A stretch of DNA of 64,000 nucleotides from Nitrospirales bacterium (GTDB lineage: Bacteria; Nitrospirota; Nitrospiria; Nitrospirales; UBA8639): NCBI GenBank assembly GCA_050248735.1, contig JBFWRU010000005.1, positions 39,607-103,606 on the forward strand, given 5' to 3'. The notes beneath the pieces are model-generated. The model was not told the origin of the DNA, did no database searches, and worked only from the letters and a program-made list of their open reading frames with translations. Within the stretch, counting starts at the first letter, position 1. Each line of letters starts with the position of its first letter. The position numbers and the translations under genes were made by a program. This document shows, in pieces, positions 1-64,000 of this stretch.

Positions 1-731
1 TATCATTTGATCCGGGATACCGTTCTTCCCATTGACGGAGCAACCCCTTCACCTCTTTGCGCTTCAGATTTTCTTGAGACCCGCACAGGTCACACGGAAT
101 AATGGGAAATTGCTTTAACTCCGAATACTGCATTAGCTCGGCTTCCCGGACATAGGCCAGCGGCCGGATGACCACATGACGCCCATCATCCGATCGTAAT
201 TTGGGTGGCATCGTTTTGAGCGTTCCAGAGAAAAACAGATTCAGGACAAACGTTTCGATCATGTCGTCCCGATGATGGCCCAAGGCAATTTTGTTGGCAC
301 CCAGCTTATCGGCCAACCCATACAAAATACCGCGACGAAGGCGCGAACAGAGGGAACAGGTCGTCTCACCTTCGGGTATAACCCGTTTCACAACCGAATA
401 GGTATCCTGCTCTTCAATATGGAAAGGCACTCCCAACCCAGTCAAATAGGTCGGCAACACTTCAGCCGGAAACCCCGGCTGCTTTTGATCCAGGTTAACG
501 GCAATCAACTTGTAAGACACCGGAGCCCGGGATTGCATAGAAAGGAGAATATCCAGCATCCCATAGCTATCCTTGCCCCCGGACAGGCACACCATGACCG
601 TATCCCCGTCCTCAATCATGGTGAAATCGGCAACAGCCTGCCCCACCAAGCGGCATAATCGGGTGTGAAGTTTCTGGGCCGAACCCGTCAGATGAGTTTT
701 CGGAGCTAGCCTGGCAATCTGATGAATCATA
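1..731 (-). CDS. ttcA: tRNA 2-thiocytidine biosynthesis protein TtcA (3' end truncated by the window edge)
   Basis: This minus-strand ORF runs off the left edge, so it is absent from the ORF track. The ATG is at 731. My translation, [11 protein letters not shown]...[17 protein letters not shown], carries the PP-loop SGGKDS. It also has [10 protein letters not shown] and [17 protein letters not shown] Cys motifs, colinear with E. coli TtcA. Confidence 0.9.
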
Positions 732-779
732 TGGTCACATCCTTACCGTACTCTCTGACATCGAAGACAGATATCTGCC

Positions 780-1289
780 TCATTGTTCGCGAAAGGAAAA
801 ATCAACACTTGGGTTATTCGTGAAGGACACTTCAATTTCCCGAGTTGCTGCCCCCAGCATTTCATACCACCCGCAGATGCCGTGCCTTCCAGGAGAAAGA
901 GGAGGCAATCGATAACTTCCCGTTTCGTCGGTGACCACATAAGAGGAGTGATCAAACACCACGGGGGCGCCACTCATTAATTTATGTTCTCAGGTGCCTT
1001 CGCACTTTCTTGATACTCTTGGAAATAGGATTGGCCCACGGCAACACGGTCGACACTCACCACCACATCGGCCAGCCCGGCATCTTGGTATCCCGAATGA
1101 TTCGGGGAATACGCACGATGGTTCCACACACAGGGTCATCAGTCGTCACCGGCACCAGGTAAGGTTCGGGTTGAGTCCACCCCAAAAACATCTTCCCCGA
1201 CAATCTCACACCTTCCTGATCCGCCCGAACACGCCATGAAACTGAACCAGACAATCCATCATCACAATGAGCAGGGACGCGATCTTCAT
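780..1289 (-). pseudogene. Decayed gene for an exported cupredoxin / carboxypeptidase-regulatory-like protein
   Basis: A signal-peptide-like start (MKIASLLIVMM, ATG at 1289) hits a stop after 27 codons. Homology-like sequence continues in two other frames (..VTTDDPVCGTIVR.. then ..DVVVSVDRVAVGQ..). It ends in the 65-aa ORF 780..977 (HSSYVVTDETGSYRLPPLSPGRHGICGWYEMLG, typical C-terminal beta-sandwich tail). There are at least two frame changes and one in-frame stop, and the expected copper-binding core between the pieces appears to be missing. Confidence 0.45.
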
Positions 1290-1347
1290 GAAGATAGCCT
1301 AATGAGTCCCCCAGGAATGGTCAAGCAAGGGACATTGAGGAACCCCG

Positions 1348-3897
1348 GTGTACCTTTACTTCCCTATGCGACTGGATTATTCTTCCCCGGTCATGCCCCT
1401 TCATGACCACAGCCTTCTCCACCATTCGTTCTTTGCCAAAGTGTTTCCCGGTTGGCGAGGCAGTATTCGCCTTCGTCATACCGCCTTTCTTGCCACATTT
1501 GTCCTCTCCATCATGGGTCTGCTGGCGAGCATTATGCTGGCCAATCAACGGGCCACGCTGCACCACGCCGCCGAGGCAAAAGCCATTGCCTTTACCCAGG
1601 CGTTTGCATTGGGAGGGTGGGCCGCCATCCAGGATAATCTGCATCGAATCCAGGAATCCCTCATGGCCTATCCCCCCGACCCGGATATTCGGGAGACTGA
1701 CCTCGTCGATCATGACAACATGATCATCGCCTCGAAAACACCCGATCGAATCGGCCGGGTGCTTGAGGATCCGGATTGGCTGAACCTCAAGAACTCCAAC
1801 CGGACCGCATTCCGCTATACCGAATCTCCCGCCGGAGAGCCCTTGCTCGTCATTGTGGCGCCATTAACCGGACAAGGAAAAACCGACGCATGGCTTCGGG
1901 CGAGCTTTTCTCTCCAGGAGCTTCACCAGGAGGATATGCAATTGGTCCTCAGGATGAGTTTGATCACTCTCCTGTTGATGGGAGCCGTGATTGCCAGTCT
2001 TCGCTGGTCCCAAAACCGCATTTCTTCCATTCTCCTCAAGGTCATTGAGGAATTACAGGACACACTCGCCACCGGAAGTCCGACCGCCAAACTCTTGGGA
2101 CCCACTTCTGAGGAAACCTCCCCGGCGGAGGAGGCTCCCCCATTTCGTCTGGGCACCCTGGAACGACTCGACTCCACAGTGACGCAAACGATCGGGCTCC
2201 TCAAAACGCAATCCCAAGCGCTTCAAGAATCGGCGGTCATCTTGGAACGAAAGGTTCAGGAACGGACGGAAGCCTTATTGAAGGCCAAGGTCACATTGGA
2301 AAACGAAATCCAGGAACGTCGGCTGGCCCAGGATCAATTGGAGAAAATCAATCGTCAACACCAGCTTATTCTCCATTCAATGGGGGAAGGAATTTACGGC
2401 CTGGACCTTCAAGGAAAAGTCACCTTCATAAATCCGGCCGGGTCTGCTCTCCTGGGTTATGAGATCGATGAATTAATCGGCCGACCCGTTCATGAAACCA
2501 TCCACCATACCCATTCCGACGGCACAGGCTACGATCGGGGCACATGCCTCATACATGGCGGATTTTTAGGAGGGACCTCCCATCATACCGATAACGAATT
2601 CCTGTGGCGCAAGGATGGAACCGGATTTCCAGTGGAATTTACCAGTACCCCGATACGGGAACAGGGTAAGATAGTGGGAGCCGTAGTCATTTTTTCGGAC
2701 ATCACTGCCCGTCGTGAGGCGGAGGCAAAAGTCCAACACAGCGAGAATAAGCTCCGGCAAGCCCAAAAGATGGAAGCGATTGGCACACTGGCCGGGGGTA
2801 TTGCCCATGACTTCAATAATATTTTGACCGGCATGTTGGGGTATACCCAGCTTGCACAGTTCAAAATGGAGAAACAGGATCAGGCTCATGACTTTTTGGA
2901 ACAGGTCGTAACCGCAGGCAAACGCGCCAAAGATCTTGTCAAGCAGATTCTGACATTCAGCCGCCAAACCGAACCCAACCACCAACCGCTTGATGTCCGA
3001 ATCATTATTGAGGAAGCTCTGACCCTGATACGAGCCACACTGCCTGCCACGATTGAAGTAAAAGCCGAACTTTCCCAAACCACCGGTCTGGTGCTAGCCG
3101 ATCAGACACAAATTCACCAGGTCTTGATTAATCTTTTCGCCAATGCCGAACATGCCATGCGAGGGAAACACGGAACCATTACCGTGAGACTGGAAGACCT
3201 CTACCTCGATTCCAGCGGACAGACCAAATTCCAGGATCTGCCGCCCGGCTCCTATTGTCGAATCAGCATTGCGGACAAAGGAACCGGTATAGCTCCTCAC
3301 ATCCTCCCTCGTATTTTTGATCCATTTTTCACCACCAAGGATGTTGGATCAGGAACAGGGATGGGCCTCTCGGTCGCCCACGGCATTATCACCACCCATG
3401 GTGGTACGATCACCGTGGACAGTCATTTGGGAGTCGGAACCACGTTTTCCATATTTCTCCCCCACCTGCAAGACACATCCTCCTGCTTGTTGCAGGAACC
3501 GGGTAAATCTGAACTGGTCAAAAAAGAGGGACACATCTTGTTTATTGACGACGAGGAAGTCATTTCACAAATGGGACAACGACTGCTCCACCACCTGGGC
3601 TATACCGTCACGACCTGCACGAGCGGACTCGTCGCCTTGGAGATATTTCGCACGAATCCCGATCGCTTTGATGCCGTCATCACCGATCAAACCATGCCCA
3701 AAATCACGGGGGAACACCTCGCCACCGAACTTCTCAAAATCCGACCTTCCCTTCCCATCATCGTGTGTACAGGATTCAGCTATACCCTCAGCCCGGAAAA
3801 AGCGCAGGCATTGGGCATTCGCCGACTGCTGAATAAACCCCTCCTCATTCAGGAACTCGCTGCAGCGTTGGAAGAGGTATTACCCCAAAATGTCTAA
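1348..3897 (+). CDS. Hybrid sensor histidine kinase (TM/periplasmic region, coiled coil, PAS, HisKA, HATPase_c, C-terminal receiver)
   Basis: 849-aa ORF with H-box GGIAHDFNNILTGMLG and G-boxes DKGTGI / GSGTGMGLS. The C-terminal receiver has ILFIDDEE...AVITDQTMP...LLNKP. The exact start (GTG at 1348 or a downstream Met) is uncertain. Confidence 0.85.
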   Translation: MYLYFPMRLDYSSPVMPLHDHSLLHHSFFAKVFPGWRGSIRLRHTAFLATFVLSIMGLLASIMLANQRATLHHAAEAKAIAFTQAFALGGWAAIQDNLHRIQESLMAYPPDPDIRETDLVDHDNMIIASKTPDRIGRVLEDPDWLNLKNSNRTAFRYTESPAGEPLLVIVAPLTGQGKTDAWLRASFSLQELHQEDMQLVLRMSLITLLLMGAVIASLRWSQNRISSILLKVIEELQDTLATGSPTAKLLGPTSEETSPAEEAPPFRLGTLERLDSTVTQTIGLLKTQSQALQESAVILERKVQERTEALLKAKVTLENEIQERRLAQDQLEKINRQHQLILHSMGEGIYGLDLQGKVTFINPAGSALLGYEIDELIGRPVHETIHHTHSDGTGYDRGTCLIHGGFLGGTSHHTDNEFLWRKDGTGFPVEFTSTPIREQGKIVGAVVIFSDITARREAEAKVQHSENKLRQAQKMEAIGTLAGGIAHDFNNILTGMLGYTQLAQFKMEKQDQAHDFLEQVVTAGKRAKDLVKQILTFSRQTEPNHQPLDVRIIIEEALTLIRATLPATIEVKAELSQTTGLVLADQTQIHQVLINLFANAEHAMRGKHGTITVRLEDLYLDSSGQTKFQDLPPGSYCRISIADKGTGIAPHILPRIFDPFFTTKDVGSGTGMGLSVAHGIITTHGGTITVDSHLGVGTTFSIFLPHLQDTSSCLLQEPGKSELVKKEGHILFIDDEEVISQMGQRLLHHLGYTVTTCTSGLVALEIFRTNPDRFDAVITDQTMPKITGEHLATELLKIRPSLPIIVCTGFSYTLSPEKAQALGIRRLLNKPLLIQELAAALEEVLPQNV

Positions 3898-4000
3898 TGC
3901 CATGAAACGGGAGAGAACGATTGGAAATCCTCTATTCCAGGTAAACCGAGGCAGGATACCGGAGGACGCTCTCCCTGTTCGGAGGGAGAAAATCACATGA

Positions 4001-4558
4001 TTACACAGCCCTGGCGGTCGGCATCCGTTTTTGACGTGATGATTGAGCAAAGGAGCTATGGACCAGTGGCGGCAGGATTTGCTGGACCAGGCTGGACTCG
4101 CGGCGGTAGAACCCTTCCGTATGAAAAGAATCTTGTAACCCCAGACATTCATAATCTAAATGATGACAGAGTTCGTGCAGCACCGTCCGGAGAAAGGTCT
4201 TGAAAGCGACGACTTGCCGTCGCTTAGCCGTTCGCATCCATAATTTCATGCGTGGATATTTGCGACCTTCGGCCGGATAATACAATCCATGTAATTCCAT
4301 CTTGGAATTCGACGGGCGGGTATCCAGCAAATCCAAACGAACCTGTTGAATCCCCAATTGATCGGTAATGGCATCCAACAAATGCTGGACCCATTTTTTC
4401 GTCCGATCCAACCGACCTGATCGTAGCGCTTCCTGAACCTTCGTAGCTAAGGGTTGAAGCGACTCAGGATCGGGCAAAGGAAACGCCACAACCCGATCAC
4501 TCTCCTGGTAAATCCGTTTTTGTTTGAAATTCAGTCCGTTGTAATAACCAAACAGCAT
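4001..4558 (-). CDS. Conserved hypothetical protein with an HExxH zinc-metallopeptidase-like motif
   Basis: 185-aa ORF with VLHELCHHLDYE (HExxH) followed by FHTEGF. I cannot assign a family from sequence alone. Confidence 0.6.
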   Translation of the reverse strand: MLFGYYNGLNFKQKRIYQESDRVVAFPLPDPESLQPLATKVQEALRSGRLDRTKKWVQHLLDAITDQLGIQQVRLDLLDTRPSNSKMELHGLYYPAEGRKYPRMKLWMRTAKRRQVVAFKTFLRTVLHELCHHLDYECLGLQDSFHTEGFYRRESSLVQQILPPLVHSSFAQSSRQKRMPTARAV

Positions 4559-4820
4559 GGCACCTTATCCCATCTTATAAAGCCAGAATACCGGTCACGG
4601 AACCTCCACCCTAACGACTCTCCTCAACCCGGTTCCATGACATTTTCTTCCAGGATTGGGTATTTTCCTGGAAGTTGGTACAGTTTGGCCAGACCTAATT
4701 TCGAAGTTTCACGTCAGTCTGTGCCCTATGGGCATTTGATGGTGGGAAGAGGGCCTTTCGGCAGACCTAATACATTGATTTAAAAAGATTTTTAAAATTA
4801 ATTCAAAAAGGAGGTCCGCC

Positions 4821-5024
4821 ATGAAAAATAAACGAAAAATTCATGATGGAATTGCAGGGGGGATGATTACCTTAGGGGTTTTACTTGGGGTTTATGTGAG
4901 TCCCCAGTGGTTATGGCTTCCGGGCATTTTGGGGGTCACCCTGTTGCAAAGTGGATTCACCGGGTTTTGCCCGGTCTATTACATCCTAGACCGAACCTGT
5001 CCATTGGAAGATAGAACTCCCTAA
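4821..5024 (+). CDS. DUF2892 (YgaP-like) small membrane protein
   Basis: 67 aa, RBS AAAGGAGG 6 nt upstream. It has two hydrophobic helices and the characteristic LLQSGFTGFCPVYYIL motif. Confidence 0.75.
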   Translation: MKNKRKIHDGIAGGMITLGVLLGVYVSPQWLWLPGILGVTLLQSGFTGFCPVYYILDRTCPLEDRTP

Positions 5025-5252
5025 GCTCTTCGTTTTCTTTGGCCATAGTCTATCTCGCCGAGAGAAGGTCAAGTCATGCCTCTTGTCTAAGGACGGCCAT
5101 TCTCCACACGGAAAGTCTGATTCCGAGGGGAAAAGCACCATCAAAGCCAACGCAAATGGCCTCGAAGATTTGAACGGGACGGGGTATAAAGCGTTCGCCA
5201 TCCCCGGTCAATAACTGCGGCTTGGGAATTAAGACGTTGATCGTGTGAGGTT

Positions 5253-5651
5253 TTACACCACAGGAGTTAACCCCACGATGAGTTGGCGTTCCCTGGGGCC
5301 GTCAAGTTCAACTAATAGGACCGATTGCCAGGTCCCCAAACGCAACTCCCCATCCATCACGGGCAGGGTCAACGACGCCCCGATCAAAGAGGCAGCCATA
5401 TGCGACCAGGCATGAGAGGGATCATGGGCATGACGAAATCTGATCTGTGGAATGATTTTTTCGGCAACCTCGAGGAGGTCTTCCTCCGTGCCCTCTCCGA
5501 TTTCCCCGGTCGTCAGCGCAGCGGTGGTATGAGTCAGAAAGACGTGGCATAAGCCATTCTGGAAATTCTTACTTTGAATAATCTTGTTCAGTTCCGGCGT
5601 GAGATCCACAATATCTTTGAGTTTCTTTGTTTTCACCTGTACCGTTTCCAT
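5253..5651 (-). CDS. YjbQ/UPF0047 family protein (secondary thiamine-phosphate synthase-like)
   Basis: Motifs CHVFLTHTTAALTTGE, HAWSHMAASLIGASLTLPV and GELRLGTWQSVLLVELDGPRER. I prefer the internal ATG at 5651 (METVQV), which is preceded by GGGAGGG. The ORF track extends the frame to 5777. Confidence 0.8.
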   Translation of the reverse strand: METVQVKTKKLKDIVDLTPELNKIIQSKNFQNGLCHVFLTHTTAALTTGEIGEGTEEDLLEVAEKIIPQIRFRHAHDPSHAWSHMAASLIGASLTLPVMDGELRLGTWQSVLLVELDGPRERQLIVGLTPVV

Positions 5652-5779
5652 GATTCCCTCCCTGGCTTGCTTCTTTTTAAGGACTTCTTCGATTACCATT
5701 GGGATTTTTGTTGGCGTAACTGCCGGATAAATTTCAAATGCTTCAGATGTAATCGTCTTTGTATTTCTTGAGTGCAAGT

Positions 5780-7249
5780 TCAGGCCCCTACTGGTTCTTC
5801 AACTTGAGGAAGCGAAGATTCCGGCAGATGGATGGTCACTGTTAAGCCACCGCCCGGGATGTTGGCCAAACTGATGTCCCCACCATGATTGCGAACGATG
5901 GACCGTGCGATGGCCATGCCCAGGCCGATTCCTCCGGTTTGTTTATTGCGGGATTCCTCCAGGCGAACGAATGGCTGAAAGACTCGTTCAAAATCTTTCT
6001 CGGGAATTCCCGGACCGTTATCTTGAATCGCAATCTGAAACTCCGTGTCATGCTGCCGGAGCGTCACCTCGGCCCGACCTCCATAGTTCACGGCATTTTC
6101 AATCACATTTCGAATGGCCCGTTTGAGGCTGGTGGGGCGGCAGGTGTATGGAGTTCTCTTCACACTCTCAAATTTCACATCCATTCCCATATCGGCCAAG
6201 TCCTGACACAGGCTATCAATCAGGGCGCTGAGATCGACCGAACGCGACCGTTCCGTTGAGGCCTCATCACGGGCAAAAGCCAGAGTCGCTTCCGTCATTC
6301 GTTGCATGTCTTCCAAGGTTTCCAGCATTTTGCCTCTCGCTTCCCGGTCTTTCAGGAGTTCGACTTGAAGCCGAAGAGAGGTAATGGGACTGCGTAAATC
6401 GTGGCTGATGGCCGCCAACATTCTCGTTCGATCCTGAACAAACCGTTGAAGACGTTCATACATGCGGTTAAACGCCAGGATAGTCTGCCGGATATCAACG
6501 GGACCCTCTTCGGACATGGGCGTGATGGATTCTCCTCGACCGACCCGCTCCGCAACATCCGTCAGTTGCTTCAGCGGACGGGTAATGCGTTGCAGCATCA
6601 ACACGACAATCAGGCAAATGCTGCCTCCGGTTAGCACCATCGAAATCAGCGTCGGCAGAGCCCAGCGGCCGAGTGATGGCGTCACCCCCATGCCGACATT
6701 GAGCCACCGGCCGTCCTGGAGACGCGCGGATATCAGCAGGCCCGGTTCATCAACATCTGAAAGCGGAAGAGGAAAGGATGATCCGGGGATGTCACTTGGT
6801 AATGCGGAATTCTTAACGCCGCCCGGCATCTCGCGTATTTTCTTTTTCCATAATGCGTCCTGTTGGGGAAGCATGAACCTCAGTTCAGACACTGCGTTCT
6901 TCTTCAGCAAATCCTTGAGACGGCTGATCCACTCATGATCACCCTGCGGGAGGCCTTTGGGAATAAGGCTGGCTTCAGATAACCAGTAATACAGTTTTCG
7001 GGAACTGGCGGCCTGAACCATCCGATCGTGCAAGTCGACCGGGCTGTGTTCAATGAGATCGATGAGGGAGGCGGTTCGTTCGAGAATCTGAGTCCGTTCA
7101 ACCGATCGGATGGCCCCGCGGCGTTCATCCGTAAAAATCAGAAAGTTGGCAACCTGCGCAATAATGAGCGAACCCAGCAAAAGGCCGATCATCTGGCTGG
7201 TCAGCCGCTGCGGCCACCAGCGTCGAGCGAATGAACGGATCGGTTTCAT
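5780..7249 (-). CDS. Sensor histidine kinase (2 TM, HAMP, HisKA, HATPase_c), partner of the upstream OmpR-type regulator
   Basis: H-box AAISHDLRSPITSL, N-box IRNVIENAVNYG, G-boxes DNGPGI / GGIGLGMAI. The start ATG at 7249 (MKPIRS) forms an ATGA overlap with the regulator stop. The ORF track extends the frame to 7291. Confidence 0.85.
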   Translation of the reverse strand: MKPIRSFARRWWPQRLTSQMIGLLLGSLIIAQVANFLIFTDERRGAIRSVERTQILERTASLIDLIEHSPVDLHDRMVQAASSRKLYYWLSEASLIPKGLPQGDHEWISRLKDLLKKNAVSELRFMLPQQDALWKKKIREMPGGVKNSALPSDIPGSSFPLPLSDVDEPGLLISARLQDGRWLNVGMGVTPSLGRWALPTLISMVLTGGSICLIVVLMLQRITRPLKQLTDVAERVGRGESITPMSEEGPVDIRQTILAFNRMYERLQRFVQDRTRMLAAISHDLRSPITSLRLQVELLKDREARGKMLETLEDMQRMTEATLAFARDEASTERSRSVDLSALIDSLCQDLADMGMDVKFESVKRTPYTCRPTSLKRAIRNVIENAVNYGGRAEVTLRQHDTEFQIAIQDNGPGIPEKDFERVFQPFVRLEESRNKQTGGIGLGMAIARSIVRNHGGDISLANIPGGGLTVTIHLPESSLPQVEEPVGA

Positions 7250-7971
7250 TCGAGGATGACTTCCGCCGTGAACGTATAGCCGCCGCCCCATACGGTCTTA
7301 ATCAAGATGGGTGACTTGGGATCCACTTCGATCTTTTTTCGCAACCGGCTGACCTGGTTGTCGATACTGCGATCAAAGACATCGCCCGCACGATGACGCG
7401 TGAGATCCAGTAATTGGTCCCGCGTCAACACCATGTGCGGATGATTGAGGAACACCGTCAGTAATACGAATTCACCCGTGCTGAGCGGAATGGCCACGCC
7501 ATCTTCGCCCATGAGTTCCCGTTGCGACACATGGAGGACCCATTCCCCAAACTTCATGATGGTTCCCGCAATGCGACGCTCCTTCCAGGGCAGGCTGTTC
7601 GCACGCCGGAGCACGGACTTGACTCGTGCCAGCAATTCACGGGGATTGAACGGTTTCACCACATAATCATCGGCACCCATTTCCAGCCCGATCACGCGGT
7701 CCATGTCTTCCGACATGGCCGTGAGCAAAATAACGGGAATGTCCTTTGTTTCACGTAAATGCCGACAAAGAGAGAGGCCGTCTTCTCCCGGCATCATAAT
7801 ATCCAGGACCACGAGGTCGATGGCGCTGTTCTCAAGGATTTTTCGGGCTTCCGCTGTGTTTCCGGCCGAACTCAGCCGAAAGCCTTTTTGAGTGAGATAG
7901 GCGGAAAGCGGATTGCGGATATCCGGCTGATCATCAACGACGAGTATATGTGGCAACGAAGCGGAATCCAT
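7246..7971 (-). CDS. OmpR/PhoB-family response regulator
   Basis: Receiver ILVVDDQPD...LVVLDIMMPGEDG...KPF plus a winged-helix C-terminus (IKTVWGGGYTF). The ATG at 7971 is preceded by AGGAGG. A TTG at 7998 is the ORF-track alternative. Confidence 0.9.
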   Translation of the reverse strand: MDSASLPHILVVDDQPDIRNPLSAYLTQKGFRLSSAGNTAEARKILENSAIDLVVLDIMMPGEDGLSLCRHLRETKDIPVILLTAMSEDMDRVIGLEMGADDYVVKPFNPRELLARVKSVLRRANSLPWKERRIAGTIMKFGEWVLHVSQRELMGEDGVAIPLSTGEFVLLTVFLNHPHMVLTRDQLLDLTRHRAGDVFDRSIDNQVSRLRKKIEVDPKSPILIKTVWGGGYTFTAEVILE

Positions 7972-8179
7972 ATGCCTCCTGACCCGTTCCTTCTTCAACT
8001 ATTATGACGCGAACACCGGAAGTGTGGAAAAGAAAATTGTATCAAAGTTTGTCAGAAGGGAATTCTGGCAGGTTTGCTTACAAAAAAGAAGGATTTGGAA
8101 AAATTTCCGTGAAATTTCCTGGTTATACTGACCGAACAGAGTATTAGGAGTTTTATCCCCTGTTCCATGAAGAAAGACG

Positions 8180-9667
8180 ATGAGCCCCTTGAACATCCCG
8201 AGCCACCAGTACATTCCTGATGTTGAACGGTGCATGATCGACCGACGATTTTGGCACCGCCTCTTTATGAGTTTCACCATGGTCCTGATGACGACAGGTT
8301 GTCTGATAGATCCCCAGCCGATTGACTTAAAAACCCGTACGCCCAATTCCTTTTCCCGTTCAGGCCCAATGCCGTTGCCCGATAAATGGTGGGAAGCGTT
8401 TGACGATCCGGTCCTTGACCGGATGATTGAAACCGCCCTGACAGATAATTTTTCACTCCTGGCGACCTGGGACCGTCTGAAGCAGGCCGAAGCGATTGCC
8501 GTGCGCGAACGGGCACAACGATTTCCCGGTCTCAATGCAACCAATACGTTGAGCCGCAGTCGCGATAGTGAGGGCAATCAGACAGACCGGGTCGGACTGG
8601 GATTACAAATGGCCTACGAGCTTGACCTGTGGGGACGGGTACGGGCCAATACCAGTGCGGCCTACTTCGAGGTGCAGGCCAGTCAGGCCGATTTAACCGT
8701 CGCGGCGATCACATTATCGGCTGAAATCGCCAAAACCTGGTATAGCCTGCTCGAACAACAAGGGCAACTGTCATTACTTGAAAATCAGATATCGACCAAC
8801 GAGCAAGTGCTCAAATTAGTCACCCTGCGATTCCGGCAGGGCGTCGCCTCTGCGGCCGACGTGCTGCGTCAGCGGCAATTGGTTGAGCAAACTCGGGGTG
8901 ACACCAAAGATGTCCGGTCGCAGATCGAGACGCTGAGCCATCAACTCGCCGTCCTCCTCGGTCAACCGCCAAAATCGGTGGACATTCCCAGCGACAAATC
9001 CTTGATCCAATTACCGCCGCTTCCCAGTACCGGCCTGCCGGGGGAGTTAATTCAACGGCGCCCTGACGTGCAGGCGATTTTTTACCAGGTCCAGGCAGCC
9101 GATGCCCGTGTCGCGGCCGCCATTGCCGAACGTTTTCCACGCATTGATCTGGCCGGTGCGCTGACCACCAATCTCAGCTCAACGCTGGCCGGGGGGGCAT
9201 TCGCGAGGACTCCTGCAGGGCTCTTTGCCAGTTGGTTAGCCACCGTTTCGGCACAAATTGTGTTACCCATCATCGATGGCGGAGCACGGAGGGCGGAAGT
9301 GGATCGAACGAAAGCCGTTCTCTCCGAAGTCCTGCACAATTATGAGGCCACAATCCTTCAGGCATTTCAAGAAGTTGAAAATTCATTAATTCGTGAGGCG
9401 CAGCAACGGGAAAAAACGGCCAGTCTGGAAGAGCAGTTTCAACTCGCCACCCAAGTCATTCAACGTCTGCGGGCCCGCTATATTCACGGTGGGACCGCCT
9501 ATCTGGATGTGCTCAATGCTCTGAGCAGCCAACAAGGTCTTGAACGCCAGATTCTGACCGCCCGGCGGACGTTGATCGATTTCCGGGTGGATCTGGCCAA
9601 GGCTCTGGCCGGCGGGTGGTATATGACCAAACCTGAAATCCGTGAATTAACCATTTCTACCGGATAA
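8180..9667 (+). CDS. RND efflux outer-membrane lipoprotein, NodT family
   Basis: 495 aa with lipobox VLMTTGC, WWEAFDDPVLDRMIE near the N-terminus, and two OEP repeats. An alternative start is at 8234 (MIDRRF). Confidence 0.85.
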   Translation: MSPLNIPSHQYIPDVERCMIDRRFWHRLFMSFTMVLMTTGCLIDPQPIDLKTRTPNSFSRSGPMPLPDKWWEAFDDPVLDRMIETALTDNFSLLATWDRLKQAEAIAVRERAQRFPGLNATNTLSRSRDSEGNQTDRVGLGLQMAYELDLWGRVRANTSAAYFEVQASQADLTVAAITLSAEIAKTWYSLLEQQGQLSLLENQISTNEQVLKLVTLRFRQGVASAADVLRQRQLVEQTRGDTKDVRSQIETLSHQLAVLLGQPPKSVDIPSDKSLIQLPPLPSTGLPGELIQRRPDVQAIFYQVQAADARVAAAIAERFPRIDLAGALTTNLSSTLAGGAFARTPAGLFASWLATVSAQIVLPIIDGGARRAEVDRTKAVLSEVLHNYEATILQAFQEVENSLIREAQQREKTASLEEQFQLATQVIQRLRARYIHGGTAYLDVLNALSSQQGLERQILTARRTLIDFRVDLAKALAGGWYMTKPEIRELTISTG

Positions 9668-9695
9668 GGAATTCCGGCCTCTCCCTCGACCAATC

Positions 9696-10919
9696 ATGCT
9701 CCCCCAACACCATTCCACGACACGACTGATCATGGTAAAGGCCGTGCTGCCTGTTCTGATTCTACTGCTGGCTGGTGGGATTGCCTATTCGATCATCACC
9801 ACCGCCCCACAACCTGAACGTCATCCCAAGCCTCGGCAACCACGGCTGGTGGAAACCGTTGAAATCCATCTGACCAAACAGATGTTGACTATTGAAGCGT
9901 GGGGACACGTCCGACCGGTTCATCAAATCACGCTTCGCTCACAAGTGAACGGGAAAATCATCTCGGTCAACCCTGAGCTGATGCCCGGCGGTCGTTTCAC
10001 CGCACAGGACACCATTCTCCGTCTGGAACCGACGGATTATGTGCTTGCTGTGCGTCAACGACAAACCGATCTCGAAAAAGCACGCGTGGCTTTAGTTCTC
10101 GAAGAAGGCAACCAGACCGTCGCCAAACAGGAATTCGAGCTATTGGGCGAAACGATTAACGAGCAGGAAAAAGCCCTGGTCCTCCGCCTGCCGCAACTGA
10201 ACGCCATGAAAGCCGACGTGGACGCCGCGAAGGCGGCCCTGCAATCCGCAAAACTCGCATTAGCCCGCACCGTCATCAAAGCCCCGTTTGACGCCACAGT
10301 CCTTCTCCGTCACGTCGATCTCGGGACATATGTCACCACCACCTCGGATCTCGTAACGCTCGCGGGAACCGATGAGTACTGGGTCGAATTAGCGGTCCCC
10401 ATCGCTCAATTACGATGGATCACGATTCCCCGCACGCCTGATGAAACCGGATCGGTCGTCAAACTCTTTCAAGAATCCGTGTGGGGAAAAGGACAATTCC
10501 GGACAGGCCGGGTGGTCCGGTTGCTCACGGATCTTGAGCCCGACGGGCGAATGGCCCAGGTTCTGGTGGCCATTCAGGATCCTCTCAATCTTCAGGAACA
10601 GAACACGCACAAGCCCCGCGTCCTGCTCGGTTCCTACCTGCGCGCGGAAATCCAAGGGAAGGAACTCGATGGTCTCGCCAAATTGGATCGACGCTGGATC
10701 CACGATAAGGACACCCTGTGGCTCATGAATCAAGACAATGCCCTGGAAATCCGTCCGGTCACGATCGCGTATCGCGGCCAACATGAAGTCTTTATTTCTG
10801 ACGGACTTCAAACGGGAGATCGCCTGGTGGTCACTGATATTTCTGCTCCCACGGAAGGGATGCCTCTTCGCCTTCTCAACAGCCGTCCCGACACACCGGT
10901 GACACCCCATGGAACATAA
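9696..10919 (+). CDS. RND efflux membrane-fusion (HlyD-family periplasmic adaptor) protein
   Basis: 407 aa with an N-terminal TM anchor, a coiled-coil hairpin (LEKARVAL...AALQSAKLALARTVIKAPFD) and beta-barrel domains. It overlaps the pump gene by 11 nt. Confidence 0.85.
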   Translation: MLPQHHSTTRLIMVKAVLPVLILLLAGGIAYSIITTAPQPERHPKPRQPRLVETVEIHLTKQMLTIEAWGHVRPVHQITLRSQVNGKIISVNPELMPGGRFTAQDTILRLEPTDYVLAVRQRQTDLEKARVALVLEEGNQTVAKQEFELLGETINEQEKALVLRLPQLNAMKADVDAAKAALQSAKLALARTVIKAPFDATVLLRHVDLGTYVTTTSDLVTLAGTDEYWVELAVPIAQLRWITIPRTPDETGSVVKLFQESVWGKGQFRTGRVVRLLTDLEPDGRMAQVLVAIQDPLNLQEQNTHKPRVLLGSYLRAEIQGKELDGLAKLDRRWIHDKDTLWLMNQDNALEIRPVTIAYRGQHEVFISDGLQTGDRLVVTDISAPTEGMPLRLLNSRPDTPVTPHGT

Positions 10920-13900
10920 ACACTCTCCATCTCCCCCTTTCCAGACATCCGGCCCCCTGGCATGGATGGTTCACAACCGCGTGACACCCAACCTGCTCAT
11001 GTTGACGTTACTTCTTGGCGGGTTGTTTATGGCTTCACAGATTAAACAAGAGGTGTTTCCCGAATTTGAAGAAGACACGGTCACCATCACCGTTCCCTTT
11101 CCCGGCGCGAGTCCCGAAGAAGTCGAACACGGGGTCATCCTGGCGATTGAAGAAGGCGTCCGGGGGCTTGAAGGAGTGAGCGAGATCCGGGCCACCGCCT
11201 CGGAAAATCAGGGAACGGTGGTCGTCGAACTTCTGGCCAATTCCGATAATCAAAAAGTCTATCAGGACATTCAGCAGGCGATCAGCCGCATCGTGACGTT
11301 TCCCGAAGATACCGAAAAACCGCGAGTCACGCTGGACACCCGTCGTCGCGACGTCCTGACCCTTCAATTATACGGAGACGTCTCGGAATGGACCCTTCGC
11401 GAAGCCGCCGAACAGGTTCGAGACCGTCTTTTACAGGAATCCGGCATCACGCAAATCGACCTTGAAGGCGCACGGGCCTATGAGATTCACGTCGAGGTGG
11501 CTCAAGCCGATCTCCGGGCTTATGGACTCACGTTGGAAGACATCGCGCAAACCATTTCCGCAACCGCGCTCGATCGCTCCGGTGGCAGTGTGGAAACCTC
11601 AAGCGGCGAAATTCTGTTGCGGGTTCAGGAACGACGGAATTGGGCATCGGACTTTGCCGATATCCCCATCATCGCCAACCAAACGGGCACGCTCGTGCGC
11701 CTGGGCGATATCGCGCACGTGTCTGAAGGATTCCAGGAAAACGAGACGTTTGCAATCTTTAACGGGGTTCGTGCCATCGGCATTGAGGTCTATCGAGTCG
11801 GCGACCAAACCCCGATCGGCGTGTCGAAGAGTGCACACGCTGCAATGGCCCGTATCCTTCCGGATCTGCCATCCGCCATCGAATACACCGTTCTGAAGGA
11901 TCGGTCAGAAATCTATTATCAACGGCTGACGCTGCTTCTAAAGAACGGATTTCTGGGATTGTTGCTGGTGCTGGCTATTCTCAGCCTGTTTCTTGAATAC
12001 AAACTGGCATTCTGGGTAACGGTGGGAATCCCAACCTCTTTTCTGGGAGCCATATTATTTCTGCCGATCATGGACGTCTCCATCAATATGATCTCACTCT
12101 TTGCGTTCATTATTGCGCTCGGAATTGTTGTGGACGACGCCATCATCGCCGGTGAAAACATTTACGAGTACCGGCAACGCGGAAAATCCTTCGCCGAGGC
12201 GGCTATCTTGGGAGCTCGTGACATCGCGGTCCCCATCAGCTTCAGCATTCTGACGAATATCGTGGCTTTCCTCCCTCTGATGTTCGTCCCCGGATCATTC
12301 GGAAAAATCTGGGCCGTTATTCCTGTGGTGGTCTCGGCGGCATTCATTATTTCCTGGATCGAAGCCCTGTTCGTGCTTCCGGCACACTTGGCTCATACCG
12401 GCGCCAATCCGACCGGCACTATCGGATCTACCCTTCATCAGACCCAACAACGGTTCAGCGCCTGGTTCACCCGGTTTGTCGAAAAGACCTATGGTCCGTT
12501 TCTTCGCCGGGCGACTGCACATCGCTATCTGTGTATGGCCATCGGGTTCGGGATCTTCGCCATCGTGCTTGCCTATCCGTTCAGCGGGCGAATGGGCTTT
12601 ATTCTGATGCCCACGGTTGAGGCCGATTTTGCCAAGGCCACAGCCGTGCTGCCTTTCGGAAGTCCTCGCACTGAAATGATCCGGATACGAGACGGGTTGA
12701 TACGCTCGGTTCAGGAAGTCATTGACCGGTATCCCGGACAAAAAACCTCTACCGGGACTTTTGCCTTGGTACTGGAAAACACCGTCGACGTTCGCGCCTA
12801 TTTGCCTGATCCCAACGATCGGCCTCTCAGCACCAGCGAATTGACCAGTCTCTGGCGGGAAAACACTCCGGATTTCCCGGGAGTGCAATACGTGCGGTTT
12901 GAGTCGGACAGCGGAGGACCGGGGCGTGGGGCTTCGATCAGTGTTGAACTCAGCCATCGTAATATTGACATGCTCGATCGTGCGAGCACGGAGTTGGCAG
13001 ACCGTCTGGCTGAATTTGAAAGCGTCAAAGACGTGGACGACGGGTATTCCCCCGGAAAACCTCAGCTGGATTTTCGGATCAAGGAGGAGGCCCGAAGCCT
13101 GGGGTTAACCGCGGGCGAGATTGCCAGACAAGCCCGCAATGCGTTTTACGGGTCGGAAGCCCTTCGCCAACAACGAGGGCGCAATGAAATCAAGGTGCTG
13201 GTACGATTTCCCGAATCGGAACGCGCGAGTGAATACCACGTGGAAAATCTGGTGCTGCGAACGCCTGCCGGTCCCCATGTGCCGTTGTATCAGGTTGCAA
13301 CAGTCGAAAAAGGACGGGCCTTTCGGGAAATCACCCGCCGGGACGGACACCGAACGGTGACCGTCACCGCGAATGTCCAGCCCGCAAAAGAAACCAACCT
13401 TGTTCTGAATCGGCTGACAAGCGATGTGCTTCCGGAATTGCTTCGTGATTATCCCGGCCTGAGTTACACCTTCGAAGGACGCCAAGCCGACATGCGCGAT
13501 GCGCTTCAGAGTTTTTTATATAGTTCGACCTTGGCCTTGATCCTGATTTATGTGTTGCTGGCCGTGCCGTTTCGCAGTTACCTGCAACCGGCCATTGTCA
13601 TGGCGGCCATTCCGTTCGGGCTGGTTGGTGCGGTGATCGGACATATGATCATGGGATATAGCATCAGCATCATCAGTATGATGGGAATCATTGCGCTGGG
13701 AGGGGTAGTGGTCAACGACTCGCTGATCATGATCGACTATGCCAACACCAAGCGCCGGGAAGGGCACAGTGCGGTTGAGGCCATCTGCCAGGCCGGCATC
13801 CGCCGCTTTCGACCGATTTTGTTGACCACCCTCACAACGTTCGGGGGACTTGGTCCCATGATTTTTGAAACATCCCGTCAGGCACGGTTCATGATCCCCA

Positions 13901-14067
13901 TGGCCATTTCATTGGGATATGGCATTCTCTTTGCGACCGCCATCATGCTCGTGCTCATTCCCTGTCTATATTTGATCGTGGAGGATATATTGGCAATCTT
14001 CACCACCATCGAAACACCTTCCCCCGCACAAGCTCCGAAAGCCCCGGACGCCCTCGTCGCCGAGTAA
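10909..14067 (+). CDS. RND efflux transporter, AcrB/CzcA superfamily inner-membrane pump
   Basis: 1052 aa with 12-TM architecture and two large periplasmic loops. Motifs include LALGIVVDDAIIAGENI and GGVVVNDSLIMIDY. Confidence 0.9.
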   Translation: MEHKHSPSPPFQTSGPLAWMVHNRVTPNLLMLTLLLGGLFMASQIKQEVFPEFEEDTVTITVPFPGASPEEVEHGVILAIEEGVRGLEGVSEIRATASENQGTVVVELLANSDNQKVYQDIQQAISRIVTFPEDTEKPRVTLDTRRRDVLTLQLYGDVSEWTLREAAEQVRDRLLQESGITQIDLEGARAYEIHVEVAQADLRAYGLTLEDIAQTISATALDRSGGSVETSSGEILLRVQERRNWASDFADIPIIANQTGTLVRLGDIAHVSEGFQENETFAIFNGVRAIGIEVYRVGDQTPIGVSKSAHAAMARILPDLPSAIEYTVLKDRSEIYYQRLTLLLKNGFLGLLLVLAILSLFLEYKLAFWVTVGIPTSFLGAILFLPIMDVSINMISLFAFIIALGIVVDDAIIAGENIYEYRQRGKSFAEAAILGARDIAVPISFSILTNIVAFLPLMFVPGSFGKIWAVIPVVVSAAFIISWIEALFVLPAHLAHTGANPTGTIGSTLHQTQQRFSAWFTRFVEKTYGPFLRRATAHRYLCMAIGFGIFAIVLAYPFSGRMGFILMPTVEADFAKATAVLPFGSPRTEMIRIRDGLIRSVQEVIDRYPGQKTSTGTFALVLENTVDVRAYLPDPNDRPLSTSELTSLWRENTPDFPGVQYVRFESDSGGPGRGASISVELSHRNIDMLDRASTELADRLAEFESVKDVDDGYSPGKPQLDFRIKEEARSLGLTAGEIARQARNAFYGSEALRQQRGRNEIKVLVRFPESERASEYHVENLVLRTPAGPHVPLYQVATVEKGRAFREITRRDGHRTVTVTANVQPAKETNLVLNRLTSDVLPELLRDYPGLSYTFEGRQADMRDALQSFLYSSTLALILIYVLLAVPFRSYLQPAIVMAAIPFGLVGAVIGHMIMGYSISIISMMGIIALGGVVVNDSLIMIDYANTKRREGHSAVEAICQAGIRRFRPILLTTLTTFGGLGPMIFETSRQARFMIPMAISLGYGILFATAIMLVLIPCLYLIVEDILAIFTTIETPSPAQAPKAPDALVAE

Positions 14068-14191
14068 GCAAGATTCCTGTTCAAGCAGGAACGCGCTGTT
14101 CGTTTTTGTATTTCCGAAATGTGTACGTGTATAGGATTGAGATCACAAGCATTTAGAACGACTCTTGAGTAAGCATTTATGCAGACACGTC

Positions 14192-14689
14192 TTATGCCGA
14201 AGGCTCCTCGCGAAAGGACCCTAAAAATAAGGCTGCACAGAGCATACCCCCACCCAGCAATAAACCTCCTACCCCCATGTAGGCGAATATTTCCGTCAGA
14301 ATATGCTCATGGGCGGGTCCACGCCCGATAGAGGGCGCCAAGACAAACATGGCCAGCCATGAGAGTGGATACAAACTGCCGAAGCCAAGTAAAATCGCCG
14401 AGGCCTTTTTGTACCCGGATTTCATTCCGGAAAACATCAGGAGGATGATAAGCCCCAAGGAAAAGGCGGCAATGCCCGTCGCATGGAAATGGGCGCGCTG
14501 AGCATACCGCCAGATCTTATCGGCGCTTTTAGAATCATGAAATTCGGGATTTGCGGCTACTCCCTGGGCAATATACTCTTTAAAGAAGTCTTCATTGATG
14601 CCGAAAACCATTCCCATGCCTACGCCAAACATCAGACCCAGTAGCACAAGTCCCAGCCCCACTCTTACGATTTGAATCTCCTTGGTCAT
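14192..14689 (-). CDS. Hypothetical 4-TM membrane protein
   Basis: 165-aa ORF with four hydrophobic segments. The family is not recognised. Confidence 0.55.
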   Translation of the reverse strand: MTKEIQIVRVGLGLVLLGLMFGVGMGMVFGINEDFFKEYIAQGVAANPEFHDSKSADKIWRYAQRAHFHATGIAAFSLGLIILLMFSGMKSGYKKASAILLGFGSLYPLSWLAMFVLAPSIGRGPAHEHILTEIFAYMGVGGLLLGGGMLCAALFLGSFREEPSA

Positions 14690-14873
14690 TAGTTTTTCTC
14701 GCCTCCATTTAACTTCATCAAATCGACCATACTAATTACGTTTTCCTTCGAATGGGCATTCCTGCTCCTGACCGCATATGCATGAGGATCATCAGGTATG
14801 CCCAAATTCCCTAGTTGAGCCTAGAGAAGTTGGGAAATTGTTGTGAGCTCACCCTGGCACCAATTTTCCTGCA

Positions 14874-16223
14874 TCACTCCGGTCCGGCGTGTGTGGGCCA
14901 TTCAAGAGTGGCCCGCACACCACCCAATGAAGACCGATCCAGGGAAAGAGAGCCTCCGTACAACACGGCAATATCAGATACGATATCGAGCCCCAATCCG
15001 CTCCCCGATATGGCTTCATCAAGCCTGCGCCCTCGTTGAATGACCACAGCTTCCTGGCCTTTGGGAATACCAGGTCCATCATCTTCCACAACGACCCGCC
15101 ATTTGTCTCCGGCCCGCTCTCCACAAACCTGAACAACCGTCTTAGCCCATTTGCAGGCATTGTCCAACACATTGCCTAACATTTCCTGTAAATCCTGTTC
15201 ATCGCCTTGAAAGTAAATCTCGTCCAGTCCAACCAGTTGAATGTCGAGGTTTTTGTCCTTGTACAGATATTCCAAAGAAAACCGTAAATCCTCGGCTATC
15301 GTCCCTACCACCGTCCGGGTTCCCGGCAATCGACTCGCACCAGCCATTCGGGCTTTTGAAAGGTACCGGTGTATCGAATGTGTCATGTTCTCGAGTTGTT
15401 CTTCCATCAGGTGTCCTTGCTCATCGTTGATGGCACGAGCCTCATTCGTAAGGACCATTAAAGGATTTTTCAGGGAATGGGCCAAATTCGCGGTTTGTGT
15501 ACGTGCCCGCTCCAGGACTGCCGCATTATGATCCAAGAGCGCGTTCAGTTCCGAGACAACCGGTTGCACCTCCCCTGGAAAACTTTCCGGAAGTCTCGCT
15601 GTTTTTCCCGATCGGGTGTCCGACAACGCCTGCTGTAACCGGGACAGTGGACGCAACCCGATCCGAATTTGAAAAAACACCGCACCAACTAATCCGACCC
15701 CTAATGCGGTCAAAGTGATCAACAACATGGTGGAAAATTCGTGGACATCCTGATCAATGTTGGAAACCGGGCCTGCCACCACAAACGTGAACAAGGCATC
15801 GGATTCGGGAAGGGTGACATTTTCAACCAACCCGCGTAATGCCATGCCGACTGGGTCCACGAGAATCTGGTATTGCAAACCGGTCCCGATGCCCGGATCG
15901 GTCACGCTCAGGGTATGCTGCCACAGGGAGCGGGATCGGGCTCGCAATGTGCCATTTTCGAGGATCTGCCAATACCACCCGGATAGTGGCCGGTGAAAGC
16001 GAAGGTTGGACGGAATCCATGTCATCTGCAACGCTCCGTCTGTGGGAGAGATTTCGCTGGCCGCAATATTCCCCTTCAGTTGATCGAACAAGAAGTCATC
16101 AAATCGGCGTTCCACATGAGAGCGAAAAAGAAGAATCAACAGCACACCGACCACCACAAGCGTCACCGCCACCCATACACTGGATAGAATCAGCAGACGG
16201 AGAGCCAACGTATTACGCTTCAT
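14874..16223 (-). CDS. Sensor histidine kinase (PhoQ/QseC-like: 2 TM, HAMP, HisKA, HATPase_c)
   Basis: H-box LAHSLKNPLMVL, N-box LGNVLDNACKWA, G-boxes DDGPGI / GSGLGLDI. The ATG at 16223 (MKRNTLALRLLIL) overlaps the regulator stop by 11 nt. The ORF track extends the frame to 16283. Confidence 0.85.
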   Translation of the reverse strand: MKRNTLALRLLILSSVWVAVTLVVVGVLLILLFRSHVERRFDDFLFDQLKGNIAASEISPTDGALQMTWIPSNLRFHRPLSGWYWQILENGTLRARSRSLWQHTLSVTDPGIGTGLQYQILVDPVGMALRGLVENVTLPESDALFTFVVAGPVSNIDQDVHEFSTMLLITLTALGVGLVGAVFFQIRIGLRPLSRLQQALSDTRSGKTARLPESFPGEVQPVVSELNALLDHNAAVLERARTQTANLAHSLKNPLMVLTNEARAINDEQGHLMEEQLENMTHSIHRYLSKARMAGASRLPGTRTVVGTIAEDLRFSLEYLYKDKNLDIQLVGLDEIYFQGDEQDLQEMLGNVLDNACKWAKTVVQVCGERAGDKWRVVVEDDGPGIPKGQEAVVIQRGRRLDEAISGSGLGLDIVSDIAVLYGGSLSLDRSSLGGVRATLEWPTHAGPE

Positions 16224-16884
16224 GATCCAATTCCATGAGTTGGTATCCCTTACCCCGATGAGTGCTGATAAATGAAGCGCCAAGCTTCTTTCTCAATCGA
16301 TTGATTAAGACTTCGATCACGTTGGAATCCAGATCAAAATCCTGGTTGTAAATATGTTCCGTAAGCTGAGTTTTAGAAATGACGGCTTTGGGGTGATGGA
16401 GAAAATACGATAAGGTACGGAATTCTAAGGCGGTCAATTCCACAGGTTGATCGTGAATGGTCACCCGTTGGTGACTCGTGTCGAGGGTGACCGAACCCCA
16501 GGTGAGAACGGAACTGGCATGGCCTGCAGCGCGCCGAATGAGAGCCTCTATCCGAGCCACGACTTCTTCCACTTCAAAAGGTTTTGTCAGATAATCGTCG
16601 GCGCCCGCACGCAAGCCTAATACTTTTTCCCTCCAGGTATCCCGAGCGGTTAAAATGAGAATCGGCATCTTGCGTCCTTCTTGACGCCACCGTTGCAAGA
16701 CGGTTAAGCCTTCAGACTTCGGCAAACCCAAATCGAGAATGACGGCATCGTAGGATTCGGTCTGACCCAGAAACTCTCCGTCCTCGCCATCACCAGCGAC
16801 ATCCACGACATATCCCCCTCGTTTCAGAGCTTCGGCTAATTGCCTGGCTACATGGGGATTATCTTCGACAACGAGCACTCTCAA
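16213..16884 (-). CDS. OmpR-family response regulator
   Basis: Receiver RVLVVEDN...AVILDLGLPKSEG...KPF and a winged helix (ISTHRGKGYQL). I prefer the TTG at 16884 (giving MRVLVVEDN, 223 aa) because the ORF-track start at 16989 would overlap the upstream PepSY gene by 77 nt. Confidence 0.85.
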   Translation of the reverse strand: MRVLVVEDNPHVARQLAEALKRGGYVVDVAGDGEDGEFLGQTESYDAVILDLGLPKSEGLTVLQRWRQEGRKMPILILTARDTWREKVLGLRAGADDYLTKPFEVEEVVARIEALIRRAAGHASSVLTWGSVTLDTSHQRVTIHDQPVELTALEFRTLSYFLHHPKAVISKTQLTEHIYNQDFDLDSNVIEVLINRLRKKLGASFISTHRGKGYQLMELDHEA

Positions 16885-16912
16885 CGCATCACCACTTGCT
16901 GAACTCTGATTG

Positions 16913-17257
16913 TCATGGTGAATGGTCTTGGCGCCCTTTGACGTTGAGACGAGCCATCGTTTTGGCATCGTACTCGATTTTGAGAACATTGCCCTGAGGG
17001 GTCAGCAATTTGACTTCATAGATCCATTGCGATTCCTCATCTTCCAACTCCAATTCAAGAATAATCCCCTCAAACTCCGCCTGTACCTGTTGAAAGACTC
17101 GTTCCACCGGGACGACTTCAGCCTTCAATTGTTGATACCCCGGGACCTCATCCGCATATGCCGACGACAAAAGTCCGAACAAACCGGCAGTCAACCCTAG
17201 AGTCCATACGAACAAGGGCACATCGTTCCGCGATTTTCTCTGCAGATTATACCTCAT
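16913..17257 (-). CDS. PepSY-domain exported protein
   Basis: 114 aa with a signal anchor and the pattern EGIILELELEDEESQWIYEVKLLTPQGNVLKIEYDAKT, typical of PepSY. It is the first gene of the PepSY-RR-HK string. Confidence 0.7.
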   Translation of the reverse strand: MRYNLQRKSRNDVPLFVWTLGLTAGLFGLLSSAYADEVPGYQQLKAEVVPVERVFQQVQAEFEGIILELELEDEESQWIYEVKLLTPQGNVLKIEYDAKTMARLNVKGRQDHSP

Positions 17258-17477
17258 GTTCTCTTTCTCCTTTCTCTTTTCACACAGACCAAACCCCTAA
17301 TCCTATCACCTTCAAGCTTAACCAAAGCTTAAATTCCTGTTCAGTATGGCCTCAGGATGCAAGAGGTACAATCCTCAAAGATGAATCGCCACGCTTAACC
17401 ATAAAGGAGGTTGACAGATCGTCAAAATGGACATTGGCAAATTCACTACCCTTTCATTAAATCAAGGAGAAGCATCA

Positions 17478-17932
17478 TGAGCAAACACATTCTTTTCATG
17501 ACCGTATCGATTTTCTTATTGGGTTCACTTACCCTCTGGGCACAATTCCAGGATCCACGACACACTGGCATCACGACCGTGTCTGCCGCTCAAGAGGTCA
17601 AGGATGATACCTGGGTGACTCTTAGCGGCACCATTCTTCGCCAACTAGGCGAGGAACGCTATCTGTTCCAGGATGCCACGGGGACGATGGTCGTCGAGAT
17701 TGATCACGAGGACTGGGAAAATGTCACCGCCGATCCGAAAACGATCCTCCGCATCTCGGGAGAAATCGACCGGGATTGGTTGACGACGGAAATGGAGGTG
17801 GAACGGGTCGAGACGGAGAACGTTTCAAGCCCGGGCGTAAGTCAGTTTCAACAGAACTCTTCCGATCAGACCAACCCAATTGACGGAATGCAGACTTCAA
17901 GCCGACGCGTCAGTCTGCTTCAACTGCATTGA
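17478..17932 (+). CDS. YgiW/YdeI-family (BOF) periplasmic stress-tolerance OB-fold protein
   Basis: RBS AAGGAGAAG 5 nt upstream of the ATG at 17478, plus a signal peptide. The core VSAAQEVKDDTWVTLSGTILRQLGEERYLFQDATGTMVVEIDHEDW is colinear with YgiW. Confidence 0.75.
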
Positions 17933-17952
17933 GGAGATCGGGGCTATTAAGA

Positions 17953-17986
17953 CTCGCGCCTCCATCAATTTGATGGAGGACGCGAG
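17953..17986 (+). terminator. Imperfect hairpin downstream of the ygiW-like gene
   Basis: CTCGCGCCTCCATCA-att-TGATGGAGGACGCGAG lies 21 nt after the stop. No U-tract follows, so it is a weak terminator call. Confidence 0.3.
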
Positions 17987-18165
17987 CAACCGTCTCTCCC
18001 GGATGGTGATCCTAAAAGCATAGGAGTTCCGACATGACAGATGAAGTCGGCCGGTTCACCGAATAACCCGCACCCAACCATTGAGGCAATACAACATGAA
18101 CATCATGACGATAATGCATTGTGGAACCCCAGAAGGTTTTTGGTGATGCGGTAAAAGGAGGACAT

Positions 18166-18408
18166 ATGAACAACCGTTACATAGCTGGAAGATTCCAAGC
18201 ATGGTATACGCCGGGACAAATATTTTCCTGGCTACAACAACAACGATATCAAGTTTTTAACATTCAGTACGACGACCACTGGTATATCGTTGAAGCCCGG
18301 GATTACGACGGCCAATTGGTTACCTTGAAGGTGAATCCCACGACCAGAATGGTGTGCACATGGAAATTACTCGCACACCACTCAATCTCTATTGCACATG
18401 GAGAATAG
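18166..18408 (+). CDS. Small PepSY-like domain protein
   Basis: RBS AAAGGAGGA upstream of the ATG at 18166. IQYDDHWYIVEARDYDGQLVTLKVNPTT resembles the PepSY beta-sheet pattern. Confidence 0.5.
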   Translation: MNNRYIAGRFQAWYTPGQIFSWLQQQRYQVFNIQYDDHWYIVEARDYDGQLVTLKVNPTTRMVCTWKLLAHHSISIAHGE

Positions 18409-18654
18409 GTTGCTTAGTTTCACCGGCAGATGCTCAATAAGCAATGCCTAAAAGAAAAGCCACGCCAGTCGGTGTGAACCCGTTCGATATGTGATTCGAC
18501 AAAACTATTACTCGGTTGGAACCCAGTCAGGCCCCTTTCAAAAATGCATTTCTGGACGTTCAACCAGAAAGTCAACCTGTTTGCCTAGAGGATCAATAAG
18601 GTCAATCAGGCATTTACCGGCACTTACCGGAAGTTGAACAACACTTCTCCAAAA

Positions 18655-19437
18655 TTAGCGGTTTGGCATTCGCTTGAGAATCCACTGGGTTTTTGTGTTC
18701 ACATAGTCGTTGTCGTCCGTAGGACGATGACGGAGCGGCCTGGGAATGACTGCAGCCAGACGGATCCCCTCATTCAACGTGAGCTGAGAGGCCGGTTTGT
18801 GAAAATACCGTTGAGCGGCGGCCTCCACACCGAACACTCCAGGTCCCCATTCAATGACATTCAAATACAGTTCCAAAATCCGCTTTTTCGTTAACGAATT
18901 CTCCAACATCCAGGTTATCAGGAGTTCCTTGAATTTTCGGATCGGGTCCTTGGACGTCGAGAGATACAAATTTTTGGCTAATTGCTGAGTGATGGTAGAC
19001 CCGCCCCTGACAATGCGACCCTCCTCCCAGTTGTCTTCCAGGGCTTCCCGGACCTCATGCCAATCCACTCCGGCGTGGGAAAAGAAGGCCCCGTCCTCGG
19101 CCACCAGTACCGCCATGCGCACATGCTTGGGGATTTGCGCCAACGGAACCCAGCGGTAGTCGATGCGCAAGATGGTTCCTTTACCATTCGCCTCGGCCTT
19201 CCGCTGCTCCATTAACGCGGTCTGGGTAGGATTCTTGGAAGACAATTGCGCGACCCCCAAAAAGGGAAGCGTCAGGATTTCATAGGCTAGAAAGACCACG
19301 AAAAGAATCAAGACAAGCTTGACGGGAAACTTCCGAAGCCATCCAAACCTCCCGGACCGCCTTTTCCTGACCTGTCCGTATTGCCAGAGTGGTTTATTGG
19401 GGCGAACCCGTCTGATTCGTTGCGGTGACCGTTTCAT
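18655..19437 (-). CDS. mtgA: Monofunctional biosynthetic peptidoglycan transglycosylase
   Basis: 260 aa with an N-terminal TM anchor and GT51 motifs VAEDGAFFSHAGVD, RGGSTITQQLAKNLYLS and RILELYLNVIEWG. Confidence 0.85.
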   Translation of the reverse strand: MKRSPQRIRRVRPNKPLWQYGQVRKRRSGRFGWLRKFPVKLVLILFVVFLAYEILTLPFLGVAQLSSKNPTQTALMEQRKAEANGKGTILRIDYRWVPLAQIPKHVRMAVLVAEDGAFFSHAGVDWHEVREALEDNWEEGRIVRGGSTITQQLAKNLYLSTSKDPIRKFKELLITWMLENSLTKKRILELYLNVIEWGPGVFGVEAAAQRYFHKPASQLTLNEGIRLAAVIPRPLRHRPTDDNDYVNTKTQWILKRMPNR

Positions 19438-19624
19438 GGGTCAACCCCTGACATACTTCACCCCTTGTGGCGAATAGGCTATGATGATGCCCTTATGGAA
19501 GACCAAACACAAGAAGACTACAGCGCTGGGAGAAACAACCAGGACAAACATGTTCATCATGACATGCCTTGAGCTTCCCCCCATGGTGTTTTCATCTCTT
19601 TCATTATAAGGACTCAATAATGAC

Positions 19625-20626
19625 ATGAACGCCATGATTCTCGAGCAGGAAGGCAATGTCGGCACCAGTCCGCTCCATGCACGTGATATTCCCACACCGG
19701 AGCCGGGCCCCGGACAAGTGCGGGTCAAAGTGCATGTCTGCGGAGTGTGCCGAACCGATCTGCATATTGTGGAAGGAGAACTTCCCCCGTCCACCAGGCC
19801 AATCGTGCCGGGGCATGAAACAGTCGGCATTGTGGATCGGATCGGTTCTGACGTGCGCCATCTCAAAGAAGGCGACCGGGTCGGCATCGCCTGGTTGCAG
19901 GCCACTTGCCAGACCTGCGAGTTTTGCCAAGCCGGACGGGAAAATCTTTGTGCCCAAGCTTCCTTCACCGGCTACCATGTCCACGGAGGATATGCGGAAT
20001 ATGCGTTGGTCTCCGAACAATTTGCCTATCCGATTCCTCAGGTGTTTACCGACGAAGAAGCCGCTCCGCTTTTATGCGCCGGGATTATCGGCTACCGGGC
20101 CTTACGCCGCAGTCAGATCAAACCCGGCCAGCGCCTGGGTCTCTACGGATTCGGCGCCTCCGCCCATATCACGATTCAAATCGCCCGCCACTGGGGCTGC
20201 GAGGTGTATGTCTGCTCCTTGCGTGAAGAACATCGTGCCTTGGCCCGCCAACTTGGAGCCGTCTGGGTGGGAGAAGCGGCGGACATGCCGCCGGAAAAGC
20301 TCCATTCGGCGATTTTGTTTGCTCCCGCAGGGGAATTGGTGCCCCCTGCCTTACGGGCGTTGGAAAAAGGGGGAACCCTGGCCTTGGCAGGCATCTACAT
20401 GACACCGATTCCTTCTCTGGATTATTCCCGCGACCTGTTTCAGGAACGCACGCTTCAAAGTGTGACCGCCAATACCCGCCAGGATGGACTGGACCTTTTG
20501 AAAGAAGCGGCGGCCATTCCCATTCGCACCCATACGGTGCCGTTTCAGTTGGAAGAAGCGAATTTCGCCCTTCAACAATTAAAAAACGGAACCATCCAGG
20601 GAGCGGGAGTCTTACACATCGCCTAA
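19625..20626 (+). CDS. Zinc-dependent alcohol dehydrogenase family oxidoreductase
   Basis: 333 aa with CGVCRTDLH, GHETVGIV, the structural-zinc CQTCEFCQAGRENLC motif, and the Rossmann motif GLYGFGASAH. Confidence 0.85.
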   Translation: MNAMILEQEGNVGTSPLHARDIPTPEPGPGQVRVKVHVCGVCRTDLHIVEGELPPSTRPIVPGHETVGIVDRIGSDVRHLKEGDRVGIAWLQATCQTCEFCQAGRENLCAQASFTGYHVHGGYAEYALVSEQFAYPIPQVFTDEEAAPLLCAGIIGYRALRRSQIKPGQRLGLYGFGASAHITIQIARHWGCEVYVCSLREEHRALARQLGAVWVGEAADMPPEKLHSAILFAPAGELVPPALRALEKGGTLALAGIYMTPIPSLDYSRDLFQERTLQSVTANTRQDGLDLLKEAAAIPIRTHTVPFQLEEANFALQQLKNGTIQGAGVLHIA

Positions 20627-20742
20627 CACTGCCAAGTGGTTTCGGGACTCATCGAATACAATCCCGACAATACTCTTTCGAGACGGACAGTTACCACACG
20701 ATCTCAACTGGACAGCATATGGCCTGCCCGGATGTCTCCCAT

Positions 20743-21216
20743 CTAGGAAGCGTGACGAATGGGTTGGTCCTGAAAGCCCCGATCGAAAAACAGGCCTCGA
20801 TTAATATCTCCGATACTCAGCATGCCGATCAGTTTTCCATCTTCCGCAACGGGGATCCTTCGGAAATTTTTCACGCCCATATACGACGCTGCCTCTAAGA
20901 TAGGCGTTGTGGGAGAGACGGTCATCGGGTTTCTGGTCATCACGGCTTCAACTTTTTTCTTCAGGACTTCCGGGTAGCCCTCTTCCATTTCCGTGAAATC
21001 CCGGCTATGGACATTGTCATGAATATAGTCGCCAAAATTCGGGAAAAGCGGTAACAACACATCCCGTAGGGCCACCAGCCCGACCAGATTCTGTTGTTGG
21101 TCAATGACGGGTATCGCTCCGCAATGACGGCTCAACATTTTGATCACGATCGATCGGACCGAATCCGTGGGAAACGCGGTCAGCACTCCTGTCGACATGA
21201 CTTCTTGTACAAGCAT
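20743..21216 (-). CDS. CBS-pair domain protein
   Basis: 157 aa with two CBS repeats (..HCGAIPVIDQQQNLVGLVALRDV.. and ..NFRRIPVAEDGKLIGMLSIGDI..). Confidence 0.8.
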   Translation of the reverse strand: MLVQEVMSTGVLTAFPTDSVRSIVIKMLSRHCGAIPVIDQQQNLVGLVALRDVLLPLFPNFGDYIHDNVHSRDFTEMEEGYPEVLKKKVEAVMTRNPMTVSPTTPILEAASYMGVKNFRRIPVAEDGKLIGMLSIGDINRGLFFDRGFQDQPIRHAS

Positions 21217-21403
21217 GGCAACCTCCCGGGATAAGGATTAGGATTATGGTATCTAATGTACGCCTCCTATCCGTATATTGTCAGCTCCTCATCAACCGGG
21301 CATCCCTCTCCATCAGGTTCGTTGCATTGTTTTGCGTAATCCGTATTTACCCATCCCAACGGACAAATGGGCATGAGTCTTTGGTCCGGCATTGAAAACC
21401 GAT

Positions 21404-23161
21404 TCAATACCCGGCAGCCAGGGAATCCGGTTTACGTGGATCCGAGGCTCCATACAACCCTTCCGGAAGTCTCAGGATACTTTGGGTGCCGCCCATCGTT
21501 TCCTCAACAGTCACATGGTGCCCCCATTTTTTTAGAAGCCCCAGCGTGTCAGGACTCAACCCGCGTTCAACACGCAGCTCATCGGGCATCCATTGATGAT
21601 GAACACGGGGCGCTGCGGTAGCAGAGGCCAGGTTCATGTCATGATCGATCAGGTTTACAATAACTTGAAGAGTCGTTGTAATAATGTGACTGCCTCCGGG
21701 ACTGCCGGTGGCCAGATACGGCTTTCCTTTTGTGAAGACCAATGTCGGGGTCATGGAGGAAAGAGGACGCTTACCCGGCTCGATCGCATTGGCGGTCGAA
21801 CCTATAAGACCATAAGCATTCGGAACTCCGGCTTTAGCCACAAAATCATCCATTTCATTATTCAGCAAGATCCCGGTTCCTTCCGCCACAATCCCGCTGC
21901 CAAAGCTGAAATTGATCGTGTAGGTGTTCGAGACTACATTGCCGTCCTTATCCATAACCGAAAAATGCGTGGTATTCGGGCTCTCAAAGGGAACGGGATT
22001 GGAGGGCGTGATACTCGCTGACGGTCGAGCCTGGTGTGGATCAATGGCGGCATGCAGGGTGTTCGCATAGTCTTTTGATATCAACCCCTGTATGGGAATT
22101 TTCACAAAATCCGGATCCCCCAGCCACCGGCTCCGATCGGCATATGCGAATTTCATGCTTTCCACCAGCCAATGAATGGTCCTTGCGCTATTGTGACCAA
22201 AGTCATGCAGGGGCTCATGCTCCAGAATATTCAGCATTTGAATCAGATGAATGCCGCCTGAACTGGGTGGCGGCATCGACACGATGTCGTACCCGCGATA
22301 GGTTCCCCGTACCGGTTCCCGCCAAATGGCACGATAGCGGCGCAAATCTTCTTTGGAGAGTAATCCTCCATGCGCCTGCATTTCGTCCGTGACACGGTCC
22401 GCGATGGCCCCTTCGTAAAATGCTGCAGGCCCCTGTTCGGCAATGCGTTGAAGCGACCAGGCCAGATCTTTTTGGATCAACCGATCCCCGGGTTGGTAGG
22501 GCACACCCCTCGACTGAAAAAAAATGCGCCGGGTCGACGGCCATCGACCAAGCTCCTTTTCCTTTTCTTGAAGCGCCCCCGCTAAGGCGGGGGAGACGAT
22601 GAAGCCTTCCTGAGCAAGCCTGACAGCCGGGGCAAGCACCTCGTTGAGGGACATAGTGCCAAACGTGTGCAGCGCCTCAGTTAACCCAGCGACAGTGCCG
22701 GGTATCCCCACAGATTGATGGCTGAAGCGAAGACGTGGATGATCCACCGCTCCTCCTTCGTTTTGAAACATGTGGGACATGGCGAGGGAAGGTGCCATTT
22801 CCCGGTAATCAAGGGCCATCGTGGAATTTTTCTCAGCACTATAGATCAGCATGAATCCGCCTCCCCCAAGATTCCCGGCCTGTGGAAGCGTGACAGCCAG
22901 GGCGAATCCCACTGCCACTGCTGCATCAATGGCATTGCCTCCGGCCTTCAAAATATCCACTCCCACCTGGGTTGCCAGCGCCTCCTGACTGACCACCATA
23001 CCCTCTTTGGCAAAGACGGGATGAAAAATTTCCCGGTGTGACAGGATTGGCGTTTCTTGGGGAAAACCTACACCTGAAAGGCTCACAAGGAACACCCAAC
23101 AGAAAACAAGAATCATCACATACGCAGGACTTCCCCATGTCCATCGACCTGATCTCTGCAT
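21404..23161 (-). CDS. ggt: Gamma-glutamyltransferase
   Basis: GGNAIDAAVAV and GGGGFMLIY motifs, and autoprocessing nucleophile context PNTTHFSVMDKDGN. The ATG at 23161 (MQRSGRW, signal anchor) is preceded by AAGGAGGA. The ORF track extends the frame to 23218. Confidence 0.9.
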   Translation of the reverse strand: MQRSGRWTWGSPAYVMILVFCWVFLVSLSGVGFPQETPILSHREIFHPVFAKEGMVVSQEALATQVGVDILKAGGNAIDAAVAVGFALAVTLPQAGNLGGGGFMLIYSAEKNSTMALDYREMAPSLAMSHMFQNEGGAVDHPRLRFSHQSVGIPGTVAGLTEALHTFGTMSLNEVLAPAVRLAQEGFIVSPALAGALQEKEKELGRWPSTRRIFFQSRGVPYQPGDRLIQKDLAWSLQRIAEQGPAAFYEGAIADRVTDEMQAHGGLLSKEDLRRYRAIWREPVRGTYRGYDIVSMPPPSSGGIHLIQMLNILEHEPLHDFGHNSARTIHWLVESMKFAYADRSRWLGDPDFVKIPIQGLISKDYANTLHAAIDPHQARPSASITPSNPVPFESPNTTHFSVMDKDGNVVSNTYTINFSFGSGIVAEGTGILLNNEMDDFVAKAGVPNAYGLIGSTANAIEPGKRPLSSMTPTLVFTKGKPYLATGSPGGSHIITTTLQVIVNLIDHDMNLASATAAPRVHHQWMPDELRVERGLSPDTLGLLKKWGHHVTVEETMGGTQSILRLPEGLYGASDPRKPDSLAAGY

Positions 23162-23499
23162 GGCCTCAGATTCCTCCTTGCGAATGCTCAAGGATTCTCC
23201 CACACCAAGGAACCGCACAAGTTACATTATCAGCAGGATTCTTGCACAGTTTGACGTGTGAAAACCTGACACTCTTCCGGATTATTTTCAGCTCTTGGGA
23301 CCTATCCTTGTCATTGTACCGGCCAATAGGGCAAAGAGGCAGGCGTTTGTTGAAAAGCTTGGAACAGTGAGACCGAAATAACCCACTGCTGTCATCTCAG
23401 ACGAATTTTCAACTCCTGCACTTGCTGCCATCACAACGTTCCGTTTATTGTCCGTGAGTCCTAAGGAGCAAGAATGTGTTGAGATAATGGCATCCAGAC

Positions 23500-24180
23500 G
23501 TGGACTCCCCTCCCCAAACTATTCTGAAGGTTCTCGTGGGCTCGCATGCCCATGGACTGGCCACTACCGATTCAGACCGGGACTATCGAAGTGTCTTTGT
23601 GATTCCGACCGAGGACATGTTCAAAGTAGGATTCAAACCACCGCATACGCAGTGGACCAAAGGCCAGACCGATGAAACCGCCTGGGAAATAAGCCCGTTT
23701 CTGACCTTGGCCCTCCAAGGCCATCCGCTCGTGATCGAAACCCTGTTAGCCCCGATCGTGGAAGCCAATGACTGGGGCCATCGGCTCCGTAGCCTGTTCC
23801 CCGATGTCTGGTCCGCCGATAAAGCCTTTGAATCCTTCGTCAACTATGCCCATAACCAACGACAGAAATTTCTAGATAAAAAGGACGGACGCCCCGGAAA
23901 ATACGGAGCCGCCTATTTGCGAGTCCTCCAGAATCTCTGTGCACTTTTGGAGATGGGCACCTTTCCCGTTTCCATTGCCGATACGGATTGGGGTTCGCAC
24001 ATTCGCTCCATAAAAGAAGGACACTTTCGAACCGGGGACGTGATCGATGAAGGGGAGGCTTTATTGATGAAATCCCGACAATTACTCACCGGTTCTTCGC
24101 ATCAGAGCAATATTTCGGCAATTAATGCCTTTTTGATCGACCTTCGCCTAGGGCACCTCACCAAACCTCCCGCCGGATAG
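23500..24180 (+). CDS. Pol-beta-superfamily nucleotidyltransferase (RlaP/PF10127-like)
   Basis: 226 aa with VGSHAHGLATTDSDRDYRSVF, a G-S...D-x-D nucleotidyltransferase motif. GTG start. Confidence 0.65.
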   Translation: MDSPPQTILKVLVGSHAHGLATTDSDRDYRSVFVIPTEDMFKVGFKPPHTQWTKGQTDETAWEISPFLTLALQGHPLVIETLLAPIVEANDWGHRLRSLFPDVWSADKAFESFVNYAHNQRQKFLDKKDGRPGKYGAAYLRVLQNLCALLEMGTFPVSIADTDWGSHIRSIKEGHFRTGDVIDEGEALLMKSRQLLTGSSHQSNISAINAFLIDLRLGHLTKPPAG

Positions 24181-24337
24181 GAGCCAACCATTTTCCCCCT
24201 CGTTTTCAGACATCCCTCGAAGTCCTAAAATACCCCAATACACCCATGGATCCTGCCAAGTCATTGGTTAATCCACTTGTTCCCCTGCTCACTCCAGCTT
24301 AGGCCGTTGGGCCGGACATTACCCTGGAAACTTCCCC

Positions 24338-24353
24338 TGGCATCCCCCTTGCT
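24338..24353 (+). promoter_or_regulatory. Sigma-54 (-24/-12) promoter
   Basis: TGGCATCCCCCTTGCT has the GG-N10-GC spacing of consensus TGGCAC-N5-TTGCW. It lies 52 nt upstream of the ATG at 24406 and inside the over-extended ORF-track start (24277). Confidence 0.75.
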
Positions 24354-24405
24354 CATTCCTCGTCATAAAAGGAGAAGATCCTCATCCCTGACACAAGGAG
24401 ACCTT

Positions 24406-24927
24406 ATGCCATCCATTCCTACCGACAAGGCTGAGCCACGTGATCAATCAATTGAACTTTCAGCACATTCATCCTCGTCATATCCCGCTTCTTCATCCGT
24501 ACCCTTGACGGTACCAAATACCAAAGTCTGGCGCCCGACTACCTGGGGTGTCCTATTGGCCTCTCCTATTCTTTACGGGATGTTCATTCCGTTACTTTTC
24601 CTGGATCTTTCGTTGACCATTTACCATTGGACGGTCTTCCCACTTCTTCGAATTTCTCGTATTCAGCGTAGTACGTATATTCGTCTCGACCGCCATCGAT
24701 TGGCCTACCTTCCATGGATTGTGAAATTGACCTGTACCTATTGCGGATATGCCAATGGCCTGTTGCACTATGGGGTTCGACTAGCCGGCGACACCGAAGC
24801 CTACTTTTGCCCCATCAAGCATCAACTTCGCCAAGGCAAGTTTCATCCTCCTCCTCATCACCGACATTTTGCGCCTTTTGGCAATGCAAAGGAGTTTGAC
24901 GCGCTGTATCAACCGAAAAATACGTGA
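24406..24927 (+). CDS. Conserved hypothetical 2-TM membrane protein with a C-terminal Cys motif
   Basis: RBS AAGGAGA upstream of the ATG at 24406. It has hydrophobic helices and CTYCGYANG...YFCPIKH. The family is unnamed to me. Confidence 0.65.
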   Translation: MPSIPTDKAEPRDQSIELSAHSSSSYPASSSVPLTVPNTKVWRPTTWGVLLASPILYGMFIPLLFLDLSLTIYHWTVFPLLRISRIQRSTYIRLDRHRLAYLPWIVKLTCTYCGYANGLLHYGVRLAGDTEAYFCPIKHQLRQGKFHPPPHHRHFAPFGNAKEFDALYQPKNT

Positions 24928-25031
24928 TTTCCTTAAGGACATGGCTGGTCCCTCCGGCAAAACTATGTCCTCTCACGATAGGAATATGCTAAATAATGGT
25001 ATGAGTACCAGGGTCTAACCGAAAGGTCACG

Positions 25032-25994
25032 ATGGCCGAGAAAAAGCGGGACTACTACAGCGTGTTGGGCATCAGCAAAACGGCCGATGCCAAAGAGATT
25101 AAAAAAGCCTACCGGCGGTTGGCCCGCCAATATCATCCCGATCTCCATCCGGGAGCCAAAAAGACCGAAATGGAGGCTAAGTTTAAAGAATTAAACGAAG
25201 CCTTCGAAGTGCTGGGGGATGAGGACAAGCGGAAAAAATACGATCAATACGGGATGAAGTGGCAGGAGGCCGAAGCCTATGAACGGGCTCGCCAACAGGC
25301 CGGTGCCCGACAAGGTGGAGGCGGTTGGCAATATACGCAACCGGAAGGAGCAGAGGATTTTTCCCATGTCTTTGAAGAAATGTTCGGGGGACGTGGCCAG
25401 CAAAGCGGACCGTCCTTTCGCGGCTTTGCCATGCCGGGGGCCGATCTGGAAGCGACTATTCCGATCTCCATTCATGAAGCCTTTTCCGGCACCCGTCGAA
25501 TGCTGAACCTTCCGGATGCGTCAGGAAATCTTCATCCTATCGAGGTACGCATTCCCGCAGGCGTCCAGGAGAATGAACGGCTTCGGGTCAAAGGAAAGGG
25601 AGCCCCGGGCCGAGGCGGAGGGCCGAAGGGCGATTTACTCCTCTTGATTCATTTGATGCCCCATCCGGTCTTTCAGTACAAAGGCGGTGACATCATCGTC
25701 CACCTTCCCCTTTGGCCATGGGAAGCAGCCTTGGGCGTCGAAGTGCAAGTCCCCACGCTTTCGGGATCGGTCAAGATGAAGATCCCGCCAGGCAGCCAAC
25801 CTCATCAACCGTTACGATTACGGGGAAAAGGCCTTCCCAAACGAACCGGAGGGCACAACGATCAATTGGTCCTTCTCGATATCAGGATCCCTTCTTCCAT
25901 TTCCGAAGAAGAACGGCACCTGTATGAACAGTTAGCCAAGGGAACACACCCTGATCTTCGTTCCCACTTGCACCGTGAGGCCAGCCATGAGTGA
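25032..25994 (+). CDS. cbpA: DnaJ-class co-chaperone without zinc finger (curved-DNA-binding protein CbpA-like)
   Basis: J domain DYYSVLGISKTADAKEIKKAYRRLARQYHPD, a G-rich linker and two C-terminal beta domains. There is no CxxCxGxG repeat. Confidence 0.85.
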   Translation: MAEKKRDYYSVLGISKTADAKEIKKAYRRLARQYHPDLHPGAKKTEMEAKFKELNEAFEVLGDEDKRKKYDQYGMKWQEAEAYERARQQAGARQGGGGWQYTQPEGAEDFSHVFEEMFGGRGQQSGPSFRGFAMPGADLEATIPISIHEAFSGTRRMLNLPDASGNLHPIEVRIPAGVQENERLRVKGKGAPGRGGGPKGDLLLLIHLMPHPVFQYKGGDIIVHLPLWPWEAALGVEVQVPTLSGSVKMKIPPGSQPHQPLRLRGKGLPKRTGGHNDQLVLLDIRIPSSISEEERHLYEQLAKGTHPDLRSHLHREASHE

Positions 25995-26304
25995 AGATCC
26001 CGAACATCCTGACGAACCGATCACTGCGGAATTTTTCTCGGAAGGGTGGATACGACGCGAAGAAATCTGTACTCGCTTGGGGATTGGGGAAGACCTCTTG
26101 GAAGTGTGTCTCCAATGGGCCATCATTGAAACCCGGGAACCAGACCAGGAAGGCACGATCTTTTTTTCACTTGAGGACGTCGATCGCTTGAGCCAAGGAT
26201 TGCGATTGCATCGGGATCTGGGAATCAATTGGCCCGGGGTGTCGGTCGCCTTGTCCTTACTGGATCGCATTCGAGAACTCGAGCAACAGCAGGAACGTGG
26301 CTAG
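25987..26304 (+). CDS. cbpM: Chaperone-modulatory protein CbpM-like (MerR-like fold)
   Basis: The ATG at 25987 overlaps the cbpA stop by 8 nt. LRLHRDLGINWPGVSVALSLLDRIRELE is colinear with E. coli CbpM [22 protein letters not shown]. Confidence 0.75.
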   Translation: MSEDPEHPDEPITAEFFSEGWIRREEICTRLGIGEDLLEVCLQWAIIETREPDQEGTIFFSLEDVDRLSQGLRLHRDLGINWPGVSVALSLLDRIRELEQQQERG

Positions 26305-26432
26305 CCATTCAAGTCCCTTTTCAATCGTTTCACCTTCTCTGAAAGAGGACCGACCAGCTTCACCTCACTTTCATTATTGATCATTGTTTCTTTTCCCATT
26401 CATACAGTCCATTATTTTTTCTTGGAGGCTCT

Positions 26433-26852
26433 ATGTCCACACCTGACCTTCACAGCAAGGCCCGTGATCTCATGGAAACCCGCATTGTCGCCGTAACACG
26501 GCAGTACGGAGCACGCGATTTATCCATCCTCATTCAGTCTGGCAGGTTCAGCGGAGTTCCGGTTATCGACCCGGGGAACCACCTAGTGGGGGTAGTCACG
26601 GAATTCGATGTGCTCAAGGCGCTCCTCGCCAAAAAAGACCTGTTAACCCTCAAGGCCGAAGACATCATGTCGGCCAATCCCATTACGGTGAAAGAGACAG
26701 ATACCGCCGAACACATCGTCCAGCAAATGGTTGACCATCAAATTATTCGGATTCCGGTGGTACGGGAAGGCAGGTTGGTGGGGGTAATCTCCCGGACAGA
26801 TCTCTTAAATCATCTAGTCGCGTCAAATATGATCAATGTCTACGGAACTTAA
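26433..26852 (+). CDS. CBS-pair domain protein
   Basis: 139 aa with two CBS repeats (FSGVPVIDPGNHLVGVVTEFDV; IIRIPVVREGRLVGVISRTDL). Confidence 0.8.
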   Translation: MSTPDLHSKARDLMETRIVAVTRQYGARDLSILIQSGRFSGVPVIDPGNHLVGVVTEFDVLKALLAKKDLLTLKAEDIMSANPITVKETDTAEHIVQQMVDHQIIRIPVVREGRLVGVISRTDLLNHLVASNMINVYGT

Positions 26853-26952
26853 AATTGGCTCCCCAAAATCAGGCAAAGGGTTCAATCTCAGTTATGAGGG
26901 GGAAGCTATCGGAAAATCCATCGAAACCTCAATTCCATGGGTATCGCCACGG

Positions 26953-27498
26953 CTAAAACAGATATCGGAGATCAATCATGTGTAAATCCACTCCCCGACT
27001 GCTCCCATATATGGTGGCATCCGACATATGATGAAACCGGTAGCCCAGAATCGTTTTCTTGAAAATTTCAAACCCGGCCCCACCATGCGCAATAAATTGA
27101 AAAGGCCCGCCAATATCCTGCCTTCCAAAATGGTGCTGGCTGAGCAGGGCCCCTCCAAGGCCCATATCCAATAATATTCTCCACTCCGGTTTATAATAGG
27201 CAAACCCCGTAGTGAGGGTCGAGATAAACGCCGTTTGGTCATCACCTCTCAACGCTCCGGCTGATCCCATGAGCTGCCAGGAAAGATTCGAAACGGGCGA
27301 TTTACTAAAAATCCAGGGCAGTTGCATGATGGCATAAGCATCATATTGCTGAAAATCTTCTTTTTCGGTAGGTGGCAACCCTGCGTCTTTAATATTCATA
27401 CCTGCTCTCAGGCCAAACCCCGTAATGTCAAAATCCCCTGCCCAACCAACCTGCCAGCAGGATCCCATGAAAAGTATTGCAAAAATCCAGATTCTCAT
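26953..27498 (-). CDS. Outer-membrane beta-barrel protein, lipid A deacylase (PagL)/acyloxyacyl hydrolase-like
   Basis: Signal peptide MRIWIFAILFMGSCWQVGWA, alternating beta-strand pattern, a HHMSDA motif near the C-terminus and a terminal Phe. The ATG at 27498 is preferred over the ORF-track start at 27570. Confidence 0.5.
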   Translation of the reverse strand: MRIWIFAILFMGSCWQVGWAGDFDITGFGLRAGMNIKDAGLPPTEKEDFQQYDAYAIMQLPWIFSKSPVSNLSWQLMGSAGALRGDDQTAFISTLTTGFAYYKPEWRILLDMGLGGALLSQHHFGRQDIGGPFQFIAHGGAGFEIFKKTILGYRFHHMSDATIYGSSRGVDLHMIDLRYLF

Positions 27499-27947
27499 GT
27501 TTGAAACTTTTGGGATCATATTGGGATCATACGCAGATGGAAACTCCTGACAAGTCTTTTGATGTCTCATTTTTCATGAACCCGTTACATGAATTTTCGA
27601 AAAAGTTGATCTGAAATACCAAGGTGGGACCATTTCCGTCAACTATTGGAGGCAACCGTTGGCGACAGGAACATTTCCGGCATTTCAGGAGTATACTTCC
27701 AGGCAGGCATCGGCTAGGATTAGGTCATCCTTGAGAGAGGACTCATTCCGTATCTAAACGACGAGGACCTTTTTCTCCCCCGACCAAAAAGGTTCCTGAC
27801 CAGGCATCGGCATTCCGATCATCTCTTCAAATGGAGGTGAGGCCATATGCAACAGCGTCCCTTCCCCCGTTGCGGATTAATGAACCAGCGAATCAAATTT
27901 ACGGTCTGCACGGACTTGTTTTCCCTATATTTTTTGAACATGGCTTC

Positions 27948-27963
27948 TGGCATGAGTCTTGTT
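27948..27963 (+). promoter_or_regulatory. Weak sigma-54-like element (-12 GC replaced by GT)
   Basis: TGGCATGAGTCTTGTT lies 40 nt upstream of the ATG at 28004. The -24 half is perfect but the invariant -12 C is a T. Confidence 0.2.
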
Positions 27964-28003
27964 TATTCAGACGATAACCATCCCCTATCGGAAGAGGTGT
28001 CTT

Positions 28004-28381
28004 ATGCTCATGATTGCCACCATCGATCCCGCTCTTCGTCAGGGTCTTCAACGAACGTTGGAAGAAAGGGGGGAGTCCTTTCTGGTGCTGGAAGAGGGAA
28101 CCAATATTGTGCAGTCGGTGCTCAAGCAGAATCCTTCGCTCATCATTCTGGATCTGTATCTCACCAACCCCAGCGGACTTGAAATCTTGCGTAAACTCCG
28201 GGCGTTAGGATTCCCGGGGAAAGTGGTCGTATTGGGGGGACAATCCGTACAGACGCTGGCCCCCGAGGCCTGCCGGTTGGGAGCGTTCCAAATTGTGGGA
28301 CGGCCGTTCAATCCCAACCAAATCCTATGCGCGGCCAGAGTCGCCAGTGGCGCCTTGGATCACGACCCGGTTCCAACGTAA
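28004..28381 (+). CDS. Stand-alone receiver-domain protein with a degenerate active site
   Basis: CheY-like fold with LIILDLYL (phospho-Asp position). It has a single N-terminal acidic residue (IATIDP), Gly where the conserved Thr/Ser is expected (VVVLGGQ), and Arg where the conserved Lys is expected (GRPF). Confidence 0.65.
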   Translation: MLMIATIDPALRQGLQRTLEERGESFLVLEEGTNIVQSVLKQNPSLIILDLYLTNPSGLEILRKLRALGFPGKVVVLGGQSVQTLAPEACRLGAFQIVGRPFNPNQILCAARVASGALDHDPVPT

Positions 28382-28419
28382 GGTTGAACTTCACCACTAT
28401 CCACAAGGAGAATGGTCTA

Positions 28420-28688
28420 TGACTCATCTTTGCAACCTTGGACATCATGAACGACTGATCCGAGTCGGGTTGGGTCTTCTTTTTCTGGCGATCGGAGGGT
28501 TTTCGATCGGGCCCGAATGGGGCAATCTACTGGCTCTTGGAGTGGGATTCATTGCGCTCTTGACCGGCATAGCCGGCTATTGTCCCGCATGGCATATGAT
28601 GGGTATTTCCACTTGCCACCGAACGGGTCTCACGCAACATCCCGACCAGGACCATACCGCTCCCCAACCCGACTCTCGTCGCTCATAA
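28420..28688 (+). CDS. DUF2892 (YgaP-like) small membrane protein, second copy
   Basis: RBS AAGGAGAA upstream of the ATG at 28420. RLIRVGLGLLFLAIGG...LTGIAGYCPAWHMMG matches the DUF2892 pattern seen at 4821..5024. Confidence 0.7.
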
Positions 28689-28839
28689 GCAAAGGGTAAT
28701 GTTGTTGGAGACTTCCAAGCCCTTCCGGTTTGGTGCCGAGCTCAAGCCTTGAATACGAGAAGCTCGACCCCTCCCAGAAAAATGGCAACGGTCGCCAAAC
28801 GCCGAGCTTTCTAAACCCTGCAATAGGATCAATCACATC

Positions 28840-30096
28840 ATGAGCCCCACAACCCCAAAATTTGGAATTCTTGTCGGCGGAGGCCCGGCCCCTGGCATTA
28901 ATAGTGTGATTGAAGCCGCCACAATTCGTAGCCGTCTCAGTGGGACAGACGTGCTTGGTCTTGAAGATGGATTCAAATGGTTAATGCAAGGAGACCTTTC
29001 CCATACCCAATCCTTAACCCGGCAAACCGTCAGTCACATACATTTTCGGGGCGGATCGATTTTGGGAACCGCGCGAGCCAATCCCACCAAACACCTCGAG
29101 GATTTATCAATCACTCTCAAAGCCCTTCAACAATTGAATATTACGGGACTCATCACCATCGGAGGAGATGATACGGCTTTTTCCGCTTTTAAACTGTCTG
29201 AATTAGCCGGAGGACGGATTCAGGTGGTACATGTCCCCAAAACCATCGATAACGATCTTTGCCTTCCTCACGGCATGCCGACCTTCGGGTTTCAAACAGC
29301 CCGCCATATGGGCGTGGGACTCGTTAAAAACCTCATGATCGACGCCCATACGACCTCCCGCTGGTATTTTGTGGTAACGATGGGACGCAAAGCCGGTCAC
29401 TTGGCGCTAGGCATTGGTAAAGCCGCCGGAGCCACAGTCACGCTCATTCCTGAGGAATTTCGGGGAGGACAGCTGAAGTTAGGTCACTTGACTACCATTC
29501 TGGCAGGTTCGATCATCAAACGCCTGGCGCAACATCGCGCGGATGGAGTGGCGGTGTTGGCGGAAGGACTGTCGGAATTACTGGATCAGGAAGATTTGAC
29601 GCTACTTGGCGGCGTTGAACGGGATGAACATGGCCATATCCGATTGGCGGAACTCGATATAGGCAAAGTCCTGAAGGACACCGTCACACAGAAACTCAAG
29701 CATCATGACATCAAGATCACGATTGTGTCGAAAAATATCGGCTACGAACTTCGATGCGCGGACCCCATTCCTTTCGATATGGAATATACGAGAGACCTCG
29801 GATATTGTGCGGCCCAATATCTGTTGGATGGTGGTAAAGAAGCCATGATTTCCATGATCGATGGCCGGTTCACGCCCCTCCCGTTTAAGGACATGTTGGA
29901 TCCGGCAACGGGCCGTACCCGTGTGCGCATGGTCGACACCGATTCGGAATCCTATCAAATTGCACGAGCCTACATGGCCCGGCTGCAATCGGAAGACCTG
30001 AGTAATCCGGAAACCGTCTCTCAGTATGCCAATACTCTCAATCTTTCCCCAGAACAATTTCGGACGGCTTTTCAAGAGATCGCGCACAAAGAGTGA
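28840..30096 (+). CDS. 6-phosphofructokinase, PfkA superfamily, with PPi-dependent-type signature residues
   Basis: 418 aa with GGGPAPGINSVI, TIGGDDTAFSA, VPKTIDNDL and VVTMGRKAGHLAL. Confidence 0.9.
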   Translation: MSPTTPKFGILVGGGPAPGINSVIEAATIRSRLSGTDVLGLEDGFKWLMQGDLSHTQSLTRQTVSHIHFRGGSILGTARANPTKHLEDLSITLKALQQLNITGLITIGGDDTAFSAFKLSELAGGRIQVVHVPKTIDNDLCLPHGMPTFGFQTARHMGVGLVKNLMIDAHTTSRWYFVVTMGRKAGHLALGIGKAAGATVTLIPEEFRGGQLKLGHLTTILAGSIIKRLAQHRADGVAVLAEGLSELLDQEDLTLLGGVERDEHGHIRLAELDIGKVLKDTVTQKLKHHDIKITIVSKNIGYELRCADPIPFDMEYTRDLGYCAAQYLLDGGKEAMISMIDGRFTPLPFKDMLDPATGRTRVRMVDTDSESYQIARAYMARLQSEDLSNPETVSQYANTLNLSPEQFRTAFQEIAHKE

Positions 30097-30411
30097 GATC
30101 TGCTTCCAAGAACCAACGCTTGTGTGTTTATTCGATCGAATTCAGGAAATTCGACTTGCTAGGTAATCGTTCAACCACTCGAAGAGGCTTGACACCTTGG
30201 ATGATGAGGAGGAGTGAAGAGTCATGAAGTCTGAAACATCACACGGAAGACTCCTCGGACTTGTGAATTGATGCAGATTTGAGAGAGGAAGCCACATGGG
30301 AAGGGTTAGTCGGTGCACCCTCGACATTCCTCTATGAGCGACAGGACTGGAGAGACCCTCCCTCCTTCGAACTGCACGCAGCCCATAGAGAAATGTCTCA
30401 GGGTACGAAAC

Positions 30412-30693
30412 TCAGAAGGTCAACGCTTCTTCTGCCCGGTCATAACCAACCTGTTGGCAAGCTTGCTGCGCCAACATGAGTTGCCCCACACTGGCGTCTG
30501 CCGGAATGCGAGCCAGACAAGCCTTTAAGGAATCTTGAACACTACCCGCAGCAATTTGCTTCCGATGTTGGGTTTGTAAGCTCAATGACCCCTCTACCGG
30601 CTCAGCAGCCAGAACTCCCATAGGCATCAGGAGCGGAATCAGCAACAAAGATGCAACGAAAATACTACGATTGATAAAGAGATCATGTTTCAT
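30412..30693 (-). CDS. Small exported hypothetical protein
   Basis: 93 aa, RBS AAAGGAG, signal peptide ending VLAAEP. The family is not recognised. Confidence 0.5.
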   Translation of the reverse strand: MKHDLFINRSIFVASLLLIPLLMPMGVLAAEPVEGSLSLQTQHRKQIAAGSVQDSLKACLARIPADASVGQLMLAQQACQQVGYDRAEEALTF

Positions 30694-30842
30694 GGCATAA
30701 CTCCTTTGTGAATTAATGAATGAAAGATCGAAGCGAAACCTCGCCGGATGCGTCTAATTAAGACCCCGCCTTTGGAAAAGTGACCGACCAGAAACAGGCC
30801 GCCGTTTCCCTGCTGGTGTGTGTTCCTCCCAGCAACGGATTC

Positions 30843-30950
30843 TTAAATATTGCTCCAGGCCGACTTGGGCGGTTTCTCCATAAACGTTGCCCAAATAGCC
30901 GCTCCCCAGAAGAGAAACATTAATCCTAACAGGACTTCAAATGGGTACAT
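30843..30950 (-). CDS. Possible 35-aa single-TM small protein (below the ORF-track cutoff)
   Basis: My translation is MYPFEVLLGLMFLFWGAAIWATFMEKPPKSAWSNI. GAGGTAAGG lies 2 nt upstream of the ATG at 30950. There is no other support. Confidence 0.3.
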   Translation of the reverse strand: MYPFEVLLGLMFLFWGAAIWATFMEKPPKSAWSNI

Positions 30951-31293
30951 GGCCTTACCTCTATTCTTTGACCGTGACGGTCAGGAATGACCTCCTCAAA
31001 AACCTGATCTGATGACCAGCGTTACACTCGTTGTCATCAGCATGACTGCGAGTGTTGAGAAGAGGTTAGGCGTAGAGGACGCAGACAGAGGAATCAGACG
31101 CGCGCAGATAGGATGGAAGGCGCGAGGGATAGGAGTGTCAACGGGAATTCATACGTCATACTTTCAGCCTATACCCCAAACCAAGGGATGTCAAGAAACC
31201 TTATCGAATGGCGTGCGGTCTTTTCCTGGACGCAATCCGCTGAATACCATATTTAGTCAAAGACCCTCGATTCATCGCCCGGGTATCCGGCGT

Positions 31294-31647
31294 TTAACGA
31301 TTCATTTCATGTTTATGCATCGTTTCAGAAGCATCCATGGAAAATCTTCCGTCATCCGACACCATCAATCCGCCATCTTGATCAAGGCGGAAACTCACCG
31401 AGTCCACCAGAACCGTACCCGGCAATTGATACACCATGAATGTCCCTGATGCGATGGCGAGAATTTTCATGCGAAACTCAGGCTTCTTACGGAAGTTCCC
31501 GCTAAATACATCTTTGAGAAAAGAGTACCCCTTCACCTTGGCGATCCCGGATTCATAATCCTGCACCTCACCTACAAAAAATCGCGGGGGGTCTTTCTCA
31601 AATAACCGGCGATGAACAATCAACAGCTTGTCTCCCCGTTCCAACAT
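31294..31647 (-). CDS. Hypothetical protein
   Basis: 117-aa ORF with a clean intergenic context. The family is not recognised. Confidence 0.55.
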   Translation of the reverse strand: MLERGDKLLIVHRRLFEKDPPRFFVGEVQDYESGIAKVKGYSFLKDVFSGNFRKKPEFRMKILAIASGTFMVYQLPGTVLVDSVSFRLDQDGGLMVSDDGRFSMDASETMHKHEMNR

Positions 31648-31721
31648 GCCTATCCTCCTCTCTCTCGTTTAATAACCGTGTCCGCGCGTCATCTTTTCAA
31701 CATGGACCAAAGAATGGAAGA

Positions 31722-32360
31722 TTAGACCCAATGATCAAAGTCTGGATGTGAAATCAATACCCGAAGAACGTCGCTTCTCGTCATGATGCCCAAAAGACGG
31801 CCCGACTTGGACACGATAGGCATGGCCCCGATATGTTCTTCAAACATGACCCGGGTAATGCTACGAATCTCGGTCTCGGGGTTGGCCACCAACACCGGGT
31901 GACTCATAAAATGAAAAATGGCTGTGCGTGCAGGGTCGAGTGAAGCAGACAACTGGTATAGGGTCGGATCGGCCACACCTCGCCAGACATCACGATCTGA
32001 CACGATTCCCAGAACTTGGCCCTGGTCATCGGTAATCGGGACATGCCGGAATCGATGTTGCTGAAAGAGGTTTTGAGCTTGAAGAACGGTAGCTTCGGCA
32101 GTCAAACTGACAGCCGGCGACGACATGACATCCTCTGCCAGAATGACGGAGCGCCCGGCTTGCTTCATCGTGTGTATAGCCTCATAAGCCCGAATGAAAG
32201 CGGAGCTGCCAGGATGAGAGTGATCGGATTCTGACTGCCGGGATTCCGGATCTATACGATCGACGGGGAGAACCTTCTGAACCGGATCAACCTTTCGGGA
32301 ACGAAACCGGCCAGGCACATACGGGGACTGTAACCCTCCCGACTCGACGACGACAAACAT
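31722..32360 (-). CDS. CBS-pair domain protein with an N-terminal extension
   Basis: 212 aa with two CBS repeats (FRHVPITDDQGQVLGIVSDRDV; IGAMPIVSKSGRLLGIMTRSDV). Confidence 0.8.
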   Translation of the reverse strand: MFVVVESGGLQSPYVPGRFRSRKVDPVQKVLPVDRIDPESRQSESDHSHPGSSAFIRAYEAIHTMKQAGRSVILAEDVMSSPAVSLTAEATVLQAQNLFQQHRFRHVPITDDQGQVLGIVSDRDVWRGVADPTLYQLSASLDPARTAIFHFMSHPVLVANPETEIRSITRVMFEEHIGAMPIVSKSGRLLGIMTRSDVLRVLISHPDFDHWV

Positions 32361-32414
32361 ATCAGTCTCCTACTGATCCTCCATTAAGATATCTAAGATA
32401 TCAATTCCCTCGTT

Positions 32415-33737
32415 TCACTTTTCTTTTTCCGCCGATGGGCAGGGAAGAGGCAAAGTCATCCCTTCCGGAAGACGGGTTCGGGAATCCAAACAAGCCCCAT
32501 TGAGTTGTTCCTGAGTGATTCCGTGGGCATATCGAAGCGCCACCCCCTGCAAGCGGCTTTTGTTCAAAGAGGCACCCTCCAGATTCGTCCCCCGCAAATC
32601 CACACCATACAATCCGGCTCCATCCAGCACGGCTTCCTGGAGATTCGCACGGAACAATATCGTATATTCCAAATTTCCTCCTGAAAGATCGGCTTCCACC
32701 AGATTGGTCCAGGACAAATCCGCAGCTTCCAAATTGGCGTCACGCAGGTTGGCTTTGGCTAAATAGGCCTCGTCCATTTCTGCCCGGGAAAGATTGGCCT
32801 GTTGGAAATTCACCCCTAAGAGATCCGCATCCTGAAAATTGGCTCCGGCACAATTAGCGTGATGCAAGTTCGCCTGATACAGCACCGCCCGCACGAGGGT
32901 GGCTTCTCGAAGAGTCGCCCCCTCAAGATTCACCTCAACCAAATTGGCCTCTCCCAAGTCGGCCCCGGACAAGTCTCCGCCGGAAACATCCGCCTCTTGA
33001 AAATTACTATGGCTGAGATCCGCCTCCGTCAATTTGGCGTTCCGTAACAAGGCCCGATACAAATTGGCTTGCCGTAAATCGGCTCGAACCAGATAGGCCT
33101 CTTCCAGGTTAGCCATTTCCAGATCAGCCCGGACCAAATAGGCCCCTTCCAGGTCGGCCCCGCGCAAGACACCCATCCGAACCTGCGTTTCTCCCAAATT
33201 AGCTTCCCGCAGATCCGCTCCGGCAAAATTCGCCTGACCTAAATCAGCTTTTCGCAAATTTGCCATTCGAAGATTGGCTCCGGTTGCCTGCCCGCCCCGC
33301 ATATTCGTGGAATACAGAGAAGCCTCCATGAGATTCGCTTTACGAAAATTGACATGGATCAAGATTGCCCCGGTAAAGTCGGCGTGTGAGAGGTTCGCTT
33401 CTTGAAAATTTAAGCCGCTTAAATTCTGTTCGCGAAAATCCGTTCCGGCCAAATCTGCGCCGCAGAGATTCGCCGGTTTTCCAATCTGATGGTGAGGGGA
33501 TTGAAGCCACAGGGCATGCTCCGCTAGAACACTCTTTAGCTCTTCAGGGGAAACCTGACGGCCTTGAAATTCTCCCGCACAAACGACAGAGTCCTCCCGG
33601 GAAGAGCCATCACCATTCAAATGATCCCCGTAAGCCGTAGTCGTCAACAAAACAGTGGCCAAGATTCCACCCCATATCGCATTTCGCCCTGATGCGTTAT
33701 GAAATCGCCAAGACAAACTCCCATTACTCTGTTTCAC
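32415..33737 (-). CDS. Exported pentapeptide-repeat protein
   Basis: 440 aa with a signal peptide (AIWGGILATVLLTTTAYG). A long uninterrupted run of A(D/N)LxX pentapeptides follows (ANLRKADLGQANFAGADLREANL...). Confidence 0.85.
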   Translation of the reverse strand: MKQSNGSLSWRFHNASGRNAIWGGILATVLLTTTAYGDHLNGDGSSREDSVVCAGEFQGRQVSPEELKSVLAEHALWLQSPHHQIGKPANLCGADLAGTDFREQNLSGLNFQEANLSHADFTGAILIHVNFRKANLMEASLYSTNMRGGQATGANLRMANLRKADLGQANFAGADLREANLGETQVRMGVLRGADLEGAYLVRADLEMANLEEAYLVRADLRQANLYRALLRNAKLTEADLSHSNFQEADVSGGDLSGADLGEANLVEVNLEGATLREATLVRAVLYQANLHHANCAGANFQDADLLGVNFQQANLSRAEMDEAYLAKANLRDANLEAADLSWTNLVEADLSGGNLEYTILFRANLQEAVLDGAGLYGVDLRGTNLEGASLNKSRLQGVALRYAHGITQEQLNGACLDSRTRLPEGMTLPLPCPSAEKEK

Positions 33738-33808
33738 GTTGACGATACCTCACTTTCTTAAAAGAAGCCCCAATGCGGCATGAGGGAATAACCCGATTGA
33801 ATTCCCCC

Positions 33809-34717
33809 TTAGGAATGTCTAACCACAAGAATCGAAAGCGGGGAATAGGTACTCACCCATTCGGATACACTGCCCATGGTAAAGCGTTCGACCCCTGAAA
33901 GCCCCTTCGACCCCAGACAAACGAGTCCTGCCTGTTGGTGCTCGGCTGCTTGAAGAATCTGATCGGGTGGATGCCCTTCCAGCAATGCCGTCGTCACCCG
34001 AAAGCCGACTTTTAAAAATTTCTCGCGATATTCTTTCAGAAGGTCCTGCGCACTCCGGCGTATGGGTTTCATCAGCGCCATCAGCTGCCGTTTCCCCAAA
34101 AGCTGCGAAGCCAGGTCCGTCAATCGGTCCGGAACAACTGAGACCAGGCACAGGGAAACCTCATCGGGATTCAACCAGGCTTGCACTATTCTCGCCGCAT
34201 ACGTTGAAGATTTGGATCCATCCAGGGCTATCATCACGGGAAAAGGAACGGACACGGGACCTTTCACCATAAATACCGAGCAGAGCGCGTGTGTCACCAA
34301 TTTCCGTGATACGCTCCCCAACAAATATCCGGGAACATCGCTGATCCCGCGGGAGCCCATAGTCAGACAATCCACCCCGGTCTTTTCGCTCCATTGAAGA
34401 ATCGTATCAGAAACATGGCCTTTCACAAGCATGAGCTTGATGACCGGCAAGGACCCCGTTCTTCCCTGGCCCAAGATTGTAGTCAGTCGTTCCGCACATC
34501 CGTGTAAAAGTTTTTTTCCTTGTTCTTGAATTTTTCTGGAAACTCCCGAGAGAACCTTGGTTTCCGACGCGGTCGGCTTTCTCCCCCGATGCACCACATG
34601 TGAATCCACCACATGCAATAAGATGATTTCTTTCACGCTGGATCTGAATAAGGAACCCATGCCTTGAATTGCCAAATGGGATACATCGGAATCATCAACA
34701 GCACATAGAATTTTCAT
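33809..34717 (-). CDS. Tandem universal stress protein (two UspA domains)
   Basis: 302 aa with MKILCAVDDSDVS, GSRGISDVPGYLLGSVSRKLVTHALCSVFMV, and a second domain GSKGLSGVERFTMGSVSEWV. Confidence 0.85.
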   Translation of the reverse strand: MKILCAVDDSDVSHLAIQGMGSLFRSSVKEIILLHVVDSHVVHRGRKPTASETKVLSGVSRKIQEQGKKLLHGCAERLTTILGQGRTGSLPVIKLMLVKGHVSDTILQWSEKTGVDCLTMGSRGISDVPGYLLGSVSRKLVTHALCSVFMVKGPVSVPFPVMIALDGSKSSTYAARIVQAWLNPDEVSLCLVSVVPDRLTDLASQLLGKRQLMALMKPIRRSAQDLLKEYREKFLKVGFRVTTALLEGHPPDQILQAAEHQQAGLVCLGSKGLSGVERFTMGSVSEWVSTYSPLSILVVRHS

Positions 34718-34784
34718 ACCGGGTCCATTCCTGTTTTTGCCGAAACAATCCTGACATCCTCATCTGCCTTACGCAGATTCTCTA

Positions 34785-34800
34785 CGCACGAAGCCTGCCA
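34785..34800 (-). promoter_or_regulatory. Possible sigma-54 promoter (weaker -12)
   Basis: The minus strand reads TGGCAGGCTTCGTGCG with correct GG-N10-GC spacing. It lies 67 nt upstream of the Usp ATG at 34717. Confidence 0.3.
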
Positions 34801-35055
34801 AATCATGACAGAAACATGTTCCCCGTTTTTCCCAATCAATTAAGTATTTACCTGTTTTCTCGGTCAATCGACTGCACCGCAGGCTTGTCCCTTTTTGGGT
34901 CAGAGCCGACTCAGGTAACTGTAGCGTTTTTCCTCGAAAAACTATTCCCAGATAAACGATGAAATTTCAGCGGTTTCCTGCTCAAGGTTTGCTCAGACTT
35001 CTTGTACGCCTTATCGGGCACTTAACGGAAATCACCACGACATCCATTATTTTTT

Positions 35056-35071
35056 TGGCATTTCCTTTGCT
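35056..35071 (+). promoter_or_regulatory. Sigma-54 (-24/-12) promoter
   Basis: TGGCATTTCCTTTGCT lies 37 nt upstream of the ATG at 35109 and inside the over-extended ORF-track frame that starts at 34959. Confidence 0.75.
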
Positions 35072-35108
35072 GCTTCTCCCTTCAGGTCCCAATAAACGGT
35101 TTCTCGGA

Positions 35109-35675
35109 ATGAGCGAGCGACTTTTTCAACGCATTTTACTTCCCGTCGATTTTGCACCCTGTTCCAGGGAAGCCTTTCTGATGGGCCTCCGACTCGCACG
35201 ACAATTTCAATCCCAGGTTATTATTCTTCATGTGATTGACACCAAATCCCTGGATGCGTTGAATGCGCTGGGTCTCGCACTTCCCAGCGAAGAAAAAATC
35301 CAAAAAAAACGGCTCAACCATCAGGCCCGCCTGTTAGCGAGAGGTCTGCTGTCATTACCTGAAGCTAGGGGATTAAAGATGACCCGGATTCTGCGTGAAG
35401 GCAAACCGTTCGTGGAAATTGTCCGAACCGTCCGGGAGGAAAAAATCGACCTCGTGGTCATGGGAAGTTATGGAAGTCAGACGGGAGATATCAGTCATCT
35501 GTTCTTTGGCAGTACGGCTGAAAAAATTGTGCGAACGGTCACGTGTCCGGTGTTATGCATCCCCTATCCGTATCATAAATTACCGGTATTTTCGGATGTG
35601 AACCCAGTTCCTCCATCCACCAAATCAAAACCAAAGGTGAAGCGTCGCACGCGATCATCCGTTTCAGATGCATGA
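35109..35675 (+). CDS. Universal stress protein (single UspA domain with a basic C-terminal tail)
   Basis: MSERLFQRILLPVDFAP...GSYGSQTGDISHLFFGSTAEKIVRTVTCPVLCI. The start is chosen downstream of the sigma-54 promoter. Confidence 0.8.
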   Translation: MSERLFQRILLPVDFAPCSREAFLMGLRLARQFQSQVIILHVIDTKSLDALNALGLALPSEEKIQKKRLNHQARLLARGLLSLPEARGLKMTRILREGKPFVEIVRTVREEKIDLVVMGSYGSQTGDISHLFFGSTAEKIVRTVTCPVLCIPYPYHKLPVFSDVNPVPPSTKSKPKVKRRTRSSVSDA

Positions 35676-35892
35676 ACTTCACACCCGGCGATTGAGCATT
35701 CCGTGGCTGCTCGGGACCAGGCAATTAGAGCCGATGGACTTGGACACAAAGGATGAGGCCTCCATCCACCCGTTCAAGCCCAGACCATTGGAGTGATTGA
35801 TCACCGCGATTCCTTCAAGACAAGGCATCTAAACCCGGGAGGGTGTCAGTGCCCCAAACGAGCGCAGTTTCGAGTCTTTACCTATAAAGGAA

Positions 35893-37065
35893 ATGGACGA
35901 AATCCCGCAAATACTGATTACGCTAGGCGCTCTATTCCTGTTAGGACTCTTCACCGAGCTGCTGGGACGCCACACGTTCTTACCACGAGTGACATTACTT
36001 CTTGCGGCCGGCTTTGCGATCGGGCCATCGGGGCTTAATGTATTGCCGGACTTCGGGGAGGACTGGTTTCCGATTGTCACCACAATCGCCTTATCCATGA
36101 TGGGGTTTTTGGTCGGTCACCATATGACGCTTCCTTCTCTCAGAAAAAGGGGAAAACCGGTTCTCTGGATCTCTATCGGGGAAGTCCTGGGAGCGGCAGT
36201 CGCCATGTTCCTTGGCCTCATCCTGCTGGGCTTCCCTCCCGCAGTTTCGCTTCTTCTTGCAGGGATTGCTCCTGCCAGTGACCCTGTGGCCATCATCGAT
36301 GTCATCCGCGAAATAAAAGACAATGGAGAATTTTCCAAAACCCTGGAAAGCGTCGTGGGCATCGATGATGCCTGGGGTCTGATGATCTTCAGTTTTTTAT
36401 TGGCTATCGCACAGACGTTTTATGGTGAGGGGAATCGATGGGACATTGTTCTCGTAGGCATCTGGGAAATCGGGGGAGCCCTACTGCTGGGGCTCCTGCT
36501 GGGTATCCCCATGGCCTATTTAACGGGTCGACTGCAACCGGGGGAACCCACGCAAATTGAAGCACTGGGCATTGTCCTCTTTTGCGGAGGAATGGCCGTG
36601 TGGCTCCATGTCTCATGTATTTTAGCGGGTATGGCGCTGGGCGCCACCGTGGCCAATCTGGCTACCCATCACAGACGTCCGTTTACGGCTATCGAGGGCA
36701 TCGAATGGCCTTTTATGATTCTCTTTTTTATTTTGGCGGGAGCCGTGCTTGAATTAGAATCCTTGCGAGCAGTCAGTTGGCTGGGACTCGCCTACATTCT
36801 TTTGCGCCTGATTGGTCTCGTGGGAGGAGCCTGGGTGGGTGGGATCCTCAGTGAGGTGCCGCTGGTCTGGCAAAGATGGATGGGGATGGCGCTCTGGCCT
36901 CAGGCGGGAGTCGCCTTAGGGATGGCGCTTCTTGCCGGCCAACATCTTCCCGAACTCAAAGAAGTGATTCTTCCGGTGGCCATTGGCTCCACAATCATCT
37001 TCGAACTTATTGGGCCGGTCATGACCCGAATAGCCCTTCTCAAGGTCGGTAAAAGTCAGGCATAG
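35893..37065 (+). CDS. Cation:proton antiporter (CPA/Na+-H+ exchanger family)
   Basis: 390 aa with about 11-12 TM helices. ASDPVAIIDV and IDDAWGLMIF motifs are typical of the Na_H_Exchanger family. Confidence 0.8.
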   Translation: MDEIPQILITLGALFLLGLFTELLGRHTFLPRVTLLLAAGFAIGPSGLNVLPDFGEDWFPIVTTIALSMMGFLVGHHMTLPSLRKRGKPVLWISIGEVLGAAVAMFLGLILLGFPPAVSLLLAGIAPASDPVAIIDVIREIKDNGEFSKTLESVVGIDDAWGLMIFSFLLAIAQTFYGEGNRWDIVLVGIWEIGGALLLGLLLGIPMAYLTGRLQPGEPTQIEALGIVLFCGGMAVWLHVSCILAGMALGATVANLATHHRRPFTAIEGIEWPFMILFFILAGAVLELESLRAVSWLGLAYILLRLIGLVGGAWVGGILSEVPLVWQRWMGMALWPQAGVALGMALLAGQHLPELKEVILPVAIGSTIIFELIGPVMTRIALLKVGKSQA

Positions 37066-37163
37066 ATACGGAACCACAACTGAGGTGCTCGCAACAAATA
37101 GCCTCATGGCCTTTTTATCAAAACCCGGATTCTTTATATTTGAGATACTGTCCATCTTGCTAA

Positions 37164-38726
<1,563 letters not shown>

Positions 38727-38762
38727 GGAATCCACCGTGGAAACCGAAACCGGAGGCCGAAC

Positions 38763-39167
38763 ATGCAGCCGAAGTTCATGACCTTGAAAATTCTTCTGCC
38801 CTTCCGGGTTTTTTCCGAGCAGAAAGCGGTGACGCGTCTCATCGCGGAGACCCCCCAGGGCGCATTCGGGCTCTTACCACAACGGCTCGACTGCGTGGCG
38901 GCCCTGGAGCCTGGAATTCTGACCTATGAAACCGATGGGGAGGAAGAGCAGTACGTCGCTCTTGATGAAGGGATACTGGTCAAATGCGGTCCGGACGTCC
39001 TGGTTTCCGTGCGGAACGCGATTGCCGGAACCGACCTCCGTCAATTACGCAAGGCGGTGGAACGTGAATTTCTCAACCTGGACGAAGAGGAGCAAAGTCT
39101 CCGCTCGGTGATGGCCAAGTTGGAAACCAGCTTTGTGCGTCGCTTCGCGGATGTTCGCCATGTCTGA
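38763..39167 (+). CDS. atpC: N-type F-ATPase epsilon subunit
   Basis: 134 aa with an N-terminal beta-sandwich (LKILLPFRVF...GAFGLLPQRLDCVAAL) and a helical C-terminus. The position follows atpD. Confidence 0.8.
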   Translation: MQPKFMTLKILLPFRVFSEQKAVTRLIAETPQGAFGLLPQRLDCVAALEPGILTYETDGEEEQYVALDEGILVKCGPDVLVSVRNAIAGTDLRQLRKAVEREFLNLDEEEQSLRSVMAKLETSFVRRFADVRHV

Positions 39168-39498
39168 CGAACCGTCGGAGAAGCCCGTCAGGGAAGAGAC
39201 CGCCCTGGGCCGGCAGGTCGGGACAAAAGCGGCGCGCAAGATGAAGGCACAACGCCACACGACCCGGACCATCTGGTTCGGGTTGGGCATGATGGGGTTA
39301 ATCGGCTGGTCGGTGGCCATTCCGACACTGCTTGGCGCCATACTCGGTCTCTGGCTGGACCAACACTATCCCGGACCACATTCATGGACGCTCACACTGC
39401 TCTTCATCGGCCTGATCATCGGCTGTGTGAATGCGTGGCATTGGGTGACCAAGGAAGACAAGGAAATACGAGCGGAACAGGAGAATCACGATGAATGA
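39160..39498 (+). CDS. atpQ: N-ATPase accessory membrane protein AtpQ (AtpZ/AtpI-like)
   Basis: The ATG at 39160 overlaps the atpC stop by 8 nt. It has two TM helices (IWFGLGMMGLIGWSVAIP; LTLLFIGLIIGCVNAWHW). Confidence 0.75.
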   Translation: MSDEPSEKPVREETALGRQVGTKAARKMKAQRHTTRTIWFGLGMMGLIGWSVAIPTLLGAILGLWLDQHYPGPHSWTLTLLFIGLIIGCVNAWHWVTKEDKEIRAEQENHDE

Positions 39499-39805
39499 AA
39501 TGTTGAGTCTGGTCCCGGCGCTGATTGCAGGCATATTGCTCGGAGCAATGTTTTTCGGGGGCCTGTGGTGGACGGTTCGGAAAGGCATGTCATCCGCACG
39601 ACCGGCCCGTTGGTTCTTCGGCAGCCTGCTATTTCGAACGAGCCTCACCCTCGCTGGTTTCTATGTGGTCTCGGACGGCCATTGGGAAAGGCTGCTGATG
39701 TGCCTTGTTGGATTTACCATGGCCCGTCCGATCGTCACGCGACTCACCGGCTCAGACGAAAAAAAACCGCCCCGACTGACACAGGAGGCCGGCCATGCGC
39801 CTTAG
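39491..39805 (+). CDS. atpR: N-ATPase accessory membrane protein AtpR
   Basis: 104 aa with the GGLWWTVRKG motif and an intramembrane Arg, characteristic of AtpR. It overlaps atpQ by 8 nt. Confidence 0.8.
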   Translation: MNEMLSLVPALIAGILLGAMFFGGLWWTVRKGMSSARPARWFFGSLLFRTSLTLAGFYVVSDGHWERLLMCLVGFTMARPIVTRLTGSDEKKPPRLTQEAGHAP

Positions 39806-40496
39806 CCCGGACGACATTATTTTCTGGCAATACGGGTTCATCAAGCTGAATGCCACGATTATCGTCACGTGGGGATTGATGCTCGTGTTGGCGGTTGGAT
39901 CAACAGTCATTACACGCCACCTATCCACTGGCCTGAAACGTTCTCGCTGGCAGAATCTTCTGGAAATCGTCGTCACCGGCATTCAGAAACAAATTGAAGA
40001 GGTAGGCCTGCCTCATCCGCGCAGGTATCTCAGTTTTCTGGGAACGATCTTCCTGTTCATCGCGTTAGCCAGCCTCTGTACGATCATTCCCGGTTACGAG
40101 CCTCCGACAGGCTCCCTCTCGACCACGGTGGCCCTTGCACTGTGTGTGTTTATCGCCGTCCCGCTCTTCGGCATCGAGGAACAAGGAGTCGGCGACTATC
40201 TCCAGTCCTACCTGAAACCGACCGTCATCATGCTGCCGTTTAACATTATCAGCGAATTCTCCCGCACGCTGGCCCTGGCGGTCCGCTTGTTCGGTAATAT
40301 GATGAGCGGGGCGATGATCGTCGGCATCCTACTGACTATCACGCCCTTCATTTTCCCGATCGTCATGAGCCTGCTCGGTCTGCTCACCGGGATGGTGCAG
40401 GCCTATATCTTTAGCATCCTGGCCACGGTGTATATTGCGGCTGCCACACGAACACGGCAGTTGAAACCGGAACCCGATTCTGGAGCGCCGGATTGA
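39795..40496 (+). CDS. atpB: N-type F-ATPase subunit a
   Basis: 233 aa with LALAVRLFGNMMSG, which carries the essential stator Arg. Confidence 0.85.
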   Translation: MRLSPDDIIFWQYGFIKLNATIIVTWGLMLVLAVGSTVITRHLSTGLKRSRWQNLLEIVVTGIQKQIEEVGLPHPRRYLSFLGTIFLFIALASLCTIIPGYEPPTGSLSTTVALALCVFIAVPLFGIEEQGVGDYLQSYLKPTVIMLPFNIISEFSRTLALAVRLFGNMMSGAMIVGILLTITPFIFPIVMSLLGLLTGMVQAYIFSILATVYIAAATRTRQLKPEPDSGAPD

Positions 40497-40527
40497 AACC
40501 CCACTCTCAAACAACCAAGGAGATCCT

Positions 40528-40809
40528 ATGGATAGCATGACTCTGATTGCCATGGCATCAATTGTCACGGCTGGCCTCACCACCGGCGTAGGCTGCATTG
40601 GGCCGGCGCTGGGGGAAGGAAGAGCCGTTTCAGCAGCATTAACGTCGTTGGCCCAGCAGCCCGATTCCGCAAACACGATCACCAGGACACTGTTTGTCGG
40701 CCTGGCGATGATCGAATCTACGGCCATTTACTGTTTCGTGGTCTCGATGATTCTGATCTTCGCCAACCCCTTCTGGAATCACGTCCTCGCCCAGGCCGCA
40801 GGAAAGTAA
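40528..40809 (+). CDS. atpE: N-type F-ATPase subunit c
   Basis: 93-aa helical hairpin with GPALGEG (E30) and AMIESTAIY (E63, S64, T65, Y68). Confidence 0.85.
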   Translation: MDSMTLIAMASIVTAGLTTGVGCIGPALGEGRAVSAALTSLAQQPDSANTITRTLFVGLAMIESTAIYCFVVSMILIFANPFWNHVLAQAAGK

Positions 40810-40813
40810 GACA

Positions 40814-41605
40814 ATGTTAATTGACTGGTTCACCGTGGCGGCGCAGGCCCTTAACTTTCTCATCCTGGTCTGGTTATTGAAACGATTTCTGTACAAACCT
40901 ATCCTGAATGCCATTGACGCGAGGGAGAAACGGATCGCCGCCGAACTGGCAGACGCCGATGCGAAAAAAGCCGAAGCCCGACAGGAACGCGATGAGTTCA
41001 AACGCAAGAATGAAGCGTTCGACCAACAACGCACGGCCCTGTTCAGCCGGGCTGAGAACGAGGCTGCAGCCGAACGTCAGCGGCTTCTCGACGAGGCACG
41101 AAAGGAATCCGATAACTTACGCACCAAGTGGCAGAAGGCGTTGACAAACGAGTATCAAACCTTGAGCGATGAGCTCAGTCGCCGTACCCGGGAGGAAGTC
41201 TTTGCCATCGCACGAAAAACCTTGAGGGACCTCGCCACGCCGAGCCTGGAGGGACAGATGACCGACGCCTTCATCCGCCGGTTACGGGAACTCAGCAGGG
41301 AAGAACGAAAAGAGCTCCAGTCGGCATTCCAGGCCGGAGCCACGTCACCGATCATCCGCAGCACTATCGATCTTCCGTCAGCCCAGCGTCGGGAGTTAGA
41401 AGATGTGGTCAAGGATGTCCTGGCCATTGAGGCTCACGTTCAGTTTGAAACCGCCCCGGACTTGGTGAGTGGCATCGAATTCTCGGCCAATGGACATAAG
41501 ATTGCCTGGAGTATTGGACATTATCTCGCGTCACTCAAAAACAGTCTGGACGATTTTCTGAAGGAGCGCCCTAAAGCCAAGGCCGACGCACACCCTGAAG
41601 CATAG
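40814..41605 (+). CDS. atpF: N-type F-ATPase subunit b (long form; no separate delta gene)
   Basis: 263 aa with an N-terminal TM helix ([18 protein letters not shown]), a long charged coiled coil and an extended C-terminal domain. Confidence 0.8.
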
Positions 41606-41609
41606 ATCA

Positions 41610-43160
41610 ATGAGCCACGAACCTCACAGTCTGCAAAGTCTTTTCAATCACACGTTCGCTGAAATACGCCAGGAATGCGAACGCTTCGACCTCGGCATGA
41701 CTCCCCAGGAGGTCGGGAGGATCACGAACGTCTCCACCGGCATCGCCAGGGTTTCCGGCCTTCCCCGTGTGGGGGCTGACGAGGTGCTGAAATTTCCCCG
41801 CGATGTGTACGGCATCGCCTTCAACATCGATGAAGACGACATCGGCGTCGTCCTCCTTGGCGACTATTGGCATTTGCAGGCAGGAGATGAGGTCGAACGA
41901 AGAGGACACGTCATGGATGTGCCGGTGTGCGACGGATTGATCGGACGGGTCATTAATCCGCTGGGACGACCCCTGGACGGCCACGGACCGGTGATCTCCG
42001 GAAACCGCCTGCCGATCGAACGTCCAGCACCGCCCATCATGAATCGTGCACCCGTCACAATGCCGTTGCAAACCGGCATCAAGGTGATCGATGCCCTCAT
42101 TCCCATCGGACGCGGCCAACGCGAGTTGATTCTCGGTGACCGGCAGACCGGCAAGACCGCCATCGCGCTGGACACCATTCTTAACCAGCGGGACCAGAAT
42201 GTGTTGTGTGTGTATTGCGCCATCGGCCAGCGTGCGTCCGGCGTGGCGAAAGTCGTGGCCACCCTCCGCGAGCAGGGCGCGATGGCCTATACTATTATCG
42301 TGGTCACCGAAGGCAACGACCCGCCGGGACTTGCCTATATTGCCCCATACGCCGCCACCAGCATGGCGGAGCATTTCATGGAACAGGGCCGCGATGTGCT
42401 GATTGTCTATGATGACCTCACGCATCACGCTCGCGCCTATCGTGAACTCTCCCTGCTCCTGCGCCGACCTCCGGGTCGGGAAGCCTTTCCCGGCGACATC
42501 TTTTACATCCACTCGCGTCTGCTGGAACGTGCCACACATTTGCGCCGGGAATCCGGTGGCGGCTCCCTGACGGCACTGCCGATCATCGAGACCGAAGCGC
42601 AAAACATTTCCGCCTATATCCCGACCAACCTGATTTCCATCACGGATGGCCAGATCTACCTCTCGCCCACTCTGTTCGAACTCGGGGTCCTCCCTGCGGT
42701 TGATGTCGGTCGATCCGTTTCCCGGGTCGGAGGCAAGGCTCAACGAGCGGCCTACCGTGGTGTGACGGGAAATCTCAAGCTGGCCTATGCCCAGTTTGAA
42801 GAACTGGAAACCTTCGCCCGGTTCGGTGCCCGGTTGGACGACGACACCCGACAAATCATTGAGCACGGACGACGAATCCGCGCCTGTCTCAAGCAGCCGG
42901 AATCCGCCCCGGTATCCCTGCCGACGCAAATTCTCCTGCTTCTGGCCTTGACCGAAAAACTGTTTGATCCCGTGTCGATTGACCGGATTACGGAGGCGGA
43001 ACGTGCGTTAGACAAGGCAGCCCGTGACCTGCCGGCGGAGATGTGTACAAGGTTGGAAGCCCCGTCCAAACTGAATGATGAGGATCGTCAAACGCTGATC
43101 CGCCTCGCCCGCCAAGCCCTTGCCCCACTTCAGCTTTCACCGGGACTCGAGGAGGCATGA
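41610..43160 (+). CDS. atpA: N-type F-ATPase alpha subunit
   Basis: 516 aa with Walker [11 protein letters not shown] and [21 protein letters not shown]. Confidence 0.9.
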
Positions 43161-44047
43161 TGGGCGACACCCTGGTCAATTTGCGTCGGCAAATCGAAGG
43201 AGCCATGGATCTCCAATCCGTTGTTCGCACGATGAAGGCCTTGGCCGCTTCAAGCATCGGCCAATATGAACAATCTGTGAGCGCATTAGCCAATTACACC
43301 CGCACCGTGGAATTGGGGTTACGCGTCTGCTTCCGGGAAGATCCGGCTTTGGCTCTGATAGGAGAACAGAAAAGACCCAGTCAGACGGGAGGGATTGGAG
43401 CGGTGGTATTCGGTTCGGATCAGGGGTTGGTCGGTCAATTCAATGAAGTGATAGCCGATTATACGGTCACCACGCTTGCCGCTCTTCCCGGGCCATATCG
43501 AGTATGGGCGGTCGGCGAGCGGGTGCAGGCGCGCCTGGCAGACGCGGGTCTGCCCTTGAGTGGCTTTTTTCCCGTGCCGAATTCCGTCAGGGCCATTACT
43601 CCGCTTGTCGGGCAGATCCTCGTGGAAAGTGAAACACGGCGGAATCGTGGGGAGATCGCCGAACTCTACCTGTTCTATCATCGGCCCACATCGCGAGCAG
43701 GCTATGCGCCGGTCAATCAACGCCTGTTACCGCTGGACCGAAGCTGGCAACGCGAGTGGTCCGCACTCCCCTGGCCGACGGGGAATTTACCTGAGGTGTT
43801 CGGCAGCAGAACGACAATGTTGCGAGGGCTCATTCGCGAATATCTCTTCATTTCACTCTTCCGGGCATGTGCCGAATCCCTGGCCAGCGAAAACGCCAGC
43901 CGCCTGGCCGCGATGCAACGTGCCGACAAAAACATCGATGAACTGCTGGAAGATCTCAAGAGGCACTTCCACCAGTTGCGACAACGGGGGATCGACGAAG
44001 AGCTGTTTGACCTGATCTCCGGGTTTGAGGCCCTGACCAAAAAATGA
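43157..44047 (+). CDS. atpG: N-type F-ATPase gamma subunit
   Basis: 296 aa with the C-terminal helix [25 protein letters not shown], typical of gamma. ATGA overlap with atpA. Confidence 0.85.
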
Positions 44048-44198
44048 CACCCCTCAATCCTGGGTGGCTTGGGACAGGACAGGGAATCGTAAAAGACGCA
44101 GGATAGGACACATGCATGCCGAAGATTGACTGGTAGTGAAAGGCTTCACCAATCTAGGCGGATTGCAAAAAACATGTGCCAACGGCAAAGGAGCGGAC

Positions 44199-44912
44199 AT
44201 GAGGCCAACATCAACGATGCGCGCCAGGCATAGTGAACGACATCGCACCGAACGTATCGGATGGCTTCGGGCCGCAGTCCTGGGCGCCAATGACGGAATC
44301 ATTTCGACCGCGAGCCTGCTGCTCGGGGTCTTCTCCGCGCATGCCGGCCACGGCCAGGTCTTAATGGCAGGAGTGGCCGGACTGGTTGCCGGAGCGATGT
44401 CCATGGCGGCAGGTGAATATGTGTCTGTCCAATCACAGGCCGATACCGAGGAGGCCGACCTGGCGCTTGAGCGCACGGAACTCCTTTCGGACCCCTCGGG
44501 TGAGCACAAGGAACTTGCAGCACTATATGTGGAACGAGGACTGGATCCATCATTGGCCAGCCAAGTCGCCGATCAACTCATGGCTCATGACTCTGTAGGC
44601 GCGCATGCCCGCGACGAACTCGGCATTACCGAAAATCTCCGTGCACGTCCGGTTCAAGCCGCACTGACGTCCGCGTGCAGTTTCGCTGTCGGAGCCGCCA
44701 TACCGCTGGTGACGGCGACCATCGTCCCGGAGGCCAATCTGATTCCTGTGGTTTCCGGAATCTCACTGATGTCTCTCTCAATGTTGGGGGGATTGGCGGC
44801 ACACACGGGAGGTGCGTCCATCATGACAGGTGCCATACGAGTCACAGTATGGGGTGCCTTGGCCATGGGACTGACGGCAGGAGTCGGTGCGCTCTTTGGA
44901 ATGGCGGCCTGA
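44199..44912 (+). CDS. VIT1/CCC1-family iron/manganese transporter
   Basis: RBS AAGGAG upstream of the ATG at 44199. Motifs WLRAAVLGANDGIISTASLLLGV and MAAGEYVSVQSQ, with five TM helices. Confidence 0.8.
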   Translation: MRPTSTMRARHSERHRTERIGWLRAAVLGANDGIISTASLLLGVFSAHAGHGQVLMAGVAGLVAGAMSMAAGEYVSVQSQADTEEADLALERTELLSDPSGEHKELAALYVERGLDPSLASQVADQLMAHDSVGAHARDELGITENLRARPVQAALTSACSFAVGAAIPLVTATIVPEANLIPVVSGISLMSLSMLGGLAAHTGGASIMTGAIRVTVWGALAMGLTAGVGALFGMAA

Positions 44913-45086
44913 ATGGGATCAATCAAACATGAAACAGCAAAACCCCACTGTTCCGGTAACAGGTCACGTCTCCTGGAAACCAGGGATGCGCTACCGGGTC
45001 TTCCATGAAAGTGAAGACTCCTTAGAAAAACATTGATCGTTTGACTCATACGATTACGGTCGTTTCCGTTCTGAATCCCTTTATTC

Positions 45087-45980
45087 ATGATGCGCTTACA
45101 AGAAATTCGACGGGTATTGTGGTGGGTCTTATTCCTGAATGTTTTCGTGGCAGCAGCAAAATGGGGATATGGCGTACTCACCCATTCTCTGGCCATGCAA
45201 GCGGACGGCCTTCATTCCTTTTTTGATGGGCTATCCAATGTGGTGGGATTGATCGGGCTTTGGCTGGCCGCCCCTCCCCCGGATACCCAGCATCCCTATG
45301 GTCACAAGAAATTTGAAACGTTGGCGGCCGGCTCCATCGGCGGTTTTCTGATTCTGACCTCTTTCTATCTGTTATGGAAGGCCTATCGCTCATGGAGCAT
45401 GGACCTGCACCCTCAGGTGACCACCATCAGCTTTGTGGTCATGATTCTCACAATGGTCGTCAATATATTTGTGACGCGATGGGAACGCCGCAAAGGCCGG
45501 GAACTCAAAAGCGACATTTTGACAGCGGACTCTTACCATACTGCCAGTGATGTCCTGACCTCCATGTCGGTCCTGGCAGGCTTAATCGCGGTTCGGGCAG
45601 GTTATCCCGCCGTGGATTCTCTGATCGCCGTTCTGATTGCGGGGGTGATCGCCTGGACGGCCTATATGGTCTTCAAGGATGTCTTGGCGTCTTTAACCGA
45701 CGCGATCCGCCTGGATCCCCAGGACATTCACCTATTCGTGATGACCATACCGGGCATCTTGGATTGCCACGCAATCAGGACTCGCGGTCTGGCTCATCAT
45801 GTCTTTGTCGACCTGTCGATCCATGTCGATCCGGCATGGTCGGTTGAACAAGCCCACAGCCTGGCCAGTACGGTTGAAGAAGGGTTGATCGCCCATTTCG
45901 AGGCTGTGGAGGACGTGGTCGTCCACATTGAACCGGAAGGTCACTCGGATCCGTCGTCCAACGGCACGGAGATGGCCTGA
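45087..45980 (+). CDS. Cation diffusion facilitator (CDF) divalent-metal efflux transporter
   Basis: 297 aa with LAMQADGLHSFFDGLSN and HTASDVLTSMSVL (TM2/TM5 metal site), plus a C-terminal cytoplasmic domain. Confidence 0.85.
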   Translation: MMRLQEIRRVLWWVLFLNVFVAAAKWGYGVLTHSLAMQADGLHSFFDGLSNVVGLIGLWLAAPPPDTQHPYGHKKFETLAAGSIGGFLILTSFYLLWKAYRSWSMDLHPQVTTISFVVMILTMVVNIFVTRWERRKGRELKSDILTADSYHTASDVLTSMSVLAGLIAVRAGYPAVDSLIAVLIAGVIAWTAYMVFKDVLASLTDAIRLDPQDIHLFVMTIPGILDCHAIRTRGLAHHVFVDLSIHVDPAWSVEQAHSLASTVEEGLIAHFEAVEDVVVHIEPEGHSDPSSNGTEMA

Positions 45981-47914
45981 GGGTTGTATGTTGGAAGTGT
46001 GACAATAAATGTGGCCCCTTGCCCGGGCACACTGCTGATGCGAATGGCCCCCTCATGTTCTTGAATAATGCCATGGACCACAGTTAATCCCAGGCCTGTC
46101 CCCTCCCCAACCGGCTTCGTGGTAAAAAACGGATCAAAGACTTTCTTGGCACCCTCTTCGGACATGCCGCACCCTGTATCTTGCACGCTCAGCTCTACCA
46201 TCCTCCCGATAGGTCGAAGGTGCAGGGTCAAGGTACCTCCGTCAGGCATCGCCTGGCAGGCATTCAACACCAGATTCAAGAGAACCTGATTCATCTGATC
46301 TGGATCGGCACAGGCTCGCGGCAAGGAAGGAGCCTCCATCCGCTGAACCTGGATGCGCTGTTTTTCCAGCTTTTCTTGCAACACATCCAACACATCCGTC
46401 ACCACGGTCCGGAGATCCACCGCCCGTCGCTCTGAAGGCCGCCGTCGGGCAAAACTGAGTAACTGATTCATAATTTTTGTGATCCGCTCAACTTGGGTCA
46501 CAATGGTCGCCAACCCCGTTCGCGTATGTTCATCATTCGCTTTTCGCATGAGAAGTTCCGCTCGACCCAGGATGACATTCATCGGCGTCCCGATTTCATG
46601 AGCCATACCGGAGGCCAGCGTGCCCAATTCCGCCAACCGTTCCGTTTTCCGCAATTGAGCCTCCAGCATGCGCTCTTGCGTAATATCGATGATATACCCT
46701 TCGAGAGCCAGGACCGTCCCGGTTTCAGAGTAAATTCCACAGCCTTGCTCCCAGACCCATTTGATCGTCCCATCCGCCGTCCTAATCCGATAGGCAATTT
46801 GAAAAGGTCGTTTACTCTTTAACGCATCCTGCACTTCTTTATAAATCCTGCCGTAATCTTCCGGCGTAATCACATCCCTGCCGTACGAGAGAGGGTTGGC
46901 CCCCAGAAAGGCTTCAGAGGAATATCCTGTCAGGCTCTGACAACCGGCACCAATAAATTCCATAGTCCAATCCTCATCATTCCGGCACCGGTAGACCATT
47001 CCGGGCAGATTAGTGAGCAATGTGGACAAGGTGCGTTGAGTTTCCTGTAATTGCTGTTGCGTCTTGACTCGTTCGGTCAGATCCAGAATGATTTCGACAA
47101 AAAACTCTTTCCCCTCCTGGGACAAAGACTGTACATGTACTTCGACGGGGTAGGTCGTCCCATTTTTTCTCCTATGTGTCGCTTGGAAATCAACCTTTTT
47201 GCGGGCACCTTGTCTCAGAGGTTTGAGCATTTCCTCAAACGAATCCAATGTAAATTCTGACTTCAAGTCCAGCGGGGTCATTCTGGATAGTTCCTCCATG
47301 GAAAACCCCGTGTTATCGCGGGCGGCCTGGTTTGCCAGGGTGAAGACCAACGATTGGCTGTCCAACATATAGACTTCATTGATTGAATCATCCAGAATGC
47401 GTCCAAGCCGGGAAATATGATCTTCTTGAACTTTCCGTTGCGTGATATCGCGAAGAATGACCGTAAACCATTTTTTTCCCGAACGCTCCAACTGCGAAAT
47501 GGAGGCTTCCAGGGGAAATTCCTCCCCATCCAGACGAATCCCCTTAACTTCACGATAGGGATTCATTCGCCGGTTGCTCTCCCCGCCGACCGCAAATTGA
47601 TGAATGTGCGAATGGTGGACCTCCCGCAATGAGGGAGGAAGGAATTGATCCAGGGGTTTTCCCACCGCATCGTCAGCCGAACAGCGAAAGATTTGCTCGG
47701 CTGCCGCATTAAACAAGACCACCCGATGGTCCTCGTCTATCGTAATAATGCCATCCATCGCGGAATGGATGATGCCGGCTAATTGCAGCTCTAAAGCTTC
47801 CAGCCCTTCCCGGGTGTCCTGATGCATGGCCTGAATCGCATGTAGATTGGCCAGCTCCTGGCGAAGCGTATGAAGTTCATGTTCATGGTTTGGAGAACGT
47901 GGCGAGTCACTCAT
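45941..47914 (-). CDS. Multi-PAS sensor histidine kinase (NtrB-like, soluble)
   Basis: 657 aa with three PAS/PAC units, H-box ASGMAHEIGTPMN, N-box LLNLVLNACQAM and G-boxes DTGCGM / GEGTGLGL. Confidence 0.85.
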   Translation of the reverse strand: MSDSPRSPNHEHELHTLRQELANLHAIQAMHQDTREGLEALELQLAGIIHSAMDGIITIDEDHRVVLFNAAAEQIFRCSADDAVGKPLDQFLPPSLREVHHSHIHQFAVGGESNRRMNPYREVKGIRLDGEEFPLEASISQLERSGKKWFTVILRDITQRKVQEDHISRLGRILDDSINEVYMLDSQSLVFTLANQAARDNTGFSMEELSRMTPLDLKSEFTLDSFEEMLKPLRQGARKKVDFQATHRRKNGTTYPVEVHVQSLSQEGKEFFVEIILDLTERVKTQQQLQETQRTLSTLLTNLPGMVYRCRNDEDWTMEFIGAGCQSLTGYSSEAFLGANPLSYGRDVITPEDYGRIYKEVQDALKSKRPFQIAYRIRTADGTIKWVWEQGCGIYSETGTVLALEGYIIDITQERMLEAQLRKTERLAELGTLASGMAHEIGTPMNVILGRAELLMRKANDEHTRTGLATIVTQVERITKIMNQLLSFARRRPSERRAVDLRTVVTDVLDVLQEKLEKQRIQVQRMEAPSLPRACADPDQMNQVLLNLVLNACQAMPDGGTLTLHLRPIGRMVELSVQDTGCGMSEEGAKKVFDPFFTTKPVGEGTGLGLTVVHGIIQEHEGAIRISSVPGQGATFIVTLPTYNPQAISVPLDDGSE

Positions 47915-48048
47915 GGGTCAACTGGACTGTCGAGAACGACTAAGCCGATGCGGGGCGACATTACTCACAAAGCCACACACAGGTTGAAAGAAAGGATCCT
48001 ATCGCAACGGCCAGAATAGTGAAAGTCCCTGAACCAGGGGGGAGGTCT

Positions 48049-48064
48049 TGCAAGAAGGCACCCA
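48049..48064 (-). promoter_or_regulatory. Weak sigma-54-like element upstream of the PAS kinase
   Basis: The minus strand reads TGGGTGCCTTCTTGCA, with a perfect -12 TTGCA and correct GG-N10-GC spacing but a poor -24 (GGGTG). It lies 134 nt upstream of the ATG at 47914. Confidence 0.2.
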
Positions 48065-48116
48065 TGGGTTCCAGCGGGGCGGAGAGGCTGAATAAAGACT
48101 TATTCTTTTCTAAGTG

Positions 48117-49487
48117 TCACGAATCTTTATGTTCCATTTCGGCCAATTTCCGATAGAGGGTTTTTCGGTCAATGCCCAACACCTGAGCCGTTTGATATTT
48201 GTTGCCTCCCATTTTTTCCAGCACCCGTCTGATATACGCATGCTCCAGTTCGGCGAGGGGTAACATCTGCTCGGCGGCATCTTCAATGATCTGTCCTTCG
48301 CCCGTTATCTCCCGAATTCCCGAAGGCAGGTCGTCCAACACCACTTTCTGCCCCTGCGTCAGGGTCGCGGCCCGCTCAAGGACGTTTTCCAATTCCCGGA
48401 CATTGCCGGGCCAGTCATAATCCATTAACCGGGCCATGGCGGAATCAGCCACCCCCACCACCTGTTTTTCTTGAGCGGAAGGACTTTTCTGGAGGAGCCC
48501 GTGAGCTAACAGGGGAATATCCCCCCGTCGTTCCCGCAACGGCGGCAATCGAAGCTCAATCACGTTGAGTCGGTAATACAAATCCTCGCGAAACCGTTTG
48601 GCTTTCACCTCTTCCGCCAGTTTCACATTGGTCGCCGCAATGATTCGGACATTGATCGAAAGGGATTTGGTGGCCCCAACTCTCCGGATTTCCCGCTCCT
48701 GAACCGCTCGCAGCAATTTGGCTTGCAACATCATAGGCATTTCACTGATTTCATCAAGAAATAGAGTGCCGCCCTGGGCTTCTTCAAACAACCCGCGCTT
48801 ATCGGATTTCGCATCGGTAAAAGCCCCTCGCACATGACCGAACAATTCACTTTCCAACAAAGTTTCAGGAATCGCGGCACAATTCACCGGCACAAAAGGC
48901 GCTCCCCGCCGTTGACTATTGAAATGAATGGCCTTTGCCACTAATTCCTTTCCGGTCCCGCTTTCTCCCGTGATCAGAATATTGGTTTGAGAATCCGCAA
49001 CCCGGCGGATCAGATCAAAAATTTCTTTCATGGGCTTACTTTTTCCGAGAATCTGGTCAAAGGCATATTCCCGGCTGACCTGCTGGCGAAGTCGACGAAC
49101 CTCTTGCCGCAACAACGCCTCGTTCAGGGCCTTCCTGACAGTCACCAGCAATTCTTCGGTTTTAATGGGCTTGGTCAGATAATCAAAGGCCCCCTGCTTC
49201 ATGGCTTCCACTGCGGATTCAACCGTCCCAAAGGCAGTCATCATGACCAGATTGGTTTCAGGATGGATGCGTTGGATCTGCTCAAGCAAATCCAATCCCC
49301 CCATGCCTTTCATCCGCAAATCGGTTAACACCACAAGAAAATGCTCGTGTTCCATATGGTCAATCGCTTCTTGACCATCGGAGGCCACCTGGACGTAATA
49401 CTGTTCCTCCTCCAATAGTTCCTTGAGGAGATGTCGCATTTCTGGCTCATCATCCACGACCAAAATGTTGGGAGCCGATTGAGTCAT
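48117..49487 (-). CDS. Sigma-54-dependent response regulator (NtrC family: receiver, AAA+, Fis-type HTH)
   Basis: ILVVDDEPE...VVLTDLRMKGMGG, Walker A GESGTGKE, the sigma-54 contact loop GAFTDA, and the C-terminal HTH QTAQVLGIDRKTLYRKL. The ATG at 49487 is preceded by GAGGAA. The ORF track starts at 49526. Confidence 0.9.
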   Translation of the reverse strand: MTQSAPNILVVDDEPEMRHLLKELLEEEQYYVQVASDGQEAIDHMEHEHFLVVLTDLRMKGMGGLDLLEQIQRIHPETNLVMMTAFGTVESAVEAMKQGAFDYLTKPIKTEELLVTVRKALNEALLRQEVRRLRQQVSREYAFDQILGKSKPMKEIFDLIRRVADSQTNILITGESGTGKELVAKAIHFNSQRRGAPFVPVNCAAIPETLLESELFGHVRGAFTDAKSDKRGLFEEAQGGTLFLDEISEMPMMLQAKLLRAVQEREIRRVGATKSLSINVRIIAATNVKLAEEVKAKRFREDLYYRLNVIELRLPPLRERRGDIPLLAHGLLQKSPSAQEKQVVGVADSAMARLMDYDWPGNVRELENVLERAATLTQGQKVVLDDLPSGIREITGEGQIIEDAAEQMLPLAELEHAYIRRVLEKMGGNKYQTAQVLGIDRKTLYRKLAEMEHKDS

Positions 49488-49610
49488 GTTAGGTTCCTCG
49501 GAAGATGAATGATCGTTTTTGTGCATAATTTAAATCGGTCCGGTTTTTGGATGGTTTCTAAACAGGGGCCAAACAATCCCTTCACACAAACACTTCATCC
49601 GAACCACTCC

Positions 49611-49675
49611 ATTGGTGCAATTTGCCCCTAAAGGGAATCATATCCTGTTGCATAGTGCAACACCAATGCTTTGCA
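49611..49675. promoter_or_regulatory. Cluster of TGCAA/TTGCA half-sites (candidate activator-binding/UAS region)
   Basis: The cluster contains ATTGGTGCAA (49611-20), the palindrome TTGCAtagTGCAA (49648-60), TGCAA-N10-TTGCA (49656-75), and CACCAAT (49661-67), which is the reverse complement of ATTGGTG (49611-17). It lies about 100-165 nt upstream of the sigma-54 promoter at 49777. Confidence 0.3.
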
Positions 49676-49776
49676 TGTCCTCTTTTTTCAAGAAGTTTCT
49701 CCTTGGTCTCCAAAAGTGTGCTCAGAAATTCCCCGGTAGATCCCCTGGGGGATTGCAGGAAAACACCGTGGCGACA

Positions 49777-49792
49777 TGGCATTCGTCTTGCT
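49777..49792 (+). promoter_or_regulatory. Sigma-54 (-24/-12) promoter
   Basis: TGGCATTCGTCTTGCT lies 54 nt upstream of the ATG at 49847, divergent from the sigma-54 activator gene. Confidence 0.8.
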
Positions 49793-49846
49793 CTCGTCCC
49801 TTCCGATATGCCATACCAAGCTATTCAACTTTTCTGAAACTTGAAG

Positions 49847-50710
49847 ATGAAAATTATCCTAGCTACCGACGGCTCTCCCTGCTCAACCTTTGCCTTACAA
49901 ACCCTTGCACATTTTGCGCCCCCGGACGAATGTACGCTGGTCCATGCCCTCGCACTTCCCGATCTGAACTATCCCCTCATCACCCCTGACGTAAGGGAAG
50001 AAGCCCAACGGACCATCACCACTCAACTTCGCCAGGAAGGAGAGGAACTGCTGAGACAAGCCCGCGGTCAGATCCCTTCCGACTTTTCCAAAGTGGAATG
50101 TCTCCATCAAATCGGACATCCGGTGGACGTGATTCTGGAAACCGCCAAGTCCTCGCATGCCGATCTGATCCTTTTGGGGGCGAGAGGGCTCGGGCAGTTT
50201 CAAGAATTGATCCTAGGCAGCGTTTCTCACCGGATTGTGCTACATGCCCCATGTTCTACTCTCGTGGTGAAGGCGCCGATCAAACAGGTACAAAAAATTC
50301 TTCTTCCCATTGAAGGAGAAGAGGACGCCAGCATTGCTGTTCAGTTTTTAGGGTTACGGCCTTTCCGCCATGCGGTGGATATTCAGGTATTTAGTGTGTG
50401 GCCCCAACCACAACTCCCCTGGCCCACCACAGTCGGCCAATCTACAATCATGGAAACTCAGGCCTTGGAAGATGCTCAGAGCAAACTGGATGGGGTCACC
50501 CAACGCCTCCTGAAAATGAATTACGCCTGTCAGTCCCAGGTCGGATTAGGCAATCCGGCCTTGGCCATCATGGAACAGGCCAAATCCTTCCAGCCGGATC
50601 TGATTATGATGGGCACTCATCATCGCGGCGGACTCTCGCGGTTTCTCATGGGAAGTGTTTCCCATTCTCTTCATCATCAAACGAACTATCCGATTCTGCT
50701 TGTTCGATAA
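49847..50710 (+). CDS. Tandem universal stress protein
   Basis: MKIILATDGSPCS, GARGLGQFQELILGSVSHRIVLHAPCSTLVV, and a second domain GTHHRGGLSRFLMGSVSHSL. The ORF track starts at the TTG at 49841. Confidence 0.85.
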   Translation: MKIILATDGSPCSTFALQTLAHFAPPDECTLVHALALPDLNYPLITPDVREEAQRTITTQLRQEGEELLRQARGQIPSDFSKVECLHQIGHPVDVILETAKSSHADLILLGARGLGQFQELILGSVSHRIVLHAPCSTLVVKAPIKQVQKILLPIEGEEDASIAVQFLGLRPFRHAVDIQVFSVWPQPQLPWPTTVGQSTIMETQALEDAQSKLDGVTQRLLKMNYACQSQVGLGNPALAIMEQAKSFQPDLIMMGTHHRGGLSRFLMGSVSHSLHHQTNYPILLVR

Positions 50711-50852
50711 CGTCTCTCATCCCTGCCCGTTCGGCTTTGTGGCCATCTGCCACAGCTTTCCTCAAATTGAAAAAGCTTGAAAACGGTGGTCTATCCAAAT
50801 TCCCGTGAGTTTTCGTGTGGTTCTCTTTATGGATTTAGCCCCTGACCATCCA

Positions 50853-50868
50853 TGGCATATTGATTGCT
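50853..50868 (+). promoter_or_regulatory. Sigma-54 (-24/-12) promoter
   Basis: TGGCATATTGATTGCT lies 56 nt upstream of the hsp20 ATG at 50925. Confidence 0.8.
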
Positions 50869-50924
50869 ACTTTTGGTGAGTGAAACAGTCACCCAATGGT
50901 GAGTTTAGAGTAAGGAGGATAATC

Positions 50925-51380
50925 ATGGCTGCCGTTACCCGATGGGATCCATTTCGAGAGTTGGACGACCTTCAACACCGTTTATCAACCATGTTTGGCC
51001 GTGCGCCCGTGAGGAAAGAGGGGGAACGCCAGGAAGCTTTGCGTGTGGCTGAGTGGGCACCTCTGGTTGATATTACCGAAGATGCCAAAGAATATCTTAT
51101 TAAAGCCGAACTTCCGGAAATTAAAAAAGAAGAAGTCAAAATCAGCGTACAAAACGATGTGTTGGCCATTTCCGGCGAGAGAAAGTATGAGAAAGAGGAA
51201 AAAGATAAAAAGTTTCATCGGATCGAACGGGCCTACGGAAGTTTTGCGCGAAGCTTTACCATTCCGGAAGACGCCGATCCGGAACGAGTTTCCGCGGAAT
51301 TTGAAAATGGTCTGTTACGCGTGCATATTCCCAAAACCGAACGGGCCAAAACCAAAAGTATTGAGGTGAAAGTGTCCTGA
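50925..51380 (+). CDS. Hsp20/alpha-crystallin family small heat-shock protein
   Basis: RBS TAAGGAGGA upstream. Motifs WDPFRELDDL, PLVDITEDAKEYLIKAELPEIKKEEVKISV, and AYGSFARSFTIPEDAD...ENGLLRVHIPK. Confidence 0.9.
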   Translation: MAAVTRWDPFRELDDLQHRLSTMFGRAPVRKEGERQEALRVAEWAPLVDITEDAKEYLIKAELPEIKKEEVKISVQNDVLAISGERKYEKEEKDKKFHRIERAYGSFARSFTIPEDADPERVSAEFENGLLRVHIPKTERAKTKSIEVKVS

Positions 51381-51517
51381 GGAAATTCTGTCTCTCGGCG
51401 CATCACGAGGCGTGAGACCGGTGTGGCCCTAATGACCGGAGCCAAGTCTCTCACAAGATTAAACGAAGCACGGCAAGAACAGTCATTGACTCAACAGCAA
51501 GAAGGAGAATCCACATC

Positions 51518-51949
51518 ATGACCATTCATCGTCAACTGGGACCACGTCGGGTCGGACTGGGGCTCCTGGCGGCGGGGATTCTTGTGGCGGCGAGCCTGTC
51601 CCCTTCAAGCGCCCAGATCCAGCAGGACGTGTATGTCACCATTCAGGACTATAATTTTCATACCACTCAGATGCCGCTGCAACTCCACACGGACACCTTT
51701 ATCTATATCAAAAATTTGGATGAAGTCCGCCATGACTTCGGGTCTAATATGTTTTTACATACACTGACCCATGTTGAGAACAATGGTGTCGTGGCCTATG
51801 GCAAGGGGTTGGAAGGCGCCTATATCGATCCCGGCAAGGAGGCGGTCATTCATCTGGTCTTGGATAAACCGGGACGGTTTCAATTTGAATGTTCCATTCA
51901 CAAGGACATGAAGGGTGAGATTCTTTTAATGACTGTCGATGCGGTATAA
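51518..51949 (+). CDS. Exported cupredoxin (type-1 copper, plastocyanin/azurin-like) protein
   Basis: RBS GAAGGAGAA, signal peptide with an RR (GPRRVGLGLLAAG). Candidate Cu ligands are H (VRHDF), C-x2-H (ECSIH) and M (DMKG). Confidence 0.7.
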   Translation: MTIHRQLGPRRVGLGLLAAGILVAASLSPSSAQIQQDVYVTIQDYNFHTTQMPLQLHTDTFIYIKNLDEVRHDFGSNMFLHTLTHVENNGVVAYGKGLEGAYIDPGKEAVIHLVLDKPGRFQFECSIHKDMKGEILLMTVDAV

Positions 51950-52064
51950 GACGAAGGCCTCCGGACATCATGAACGCCCCACATACCGTAAGGACTTTCT
52001 CTAGGGTCTGTTCACCCTTTCTGTTCCACCGATAAGAACGTCGTACGAAAGGCACGAAACGCTC

Positions 52065-53027
52065 ATGATCAAATTTGCGACCAATATCTTGTTCGCGACG
52101 GATTTTTCCGAAAGTGCGACTCCAGCGTTTCGCTATTCGTTGGAATGGGCCAAAGCCCTCGACTCCTCCCTCACACTACTCAACGTGCAATCGCTCCCAC
52201 TAGGGCTCGATCTGGACGCGTCGGTTTCTCAACGCTTTTTGGACGAACAACGGGAGACCGCCCAGACCAGACTCGAGAGCCTGCTGACCGAAACCCGTAG
52301 GGAGATTTCCTCCGCAACCGCCCAACACCTGACCGGCATGCCTTCCGAACAAATTTGTCAATTCGCCAGGGACAAGCATTGCGACCTGATCATCATGGGC
52401 ACGCATGGATGGTCGGGAATCGATCGGGTGTTATTCGGAAGCGTGACCGAGCGGGTCATTGCCCGGGCTCCCTGTCCCGTCCTGTCAATCCCGCTTCGGA
52501 AAGCGGAGGAAATCGCCGCTATGCATACGTTAAACCCGACTCCTCGGCATATCATTCTGCCGCTCGATTTTTCAGAATGCGCTCTTGAAGCCTATGAATT
52601 CGCCGTCCAGATTGCCAAATGGTTCGATTCGGCTTTGACCTTGGTATATGCCATTGAACCATTGTCCTATAGTTTGGACTTCACATTGACCCACCCTCTT
52701 CAGGACAAAGCAAACAGAAAGAAAGTGCAGGACCGACTGGTCGAACTGACGGAAGTGCTGACCAAACAGGGAATGACCGCGGAGTATGAAGTACTGGAAA
52801 AACCGGCCATGGATGCGGCATTCGAAACAAGCACGACCAGGCAGGCGGACCTGATCGTCATGGGCACGCACGGACGAAAAGGGTTGTCAAAGCTCGTGAT
52901 GGGCAGCGTGACCGGAAAGGTGTTGCAACACAGTCCTTATCCGGTCCTGACCGTCAAAAGCCCGAAATTTGAGGGAGGACACCATCAAGGTTCTGACACC
53001 AGACAGGGGGCCAAAGCACAAAGATAA
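52065..53027 (+). CDS. Tandem universal stress protein
   Basis: NILFATDFSESA, GTHGWSGIDRVLFGSVTERVIARAPCPVLSI, and a second domain GTHGRKGLSKLVMGSVTGKVLQHSPYPVLTV. Confidence 0.85.
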   Translation: MIKFATNILFATDFSESATPAFRYSLEWAKALDSSLTLLNVQSLPLGLDLDASVSQRFLDEQRETAQTRLESLLTETRREISSATAQHLTGMPSEQICQFARDKHCDLIIMGTHGWSGIDRVLFGSVTERVIARAPCPVLSIPLRKAEEIAAMHTLNPTPRHIILPLDFSECALEAYEFAVQIAKWFDSALTLVYAIEPLSYSLDFTLTHPLQDKANRKKVQDRLVELTEVLTKQGMTAEYEVLEKPAMDAAFETSTTRQADLIVMGTHGRKGLSKLVMGSVTGKVLQHSPYPVLTVKSPKFEGGHHQGSDTRQGAKAQR

Positions 53028-53044
53028 GGAACAAATTTGGCCTC

Positions 53045-54403
53045 ATGACCCAACAGAACACCCCGGTACCGGTTCCCAACAAGGAAGGGTTACAACACCT
53101 TCTGGTCCGGTTAGCCAAACAATCCCAACAGAGTGACTTCCAGGCCCAACGCCAATCGGCGCTGAGCCTGGCTCTGGAACCCTATTTGGATCCTCTCACC
53201 GCGCAATATCTTTCTCCCCTCGAAGAAGAAATTCAGTTGGCCGAATGGTATCTCGTTGCGGATTACTTCCCGACGGATGGGCATCCCTCTCTGATCGAGC
53301 AAATCCGCGACACGATCACCGAGCATGTCCCCGAAGAAGAACGCCTATGGCTTGATCCGGTCCGACATTCGTATATGGATGTATTGACCATCCTGAACGC
53401 CGATTCATCTACCACACCCAATCGTCTTGACCTCCAATCCCTGGGGGACCAACAACAGTTTCAGGTTACCTATCCGATTAACCCCGCACTCCAGAAAAAC
53501 CGGGTGCTGCTCACCAGGCTCATACGGGGACCATCCGTCACCTACCTTCCCGGACCGCCCCTGATTCTGTCAGAAGCCATGGGGAACGTCCTCATGACCT
53601 TCGCTCAGGCCCTGAGGCGACACATTGAATTCAACACGGGAAACTTTGCGCTTGCCGAGTGGCCGGAATTCTCCAAGCAATACGGTTATCTCTTGATTTG
53701 GAGTCTGGCCAGGCTCAGAGGCGGGACCATGACCGCGGCCGATCAGCAGGTGACGTACTGGACTGAATCAGGCCAGCCGTTTTTGTATGCCATTGCCCTG
53801 TATGCGCATTGCGAGTTTCGAAGCTTGGCAACAGGATTGAACGAATGGAAACAGCTGCGTCCCCACCCCCACAATCATTCCATTGACCCTACGAACACTA
53901 AACCATCGGACCTTCGCGAATGGATCGAACTCAGCCCAAAATCGGACAGGCCTTCGTACGCAGTTGCCCGTCTGACCCTGACTCCGACCCAACTGATCGT
54001 TGAGGCAGATTCGGCTGCACGCCTGGATGACCTCAAACATCAATTGGCAGCCACCTTTGGATTCTCCCTGCACTTTAAGGGAGAAACGCTGACGCCTCCA
54101 TCCCACTCCCCGCCACACGTGGATTTATTGGCGACGGAATATGTAGCCCCTCCTGTCACTGTTTCGGTGAAAGAGGAAACCAGGCTGTTATCCTCGTTTC
54201 TCGAGAAAGTCTATTTGGAATGGGCGGAACAACCTAGCCCAACTCTCAACAATGAGACTCCCCGCCATTACGGCCGGGATGTCCAAGGTAAACAAGCGGT
54301 CGCCGCCCTGATCGACCAGATGGAAACACACGATCTGGGCCTTCGACGGACGGGGAAACCGGCATACGATTACCAGACCCTTCGATCACACATCGGCATT
54401 TAG
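53045..54403 (+). CDS. Hypothetical 452-aa soluble protein, family not recognised
   Basis: Long clean ORF lying 17 nt after the usp gene and 14 nt before hydB. There are no TM segments or catalytic motifs I can name. Confidence 0.7.
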   Translation: MTQQNTPVPVPNKEGLQHLLVRLAKQSQQSDFQAQRQSALSLALEPYLDPLTAQYLSPLEEEIQLAEWYLVADYFPTDGHPSLIEQIRDTITEHVPEEERLWLDPVRHSYMDVLTILNADSSTTPNRLDLQSLGDQQQFQVTYPINPALQKNRVLLTRLIRGPSVTYLPGPPLILSEAMGNVLMTFAQALRRHIEFNTGNFALAEWPEFSKQYGYLLIWSLARLRGGTMTAADQQVTYWTESGQPFLYAIALYAHCEFRSLATGLNEWKQLRPHPHNHSIDPTNTKPSDLREWIELSPKSDRPSYAVARLTLTPTQLIVEADSAARLDDLKHQLAATFGFSLHFKGETLTPPSHSPPHVDLLATEYVAPPVTVSVKEETRLLSSFLEKVYLEWAEQPSPTLNNETPRHYGRDVQGKQAVAALIDQMETHDLGLRRTGKPAYDYQTLRSHIGI

Positions 54404-54417
54404 GATAGGCTATCCCT

Positions 54418-55539
54418 ATGGATGCAGACACGGAACAACTTCATGTCCCCAAACTCCTGCTCCGCGCAGATTTCCCGCAACTCCTTCAGGCACTCAGGAA
54501 GCTCGGCTATCACATTATCGGGCCGGTGTTGTCACAAGGATCAATCCAATGGAAGGAAGTTCATGCGGTCGAGGATCTGCCGGTCGGATGGAAAGACCAC
54601 CAGGAGCCGGGACACTATCGACTGGAACCGGATCCCGCTCCTCGCTACTTCAATGTGGTGCATGGCCCGGAGTCGCTCAAATCTCTCACGTTTGCGCGGC
54701 GAGAAACCCTCCTGGTCCTGGACCGACGGGACAACACATTCTCAGCCAAAGAAATCCATCCCGACATCCAACCAACTGCCGTCTTGGGAGTTCGAGCGTG
54801 TGACCTGGCCGGCCTGGCCATTCAGGACACCATATTCTTGAATGGCACCTATCCTGATCCCTATTACCAACAGCGTCGGGACCAACTGTTCCTTGTGGCC
54901 GTCAACTGTACCAGGGCCCTATCAACCTGTTTTTGCGCATCAATGAAGACAGGGCCAAAGGCTGAAGAAGGGTACGATCTCAGTCTCACGGAAGCGGATG
55001 AAGATTTTCTGATTGAGGCTGGGAGCCAGGCAGGGGTGAAAGTCCTGGAACAACTGCCCTGTTCAGTCGCACCACAAGAACGGATGACCCAGGACGAGGA
55101 ACGAATAACAGCCTGCGCATCGAGTCAAACCCGAAACCTGCCCCAGTCGGCGTTACCGGATGTCCTGTATGAAGCCCACGACCACCCCCGGTGGGATCAA
55201 GTCGCTACACGCTGTTTATCCTGCACCAATTGTACAATGGTCTGCCCAACCTGCTTCTGCCACGGCGTGGAGGAGACACCCTCACTCGATGCTCAACACA
55301 CGGAACATACCCGTGTATGGGATTCCTGCTTCACATCCGATCACGGGTATATCCACGGGAAAAATTTCCGTCCCACCACCAAAGACCGCTATCGCATGTG
55401 GCTCACACACAAACTCGCTACCTGGGTCGATCAATTCGGTATGTCAGGCTGCGTCGGATGCGGGCGCTGCATCACCTGGTGCCCGGTAGGCATCGACCTC
55501 ACGGAAGAAGTCCGAGTCCTCTCCCAACCGCCTCAATAA
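54418..55539 (+). CDS. hydB: 4Fe-4S cluster subunit, sulfhydrogenase beta (HydB)/AsrA-like
   Basis: 373 aa with [16 protein letters not shown] and [14 protein letters not shown] ferredoxin-type motifs. The N-terminal domain is colinear with AsrA/HydB-type proteins. Confidence 0.7.
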
Positions 55540-55652
55540 CTTGACCTTTCACGGTCTCTACCTACCCTGTCTTGAGGCAATCCTCTGAAAACAATCGGGG
55601 TTATCCTTCCCGTTAACGAAGTATCGCCACAGGGATTCACAACTCTCTTTTT

Positions 55653-56060
55653 TTAACGGCCGGTTGGAGTTTGAGTCTGCCCCGGCTGAGTCGGCAACGT
55701 CACGCAAGGCCCGCAGTTTTCAGTGTGCGCATATTCCGGCTCACCTGGTCCGCTGAGACATTTGACCATCTTTTGACTGCAGGTCATCACCCCATCCTGA
55801 CCATTCACTTTACAGGCACGACTGACGGTTGAAGTGGTCACCGGAGCGACAGATCCATTTGCACAGTAAGGATCGGCTGGTGGAGATGGCATCCCACCGC
55901 CTCCCTTCTTTCCTAAACCTTGAATTTCATCGGATTGGAATGGTTTCACATCCTTTCGCTCCATTTCCATTTCCCTCGCCTGAATCAGATCGATTGAAAC
56001 TCCCGCCAACAGAAACATTCCCAACATGGCCATGACGAAACCGCTTCCCTGGCTTTTCAT
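55653..56060 (-). CDS. Small secreted Cys-rich hypothetical protein
   Basis: RBS AAGGGAGG upstream of the ATG at 56060, signal peptide MKSQGSGFVMAMLGMFLLAGVSIDLIQA. The mature part has six Cys and a P/T/Q-rich tail. Confidence 0.5.
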   Translation of the reverse strand: MKSQGSGFVMAMLGMFLLAGVSIDLIQAREMEMERKDVKPFQSDEIQGLGKKGGGGMPSPPADPYCANGSVAPVTTSTVSRACKVNGQDGVMTCSQKMVKCLSGPGEPEYAHTENCGPCVTLPTQPGQTQTPTGR

Positions 56061-56369
56061 AATTCTTGCCTCCCTTAATAACTTTGAACATGTTGCGATT
56101 CTCATGCTCCCCGCAAAATGCAGGTCTTGTCCCAGGGAAATTCTGAACAAAAAAAGACAACATTCTCATTGAATTTCAATAATCGATGGTGACGAATTCA
56201 GTTGTTTGAGAAAGAGGTGATGAACCAAACGGATACCCCCCTGTATCAATTCGGATACCCCGAAGAACGAGCAGAGAGTTTTAGAAAGAAGGGCTGATGA
56301 GGCAGAAACTGGCCGGCTTAAAAATGAAGAAGGAGGTAATGGTGAAGAGAGACGTAGCTCAGGGATTTG

Positions 56370-56777
56370 CTACATTCGTTTCTTCATATGCTCCATAAGA
56401 TCTTTTCGAAACTTTTCCATCGCGCCATGGGCATCCGGCTGAATCATTTTAACACCGCTGGCAATCAACACTTTGGCAATACCCCCGCAGATGGCCAACA
56501 ACAATATGCAGAAAAACACCCCCGTTACATAATAAAATGAATCCGGCACGATGATGGCCTCCGATGAAGCCTTGATCGTGATCGTAATGGATTCCAGAGG
56601 AATGAGATTGGACACGATCTCCCTGACGCCATCCCCGGTGATCAACTGGTAAATGATGGTCACCACCCATGCTGCCAAACCTACCCCAAGTCCAAGAAGA
56701 ATCATCCCCATCGTCCTCGTATGATTACCGGACTTGTCAGGCTCGGTAGGGTCTGGCCAATTCGGATCCATCATCAT
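56370..56777 (-). CDS. Hypothetical 2-TM membrane protein
   Basis: 135-aa ORF lying 48 nt downstream of the EncFtn-like gene on the same strand. It has two hydrophobic helices. Confidence 0.55.
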   Translation of the reverse strand: MMMDPNWPDPTEPDKSGNHTRTMGMILLGLGVGLAAWVVTIIYQLITGDGVREIVSNLIPLESITITIKASSEAIIVPDSFYYVTGVFFCILLLAICGGIAKVLIASGVKMIQPDAHGAMEKFRKDLMEHMKKRM

Positions 56778-56825
56778 GACCCTTAATTCAGGAAAATAAG
56801 ATGATCAGGGTGGGGTGCCGCCTGG

Positions 56826-57113
56826 CTACTTGTGCGCGATAGACTTCTCCGTAAACAGATAGGCCTTTAATTCCTTGGAGAAAGCCGAATCCTTGCGTCG
56901 AATCCATTCCAGCACCATCGCCGCATGCTCTTTCTCCTCATCTCGATTGTGCTTGAGAATCGCCTTCAGTTCCTCGTCCTTGCACGCATCAGCACGCTGG
57001 TTATACCAATCAACAGCCTCCAGCTCTTCCATTAACGAAACAATAGCTCTATGCATATCGCGCGTTTCATTCGACAACTCCTCGATGGGCTCGTGATAAC
57101 CAACGCTAGCCAT
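56826..57113 (-). CDS. Encapsulated-ferritin (EncFtn)-like ferritin-like protein, lacking a C-terminal encapsulin-targeting peptide
   Basis: 95 aa with HRAIVSLMEELEAVDWYNQR and HNRDEEKEHAAMVLEWIRR, colinear with the Rhodospirillum rubrum EncFtn ferroxidase-centre segments. The protein ends at YLFTEKSIAHK. Confidence 0.8.
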   Translation of the reverse strand: MASVGYHEPIEELSNETRDMHRAIVSLMEELEAVDWYNQRADACKDEELKAILKHNRDEEKEHAAMVLEWIRRKDSAFSKELKAYLFTEKSIAHK

Positions 57114-57407
57114 ATTACCCTCCTATCATGTTAATGCGATAACGAAAATGAAATCACGGGATCGGCGAATACCCCGCAAATAAAACCGGGATTTTCACCA
57201 TACGCCACTGAGTCTAAGAAGAGGCCTGCAGGATGTCAAACACTTTTCCGGTAAAACCGAATTCCGGAATTCTGCCAATTCTCAATCAAGCACTTGCCCA
57301 AAATGGCCTTGGATAGAGAGCAGGCTGTCAACGCGTTTTTCCCAACTGGGGCTTCAGGTGAACTCCTTGAAAAGCCTGACTAGAGGATCGCACCCCTGGC
57401 TTTCCTT

Positions 57408-57782
57408 TTAGGAAGCGGCAAAAGCGTTATCGATAACATATAACCAGGAACCATCCGGCTGTTTCCGGACAACTTCTGCGGTGTGTGAGAAAAATTCGAT
57501 GGGTTGATGATCGGGGCCGGTGGCAACCAGGCGCCAGGAGGCTTGGAGAAGCGCCAGGTCACCGGCTTGGTGGCAGGAGAGCGTTTCGATCTGCATCCGT
57601 CCGTTGAGATTAAGAAAGACCATGAGTGCTTCCCGAATACCAGCATGGCCAACCACCTGTTGTCCCGGCTGAGGAACAAGAACAGCATCCGGCTCATACA
57701 AGGCGATCAAATCATCCATCTTTCCGGCATTGAAGGCCTCCGCAAAGGCGGCATGCATTTTCTGAGGATCGTTCACTTTCAT
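57408..57782 (-). CDS. SnoaL/DUF4440-like (NTF2-fold) protein
   Basis: 124 aa with FAEAFNAGKMDDLIALYEPDAVLV...DGSWLYVID, typical of NTF2-like small proteins. Confidence 0.7.
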   Translation of the reverse strand: MKVNDPQKMHAAFAEAFNAGKMDDLIALYEPDAVLVPQPGQQVVGHAGIREALMVFLNLNGRMQIETLSCHQAGDLALLQASWRLVATGPDHQPIEFFSHTAEVVRKQPDGSWLYVIDNAFAAS

Positions 57783-57896
57783 AGAATTTCCTGTTCCACT
57801 TCTTCCCCAATACCCATTAAGAGGTCAGGCTCGATTGACACCAATACCGGCATGGTCATTTCTGGTCTCATCCATTTCAAGGGTTAGATGGCAGAT

Positions 57897-58160
57897 CTAT
57901 CTTTCACGATAGACCTCTCGTCGATGTCCTACTTTCACCACAATGACCACGAGATCCTGGTCCTGTATTTCGTATACGATTCGATACATGCCCTGCCGCA
58001 CTCGAAATCTTTCTTGTCCAGATAATTTTTCGCTCTCTTCCGGTCGTGGATCATCCGCTAAAGCGTCAATGCGCTTAAGAATACGATCTAAATCGCGTTG
58101 GGGTATGGATCGAAAATCTTTGGTAACAGACTTTTTAAAGATTAGCCTATATTTGGCCAT
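57897..58160 (-). CDS. Type II toxin, RelE/ParE superfamily
   Basis: 87 aa with YRIVYEIQDQDLVVIVVKVGHRREVY. It overlaps the upstream antitoxin gene by 14 nt. Confidence 0.8.
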   Translation of the reverse strand: MAKYRLIFKKSVTKDFRSIPQRDLDRILKRIDALADDPRPEESEKLSGQERFRVRQGMYRIVYEIQDQDLVVIVVKVGHRREVYRER

Positions 58161-58380
58161 GAGCCTTCAGATCGTTCAGAAGTTCTTCATAGCTGAGCGT
58201 AGGCTCGCTGGCACGCTCCTGGAAAGCAGCCAGATCTTCCTGATCCTCGGCCAGGGCCAATCGTACGGCATCATTGACGATGTCGGAGACGGACCTATTG
58301 GTGTGTGCAGCCTTAATTCGCAGGGCAGCATGAAGATTTTCATCGAAGTAGACTGTCGACCTCTTGGATGTTGTTCCCAT
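58147..58380 (-). CDS. Ribbon-helix-helix (CopG-like) antitoxin
   Basis: 77 aa with an RHH N-terminus STVYFDENLHAALRIKAAHTNRSVSDIVNDAVRLAL and an acidic C-terminal toxin-binding tail. Confidence 0.75.
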   Translation of the reverse strand: MGTTSKRSTVYFDENLHAALRIKAAHTNRSVSDIVNDAVRLALAEDQEDLAAFQERASEPTLSYEELLNDLKAHGQI

Positions 58381-58409
58381 AAATCATGCCTCCTTCCTTC
58401 CATACATCA

Positions 58410-58441
58410 TAGCGCTTTAGCATCAAAACGTCAAAGCGCTA
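58410..58441. promoter_or_regulatory. Inverted repeat TAGCGCTTT-N14-AAAGCGCTA, candidate RHH-antitoxin operator
   Basis: Nine-bp arms at 58410-18 and 58433-41, lying 30-60 nt upstream of the antitoxin start (58380, minus strand). Confidence 0.35.
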
Positions 58442-58509
58442 AAACAACAAAGAGGTTGCAACAGCAAAAATCGCATTACATTTCAAATGCTAATTTATCT
58501 CTGACGCAA

Positions 58510-58812
58510 TCAGTCATAACCATACAGCCATTTGGTCGTGGCATGATGAATGTTTTTGACTGAATGTTGCGCCCTTTTCGGAATGAACACCTCGTCTCCC
58601 GATTCAGCGATGAACGCTTCTCCCTCAATCGTCAATCGCAATTTGCCTTCAACAACAGTGACCAGTTCATTGGTTGTATGGACAAAATCGTTCCATTCCT
58701 TCCCCGGAGGATCGACAAACAGGTTGCACGAATATCCCCGCTTACTCCATGACCGGGCAACCTCATCGCGATTCAGAGGGACAGCAAACTTCTTCGGGGT
58801 GACATATTGCAT
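58510..58812 (-). CDS. Cupin-domain protein
   Basis: About 100 aa with NELVTVVEGKLRLTIEGE..ESGDEVFIPKRAQHSVKN, a cupin beta-barrel pattern. ATG at 58812; the ORF track starts at the TTG at 58839. Confidence 0.7.
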   Translation of the reverse strand: MQYVTPKKFAVPLNRDEVARSWSKRGYSCNLFVDPPGKEWNDFVHTTNELVTVVEGKLRLTIEGEAFIAESGDEVFIPKRAQHSVKNIHHATTKWLYGYD

Positions 58813-58896
58813 GGAATCTTTTCTGATCAGAAGGTTCAAGTTGCAAAGCGGACAGATTGGGGTGCCCCCTTCTCAAGTGAATTCTAAAAAATGGGG

Positions 58897-59382
58897 TCAT
58901 TCAACATGCGATTCAAATATCCAATGATTTCTTGCCCATCCGGCCAGTAGATATCTATCCTCTACTGTTGTACCACTAAACTTCCCGATCCACATCCGCA
59001 TTTTCCGGAAAAGACTATGCACCACTTCTTCTGAATTCCCCTGGAATACCATCACGCGATATGTTGAACGCGAGACAAGTAACTTCTCAAAATCTTCTTT
59101 GATGGCCTTTTCACAGCCCCACTCGCATTCCGCGACAAGTGGTACATCGATAATGTGGCCTTCACGATCAGACTTATACCACACAACGTCGTATAACCAT
59201 TCTTTTCCTTCGTCCGTTTCACATCCATTTGAGGCTGTCAGACAGTCGAATTCTCGTCCAATTCCTATAATTGCGCTCTTGACCGCCACAGACCAACGTT
59301 TTTCACCTTGCCATTTCTCAGCCATAGCCTTCACAGGGATAGCTTGCAAGGCTTTTTGAATTGCATATTCAACGGTATTCAT
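58897..59382 (-). CDS. Hypothetical protein (low-GC cassette, small partner)
   Basis: About 161 aa from the ATG at 59382 (GTG at 59400 in the ORF track). It carries the YDVVW...LVAECEWG...DFEKLL pattern. The family is not recognised. Confidence 0.55.
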   Translation of the reverse strand: MNTVEYAIQKALQAIPVKAMAEKWQGEKRWSVAVKSAIIGIGREFDCLTASNGCETDEGKEWLYDVVWYKSDREGHIIDVPLVAECEWGCEKAIKEDFEKLLVSRSTYRVMVFQGNSEEVVHSLFRKMRMWIGKFSGTTVEDRYLLAGWARNHWIFESHVE

Positions 59383-59529
59383 TAAGTTTCCCACTGCCAC
59401 ATATCACTAGCCCTAAAAGCTGATTAGTGGATCCGCCTGTTCAGCAAGTTATGTCCTGACATCCAATAATTTCGTCGACTATAAATGTTTATTTTGTTCT
59501 CTTGAATGATGGACTTGCACCATCCCCTT

Positions 59530-60678
59530 TTAATCTCTTATGACCTCAACTTTTTCCATTAAAGAACGCTTTTTAATGTAAGCAGGGAATAGCACAGCCA
59601 CAAATGCATGGAATTTGTTTTGAATTAATTCTATCTCCTCCTTAGCCTTTGCGACTTCCTCAGGAGACAGGCGTCCAGTCTGAACCAGATTGAGCACGTG
59701 GTAGGCAACAATAAAATGGGTATCTACCTCTCCCACAATAATTTCTCCTGGGTTTTCTGCCCCCATTTCAAGAGCTTCATTAAATTGCTTCTGGTCGTAA
59801 TGGAAGGAGGATTCGTTCCGAATTTTTTCCAAGATTCCCTTGGTCCTTCGACAAGAAAAAATTGTCCGTCGAAATTCTTCATAGGATTGCGAGACCTCAC
59901 TCTCAAGTTCTGACATAGCAACCGCAAACGATGAAGTATTTTGTCCCTTCTCAAAGATCTCATTCCAAACATTGTGCAAGAATCCGAGTCTTAGCCTATA
60001 CAGAAAAAATTGGCTCCTTTCCTTTTTAGTCAGTGCAATTTCATCTTTTCCTAACGATGCGTTTTCACTCTCTAATAAATCTTTCAATCGCTCAAAATTT
60101 GATAGATCTTCATTCGCCGCAAGTACCATGAGGACATATCTAGATAAATTATCTGTATGGGGAAATAGATCCTTAATTTTAAATTTCCATAATTCATCAT
60201 TCGCATAACTTGGGGATTCCCCCTCAACGTCTATTTTTGTTTTCGCGGGAGAATGAAAATACTTCGCAGAGGGTGTCTTGCTTGGATTCTTTGCAAAGAA
60301 ATCATTCACCAGATACCAGCCAACCTTTGAGAACACCAAAAGCCAACACAACAAAATGACTATACCCTTAAATTTTAAGTTTGTGTCATAAGGAGGGAAT
60401 TCACGCTGAAATGCACCATCCGCCCATGTGGCGAATACGAAGAAAGGTAGAAATAAGTAGGCCAGCAACGCCCAACCCAACACTATTGCGAAGAGGTAAA
60501 AGAGGATCTTTTTGTAAAATGCTATGCGTACCCCCTCAAAGGATGATGCAGATTCCTTAAGTTTTCCTTCAAATTTCTCAAACCACTGAAGAAGGCGGAT
60601 TAGCGGGGAGGATAGGAGGGCTACTAGAATCGACAGCCCCAGAGATACATTCACATTTGACAACCAATCACCAATCAT
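59530..60678 (-). CDS. Hypothetical 3-TM protein with a large helical cytoplasmic domain (low-GC cassette, large partner)
   Basis: 382-aa clean ORF in a 37-38% GC stretch. It has hydrophobic helices at about aa 10-30, 57-83 and 104-125, and the motif R287-NESSF-H293. The family is not recognised. Confidence 0.65.
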   Translation of the reverse strand: MIGDWLSNVNVSLGLSILVALLSSPLIRLLQWFEKFEGKLKESASSFEGVRIAFYKKILFYLFAIVLGWALLAYLFLPFFVFATWADGAFQREFPPYDTNLKFKGIVILLCWLLVFSKVGWYLVNDFFAKNPSKTPSAKYFHSPAKTKIDVEGESPSYANDELWKFKIKDLFPHTDNLSRYVLMVLAANEDLSNFERLKDLLESENASLGKDEIALTKKERSQFFLYRLRLGFLHNVWNEIFEKGQNTSSFAVAMSELESEVSQSYEEFRRTIFSCRRTKGILEKIRNESSFHYDQKQFNEALEMGAENPGEIIVGEVDTHFIVAYHVLNLVQTGRLSPEEVAKAKEEIELIQNKFHAFVAVLFPAYIKKRSLMEKVEVIRD

Positions 60679-60713
60679 TGTCCTTCTTTTTTCAGATTCG
60701 AAACATTCATTTT

Positions 60714-61555
60714 AGGTAATTAGGGCGAAAGGTAACCAAAATAGATTTTTAGGAACCGTTTAAACAAGGTCTCTGATCGGTGATTAAAACAGTATTCGAT
60801 CTCTTTGAGGTACATCGGGAAATGATATTTCGATACACCTCGATAGTGATCCAAAATATGTTTTGCATAACTCCAAAATCCTTCGATCCCATGATGTGGT
60901 TCTTCACGCATCGACGGCCCACAAAGCTTTTTGAATGGTTAATCGTATGATGTTTCCCATAGTGCTTCAAGGACTGCTATCCCCGAAACGCATCGGTGCA
61001 AGATACCGAGCCTCTCCGGGTTTTGGCTTGGATATGCCGCATGAGTTCCTTTGCACTGACCGATTCCAGCAATTTGGTATAGACGCGTTTTTCCCGCTCC
61101 AGGAGCCCACACACGACACTCTTGCCCGCCGCGACTCGGCCGCGTTTGCCCTTCCGACGCCCCCCCCCGCAATAGGCTTCGTCCAGCTCGATCTCCCCTT
61201 TGAGTTTGCCACCCTCCAACTCGGCCAAATGATACAGGGCTTCCCGGAGTCGCTGGTAGACGCGGGTAACCACTTTGACGTCGGCTTACCGGTCTCGACT
61301 CAACCGGTAAGCCGGTTGGAGCAGATAGAAACCCTGCAGGATCGCGATCTCCCGCCGAAGACGACTGAGACTTTTGCTTTTGCCACAGAGCTGGCATTTC
61401 ACATAGCCTCGACTGGCGAGCAAGACCTGAAAAGATCCACAGAAAATGCACTTCCGGCCACGCAAAAATTTGTCCGCACAACTGAAAGCGGTGTTTCGTC
61501 CCATAACCATGCGCCTGTTCTCGCACACACTGGTTACGAAACACCCTAATTACCT
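60714..61555 (-). mobile_element. Decayed IS1595-family insertion sequence (842 bp) with imperfect terminal inverted repeats
   Basis: The left end AGGTAATTAGGGCGAAAGGTAACCA (60714-38) matches the reverse complement of the right end (61531-55), AGGTAATTAGGGTGTTTCGTAACCA, at 20 of 25 positions. The ends enclose the transposase fragments. No clear target-site duplication was seen. Confidence 0.7.
60720..61528 (-). pseudogene. IS1595-family (ISXO2-like) transposase, disrupted by several frameshifts
   Basis: The gene is split into four fragments in different frames. They are an N-terminal zinc ribbon (61286..61528, CIFCGS..KCQLCGK), a middle part (60977..61273, LDEAYCGGG..), a short piece (YGKHHTINHSKSFV, 60749..60970 frame) and a C-terminal part (60720..60911, IEGFWSYAKH..YLKEIEYCFNHR). 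Confidence 0.7.
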
Positions 61556-61793
61556 TCTTATTTATGAACCTTATCAGGAATTGGCTTTGAAATTGTCGTT
61601 TACAGCATGAGCACACCCCAATCCCATTATTTTTGAGGAGATTGGCTACAATGAATTTTTACTATCATTTGGGAATTTTCAGAACCAGGGAAAATCCGAC
61701 GGATTCATTTTGATATGATGGGCCATTCTTTGAATGTGATTCCGATGAAAAATCGTGGGAATGATAAGGCCTAGGCAAACACCAGGGGTCAAG

Positions 61794-61832
61794 TTTTTGT
61801 ATTATCGTGCATTATGCACAATAATACAAAAA
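61794..61832 (-). terminator. Near-perfect 39-nt AT-rich palindrome immediately after the ParE-like toxin stop (bidirectional terminator-like hairpin)
   Basis: TTTTTGTATTAT-c-GTGCAT-t-ATGCAC-a-ATAATACAAAAA has 18 paired positions with one mismatch and A/T runs forming the stem ends. It lies 5 nt from the stop codon at 61838. Confidence 0.4.
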
Positions 61833-61837
61833 GACCG

Positions 61838-62131
61838 TTAGAGCCTGCCCAGCCAGTATTGAGGGCGACGCCGACTGTGTGCCACCGCCAGCACTTGAAC
61901 ACTGCCCGAGGCTTCTCGAAACAAGACCGCAAACGGGAACCGCTTCATTCGGATGCGCCTGACATTCGGTTGTTTTTCAACCGGATATCTGTGCGGCGCG
62001 TCACAGACTGTGCGCATGATTCTTTCAAACTCGGCAAGATACGAAGCACCCAGCCCGGGCCTTTTTGATTCAAAGAACGCCACGGACTCCAGATGCTCTG
62101 CCTCTGCGGCAGGATGAAACCCATAACTCAT
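61838..62131 (-). CDS. Type II toxin, ParE/RelE family
   Basis: 97 aa with FHPAAEAEHLESVAFF...RFPFAVLFREASGSVQVLAVAHSRRRPQYW. ATGA-type 4-nt overlap with the antitoxin. Confidence 0.75.
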   Translation of the reverse strand: MSYGFHPAAEAEHLESVAFFESKRPGLGASYLAEFERIMRTVCDAPHRYPVEKQPNVRRIRMKRFPFAVLFREASGSVQVLAVAHSRRRPQYWLGRL

Positions 62132-62352
62132 CTAAGCAAGGCCTGTGCTTTTTTTCTGACCTCTTCTGCCGGGATTGCCTGCACAGTGCCCTCGTCCAGC
62201 TCTCTGGCCCGGCGGTGCGCATCGGCCAGCCAATCTTCTTCTATTTCGGCGATAGTTGGTGCATCAAGGCTTAAGAGAAGTTTCTGTGCCAACTCTGCTC
62301 TTTCTTCCTCGGATAAATGAAGGGCTTCCTTTTCTATTTGCTTCAGGTTCAT
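62128..62352 (-). CDS. Addiction-module antitoxin (TIGR02574-like)
   Basis: 74 aa with LSEEERAELAQKLLLSLD...EEDWLADAHRRARELDEG, typical of this antitoxin class. Confidence 0.7.
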   Translation of the reverse strand: MNLKQIEKEALHLSEEERAELAQKLLLSLDAPTIAEIEEDWLADAHRRARELDEGTVQAIPAEEVRKKAQALLR

Positions 62353-62662
62353 ATCTTTCTCCTCTTTTATGTTTTTTCTCGCTCTAATATTAATTAGTCT
62401 ACTTCTCTTATCAAGGGTGATAAGTGTATGAATTTAGCATATTAAGAGCAAGCCAATATTGCACGGAAAACCTCAAAAATCCAATTCCTGCTGGAGGATA
62501 TGCATGGACTATGCAGATGGAATTGTTCGAACTTAAACATAAGTTATTCCATCCGCCTTGAAGGACAACTCACCAAGCGGATGCCCACCAAGGACAAGGA
62601 TATGAATAGTCCATTGGATAGGTCACTCCCGTAGTTCTCACCTATCTCATTGGCCACTTAAT

Positions 62663-62678
62663 TGGCTCTGAATTTGCT
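62663..62678 (+). promoter_or_regulatory. Candidate sigma-54 promoter upstream of hydG
   Basis: TGGCTCTGAATTTGCT has correct GG-N10-GC spacing and a perfect -12 TTGCT, with A to T in the -24 element. It lies 180 nt upstream of the ATG at 62859 in an AT-rich spacer. Confidence 0.35.
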
Positions 62679-62858
62679 AGTACATACCTAAAAGTCTTCA
62701 ATTCCGACATTTTGAGGCGAAATGCTACATTGGGGTTTTGCCCAAACGGATGAGGTTTCCGCAAAAGAAGATTGAAGTGCTGCACGTGGTTATGCTGACA
62801 TCCTGGAATTCTGAAAAAGCGCATTGACGAATTGGTCCCAAAGAGCCCGGCTTATGGC

Positions 62859-63695
62859 ATGACTCATAATCCCTACCTCATTCATCCGGCAATCATTGTG
62901 GACAAGAAGCAGGAGTCCACCGATATTGTGACGTTTCGACTGCAGTTGACTGACCCAACTCACCGGGAGTCTTTCCGGTTTGAGGCGGGACAATTCAATA
63001 TGCTGTATGTCTTCGGTGTGGGCGAGGTGGCCATCTCTATCGTGTCAGACCCCGACGAACCGAAATTTCTGGACCACACCATTCGTATAGTGGGCAGAGT
63101 CACACAGGTTTTAGGAAACATGCAGACAGGTGAATCTGTAGGAGTCCGTGGTCCATTTGGAATGGGATGGCCCATGAAGGAAGCCCAAGGGAAAGACGTG
63201 CTTATCGTCACAGGCGGCTTGGGTTGTGCCCCGGTAGTCGGGGCCATTGAATATATGTTCCGCAGGCGCGAGGAATATGGGAACATGACCATTCTCCACG
63301 GCGTGAAGACCCCTCACGACCTGCTCTACCGGGAACGCTTCGATGCCTGGAGGCATCAACCCCGCACACAAGTCCTGCTGACCAGCGATGAACCCGGCAA
63401 GACCTGGCATAGTCATGTGGGAGTGGTTACCGAATTGTTTGACCAACTGCAGGTGGACCCTGATAACACCCTCGTCATGATGTGTGGTCCGGAAATCATG
63501 ATGCGGATTGCCTGTAATACGTTATCCCATCAGGGCCTGCGTCCCGACTCCATGTATGTGTCCCTGGAGCGGCATATGGAGTGCGGCATCGGGCTCTGCG
63601 GACATTGTCAGCTTGGGCCGTTCTTTGTCTGCAAAGACGGGCCGGTCATGCGTTTGGACCGGCTGATTCCCTTTTTGGGTAAAGTAGGGGTGTAA
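62859..63695 (+). CDS. hydG: FAD/NAD(P)-binding plus 2Fe-2S subunit, sulfhydrogenase gamma (HydG)/AsrB-like
   Basis: NPYLIHPAIIVDKKQESTDIVTFRL, FRFEAGQFNMLYVFGVGE, VTGGLGCAPV, and the C-terminal CGIGLCGHCQLG cluster motif. ATG at 62859; the ORF track starts at the TTG at 62832. Confidence 0.8.
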   Translation: MTHNPYLIHPAIIVDKKQESTDIVTFRLQLTDPTHRESFRFEAGQFNMLYVFGVGEVAISIVSDPDEPKFLDHTIRIVGRVTQVLGNMQTGESVGVRGPFGMGWPMKEAQGKDVLIVTGGLGCAPVVGAIEYMFRRREEYGNMTILHGVKTPHDLLYRERFDAWRHQPRTQVLLTSDEPGKTWHSHVGVVTELFDQLQVDPDNTLVMMCGPEIMMRIACNTLSHQGLRPDSMYVSLERHMECGIGLCGHCQLGPFFVCKDGPVMRLDRLIPFLGKVGV

Positions 63696-63742
63696 CCAGC
63701 GGACTAACAAGTGGGGAACATCAAAGAAGATGGACCGGTGAA

Positions 63743-64000
63743 ATGACAGGCATAACCAGCGATACACAGCATTCACCACGCAGGCCTCGCCCACGAATTG
63801 CGGTGGTAAAGTTTGCTTCATGCGACGGGTGCCAGTTGAGTATCCTGAATATGGAAGACGACCTGCTGGCCTTGGGAGAGGCCCTCGATATCGCCTACTT
63901 TCCCGAAGCCTCCAGCGACATGCAGCCCGGACCCTATGATATCGCTTTCGTGGAAGGCTCCATCACCTGCCCGGAGGATTTGCCACGCATACTTGAAATC
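63743..64000 (+). CDS. hydD: [NiFe]-hydrogenase small (delta, NuoB-like) subunit, 5' part only
   Basis: The ORF runs off the right edge, so it is absent from the ORF track. My translation is MTGITSDTQHSPRRPRPRIAVVKFASCDGCQLSILNMEDDLLAL...YDIAFVEGSIT, which shows the typical proximal-cluster Cys pair. Confidence 0.75.
   Translation, partial: MTGITSDTQHSPRRPRPRIAVVKFASCDGCQLSILNMEDDLLALGEALDIAYFPEASSDMQPGPYDIAFVEGSITCPEDLPRILEI

Follow-up and report, generated by a model that had tools for sequence, protein, structure and literature searches.

In enteric bacteria the NtrB/NtrC pair acts at glnAp2 through two 17-bp dyads, which are spaced about three helical turns apart and lie roughly 100–140 bp upstream of the -24/-12 promoter. 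The DosS/DosT-DosR system of Mycobacterium tuberculosis controls a hypoxia regulon, with many Usp proteins and an alpha-crystallin small heat-shock protein, through a heme sensor kinase switch; DosR is a NarL-type regulator that works at sigma-70-type promoters, and the DosS/DosT sensors use GAF domains, not PAS. The locus described here, from the 4.24 Mb metagenome-assembled genome (MAG) of a Nitrospirales nitrite oxidiser, carries a two-component pair within the window, the 64-kb stretch of DNA that was analysed.

45941..47914, minus strand: cytoplasmic sensor histidine kinase with three PAS domains, HisKA and HATPase (domain scans)
48117..49487, minus strand: NtrC-family sigma-54 activator, REC-AAA+-HTH_8 (domain scans)

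We propose, with a probability of about 0.7, that sigma-54 promoters at 35056, 49777 and 50853, together with at least two outside the window, form a single regulon under this adjacent, oxygen-sensing pair, and that a fourth promoter at 24338 is separate. The activator has the same domain architecture and dyad layout as NtrC, but signal, site and targets all differ; it scored 430 against the NtrC equivalog, below the cut-off of 559, and its L1 loop reads GAFTDA rather than GAFTGA. The predicted regulon resembles that of DosR in being Usp-rich and low-oxygen related, with a small heat-shock protein and a predicted heme kinase, although neither the regulators nor their binding sites are homologous. 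NmpR of Myxococcus xanthus is likewise an NtrC-like regulator acting at sigma-54 promoters with paired dyads under oxygen limitation; its targets (a single-domain Usp, a CBS protein and respiratory functions) can be likened to those of the present system, and the Nmp signal begins at a heme-based oxygen-sensing kinase, as is proposed here, where heme is predicted (PMC11841059). The NmpR site is GCGCA-N5-TGCGC as opposed to TGTAGCA-N3-TGCTACA, and NmpU is a globin-coupled kinase that feeds a phosphorelay via the hybrid kinase NmpS, whereas a single PAS kinase lies beside the regulator here (PMC11841059). The predicted targets hsp20, group 3b hydrogenase, N-ATPase and alternative pyruvate:ferredoxin oxidoreductase (alt-POR) are unlike those of NmpRSTU, and the activator is no closer to Myxococcota proteins (47–48% identity) than to its own paralogues (43–46%).

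For the sensor, the comparison is with rhizobial FixL. PAS-1 of the kinase (about residues 38–167) appears FixL/DosP-like: its matches among PDB sequences were all FixL or DosP heme domains, and H100 aligns with the proximal histidine and heme ligand of Bradyrhizobium japonicum FixL, H200, a residue conserved in kinase orthologues of three genera and two families. Unlike FixL, the arginine aligned with R220 is not retained in more distant orthologues, and the score against the FixL equivalog, 212, was far below the cut-off of 850; the partner also differs, being an NtrC-type sigma-54 activator here and the LuxR-type FixJ in rhizobia. The kinase probably binds heme and senses O2 and, by FixL/FixJ logic, would be expected to be active when oxygen is low.

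The window contains four exact TGGCAT-N5-TTGCT sites (24338, 35056, 49777 and 50853), all on the plus strand, as the first-pass annotation had reported. Each is intergenic and on the coding strand; distances from motif end to ATG were re-measured as 52, 37, 54 and 56 nt (start codons at 24406, 35109, 49847 and 50925). Two sites fall, as had been noticed, within over-extended ORFs (24277..24927 for 24338 and 34959..35675 for 35056), and Pfam agreed with the naming of the downstream genes as CbpA/CbpM, Usp, tandem Usp and Hsp20. Chance expectation, claimed to be far below four, averaged 0.04 matches in 100 dinucleotide-preserving shuffles of the window, none of which reached four. Genome-wide there are 19 such sites against about 2 expected, and the four in the window, which makes up 1.5% of the genome, give a Poisson estimate of P ~2e-4. 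The slightly wider pattern TGGCAY-N5-TTGCW has 26 exact sites, 24 of them non-coding, located either between genes or at the 5' end of an ORF on the same strand; ORFs cover about 88% of this genome. By our own reading of the protein sequences, genes faced by these sites include flgB, fliL, a flagellar rod protein, hcp, vgrG and a multicopper oxidase. A genome search found rpoN, on which the original proposal depended. All four window sites are very probably real -24/-12 promoters, given the rpoN gene and a motif that is strongly enriched across the genome and confined almost wholly to intergenic DNA. That they are chance or non-functional matches, with the genes read from sigma-70 promoters, is highly improbable given four sites against 0.04 expected, the non-coding bias, the presence of rpoN and a motif that stays invariant across families where its flanks diverge.

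Three of the promoters also share a predicted enhancer, with the consensus dyad TGTAGCA-N3-TGCTACA, centred 108–163 nt upstream of the promoter GG; where dyads are paired, their centres are 33–34 bp apart. Dyads were scored with a position weight matrix (PWM) trained only on sites from relatives. Two of these promoters lie next to the activator gene.

49613-49629: predicted enhancer dyad TGGTGCAATTTGCCCCT, PWM 14.6, centre 157 nt upstream of the 49777 GG
49646-49662: predicted enhancer dyad TGTTGCATAGTGCAACA, a perfect palindrome, PWM 17.7, centre 124 nt upstream of the 49777 GG
49777..49792, plus strand: predicted sigma-54 promoter TGGCATTCGTCTTGCT, exact match, divergent from the activator gene
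49847..50710, plus strand: tandem Usp, 287 aa (Pfam)
50738..50754: predicted enhancer dyad TGTGGCCATCTGCCACA, PWM 18.4, centre 108 nt upstream of the 50853 GG
50853..50868, plus strand: predicted sigma-54 promoter TGGCATATTGATTGCT, exact match
50925-51380, plus strand: hsp20 (Pfam)
51518-51949, plus strand: cupredoxin (Pfam)
52065-53027, plus strand: tandem usp (Pfam)
53045-54403, plus strand: ORF for a 452-aa protein, function unassigned
54418-55539, plus strand: hydB (Pfam)

The 49777 promoter is conserved in about 14 orthologous loci and its two dyads across genera. The 50853 promoter is also conserved across genera, as is the TGCTACA half of its dyad, and a metagenome relative has a perfect dyad, TGTAGCAGATGGCTACA. 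The two longer gaps of the hsp20–hydB string (137 and 115 nt) contain no sigma-54 motif, and terminator-like matches within the string were no commoner than in shuffles. Upstream of hydG there is a sigma-54-like site, TGGCTCTGAATTTGCT (62663-62678, plus strand), and a strong dyad-like site, TGAGGCGAAATGCTACA (62713-62729, score 16.9), about 57 nt downstream of the TGGCTCTGAATTTGCT GG; both are kept in the same-genus genome G001, and the TGAGGCGAAATGCTACA dyad in genome G002 too.

The third promoter precedes a single-domain usp.

32415-33737: pentapeptide gene, in the divergent pair faced by the 34785 candidate
33809-34717: divergent tandem usp, faced by the same candidate
34785..34800, minus strand: candidate weaker sigma-54 promoter TGGCAGGCTTCGTGCG
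34886-34902: predicted enhancer dyad TGTCCCTTTTTGGGTCA, PWM 10.3, centre 163 nt upstream of the 35056 GG
34920-34936: predicted enhancer dyad TGTAGCGTTTTTCCTCG, PWM 8.3, centre 129 nt upstream of the 35056 GG
35056..35071, plus strand: predicted sigma-54 promoter TGGCATTTCCTTTGCT, exact match
35109-35675, plus strand: single-domain usp (Pfam)
35893-37065, plus strand: CPA-type Na+/H+ exchanger, NhaP (Pfam)
37248-44047, plus strand: N-type ATPase operon (Pfam)

TGGCA and TTGC of this promoter do not vary among 11 orthologous loci, which represent three families. The two dyads, with their modest scores in this genome, are assigned as putative enhancers mainly by conservation: usp orthologues of three families are preceded by both blocks in conserved form, and CTGTAGC hardly varies. 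No GG-N10-GC motif occurs in the gaps of 217 and 182 nt within the usp/exchanger/N-ATPase string, and the whole string is probably co-transcribed from 35056. The candidate promoter on the opposite strand retains its GG and GC in G001.

Whereas hsp20 (18.4), tandem usp (17.7 and 14.6) and single usp (10.3 and 8.3) carry scored dyads, the other 21 exact promoters mostly score below 6, with exceptions at 10.3, 9.9 and 7.7. The 4.24 Mb contain only three copies of the palindrome TGTNGC-N5-GCNACA, of which the 50738..50754 dyad is one; two of the three are situated upstream of the regulon promoters, at distances of 98 and 114 nt. Promoter and dyad are conserved together upstream of tandem usp, single usp (three families) and hsp20, and also on a metagenome contig that encodes an activator with 83% identity. 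Two predicted promoters lie outside the window.

C5:121581, minus strand: predicted promoter of an alt-POR–usp operon
C7:133563: predicted promoter of three small membrane/cytochrome genes, usp and a gene for a 900-aa protein

The fourth promoter of the window fits this pattern poorly.

24338..24353, plus strand: predicted sigma-54 -24/-12 promoter TGGCATCCCCCTTGCT, exact match
24406-24927, plus strand: 173-aa protein, termed a membrane protein, no Pfam/NCBIfam family match
25032-25994, plus strand: cbpA, DnaJ + DnaJ_C (Pfam, NCBIfam)
25975-26304, plus strand: cbpM, MerR_2 (Pfam, NCBIfam)

The 104-nt gap between the 173-aa gene and cbpA has no GG-N10-GC motif. It had been suggested that all four promoters, 24338 included, form one regulon of the adjacent activator, and their identical strict core, their clustering within 27 kb and a weak dyad-like site, AGTCCTAAAATACCCCA, at the right distance (110 nt upstream of 24338) would fit. 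However, the best dyad score there, 7.7, is reached by 6% of random 200-nt windows, and AGTCCTAAAATACCCCA is not kept in G001; the promoter itself is kept, as TGGCACCCTCCTTGCT, in that same-genus genome only, and the 173-aa gene is missing from most relatives. In the low-O2 proteome of Nitrospira marina, CbpA changed 1.8-fold, which was not significant (PMC8115632). A CBS-domain protein rose 4-fold (PMC8115632) and in the window cbpM is followed by a CBS gene, but the one in N. marina, separated from cbpA by 8 gene numbers, may not be the orthologue. A four-promoter regulon is thus rather unlikely; dyad score, conservation and N. marina CbpA gave no evidence that 24338 shares the usp/hsp20 regulon and, since it lacks the shared dyad, this promoter probably answers to a different one among the roughly 29 activators that a genome-wide Sigma54_activat search found.

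The published N. marina data (PMC8115632, Data Set 3), matched by gene order, annotation and protein lengths, agree with the three-promoter regulon, syntenic proteins being co-induced 4- to 263-fold. At low O2 the NtrC-type response regulator (455 aa) rose 4.1-fold, the PAS kinase (651 aa) 7.1-fold and the adjacent tandem Usp 263-fold (PMC8115632). From the hsp20 string, a 141-aa cupredoxin-size protein rose 24-fold, the 455-aa counterpart of the 452-aa protein 34-fold, HydB 24-fold and HydA 6.3-fold; a 320-aa Usp changed 2-fold, which was not significant, and that proteome showed no product of the gene in the hsp20 position (PMC8115632). N-ATPase subunits rose 7.5–87-fold and the orthologues of the divergent tandem Usp (302 aa) and pentapeptide protein 15- and 70-fold; alt-POR D, B, A and C rose 10–34-fold, a 288-aa Usp 5.7-fold and the 900-aa PlsC-domain protein 65-fold (PMC8115632).

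Does the adjacent activator bind the dyad? It was described as the lone sigma-54 activator of the window, with a GAFTDA loop and a multi-PAS kinase adjoining, and indeed it gave the only strong Sigma54_activat match there; with about 29 activators in the genome, this is weak evidence by itself. That number would also suit genuine promoters and dyads with another regulator as the dyad ligand, either a different activator or a 645-aa Fis-family regulator that rose 5.3-fold in N. marina (PMC8115632), and the adjacent pair controlling only the divergent usp or something else; so would the sigma-54 promoters that low-O2-induced multicopper oxidase and T6SS units have beside other activators. Against this, the strongest dyads lie upstream of this activator across genera and, at most orthologous loci, inside the divergent intergenic region bordering its gene. 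Clear orthologues occur in 27 of 40 relatives (61–93% identity across all or nearly the full length), with partial matches in two more (74–76%), and their HTH region is highly conserved, in keeping with the conserved dyad. The single-usp and hydrogenase loci are linked to the activator, hydG and single usp lying within 4–13 kb of it in several genera, and single-usp orthologues occur only with it (12 of 20 genomes with an activator orthologue and none of 10 without; Fisher P ~0.0015). Control by another regulator therefore seems improbable, and activator 48117-49487 is the predicted ligand of the dyad. No sigma-54 promoter was found upstream of its own gene.

The idea of a compact sigma-54 stress regulon under the neighbouring activator thus holds for the usp and hsp20 promoters, with their shared conserved dyad at a customary distance upstream, and finds no support for cbpA-cbpM. 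'Compact' is too narrow, as the regulon would also take in NhaP, N-ATPase, cupredoxin, the 452-aa protein, a group 3b hydrogenase and the operons beyond the window, and 'stress' can be narrowed to oxygen limitation as the likely signal, given the FixL-like PAS and the N. marina rises. We propose that the kinase would sense falling O2, probably via its FixL-like heme PAS, and phosphorylate the receiver domain of the activator, which would oligomerise on the dyads, one or two per promoter, and through ATP hydrolysis open the sigma-54 closed complex. Operon extents and transcription start sites in this scheme are predictions from the DNA. The output (Usp proteins, small heat-shock protein, cupredoxin, group 3b [NiFe] hydrogenase, Na+ N-ATPase and alt-POR) would amount to a survival programme under low oxygen and low energy. 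With a conserved enhancer common to three promoters and a kinase/activator pair adjacent, this regulon and its FixL-like pair offer a likely mechanism for the published low-oxygen response of N. marina.

Exactly four matches to TGGCAT-N5-TTGCT were found in the window, all on the forward strand, as the first-pass annotation had stated; dinucleotide-preserving shuffles of the window gave a mean of 0.04 chance matches and never four. At each site the GG and GC elements are 10 nt apart, as in TGGCAC-N5-TTGCW. The sites and the genes that lie behind them are as follows.

Predicted sigma-54 promoters in the window and downstream genes
24338, forward strand: 173-aa protein without a family match, cbpA (DnaJ and DnaJ_C), cbpM (MerR_2), CBS protein
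35056, forward strand: single-domain Usp, Na+/H+ exchanger, N-type ATPase operon starting with the beta and epsilon subunits
49777, forward strand: tandem Usp
50853, forward strand: Hsp20, cupredoxin, tandem Usp, 452-aa unknown protein, hydB

The earlier description of their placement also held: the sites are non-coding, plausible start codons follow 37–56 nt downstream, and two of the four are contained in over-extended ORFs. The sigma-54 control that it proposed is matched by an rpoN gene in the 4.24 Mb, 50% GC assembly (Sigma54_DBD match, 199 bits, within an open frame of 512 aa, G000:C3:93896-94378, G000 being the present genome), which also encodes about 29 sigma-54 activators. Across the whole genome TGGCAY-N5-TTGCW occurs 26 times, and its strict form 19 times against about two expected; on a rough ORF map that takes in 88% of the sequence, 24 of these 26 fall between ORFs or at the 5' edge of one on the same strand. 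The proteins encoded downstream, named by reading their sequences without a family search, include FlgB, FliL, a flagellar rod protein, Hcp, VgrG, an RpoD-like sigma factor, two epimerases and a multicopper oxidase, which is a typical sigma-54 repertoire. Because rpoN and activators are present, the motif is enriched genome-wide and the sites are non-coding, all four window sites are very probably functional sigma-54 promoters. A further site at window position 13920 (TGGCATTCTCTTTGCG) carries one mismatch and lies inside a 1052-aa RND transporter ORF, and was set aside as a chance match.

The candidate regulator of these promoters is encoded on the reverse strand at 48117–49487 and has Response_reg (residues 8–117), Sigma54_activat (146–312) and HTH_8 (411–450) domains by Pfam. 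Its L1 loop, the element that makes contact with sigma-54 (about residues 221–226), does read GAFTDA and not GAFTGA, as first noted, and in a loop-motif scan of the genome this form was unique to it among 24 loops. The loop aspartate was kept in all eight orthologues read (69–94% identity), as GAFTDA in seven and GSFTDA in one. Clear orthologues, 61–93% identical along all or most of its length, were found in 27 of 40 relatives and partial matches (74–76% identity) in two more; the next-best paralogues were only 43–50% identical. The protein scored below every NCBIfam equivalog cut-off (the named set being AtoC, NtrC, ZraR, GlrR and LuxO), with AtoC best at 496 against a cut-off of 714 and NtrC at 430 against 559. 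Upstream of the activator gene no sigma-54 site was found; in the 202 nt that separate this gene from the kinase gene (47915–48116) there is a weak sigma-54-like site on the reverse strand (TGGGTGCCTTCTTGCA).

The intergenic region between the activator and the tandem usp gene was aligned from 19 relatives whose activators are 66–93% identical. Conserved in this alignment were the -24/-12 element followed by the Usp start (MKII..DGS) and, upstream, one or two dyads of the form TGTAGCA-N3-TGC..CA. A position matrix trained on the relatives' sites only was then used to score the present genome, and the following putative enhancer dyads were obtained.

Predicted enhancer dyads, with matrix score and distance of the dyad centre from the GG of the promoter
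49613, tandem usp: TGGTGCAATTTGCCCCT, score 14.6, 157 nt from 49777
49646, tandem usp, perfect palindrome: TGTTGCATAGTGCAACA, score 17.7, 124 nt from 49777
50738, hsp20: TGTGGCCATCTGCCACA, score 18.4, 108 nt from 50853
34886, single usp: score 10.3, 163 nt from 35056
34920, single usp: score 8.3, 129 nt from 35056

Conserved dyads lie 108–163 nt upstream of the promoters at 35056, 49777 and 50853, within the range of about 80–200 nt expected of an activator-binding site. Scores of at least 14.6 were reached in 0.07% of random 200-nt windows and scores of at least 10.3 in 1.3%, and of only three TGTNGC-N5-GCNACA palindromes in the whole genome two are at these promoters. At hsp20 the half-site TGCTACA and the promoter are kept across genera, and a metagenome relative has a perfect dyad there (TGTAGCAGATGGCTACA). 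Among 11 single-usp loci from three families the promoter core did not vary and CTGTAGC hardly did; the sister-family loci have two clear TGT.GC-N5-GC.ACA palindromes. Where dyads are paired their centres are 33–34 bp apart, about three helical turns. This spacing resembles that of NtrC at glnAp2.

Several observations connect the activator with the dyad. Across genera, it is the intergenic region divergent from the activator gene that holds the strongest dyads, and the activator's C-terminal HTH is highly conserved among orthologues. A single-usp orthologue was present in 12 of 20 genomes with the activator versus none of 10 without it (Fisher P about 0.0015, uncorrected for phylogeny); in several genera this gene is 4–5 kb from the activator gene, and hydG is within 7–13 kb. 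Position, co-occurrence, linkage and HTH conservation thus argue, indirectly, that the activator would bind the dyad.

The activator gene is followed on the same strand by a gene for a histidine kinase with three PAS domains (45941–47914), and this single PAS kinase is the activator's only adjacent partner. For the N-terminal 420 residues, 13 of 14 PDB matches, including all of those in PAS-1, were to the heme domains of FixL (Bradyrhizobium and Sinorhizobium) or DosP (Escherichia coli). Kinase residue H100 aligns with H200, the proximal heme ligand of B. japonicum FixL, and is kept in three orthologues, from a metagenome relative, the genus g11 and a sister family. R121 aligns with the distal arginine R220 of the same protein; this arginine is present here and in the relative L135, with glycine in the relatives G013 and G031. 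The kinase scored 212 against the FixL equivalog model, below its cut-off of 850. In g11 the kinase is minimal, consisting of a FixL-like PAS domain and the kinase core, so PAS-1 is the conserved sensor. From these alignments we infer that the kinase would bind heme and be controlled by oxygen.

Members outside the window, which itself occupies C5:39607-103606, were sought by looking for strong dyads suitably placed relative to relaxed sigma-54 sites; this gave three candidates on contigs C5 and C7 of the same assembly.

Candidate regulon members outside the window
C5:121700 (dyad) and C5:121581, reverse strand (promoter): upstream of a four-gene alternative pyruvate:ferredoxin oxidoreductase (POR) cluster, then tandem usp
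C7:133450 (dyad) and C7:133563 (promoter): upstream of three small membrane/cytochrome genes, tandem usp and a gene for a 900-aa protein
C7:53148: flanked by an ABC gene and an Mla-like operon

These predictions can be set against the proteomes of Nitrospira marina at atmospheric and low oxygen published by Bayer et al. (ISME J 2021, PMC8115632), in which 93 proteins were induced at low oxygen and Usp, N-ATPase, 3b hydrogenase and alternative POR proteins strongly so. Consecutive IMG genes in Data Set 3 of that study were matched to the present locus by gene order, annotation and protein length.

Low-oxygen fold changes of matched N. marina proteins (PMC8115632)
Pentapeptide protein (414 aa): 70
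Usp (302 aa): 15
N-ATPase: beta 18, subunit B 87, alpha 7.5
PAS kinase (651 aa): 7.1
NtrC-family regulator (455 aa): 4.1
Usp (293 aa) adjoining the NtrC-family regulator: 263
Hypothetical protein (141 aa): 24
Usp (320 aa): 2, not significant
Hypothetical protein (455 aa): 34
hydB 24, hydA 6.3
Usp (288 aa): 5.7
Alternative POR D, B, A and C: 10–34
PlsC-domain protein (900 aa): 65
CbpA: 1.8, not significant

By these values every dyad-linked unit compared (C7:53148 was left out) has induced N. marina orthologues, and the promoter without a dyad has none. Another relative, G017, has its genes arranged differently. The main text of the proteome study names no regulator and is silent on sigma-54, NtrC and promoters; it proposes the Usp proteins themselves as possible regulators (PMC8115632). 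A search of the literature found no description of the kinase–activator–dyad circuit in Nitrospira.

The suggestion in the first-pass annotation of one compact regulon joining all four promoters is therefore retained in part: the promoters at 35056, 49777 and 50853 share conserved dyads, and the one at 24338 drops out, as no dyad was identified there and N. marina CbpA was not significantly changed (1.8-fold). The best upstream dyad score at 24338 was 7.7 (P = 0.06 against random 200-nt windows); this best-scoring site is not kept in the same-genus genome G001, and a shared dyad was rejected as nothing there was significant. The 24338 promoter is conserved in one same-genus genome only, and most relatives do not have its first gene. 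Just upstream of it, at 23500–24180, is a gene for an RlaP-family nucleotidyltransferase. Members of the RlaP family have been linked to RNA repair by the Rtc pathway, and in enteric bacteria that pathway is under sigma-54 control.

In each proposed operon the two widest intergenic gaps were scanned, and none of them has a GG-N10-GC motif; in the hsp20-to-hydB string terminator-like matches were no commoner than in shuffles; both observations are consistent with long transcripts, without proving them. The N-type (Na+) ATPase operon at 37248–44047 is complete and lies downstream of usp and the Na+/H+ exchanger gene. A metagenome relative lacks the operon at the same position, which makes it look inserted into the regulon locus.

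Other sites in the genome were recorded alongside these. A weaker sigma-54-like site (TGGCAGGCTTCGTGCG; 34785–34800, reverse strand) faces divergent tandem usp and pentapeptide genes. The dyads at 34886 and 34920 could serve both this site and the 35056 promoter and would then form a bidirectional enhancer. Before hydG there is a sigma-54-like site at 62663 (TGGCTCTGAATTTGCT) and a dyad-like site at 62713–62729 (TGAGGCGAAATGCTACA, score 16.9); unlike the normal enhancer layout, the latter is 57 nt downstream of the GG of the former. Both are kept in G001, and the dyad also in the relative G002; a search by eye, on the opposite strand and in the sequence after the dyad, showed no other promoter. 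Another dyad-like site (TGAGGCCATATGCAACA; 27838–27854, score 14.8 with the first matrix) is at the start of a 111-aa ORF adjoining a PagL gene, with no sigma-54 site in range. Elsewhere, a different activator gene (G000:C7:177353-178521) immediately precedes an exact sigma-54 promoter, C7:178506, that faces a large multicopper oxidase gene; the best dyad score there was 10.3. A multicopper oxidase was the most significantly induced low-oxygen protein of N. marina, at 16-fold (PMC8115632). At G000:C17:27616, on the reverse strand, an exact sigma-54 promoter precedes a gene for a 505-aa protein that reads as an RpoD-like sigma factor, which suggests a possible sigma-factor cascade.

We propose that these elements make up a low-oxygen, dormancy-like regulon that is widespread in the Nitrospiraceae and present in two sister families, a reading to which we give somewhat better than even odds (about 0.55). 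A FixL-like heme-PAS kinase would be wired to a sigma-54 activator with a lineage-specific GAFTDA loop, the activator would recognize TGTAGCA-N3-TGCTACA, and together they would co-induce Usp proteins, the small heat-shock protein, the Na+ N-ATPase, a group 3b hydrogenase and the oxygen-sensitive alternative POR. The 'UspA-regulated gene clusters' proposed for N. marina would then be the cargo of this two-component system. In the proposed mechanism, the heme domain of the kinase would have no ligand at low oxygen and the kinase would be active; the active kinase would phosphorylate the receiver domain of the activator, which would oligomerize on the dyads and, by ATP-driven remodelling, open the sigma-54 closed complexes. 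The products would be the Usp proteins, the small heat-shock protein, the cupredoxin, the 3b hydrogenase, the Na+ N-ATPase and the alternative POR.

The two-component sigma-54 regulon is a known type; new in the present case are the site and the target set, together with a variant loop. Its closest working analogue is NmpRSTU of Myxococcus xanthus, where the NtrC-like NmpR activates sigma-54 promoters of Usp, CBS protein and respiratory genes under hypoxia (PMC11841059). The NmpR site is GCGCA-N5-TGCGC, as against TGTAGCA-N3-TGCTACA here, and NmpRSTU signals from a globin kinase through a hybrid kinase phosphorelay, in place of which there is here the one adjacent PAS kinase. The system therefore resembles NmpR in its working but is not a member of the NmpR regulon. 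With FixL/FixJ it probably has the sensor domain in common, but the class of regulator is different. With the mycobacterial DosR regulon it shares the output, many Usp proteins together with alpha-crystallin, and nothing else.

Nitrospira are the dominant nitrite oxidizers in soils, oceans and wastewater plants, and their survival at low oxygen bears on nitrogen loss and on process control. The proposed circuit is concrete and testable, as it names the sensor kinase and the activator, the motif to be bound and the promoters concerned, and it would account for most of the strongly induced N. marina gene clusters adjoining usp genes. With the dyad motif, the low-oxygen regulon may be predicted in the genomes of Nitrospirales that have not been cultured.

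Follow-up and report, generated by a model that had tools for sequence, protein, structure and literature searches.

The group 3b-type [NiFe] hydrogenase locus in the 64,000-nucleotide stretch analysed here, hereafter the window, is cut in two between hydB and hydG, and we consider this to be probably a tolerated and compensated split at a flexible islet that occupies this junction clade-wide. The gene hydB (54418-55539, + strand) is separated by 7.3 kb from hydG, whose first base is at 62859; coordinates and domain matches agree with what a first, sequence-only reading had described. HydB, the beta (AsrA-like Fe-S) subunit, matches Fer4_22 (E 3e-33), the NCBIfam family sulfhyd_HydB (2e-50) and PDB 9nez_B ‘Sulfhydrogenase 1 subunit beta’ (E 8e-45). 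The gene hydG (62859-63695, +), whose ATG at 62859 lines up with orthologue starts, encodes the gamma subunit (FAD/NAD(P)/2Fe-2S). Its product has a sulfhyd_HydG match (4e-53) and the domains FAD_binding_6, NAD_binding_1 and DHODB_Fe-S_bind. The window stops within hydD (63743-64000, +), the small subunit with an Oxidored_q6 match, so that only its 5' part is present (79% identical to HydD of L005) and hydA and the hyp genes of the source genome fall beyond the window. Orthologous loci read unk452-hydB-hydG-hydD-hydA gap-free, indicating that both flanks are parts of one group 3b-type hydrogenase.

On its upstream side, hydB is preceded by Usp2 (52065-53027, +) and unk452 (53045-54403, +), which encodes a conserved protein of 452 aa outside any matched family, and both were found 5' of hydB in all ingroup loci. 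The tight spacing of these genes (17 bp between Usp2 and unk452, 14 bp between unk452 and hydB) suggests that hydB is the 3' end of a Usp2-unk452 unit. The subunit set is like that of the archetypal group 3b enzyme, the Pyrococcus furiosus sulfhydrogenase I (hydBGDA; PDB 9nez), with an AsrA-like beta, a FAD/NAD(P)/2Fe-2S gamma and a NuoB-like delta subunit and, from the orthologous loci, a NiFe alpha subunit. The sulfhyd_HydB and sulfhyd_HydG scores are far under the equivalog cut-offs, which marks this enzyme as a distant bacterial relative. Unlike in P. furiosus, the four genes are non-contiguous here, with hydB fused into the upstream Usp2-unk452 unit and hydGDA carrying a predicted sigma-54 leader.

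The two genes are contiguous in the ingroup loci L005, L012, L014, L016 and L030, where the hydB-hydG gap is 20-29 bp and the upstream genes match those of the split loci. The gap is 5-36 bp in the non-Nitrospirales outgroups (L037, L038, L040 and L043), again behind these upstream genes, and 44-170 bp in most distant Nitrospirales. On this comparison the block is an insertion, and the hyd genes appear to have been contiguous ancestrally. Most species of the lineage-IV-like clade (UBA8639-type family) are split at this junction: among ~29 relatives that are informative, hydB is not followed by hydG in at least 23. The split gap is 1.2-7.8 kb in L008, L010, L011, L015, L017, L021, L022, L024, L025 and L027, ~10 kb in L023 and >10 kb in L006, L009 and L035; in 10 more loci, islet or other non-hyd genes follow hydB up to the sequence end. 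The islet content across split relatives is overlapping yet variable.

The nearest relatives, L002 (HydB 91%) and L003/L006 (82-84%), have the core order of the window (Cys-rich protein, membrane protein, EncFtn, SnoaL, ParE/RHH) in a comparison that covers the left part of the islet, the right junction being beyond the recovered sequence. The cupin is also present in the L003/L006 islet, and the L002 sequence ends before the cupin position. The sequence-only reading had named intervening genes shared by close relatives as evidence against it, and L002 and L003/L006 do share them in part. The split is neither private nor recent but old. That the insertion is recent, disruptive and confined to the source genome, or that the assembly is chimeric here, might fit the lower GC content of the islet (46% vs 53%), the IS remnant and the TA modules, but it is very improbable, in that the left junction recurs at 100% protein identity in a separate, independent assembly (L001), L002 and L003/L006 show matching gene order, and the region 61631-62518, the leader and hydG are colinear with L048 at 83-86% identity. 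In addition, the IS1595 element is decayed, indicating that the insertion event was not recent.

Every recognisable gene between hydB and hydG lies on the minus strand and has the identity first assigned to it. Next to hydB lies a secreted Cys-rich protein of 135 aa with a signal peptide (55653-56060), with orthologues in L002, L003/L006, L017 and L049; the gene comes with a conserved sigma-54-like site (56119-56134, -) and a palindrome, GTATCcgaattGATAC, at 56243-56258. It is followed by a 135-aa membrane protein (56370-56777), the most frequent islet gene among ‘type A’ relatives, and by a 95-aa EncFtn-like ferritin (56826-57113; PF22277, E 3e-44). The ferritin scores 134 bits against TIGR04535, covering only profile positions 1-88 of 114, and has neither a C-terminal extension nor an encapsulin neighbour. 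Then come family matches to a SnoaL/NTF2-like protein (57408-57782), a ParE/RelE-type toxin (57897-58160) paired with an RHH antitoxin (58147-58380), and a Cupin_2 protein (58510-58839). A low-GC (41%) cassette (58897-60678) encodes proteins of 167 aa (58897-59400) and 382 aa (59530-60678), neither of which has a family match; the latter is 91.6% identical to the islet copy of L023 and 64% to that of L025. Beyond it are an 842-bp decayed IS1595-family element (60714-61555), with the transposase in three frame pieces and 25-nt terminal inverted repeats of 80% complementarity, and a ParE toxin (61838-62131) paired with an Unstab_antitox antitoxin (62128-62352), beside which a 19-nt palindrome lies at 61794-61832. 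The GC content is 46.4% in the islet vs 52.9% in the remaining window.

The core islet genes (Cys-rich, membrane, EncFtn, SnoaL and cupin) could alternatively be a conserved functional module of the stress or low-oxygen regulon proposed for the hydrogenase rather than cargo, and would then stay beside it as its working partners, for instance in the handling of iron or redox state. These genes recur at the junction in many species, identity is 87-97% for EncFtn and 77-85% for the cupin between species in which that of HydB is no more than 74-82%, and the Cys-rich gene has the sigma-54 site and upstream palindrome described above. We nevertheless find this unlikely, as no islet gene is common to all split loci, type A islets have the membrane protein alone whereas type B islets are without it, the core genes are absent from the junction in contiguous relatives, and they lie on the opposite strand, interspersed with TA modules, IS elements and low-GC DNA.

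The split appears to be compensated by the leader of hydG. The spacer before hydG (62353-62858; 41.7% GC), taken earlier for a 480-bp non-coding stretch, contains indeed no ORF with a family match, but it is 506 bp long and not featureless because it holds a predicted sigma-54 type -24/-12 promoter, TGGCTCTGAATTTGCT, at 62663-62678 (+), ~180 nt upstream of hydG. A conserved 22-nt motif, TTTTGAGGCGAAATGCTACATT, lies at 62710-62731 (+), and its start is a constant 46-49 nt downstream of the promoter start. The two form the sole conserved block in hydG-upstream DNA, the remainder being unalignable across loci, and a consensus copy of the composite precedes hydG in 14 further split loci. No contiguous locus has it, three split loci have it in degenerate form, and elsewhere in the 21-kb loci only decayed second copies occur (in the window and L048). 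The pattern TGGC-N7-TTGCT occurs five times in the window vs 0.5 expected, and none of 100 shuffles reached five. From the consensus match and the conservation, we infer promoter activity in the hydG leader. In the split metagenome loci L049, L050 and L054, the site has lost GG and/or GC while hydG is intact, implying that the promoter is dispensable or that these copies are decaying. No conserved RNA structure or Rfam match was found for the 22-nt motif, and no shared upstream activator site was demonstrable for the hydG promoter.

A decayed second copy of this leader lies at 61580-61755 (+), where TTGGCTTTGAAATTGTC, with its -12 GC lost, is followed by TTTTTGAGGAGATTGGCTACAAT. Over ~175 bp it is 73-76% identical to the hydG leaders of L034, L025, L024 and L027 (E 8e-31 to 2e-20). 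Together with the live copy (62663) it flanks the ParE/antitoxin module, and L048, 86% identical over 61631-62518, has the same two-copy layout. The IS remnant, the TA modules, the low-GC cassette and the duplicated leader point to a nested origin of the inserted block, in line with the nested insertions first proposed. The flanks differ in their phylogeny: in NJ trees of few genes, the window (with L017) joins clade A for unk452 (200/200 bootstraps) and clade B for HydG (179/200), and its HydG is closest to ‘type B’ relatives (92-93%). A rate artefact is unlikely to underlie this discordance since outgroup distances are equal; the concatenated HydG+HydD+HydA tree, in which L017 is the sole representative, is unresolved. 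The discordant flanks and the bracketing decayed leader argue for recombination as well as nested insertions.

Both halves look functional. Purifying selection acts on hydB (dN/dS 0.11-0.22; 0.13-0.17 vs the nearest relatives) and on hydG (0.05, range 0.05-0.07), the ratio of hydB being 2-3 times that of hydG, which could reflect relaxed constraint. The higher ratio would suit a hydB that was uncoupled after the split and serves Usp2-unk452 or another partner, leaving HydGDA without HydB or heading for loss. The tight packing of hydB with unk452, a truncated hydG in L013, a locus broken at three places (L010), the degenerate leaders of L049/L050 and the possible non-functionality of some Nitrospirales 3b hydrogenases (PMC12342949) fit this account as well. 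We judge it quite unlikely, however, as the unk452-hydB coupling is seen in contiguous loci too, HydB retains 16 of 16 conserved Cys across 32 sequences, and hydB, hydG, hydD and hydA are intact in split loci wherever sequence extends to them, with no stops and with RICGIC and DPCISCATH kept in HydA. The conserved, predicted hydG promoter, the purifying selection and the intact hydD/hydA of split relatives instead suggest a compensated split; with most species of the clade split, the earlier implication of a private event with possibly crippled expression is not supported.

Candidate regulators are encoded upstream. A PAS/HisKA/HATPase_c sensor kinase (45941-47914, -; Pfam), with an equivalent position in L003 and L005, adjoins the gene of an NtrC-type enhancer-binding protein (48117-49526, -; Response_reg, Sigma54_activat with E 9e-74 and HTH_8, Pfam), whose synteny is conserved. 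Sigma-54 type -24/-12 sites precede Usp1 (49841-50710), at 49777-49792 (+; TGGCATTCGTCTTGCT), and HSP20 (50880-51380), at 50853-50868 (+; TGGCATATTGATTGCT). The Usp1 site, kept in nearly all Nitrospirales loci, has a palindrome (TGTTGCAtagTGCAACA at 49646) ~130 nt upstream, and the HSP20 site has one (TGTGGCCATCTGCCACA) at 50738. The cupredoxin-Usp2-unk452-hydB stretch yielded no recognisable promoter. The 22-nt leader motif resembles the Usp/HSP20 palindromes, a likeness noticed post hoc.

For the compensated split, we propose that an ancestor had Usp2-unk452-hydB-hydG-hydD-hydA with a hydB-hydG gap of ~20 bp. After the split, hydB would have stayed the last gene of the upstream unit, the transcription of hydGD(A) would depend on a sigma-54 (-24/-12) promoter of its own in the spacer, 130-200 nt ahead of hydG, and two promoters of this kind would serve Usp and HSP20 further upstream. 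The shared promoter kind and the adjacent kinase and NtrC-type activator make it most likely that the halves are co-regulated, not co-transcribed, in one stress or low-oxygen regulon. The islet would turn over through nested insertions (IS1595, TA modules, low-GC cassette) and through homologous recombination across lineages, for which the conserved hyd genes would provide the arms, and the source-genome locus would be a mosaic, its left flank of one lineage type and its hydG and right islet of another. The identity of the acting regulator, low oxygen as the signal and the balance of the subunits are likewise what we infer.

The group 3b hydrogenase of Nitrospira marina, a lineage IV member, rises at low O2, as do Usp proteins beside up-regulated operons (PMC8115632). 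The source locus and the group 3b hydrogenase of N. marina and other nitrifiers (PMC8115632, PMC12342949) come from one bacterial order and are lineage IV related, and Usp genes adjoin the hydrogenase-related clusters in both; unlike at the source locus, a four-subunit operon is described for N. marina. Neither paper mentions a hydB|hydG split or sigma-54, and literature searches likewise turned up no account of one or the other. The host of the locus is a nitrite-oxidising Nitrospirales bacterium.

Sigma-54 and enhancer-binding proteins control hydrogenase genes in other bacteria, examples being FhlA for hyc/hyp in E. coli and HoxA in Cupriavidus and Bradyrhizobium. As in those systems, the structural genes of the hydrogenase follow a -24/-12 site, and genes for an NtrC-family activator and a sensor kinase lie nearby; unlike in them, the promoter exists only in split-operon genomes, the activator is a candidate, and the 22-nt motif is an extra element at a fixed distance downstream. 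Flexible genomic islets, or integration hotspots between conserved core genes, and the splitting of operons by inserted genes are general concepts, and the locus resembles such islets in its constant flanking genes, its variable, lower-GC cargo rich in TA modules and IS, and its discordant flank phylogenies, indicative of recombination. In contrast to usual islets, no integrase, tRNA or att-type repeat was found at this one, the hotspot lies inside a former 20-bp intra-operon junction and not between operons, and its hydG-proximal edge is a conserved, predicted promoter module.

The genes on either side of the 7.3-kb minus-strand islet (55540-62858) encode parts of the same enzyme. hydB (54418-55539, plus strand) matched Fer4_22 (3e-33) and, as its best NCBIfam families, sulfhyd_HydB (2e-50), ShyB and AsrA, while the best solved structure was 9nez_B, 'Sulfhydrogenase 1 subunit beta' (8e-45). 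The 16 conserved cysteines of HydB are all present in the window, as they are in 32 of 32 sequences. hydG (62859-63695, plus strand) contains FAD_binding_6, NAD_binding_1 and DHODB_Fe-S_bind domains and matched the NCBIfam hydrogenase gamma subunit (1e-65); an exact-protein look-up of HydG with two start choices returned no record. hydD (63743 to the window end, plus strand) is represented by its first 85 aa, with an Oxidored_q6 match (E 1e-5) below the Pfam cut-off and 79% identity to the full-length HydD of an unsplit relative, L005. In this genome hydA, the hyp genes and rpoN lie outside the 64-kb window; HydA is intact, with its RICGIC and DPCISCATH motifs, in 11 orthologous loci, six of which are split. 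From these matches, the enzyme is predicted to be of a known kind, a group 3b hydrogenase resembling P. furiosus SHI. hydB and hydG are 7,319 bp apart in the window, so that the four-gene contiguity of the HydBGDA type is absent. The ORF map and family scans reproduced the anatomy described in the sequence-only reading almost to the base, and its claim that both flanks belong to one hydrogenase is upheld by orthologous loci that read hydB-hydG-hydD-hydA without a split.

All recognisable genes between hydB and hydG are on the minus strand. The ORF map contains a Cys-rich protein with a signal peptide and a membrane protein, and the family scans identified an EncFtn-like ferritin (PF22277, 3e-44; TIGR04535, 134 bits with the cut-off at 125), a SnoaL/NTF2 protein, a ParE-type toxin with an RHH antitoxin, a cupin and a ParE/Unstab_antitox pair. 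The EncFtn-like protein matches positions 1-88 of the 114 in the TIGR04535 profile and has no C-terminal targeting extension, and none of the islet ORFs resembles an encapsulin shell gene. A stretch of 41% GC encodes two proteins of 167 aa and 382 aa (the latter at 59530-60678) without a family match. It is accompanied by an 842-bp IS1595 remnant bounded by 25-nt inverted repeats at 60714 and 61531, in which two ORF pieces match PF12762 (DDE_Tnp_IS1595; 3e-11 and 2e-4) and a third gives a weak zinc-ribbon match; with its transposase frame in three pieces, the element is decayed. PADLOC, NCBIfam and Pfam assigned no family to either low-GC protein, to the Cys-rich protein or to the membrane protein. 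The GC content is 46.4% in the islet versus 52.9% in the rest of the window. We also noticed a 19-nt near-perfect palindrome (TTTTTGTATTATCGTGCAT/ATGCACAATAATACAAAAA) at 61794-61832, directly downstream of the ParE gene, in a position covered by a block conserved with the split locus L048 (61631-62518).

The features of a classical integrative genomic island, an integrase, a tRNA or att-type flanking direct repeats, were not found in the islet. No integrase was present among the ORFs, and the tRNA scan found none, so the block is not a tRNA-linked island. No direct repeat of at least 16 nt was found around it, and no meaningful repeat, whether direct or inverted, bounds the block as a whole. 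Rfam gave no match up to E=1 on 55400-63000, and scans for sigma-70 promoters and terminators showed no excess over the shuffled expectation. The left junction is reproduced by an independent assembly (L001) with 100% protein identity.

We compared hydB neighbourhoods from 41 species-representative genomes, from a number of metagenome contigs and from the nearest relatives at the protein level, most of them MAG-derived, by mapping all window proteins onto the fetched loci, with the relatives' genes taken from tblastn and ORFs instead of a gene caller. Among these relatives of the Nitrospirales bacterium studied here, L019 (bin RBC003) has been assigned by its authors to sublineage IV, GTDB family UBA8639. 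Five ingroup loci (L005, L012, L014, L016 and L030) are contiguous and read Usp-HSP20-cupredoxin-Usp-unk452-hydB-hydG-hydD-hydA, unk452 being a 452-aa protein, with 20-29 bp between hydB and hydG. The same distance is 5-36 bp in non-Nitrospirales outgroups and 44-170 bp in most of the distant Nitrospirales. These short distances in all three groups indicate that contiguity is ancestral and that the flanks form one enzyme.

The split is nevertheless not private to the window. The closest relatives, L002 (HydB 91% identical) and L003/L006 (82-84%), have the core islet genes in the same order. The right junction of these relatives lies outside the recovered sequence, as the L002 contig stops before hydG and the L003/L006 islet exceeds 10 kb. 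Ten further split loci reach hydG 1.2-7.8 kb after hydB, two show the hydG leader, the DNA 5' of hydG, at the sequence end, and ten continue with islet or other non-hyd genes 3' of hydB until the sequence ends. The insertion proposed in the sequence-only reading is therefore supported by the ancestral contiguity, while the idea of a private event is contradicted by the core genes shared with L002 and L003/L006; beyond this core, the cargo is variable. Type A relatives carry the membrane protein alone or with the Cys-rich protein, and type B relatives combine EncFtn with the cupin and may additionally have SnoaL, ParE/RHH, the 382-aa protein or ParE/antitoxin; both kinds of cargo occur in the window's own clade (W). 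Further cargo comprises YoeB/YefM-like and PIN/DUF433-like pairs, an HNH protein and a MalQ-like gene, and in L003 there are also transposase genes of the IS200/IS605 and IS30 types and additional TA modules. The minus-strand bias of the cargo is strong, with exceptions in L003 (one plus-strand transposase) and L031 (plus-strand cytochrome-like genes). With constant core flanks, variable cargo and discordant flank phylogenies, the junction has the properties of a flexible islet or recombination hotspot.

The discordance was seen in neighbor-joining (NJ) trees built from few genes, with bootstraps computed by a numpy implementation. In the unk452 tree, all 200 of 200 bootstraps joined the window, together with L017, to clade A, and a five-gene left-flank concatenate gave this grouping in 182 of 200. 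The HydG tree, in contrast, placed the window with clade B in 179 of 200, and the distance of its HydG to A (0.157) is twice that to B (0.077). All groups are equally distant from the outgroup, which speaks against a rate artefact. The right-flank concatenate, for which L017 served as a proxy, was unresolved; the discordance consequently rests on the window's HydG versus unk452 and the left-flank genes. The cargo mirrors it, with A/W-type genes on the left and B-type genes on the right.

At 61580-61755 the hydG leader is present a second time, in a decayed form that has lost the GC of the −12 element and is 73-76% identical to type-B leaders over ~175 bp. Two leader copies thus enclose the ParE/antitoxin module, making the nesting visible. 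L048 has this two-leader module at 86% identity but has neither the cupin nor the low-GC cassette nor the IS; these were therefore either gained later in the window's line or lost in L048. Because the leader is homologous in A, B and W and the contiguous loci are nested among the split ones, either a secondary replacement has taken place or the islet has spread laterally by recombination in the hyd genes. As to the cargo itself, the 382-aa protein shares 91.6% identity with a gene in the L023 islet although the HydB of L023 is only 75% identical, which suggests that cargo was recently exchanged laterally between islets. This protein had no plasmid match by tblastn, and its 167-aa neighbour was matched in none of the fetched loci.

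The DNA upstream of hydG aligned across all split loci in two conserved blocks only, TTGGCTTTGAAATTGCT followed by TTTTTGAGGAAAAAGGCTACACT, with the rest unalignable. The first block is a sigma-54 −24/−12 element with GG and GC in register (TGGC-N7-TTGCT), which in the window is TGGCTCTGAATTTGCT (62663-62678, plus strand), ~180 nt 5' of the hydG ATG. Measured from start to start, the second block lies 46-49 nt downstream; here the 22-nt motif TTTTGAGG-N6-GCTACAyT (62710-62731, also 61631-61653) keeps this spacing in all split loci. The composite of site and motif occurs once per split locus, with the consensus kept in 14 other split loci, and elsewhere in the fetched DNA only as the decayed extra copy carried by the window and by L048. 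It is absent from all contiguous loci fetched. What had been read as an AT-rich non-coding spacer therefore carries a conserved sigma-54 element and the 22-nt motif, and is predicted to be the hydG promoter. For the 22-nt motif we found neither a conserved RNA structure (0 pairs in the hydG leader) nor an Rfam match nor a conserved small ORF. In reverse complement it is similar to the palindromes 5' of the Usp1 and HSP20 promoters, a likeness noticed post hoc; on this resemblance alone, a shared activator site for the three promoters is not claimed. In three metagenome contigs hydG is intact while GG and/or GC of the site are mutated, namely L049 and L050 (TTGTCTTTGCATTTACG), where the leader is recognisable ~250 nt 5' of hydG, and L054 (TTGGACTTGAAATTACT); either the promoter is decaying or an alternative one is used. 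Separately, L024 (~10990-11270), L047 and L048 have a hairpin-rich insert of ~100-200 bp within the hydG 5' leader that is reminiscent of a MITE, apparently in two copies in L047.

TGGC-N7-TTGCT occurs five times in the window, where 0.5 would be expected by chance, each time on the plus strand. Two of the sites are just 5' of Usp1 (49777) and HSP20 (50853) and are kept in nearly all Nitrospirales loci. Directly upstream of, and divergent from, these two genes are a PAS/HisKA kinase and a regulator with Response_reg, Sigma54_activat and HTH_8 domains. This regulator is 13 kb 5' of hydG, where we found no convincing upstream activator site. Two further exact sites are at 24338-24353 and 35056-35071 (plus strand). 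The Cys-rich gene also has a sigma-54-like site, TGGGACAAGACCTGCA (56119-56134, minus strand), whose GG and GC are kept in L002, L006, L017 and L049, and a conserved palindrome, GTATCcgaattGATAC (56243-56258), ~110 nt 5' of it. As this palindrome is unlike those of Usp/HSP20, a different activator probably acts there.

Pairwise dN/dS is 0.13-0.17 for hydB (window versus nearest relatives) and 0.05 for hydG, and split relatives have full-length hydD and hydA, the latter without internal stops and with RICGIC and DPCISCATH kept. Further stages of operon break-up are found in L013, where hydG is truncated after ~110 aa (2793-3102) and followed by a cupin and a MalQ-like gene, and in L010 (11753-17751), which has a partial hydB duplicate and a 1.4-kb hydG-hydD gap, and in which hydD and hydA are separated by an IS1595 fragment.

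It is known that hydrogenases can be under sigma-54 control and that operons can be split at hotspots. In our model, hydB would be transcribed with Usp2-unk452 from upstream and hydGDA from its own sigma-54 promoter, and both units would answer to one or more enhancer-binding proteins of a stress or low-oxygen regulon, so that subunit balance would be kept by co-regulation instead of co-transcription. The sigma-54 leader, the adjoining kinase and activator and the Usp/HSP20 promoters suggest that the enzyme may be switched on in this way. In N. marina, a group 3b hydrogenase and Usp proteins beside up-regulated operons rise at low O2 (PMC8115632), which fits the proposed co-regulation; the inducing signal is likely low oxygen or stress, consistent with these proteomics. 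Our literature search found no paper on a hydB|hydG split or on sigma-54 control in Nitrospira, and no description of a lineage-wide flexible islet in hydBGDA, a promoter module marking split genomes or a fixed-distance 22-nt motif. We tentatively propose, as a conjecture we would sooner doubt than assert, that the junction is a recombination 'landing pad' edged by a portable module of sigma-54 site and undescribed 22-nt motif, at which a whole lineage could repeatedly take up, shed and swap cargo while keeping the enzyme, and that islet genes with sigma-54 sites (Cys-rich, perhaps EncFtn) have been recruited to the low-oxygen regulon.

Group 3b hydrogenases are uncharacterised in Nitrospirales (PMC12342949), yet their presence in a nitrifier genome is routinely read as pointing to alternative H2 or redox metabolism. 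Since the operon is usually split in this clade, pipelines demanding contiguous hydBGDA will report partial or missing enzymes. The locus also offers a natural series of an operon surviving a cut, with contiguous, split-with-promoter, promoter-decayed and gene-decayed states all represented.

unk452 (53045-54403, plus strand) ends 14 bp 5' of hydB and had no Pfam, NCBIfam, PADLOC or PDB match. Most Nitrospirales loci, contiguous or split, have it 5' of hydB, whereas hyd loci from outside the Nitrospirales lack it there; it may be a hydrogenase partner specific to this lineage. Finally, distant GC-rich Nitrospirales (L077, 7050-9930; also L062, L068 and L079) have a co-oriented insert of ~2.98 kb at hydB|hydG that, judged by eye from ORF translations, appears to encode a pntAA/pntAB/pntB-like NAD(P) transhydrogenase. 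The first gene of the insert overlaps the stop codon of hydB. The insertion is an in-operon one and not an opposite-strand islet.

Follow-up and report, generated by a model that had tools for sequence, protein, structure and literature searches.

Stand-alone HEPN ribonucleases of the Abi or toxin type have been surveyed and include AbiU2, AbiV, Abi2/AbiD-F and HepT (PMC3710099). HEPN domains are recognised by an Rx4-6H motif whose Arg is mostly followed by N, D or H, together with a conserved acidic residue upstream, in helix 2 and close to the active site; the motif itself is found where helix 3 ends and occupies a non-helical stretch (PMC3710099). Membrane-associated HEPN proteins of bacteria form three groups (PMC3710099, section 15) and are also represented by Csx28 of type VI-B CRISPR (bioRxiv 10.1101/2021.11.02.466367). 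Two-gene modules such as HepT-MntA and RnlAB and the PD-(D/E)xK nucleases with a BamHI-type site are the other described systems closest to the locus presented here.

This locus belongs to a Nitrospirales chromosome and was analysed within a window of 64,000 nucleotides, i.e. the whole stretch of DNA under consideration. It contains two adjacent genes whose uncharacterised products are probably nucleolytic. The reading preferred here, and held to be rather likely, is that they are two independent solo genes brought together by chance in a stretch rich in toxin-antitoxin and IS sequences: a resident large gene encoding a HEPN-like protein and an inserted small gene encoding a nuclease-like one. 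The features are the following.

59530..60678, minus strand: large gene, an ORF of 382 aa (exact match to P0001, from a Nitrospirales MAG)
60229..60678, minus strand: predicted transmembrane (TM) helices and linker, residues 1-150 of the large protein (alignment A1, Kyte-Doolittle; Nitrospira-type subgroup only)
59800..59820, minus strand: codons of R287-N-E-S-S-F-H293, a HEPN-like Rx5H motif (R and H invariant, 61/61 in alignment A4)
58897..59382, minus strand: small gene, an ORF of 161 aa from ATG, the start used by NCBI (exact match to P0021)
58818..59523, no strand: window-specific segment of 706 nt carrying the small gene (blastn of the window against loci L005, L006 and L007)
60714..61555, minus strand: decayed IS1595-family element (Pfam DDE_Tnp_IS1595 on two ORF fragments, inverted repeats)
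61838..62352, minus strand: ParE toxin and Unstab_antitox antitoxin (Pfam; context only)
57897..58839, minus strand: cupin gene, RHH antitoxin and ParE-family toxin (Pfam; syntenic in L005 and L006; context only)

Both minus-strand ORFs reported in the earlier note were found at these positions, the small one extending over 58897..59400 (-) if its first GTG is taken as the start. The best homologues were retrieved with E-values of 1e-200 in the search with the large protein and 1e-78 in that with the small one; because of these homologues and of the purifying selection acting on the large gene, both ORFs are considered genuine genes and not chance ORFs. The low-GC stretch was likewise recovered, with 0.365-0.425 across 59200-61000 in 400-nt windows versus 0.52-0.56 in the flanking operons. 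By gene, the GC content is 0.406 (large) and 0.444 (small), for 0.521 in the whole window. The motifs quoted earlier (IRNESSFH with R287..H293, YDVVW, LVAECEWG and DFEKLL) are all present and, as had been said, neither protein can be placed in a family: Pfam, NCBIfam, PADLOC, PHROGs and PDB sequence profiles returned no curated match.

The large gene is a resident and selectively conserved gene of this Nitrospira clade. In three syntenic Nitrospira loci (L005, L006, L007) it occupies the same slot, between hydrogenase and cupin genes, with 74-88% nucleotide identity to the gene of the window. The dN/dS of 0.23-0.32 obtained against Nitrospira orthologues indicates purifying selection, and these orthologues are also of low GC (0.40-0.44 versus about 0.51 for their loci). 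A recent low-GC import of the large gene is contradicted by this synteny, by the equally low GC and by the purifying selection in related Nitrospira genomes. The gene is inherited stably, and no antitoxin is recognisable.

The small gene is an insertion present only in this genome. The segment carrying it lies between the large-gene stop codon and the beginning of the cupin gene, and nothing corresponds to it in L005, L006 or L007: blastn homology to the syntenic loci stops at 59524-59536 and resumes at 58817. The same slot is occupied by an Unstab_antitox/ParE pair in L006 and by a DJ-1/PfpI gene in L005. No convincing direct repeats flank the insertion.

The surroundings constitute a hypervariable stretch of the Nitrospirales chromosome, rich in toxin-antitoxin pairs and IS sequences. 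The IS1595 transposase fragments (60720-60911 and 60977-61273, Pfam) lie in an element bounded by 25-nt imperfect inverted repeats (60714-60738 / 61531-61555), whose inner end is 36 nt upstream of the large-gene start codon; blastn homology of the window to L005 ends at 60713, at the boundary of this element. The ParE gene (61838-62131) and its Unstab_antitox antitoxin (62128-62352), both identified with Pfam, belong to a region syntenic with positions 718-1624 of L007 (blastn). In L006 such a pair sits on the opposite side of the large gene. The pair is genomic context and makes no system with the large gene. The other flank consists of the cupin gene (58510-58839), the RHH antitoxin (58147-58380) and a toxin of the ParE/RelE superfamily (57897-58160). 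All the elements said to bracket the two genes, IS1595, ParE/antitoxin and RelE/RHH, are thus in place, but that description left out the cupin gene, which separates the small gene from the RHH/toxin pair.

The C-terminal domain of the large protein, about 225 aa long, represents a rare and unnamed family, absent from Pfam, NCBIfam and PADLOC. An exhaustive profile search among 1.84 billion proteins with a cut-off of E<=1e-3 delivered 77 representatives (clusters at 50% identity). In alignment A4, made of 61 diverse relatives of the large protein with 16-59% identity, no residues but R287 and H293 are invariant (61/61), which answers positively the question of their conservation raised in the earlier note. 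The position following the Arg is N in 41 sequences, H in 8 and D in 7, i.e. one of these three in 56/61; F292 and Y294 are each found in 56/61, and five residues separate R from H, or four in the 7 sequences gapped there. Upstream, D191 in helix 177-203 is D/E in 60/61, and at position 236, in helix 213-241, 50 of the 61 sequences have E and 11 have N. The Nitrospira-type subgroup, window protein included, has N and not E at position 236. The signature of the family reads R-[N/H/D]-x3-4-F-H-Y and comes after a long helix, which is itself preceded by two more long helices containing two conserved acidic positions.

Scans of viral contigs found no relatives of either family and hence no evidence of phage carriage, and tblastn did not find the large domain on plasmids. 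Some large-family loci are housekeeping-like, with Moa genes in L061 and P-II, CBS and Usp genes in L004. Two members, P0013 and P0017, carry a C-terminal extension of about 160 aa without Pfam match, which was tested as a fused small-family domain and rejected. Two genes of 160 and 164 aa, located upstream of the L073 homologue of the large gene, were similarly rejected as small-family members, and a 192-aa neighbour in L069 with the motif RNKVIH, without Pfam match, was discarded as a bona fide HEPN reference.

The motif of the large family matches the published sequence signature of HEPN ribonucleases, since the Rx4-6H spacing is found at R287/H293 in 61/61 sequences and the polar residue after the Arg (N/H/D) in 56/61; a regular Ex3[KR] pattern is not present. 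The AF2 model of the large protein is of moderate confidence (pLDDT 71.9, about 75-90 over most of the C-terminal domain) and displays helices 177-203 and 213-241, a short insert, helix 260-283, the motif, helix 296-305, a hairpin and helix 339-370. By secondary structure, this helix order appears compatible with the HEPN fold, an up-down bundle of four helices that has an insert between helices 2 and 3. Foldseek comparison of the model with the PDB and BFVD yielded no match at E <= 0.001, the best E-values being 0.44 (PDB) and 0.24 (viral). HepT HEPN toxins were among the weak PDB matches (E 3-6.6, TMt 0.26-0.37), and no HEPN match was obtained in BFVD. Among the 61 members of A4 no HEPN model recurs in Pfam, PADLOC or PHROGs searches, NCBIfam also being without a HEPN match; the sole trace is a single CARF_HEPN match (E 0.0034). 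For the large protein alone, searches of Pfam, NCBIfam and PADLOC gave nothing significant (PADLOC v2 matches at E >= 0.005), and Pfam searches on every member of A1 gave nothing consistent. For both families, PDB sequence-profile searches with alignments A1, A2, A3 and A4 gave chance matches only. The profile and structure searches proposed in the earlier note (Pfam, PADLOC, Foldseek) therefore assigned the large protein to no family, and the HEPN-like active site it had suggested holds at the level of the motif but not at that of profiles or folds.

The three N-terminal hydrophobic helices announced for the large protein correspond to three Kyte-Doolittle peaks, centred at about 18-24, 61-77 and 110-116, and to long helices in the AF2 model. 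The predicted layout comprises three TM helices (residues 1 to about 130), a disordered linker (about 131-157) and the helical domain (about 158-382). Within alignment A1, the TM region is carried only by five members of 373-382 aa, proteins of this length numbering seven in the homologue search. The other homologues begin at about residue 152 and most of them are soluble proteins of about 235 aa. The membrane anchor that had been proposed is therefore found in the window protein but is confined to the Nitrospira-type subgroup. As the loops 31-57 and 125-160 are rich in K/R, the C-terminal domain is predicted to be located in the cytoplasm, behind an N-terminal tether of three TM helices.

The small protein was modelled by AF2 with higher scores (pLDDT 93.2, pTM 0.89) in the order alpha-beta-beta-beta-alpha-beta (H28-44, E48-51, E66-71, E77-87, H91-102, E108-115). 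Five residues, D65, E85, E87, D97 and K100, are invariant in alignment A3 (33 small-family sequences, 25-70% identity). D65 directly precedes strand 66-71, E85-x-E87 ends strand 77-87 and K100 is in the next helix, the Lys position of (D/E)xK being occupied by a Glu (E87). In BamHI, whose site is Asp94/Glu111/Glu113, a Glu also stands in place of the Lys. The best Foldseek matches in the PDB include HinP1I (E 0.05, the lowest obtained), EcoT38I (prob 0.57) and BsaWI, none of them significant at E <= 0.001, and nitrilase-fold proteins have about the same, equally non-significant scores. Two family members had weak Card1_endonuc matches. No PD-(D/E)xK model matched any small-family member (Pfam for A2; for the small protein also NCBIfam and PADLOC), and the small protein had no matches in PADLOC v2. 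On plasmids, tblastn gave one match for the small family, a tandem pair on Allochromatium pALVIN02. The strand order of the small protein suggests a restriction-endonuclease-like alpha/beta protein. The likeness to PD-(D/E)xK nucleases that had been noticed thus persists in the order of secondary structures and in the invariant acidic residues and Lys, but it is backed by no fold or profile match and the Lys (K100) is in a helix.

The two genes had initially been interpreted as one two-component defence, abortive-infection or toxin-immunity module, in which a membrane HEPN-like effector would be associated with a small partner or immunity factor. They are adjacent, in the same direction and 147 nt apart, and inspection of the intergenic stretch recognised no minus-strand terminator and no clear promoter; they may be co-transcribed in this genome. 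Both are below the GC of the window, the surroundings are rich in toxin-antitoxin pairs with an IS remnant, and some homologues of each family have neighbours of a defence-like kind, namely PIN_12 and HigBA (L001), a DUF2357/PDDEXK_7 gene (beside L009), SduA_C (L067) and, on pALVIN02, a type I restriction enzyme. Nevertheless, the families do not co-occur outside the window in any of about 14 large-family and about 50 small-family loci. No small-family gene was detected by tblastn and HMM within 5-6 kb of the large-family loci L001-L007, L060-L065 and L069-L073, and no large-family ORF within 6 kb of the small-family loci (47 GTDB genome loci plus L066, L067 and L068; HMMs A1 or A4, E<=1). Nor are the genes paired in the loci of the nearest relatives of the two proteins (85% and 76% identity), and the small gene is missing from the three syntenic Nitrospira loci in which the large one occurs. 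Purifying selection on the large gene persists without the small gene, which argues against an obligate antidote or partner. Clustering of neighbouring ORFs revealed no conserved partner of either family beyond closely related genomes, where there is lineage-level synteny only. The co-occurrence check set in advance having failed, the two-gene system is largely refuted by the observations and is regarded as very improbable.

Taken as solo genes, the two proteins each have a competing interpretation. The large protein could be a helical membrane-associated sensor, scaffold or ligand binder rather than a nuclease, its Arg, His and acidic residues binding a nucleotide, a metal or haem or stabilising the fold. 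In favour of this are the lack of HEPN profile or structure match across 61 members and two structure libraries, the size of the domain (about 225 aa, comprising a beta-hairpin and at least five helices), which exceeds that of a minimal HEPN domain, the housekeeping-like loci L061 (Moa) and L004 (P-II, CBS, Usp) and a stable inheritance without recognisable antitoxin. However, the sole invariants R and H, the Rx4-5H spacing, the N/H/D after the R and the upstream acidic residues closely reproduce the HEPN catalytic signature. Such a conservation pattern is rare in helical domains whose role is purely structural or ligand-binding, and a non-nuclease is judged somewhat unlikely. As for the small protein, it might have a nitrilase-like or other hydrolase fold, be another alpha/beta enzyme or binder, or be an inactive DNA-binding derivative. 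Nitrilase-superfamily and acetyl-CoA carboxylase domains score like restriction enzymes in Foldseek (all non-significant), the canonical Lys is replaced by Glu (E87) and no PD-(D/E)xK Pfam model is significant. Such alternatives are nonetheless considered unlikely: the order of helices and strands, in which strand 2 begins with an invariant Asp and strand 3 ends with E-x-E, is the classical arrangement of PD-(D/E)xK nucleases, Glu for Lys has a precedent in BamHI, the set of four acidic residues plus one Lys, all invariant, fits a metal-dependent phosphodiesterase, and 161 aa are far below the size of a nitrilase alpha-beta-beta-alpha sandwich.

Within the preferred reading of two solo genes, a mechanism can be put forward, inferred as regards chemistry, topology and biological role. 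The large domain would act as a metal-independent endoribonuclease: its His would activate the ribose 2'-OH, its Arg and Asn would stabilise the transition state, and the active site would probably form at a dimer interface. Members of the Nitrospira-type subgroup would have this domain held by the three TM helices against the inner membrane, on its cytoplasmic side. Such tethering would keep RNA cleavage restricted or gated, in response to a signal from the envelope or from infection, much as in HEPN proteins of the Abi or toxin type that stand alone. The small protein would be a Mg2+-dependent nuclease acting alone, with a BamHI-like D...E-x-E triad and the conserved helix Lys. A further-reaching reading is held with slightly less than even confidence. 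In it, the R-[NHD]-x3-4-F-H-Y proteins would be a HEPN clade not recognised before, or a convergent ribonuclease, solo and antitoxin-less; the Nitrospira-type subgroup would have evolved a version gated at the membrane by its three TM helices, which would couple envelope or phage signals to RNA cleavage at the inner membrane; and the small protein would represent a second, independent and new family of minimal BamHI-like nucleases.

Compared with type II toxin-antitoxin or two-gene Abi modules (HepT-MntA, RnlAB), the locus has small co-directional genes, a toxin-antitoxin- and IS-rich islet and one HEPN-like motif, but the conserved gene pairing of these modules is absent. Adjacency within such an islet is no evidence of a system here, and each gene should be annotated and tested singly. 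The small protein resembles PD-(D/E)xK nucleases with a BamHI-type site by its predicted core order, its invariant Asp before strand 2, its E-x-E on strand 3 and the weak matches of its model to HinP1I, EcoT38I and BsaWI. It differs from them in being 161 aa long without DNA-recognition or partner domains, in having no methyltransferase or other conserved neighbour, in carrying the conserved Lys in the following helix (K100) instead of strand 3, and in the lack of a significant profile or fold match. Its family, found across many phyla, would add a minimal restriction-endonuclease-like nuclease without methylase partner.

As in the membrane-associated HEPN proteins, TM helices of the large protein are predicted to anchor a HEPN-type domain to the inner membrane, on the cytoplasmic side. 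In contrast to them, three N-terminal TM helices lead straight into the domain; a DUF4145 N-domain, a Zn-ribbon, a CRISPR association and a single conserved TM combined with a helical ectodomain are all lacking, and the TM region is limited to the Nitrospira-type subgroup. The defence and toxin biology of nitrite-oxidising Nitrospira has received little experimental attention, and the large family, if composed of HEPN ribonucleases, would provide there a new example of membrane tethering. It would also add to these enzymes an unannotated clade of about 77 clusters (50% identity) for which Pfam, NCBIfam and PADLOC have no entry. Relative to stand-alone HEPN ribonucleases, the large family is set apart by a larger domain (about 225 aa) that has a beta-strand at its N-terminus, a beta-hairpin following the motif and a flanking F...HY signature, and by the lack of an MNT or other antitoxin partner and of a profile or fold match. 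Like them, it presents an invariant Arg...His with 4-5 residues between, N/H/D after the Arg and conserved acidic residues in helices predicted upstream; the core is predicted to be all-helical, with the motif in a non-helical stretch where a long helix ends, and its members are often solo genes in variable regions rich in toxin-antitoxin or defence genes.

The two minus-strand open reading frames (ORFs) that the earlier note had joined into a low-GC defence, abortive-infection or toxin-immunity cassette, made of a HEPN-like effector and a small partner, are present as claimed. Identical database proteins (AB7T38_07790 and AB7T38_07785) come from a Nitrospirales MAG. The features of the locus are:

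58510-58839, cupin gene, between the small gene and the ParE-family/RHH pair, previously overlooked
58897..59382, minus strand, small ORF, 161 aa from ATG (167 aa from an upstream GTG at 59400)
59530..60678, minus strand, large ORF, 382 aa
60714-61555, decayed IS1595 element with 25-nt imperfect inverted repeats (60714-60738 and 61531-61555)

The low GC content was borne out, with 0.365-0.425 in 400-nt windows over 59200-61000 versus 0.52-0.56 in the flanking operons (large gene 0.406, small gene 0.444, whole window 0.521). The three hydrophobic helices of the large protein were recovered as hydropathy peaks around residues 18-24, 61-77 and 110-116, and the quoted motifs are all present. Pfam agrees with the bracketing by mobile and toxin-antitoxin genes: two IS1595 transposase fragments were found, and toxin-antitoxin pairs flank the two genes, ParE with Unstab_antitox beyond one end and a ParE-family toxin with RHH beyond the other. 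The statement that neither protein could be placed in a known family also holds. Neither has a significant match in Pfam, NCBIfam or PADLOC, no recurring family emerged when every alignment member was scanned (Pfam for the large-family alignments A1 and A4 and the small-family alignment A2; PADLOC and PHROGs for A4), and sequence profiles run against the PDB gave chance matches only.

The best-supported picture of the locus is that of two independent solo genes. The earlier note had made its two-gene system depend on conservation of the pair, and the pair is not conserved elsewhere. No small-family gene was found, by tblastn or with the small-family A2 and A3 HMMs, in the contexts of the large-family homologues P0012, P0019, P0007, P0005, P0003, P0002 and P0006 or in six metagenome loci. 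Reciprocally, a scan of GTDB species genomes gave 47 small-family loci, from taxa including Desulfobulbus, Chitinilyticum, Peptococcaceae, Binatia, Bacteroidota, Acidobacteriota, Verrucomicrobiota and Planctomycetota, and in none of them does the A1 or A4 profile match an ORF within 6 kb. A large-family ORF is likewise absent near the closest small-family relatives (P0023, P0022) and the plasmid copy. Clustering of flanking ORFs revealed no neighbour common beyond closely related genomes; the genes abutting homologues are mutually unrelated and include a DDE transposase, a WYL/WCX regulator and Ffh. In the window, the two genes are separated by 147 nt with no clear terminator, and their co-transcription in this genome is conceivable; nothing indicates that they are functionally coupled.

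The large gene shares 74-88% nucleotide identity with its orthologues in three syntenic Nitrospira loci, L005 (Nitrospira chromosome CP058931), L006 (Nitrospira sp. MA-1) and L007, where it occupies the same position between a group-3b-type hydrogenase operon and a cupin gene. These flanks are similarly conserved (hydrogenase subunit ~84%, cupin ~81%), and the dN/dS of the large gene against the three orthologues is 0.23-0.32. The orthologues are equally low in GC (0.40-0.44 versus ~0.51 for their loci), so that low GC is an old property of the large gene and not a sign of recent joint import. The large gene has long been resident at this position. Nothing in the three loci corresponds to the stretch 58818-59523, in which the small gene lies; the small gene has therefore been inserted into a variable slot in the window alone. 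Bounded by the large gene and the cupin gene, this slot is a hot spot for cargo, containing an Unstab_antitox/ParE pair in L006 (7153-8457) and a DJ-1/PfpI gene with a 169-aa ORF in L005 (6129-7408). In the window and in L007, the pair of the L006 slot is found on the upstream side of the large gene.

The IS1595 remnant ends 36 nt upstream of the ATG of the large gene, exactly where homology to L005 stops; like the insertion with the small gene, it is peculiar to the window, and it may influence how the large gene is expressed. Inside it are no fewer than two frameshifted pieces of the transposase and, at 61286-61528, an 80-aa ORF with a CxxC...CxxC pattern, by appearance a Zn-ribbon N-terminus. 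The element is absent from L007, in which ParE precedes the large gene by 185 nt. Between ParE and the remnant, just past the ParE stop-codon end (61838), a near-perfect AT-rich palindrome (61794-61832; 19-nt arms, 95% complementary, 1-nt loop) is a candidate bidirectional terminator or operator-like site. The variable toxin-antitoxin/IS stretch is framed by genes syntenic with L005 and L006 (56826-57113 and 53045-55539 in the window). They code for an encapsulated-ferritin-like protein (EncFtn-like, E 3e-44), a 373-aa protein whose syntenic L005/L006 orthologues are recorded with Fer4_22, and a 452-aa protein without Pfam match.

A word-indexed search returned 20 relatives of the large protein; 7 are full-length (373-382 aa) with the N-terminal TM region, and the remainder are mostly soluble proteins of ~235 aa starting at about residue 152. 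When 1.84 billion representatives were searched exhaustively with an HMMER profile, 77 proteins came up at E <= 1e-3, most of 210-260 aa. Among 61 relatives (16-59% identity) in which conservation was computed, only R287 and H293 are invariant. F292 and Y294 each recur in 56 of the 61, the residue following R287 is N in 41, H in 8 and D in 7, the D191 position is D/E in 60, and position 236 has E in 50 sequences and N in the other 11, among them the window's subgroup. In the HEPN definition, Rx4-6H is the strongest feature, accompanied by a polar N/D/H following R and, upstream, by a second acidic residue in helix 2; the fold is a four-helix bundle with an insert between helices 2 and 3, and the motif lies at the end of helix 3, often in non-helical conformation (PMC3710099). 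The AF2 model (pLDDT 71.9 overall, mostly ~75-90 in the C-terminal domain) has helices 177-203 and 213-241, a short insert, helix 260-283, the R287..H293 motif in a non-helical stretch, helix 296-305, a beta-hairpin and helix 339-370, and at the secondary-structure level this predicted order is compatible with the HEPN layout. The model found no significant match by Foldseek in PDB or BFVD, HepT toxins appearing at E 3-6.6 only. On balance, a HEPN-type RNase domain is somewhat favoured for the C-terminal part. Going by the K/R-rich segments that follow TM1 and TM3, the topology would be N-out, C-in and the domain hence cytoplasmic.

Two large-family members, P0013 (L062 1273-2586) and P0017, are longer at the C-terminus by ~160 aa, a stretch without Pfam match and unrelated to the small family. 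The L062 gene adjoins a UvrD-like helicase bearing a HigB-like domain at its N-terminus, and a 471-aa protein without Pfam match, surroundings that may be a defence island. Upstream of other homologues (L069 648-1226, L073 29-511) lies a 160-192-aa protein with its own RNKVIH (Rx4H) and no Pfam match; in L073 the next genes are for a 107-aa TM protein and a lipoprotein-like product of 164 aa. The soluble homologue of L061 is preceded by a weakly similar small TM protein, then an unrelated lipoprotein-like gene. None of these upstream genes occurs in the window.

The small protein was modelled by AF2 with pLDDT 93.2 and pTM 0.89, in the order alpha-alpha-alpha-beta-beta-beta-alpha-beta-alpha-beta-beta. 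Start Met aside, D65, E85, E87, D97 and K100 are invariant in 33 sequences (25-70% identity), and E61, W62 and W88 nearly so. In the model, D65 stands directly before strand 2, E85-x-E87 closes strand 3 and K100 is in the helix that follows. Such a layout is the classical one of PD-(D/E)xK nucleases, with Glu for Lys, like BamHI, in whose site (Asp94/Glu111/Glu113) Glu replaces Lys. The top Foldseek matches include HinP1I, EcoT38I and BsaWI, none significant, with nitrilase-fold proteins scoring alike. A metal-dependent restriction-endonuclease-like nuclease is the rather probable assignment.

The contexts of the small family are heterogeneous, with stable synteny in Binatia. In Peptococcaceae bacterium BRH_c8a and related contigs (L009-L012), the gene has an AddAB-like PDDEXK_1/UvrD helicase-nuclease pair on one side; on its other side stand a 760-aa protein and a DUF2357/PDDEXK_7 protein, a putative McrBC-like arrangement. 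The same Peptococcaceae protein is found on at least 23 contigs. In L067 (609-3574), P0023, 73% identical to the small protein, belongs to a co-directional run of small unannotated genes (186, 161, 182, 192, 171 and 145 aa), one of which carries the Shedu nuclease domain SduA_C. Two tandem paralogues are encoded by the Allochromatium vinosum plasmid pALVIN02 (NC_013862.1; L066 4159-5330), the sole plasmid record with the family, where they adjoin IHF-beta, an H-NS-like gene, a type I restriction endonuclease and VapC.

Overall, the motif-level insights of the earlier note hold up well and its system-level interpretation does not. The large gene product is a predicted membrane-tethered member of a rare R-N-x4-H family and would most likely be a metal-independent RNase at the inner membrane face; no cognate antitoxin is recognisable for its gene. 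The small gene would code for a minimal BamHI-like nuclease, inserted beside the large gene in the window's genome only. Membrane-tethered bacterial HEPN proteins, including Csx28, are of a kind already described (PMC3710099; bioRxiv 10.1101/2021.11.02.466367), and the TM fusion would therefore be a new architecture in a known theme. What is new here is unannotated families within known kinds.
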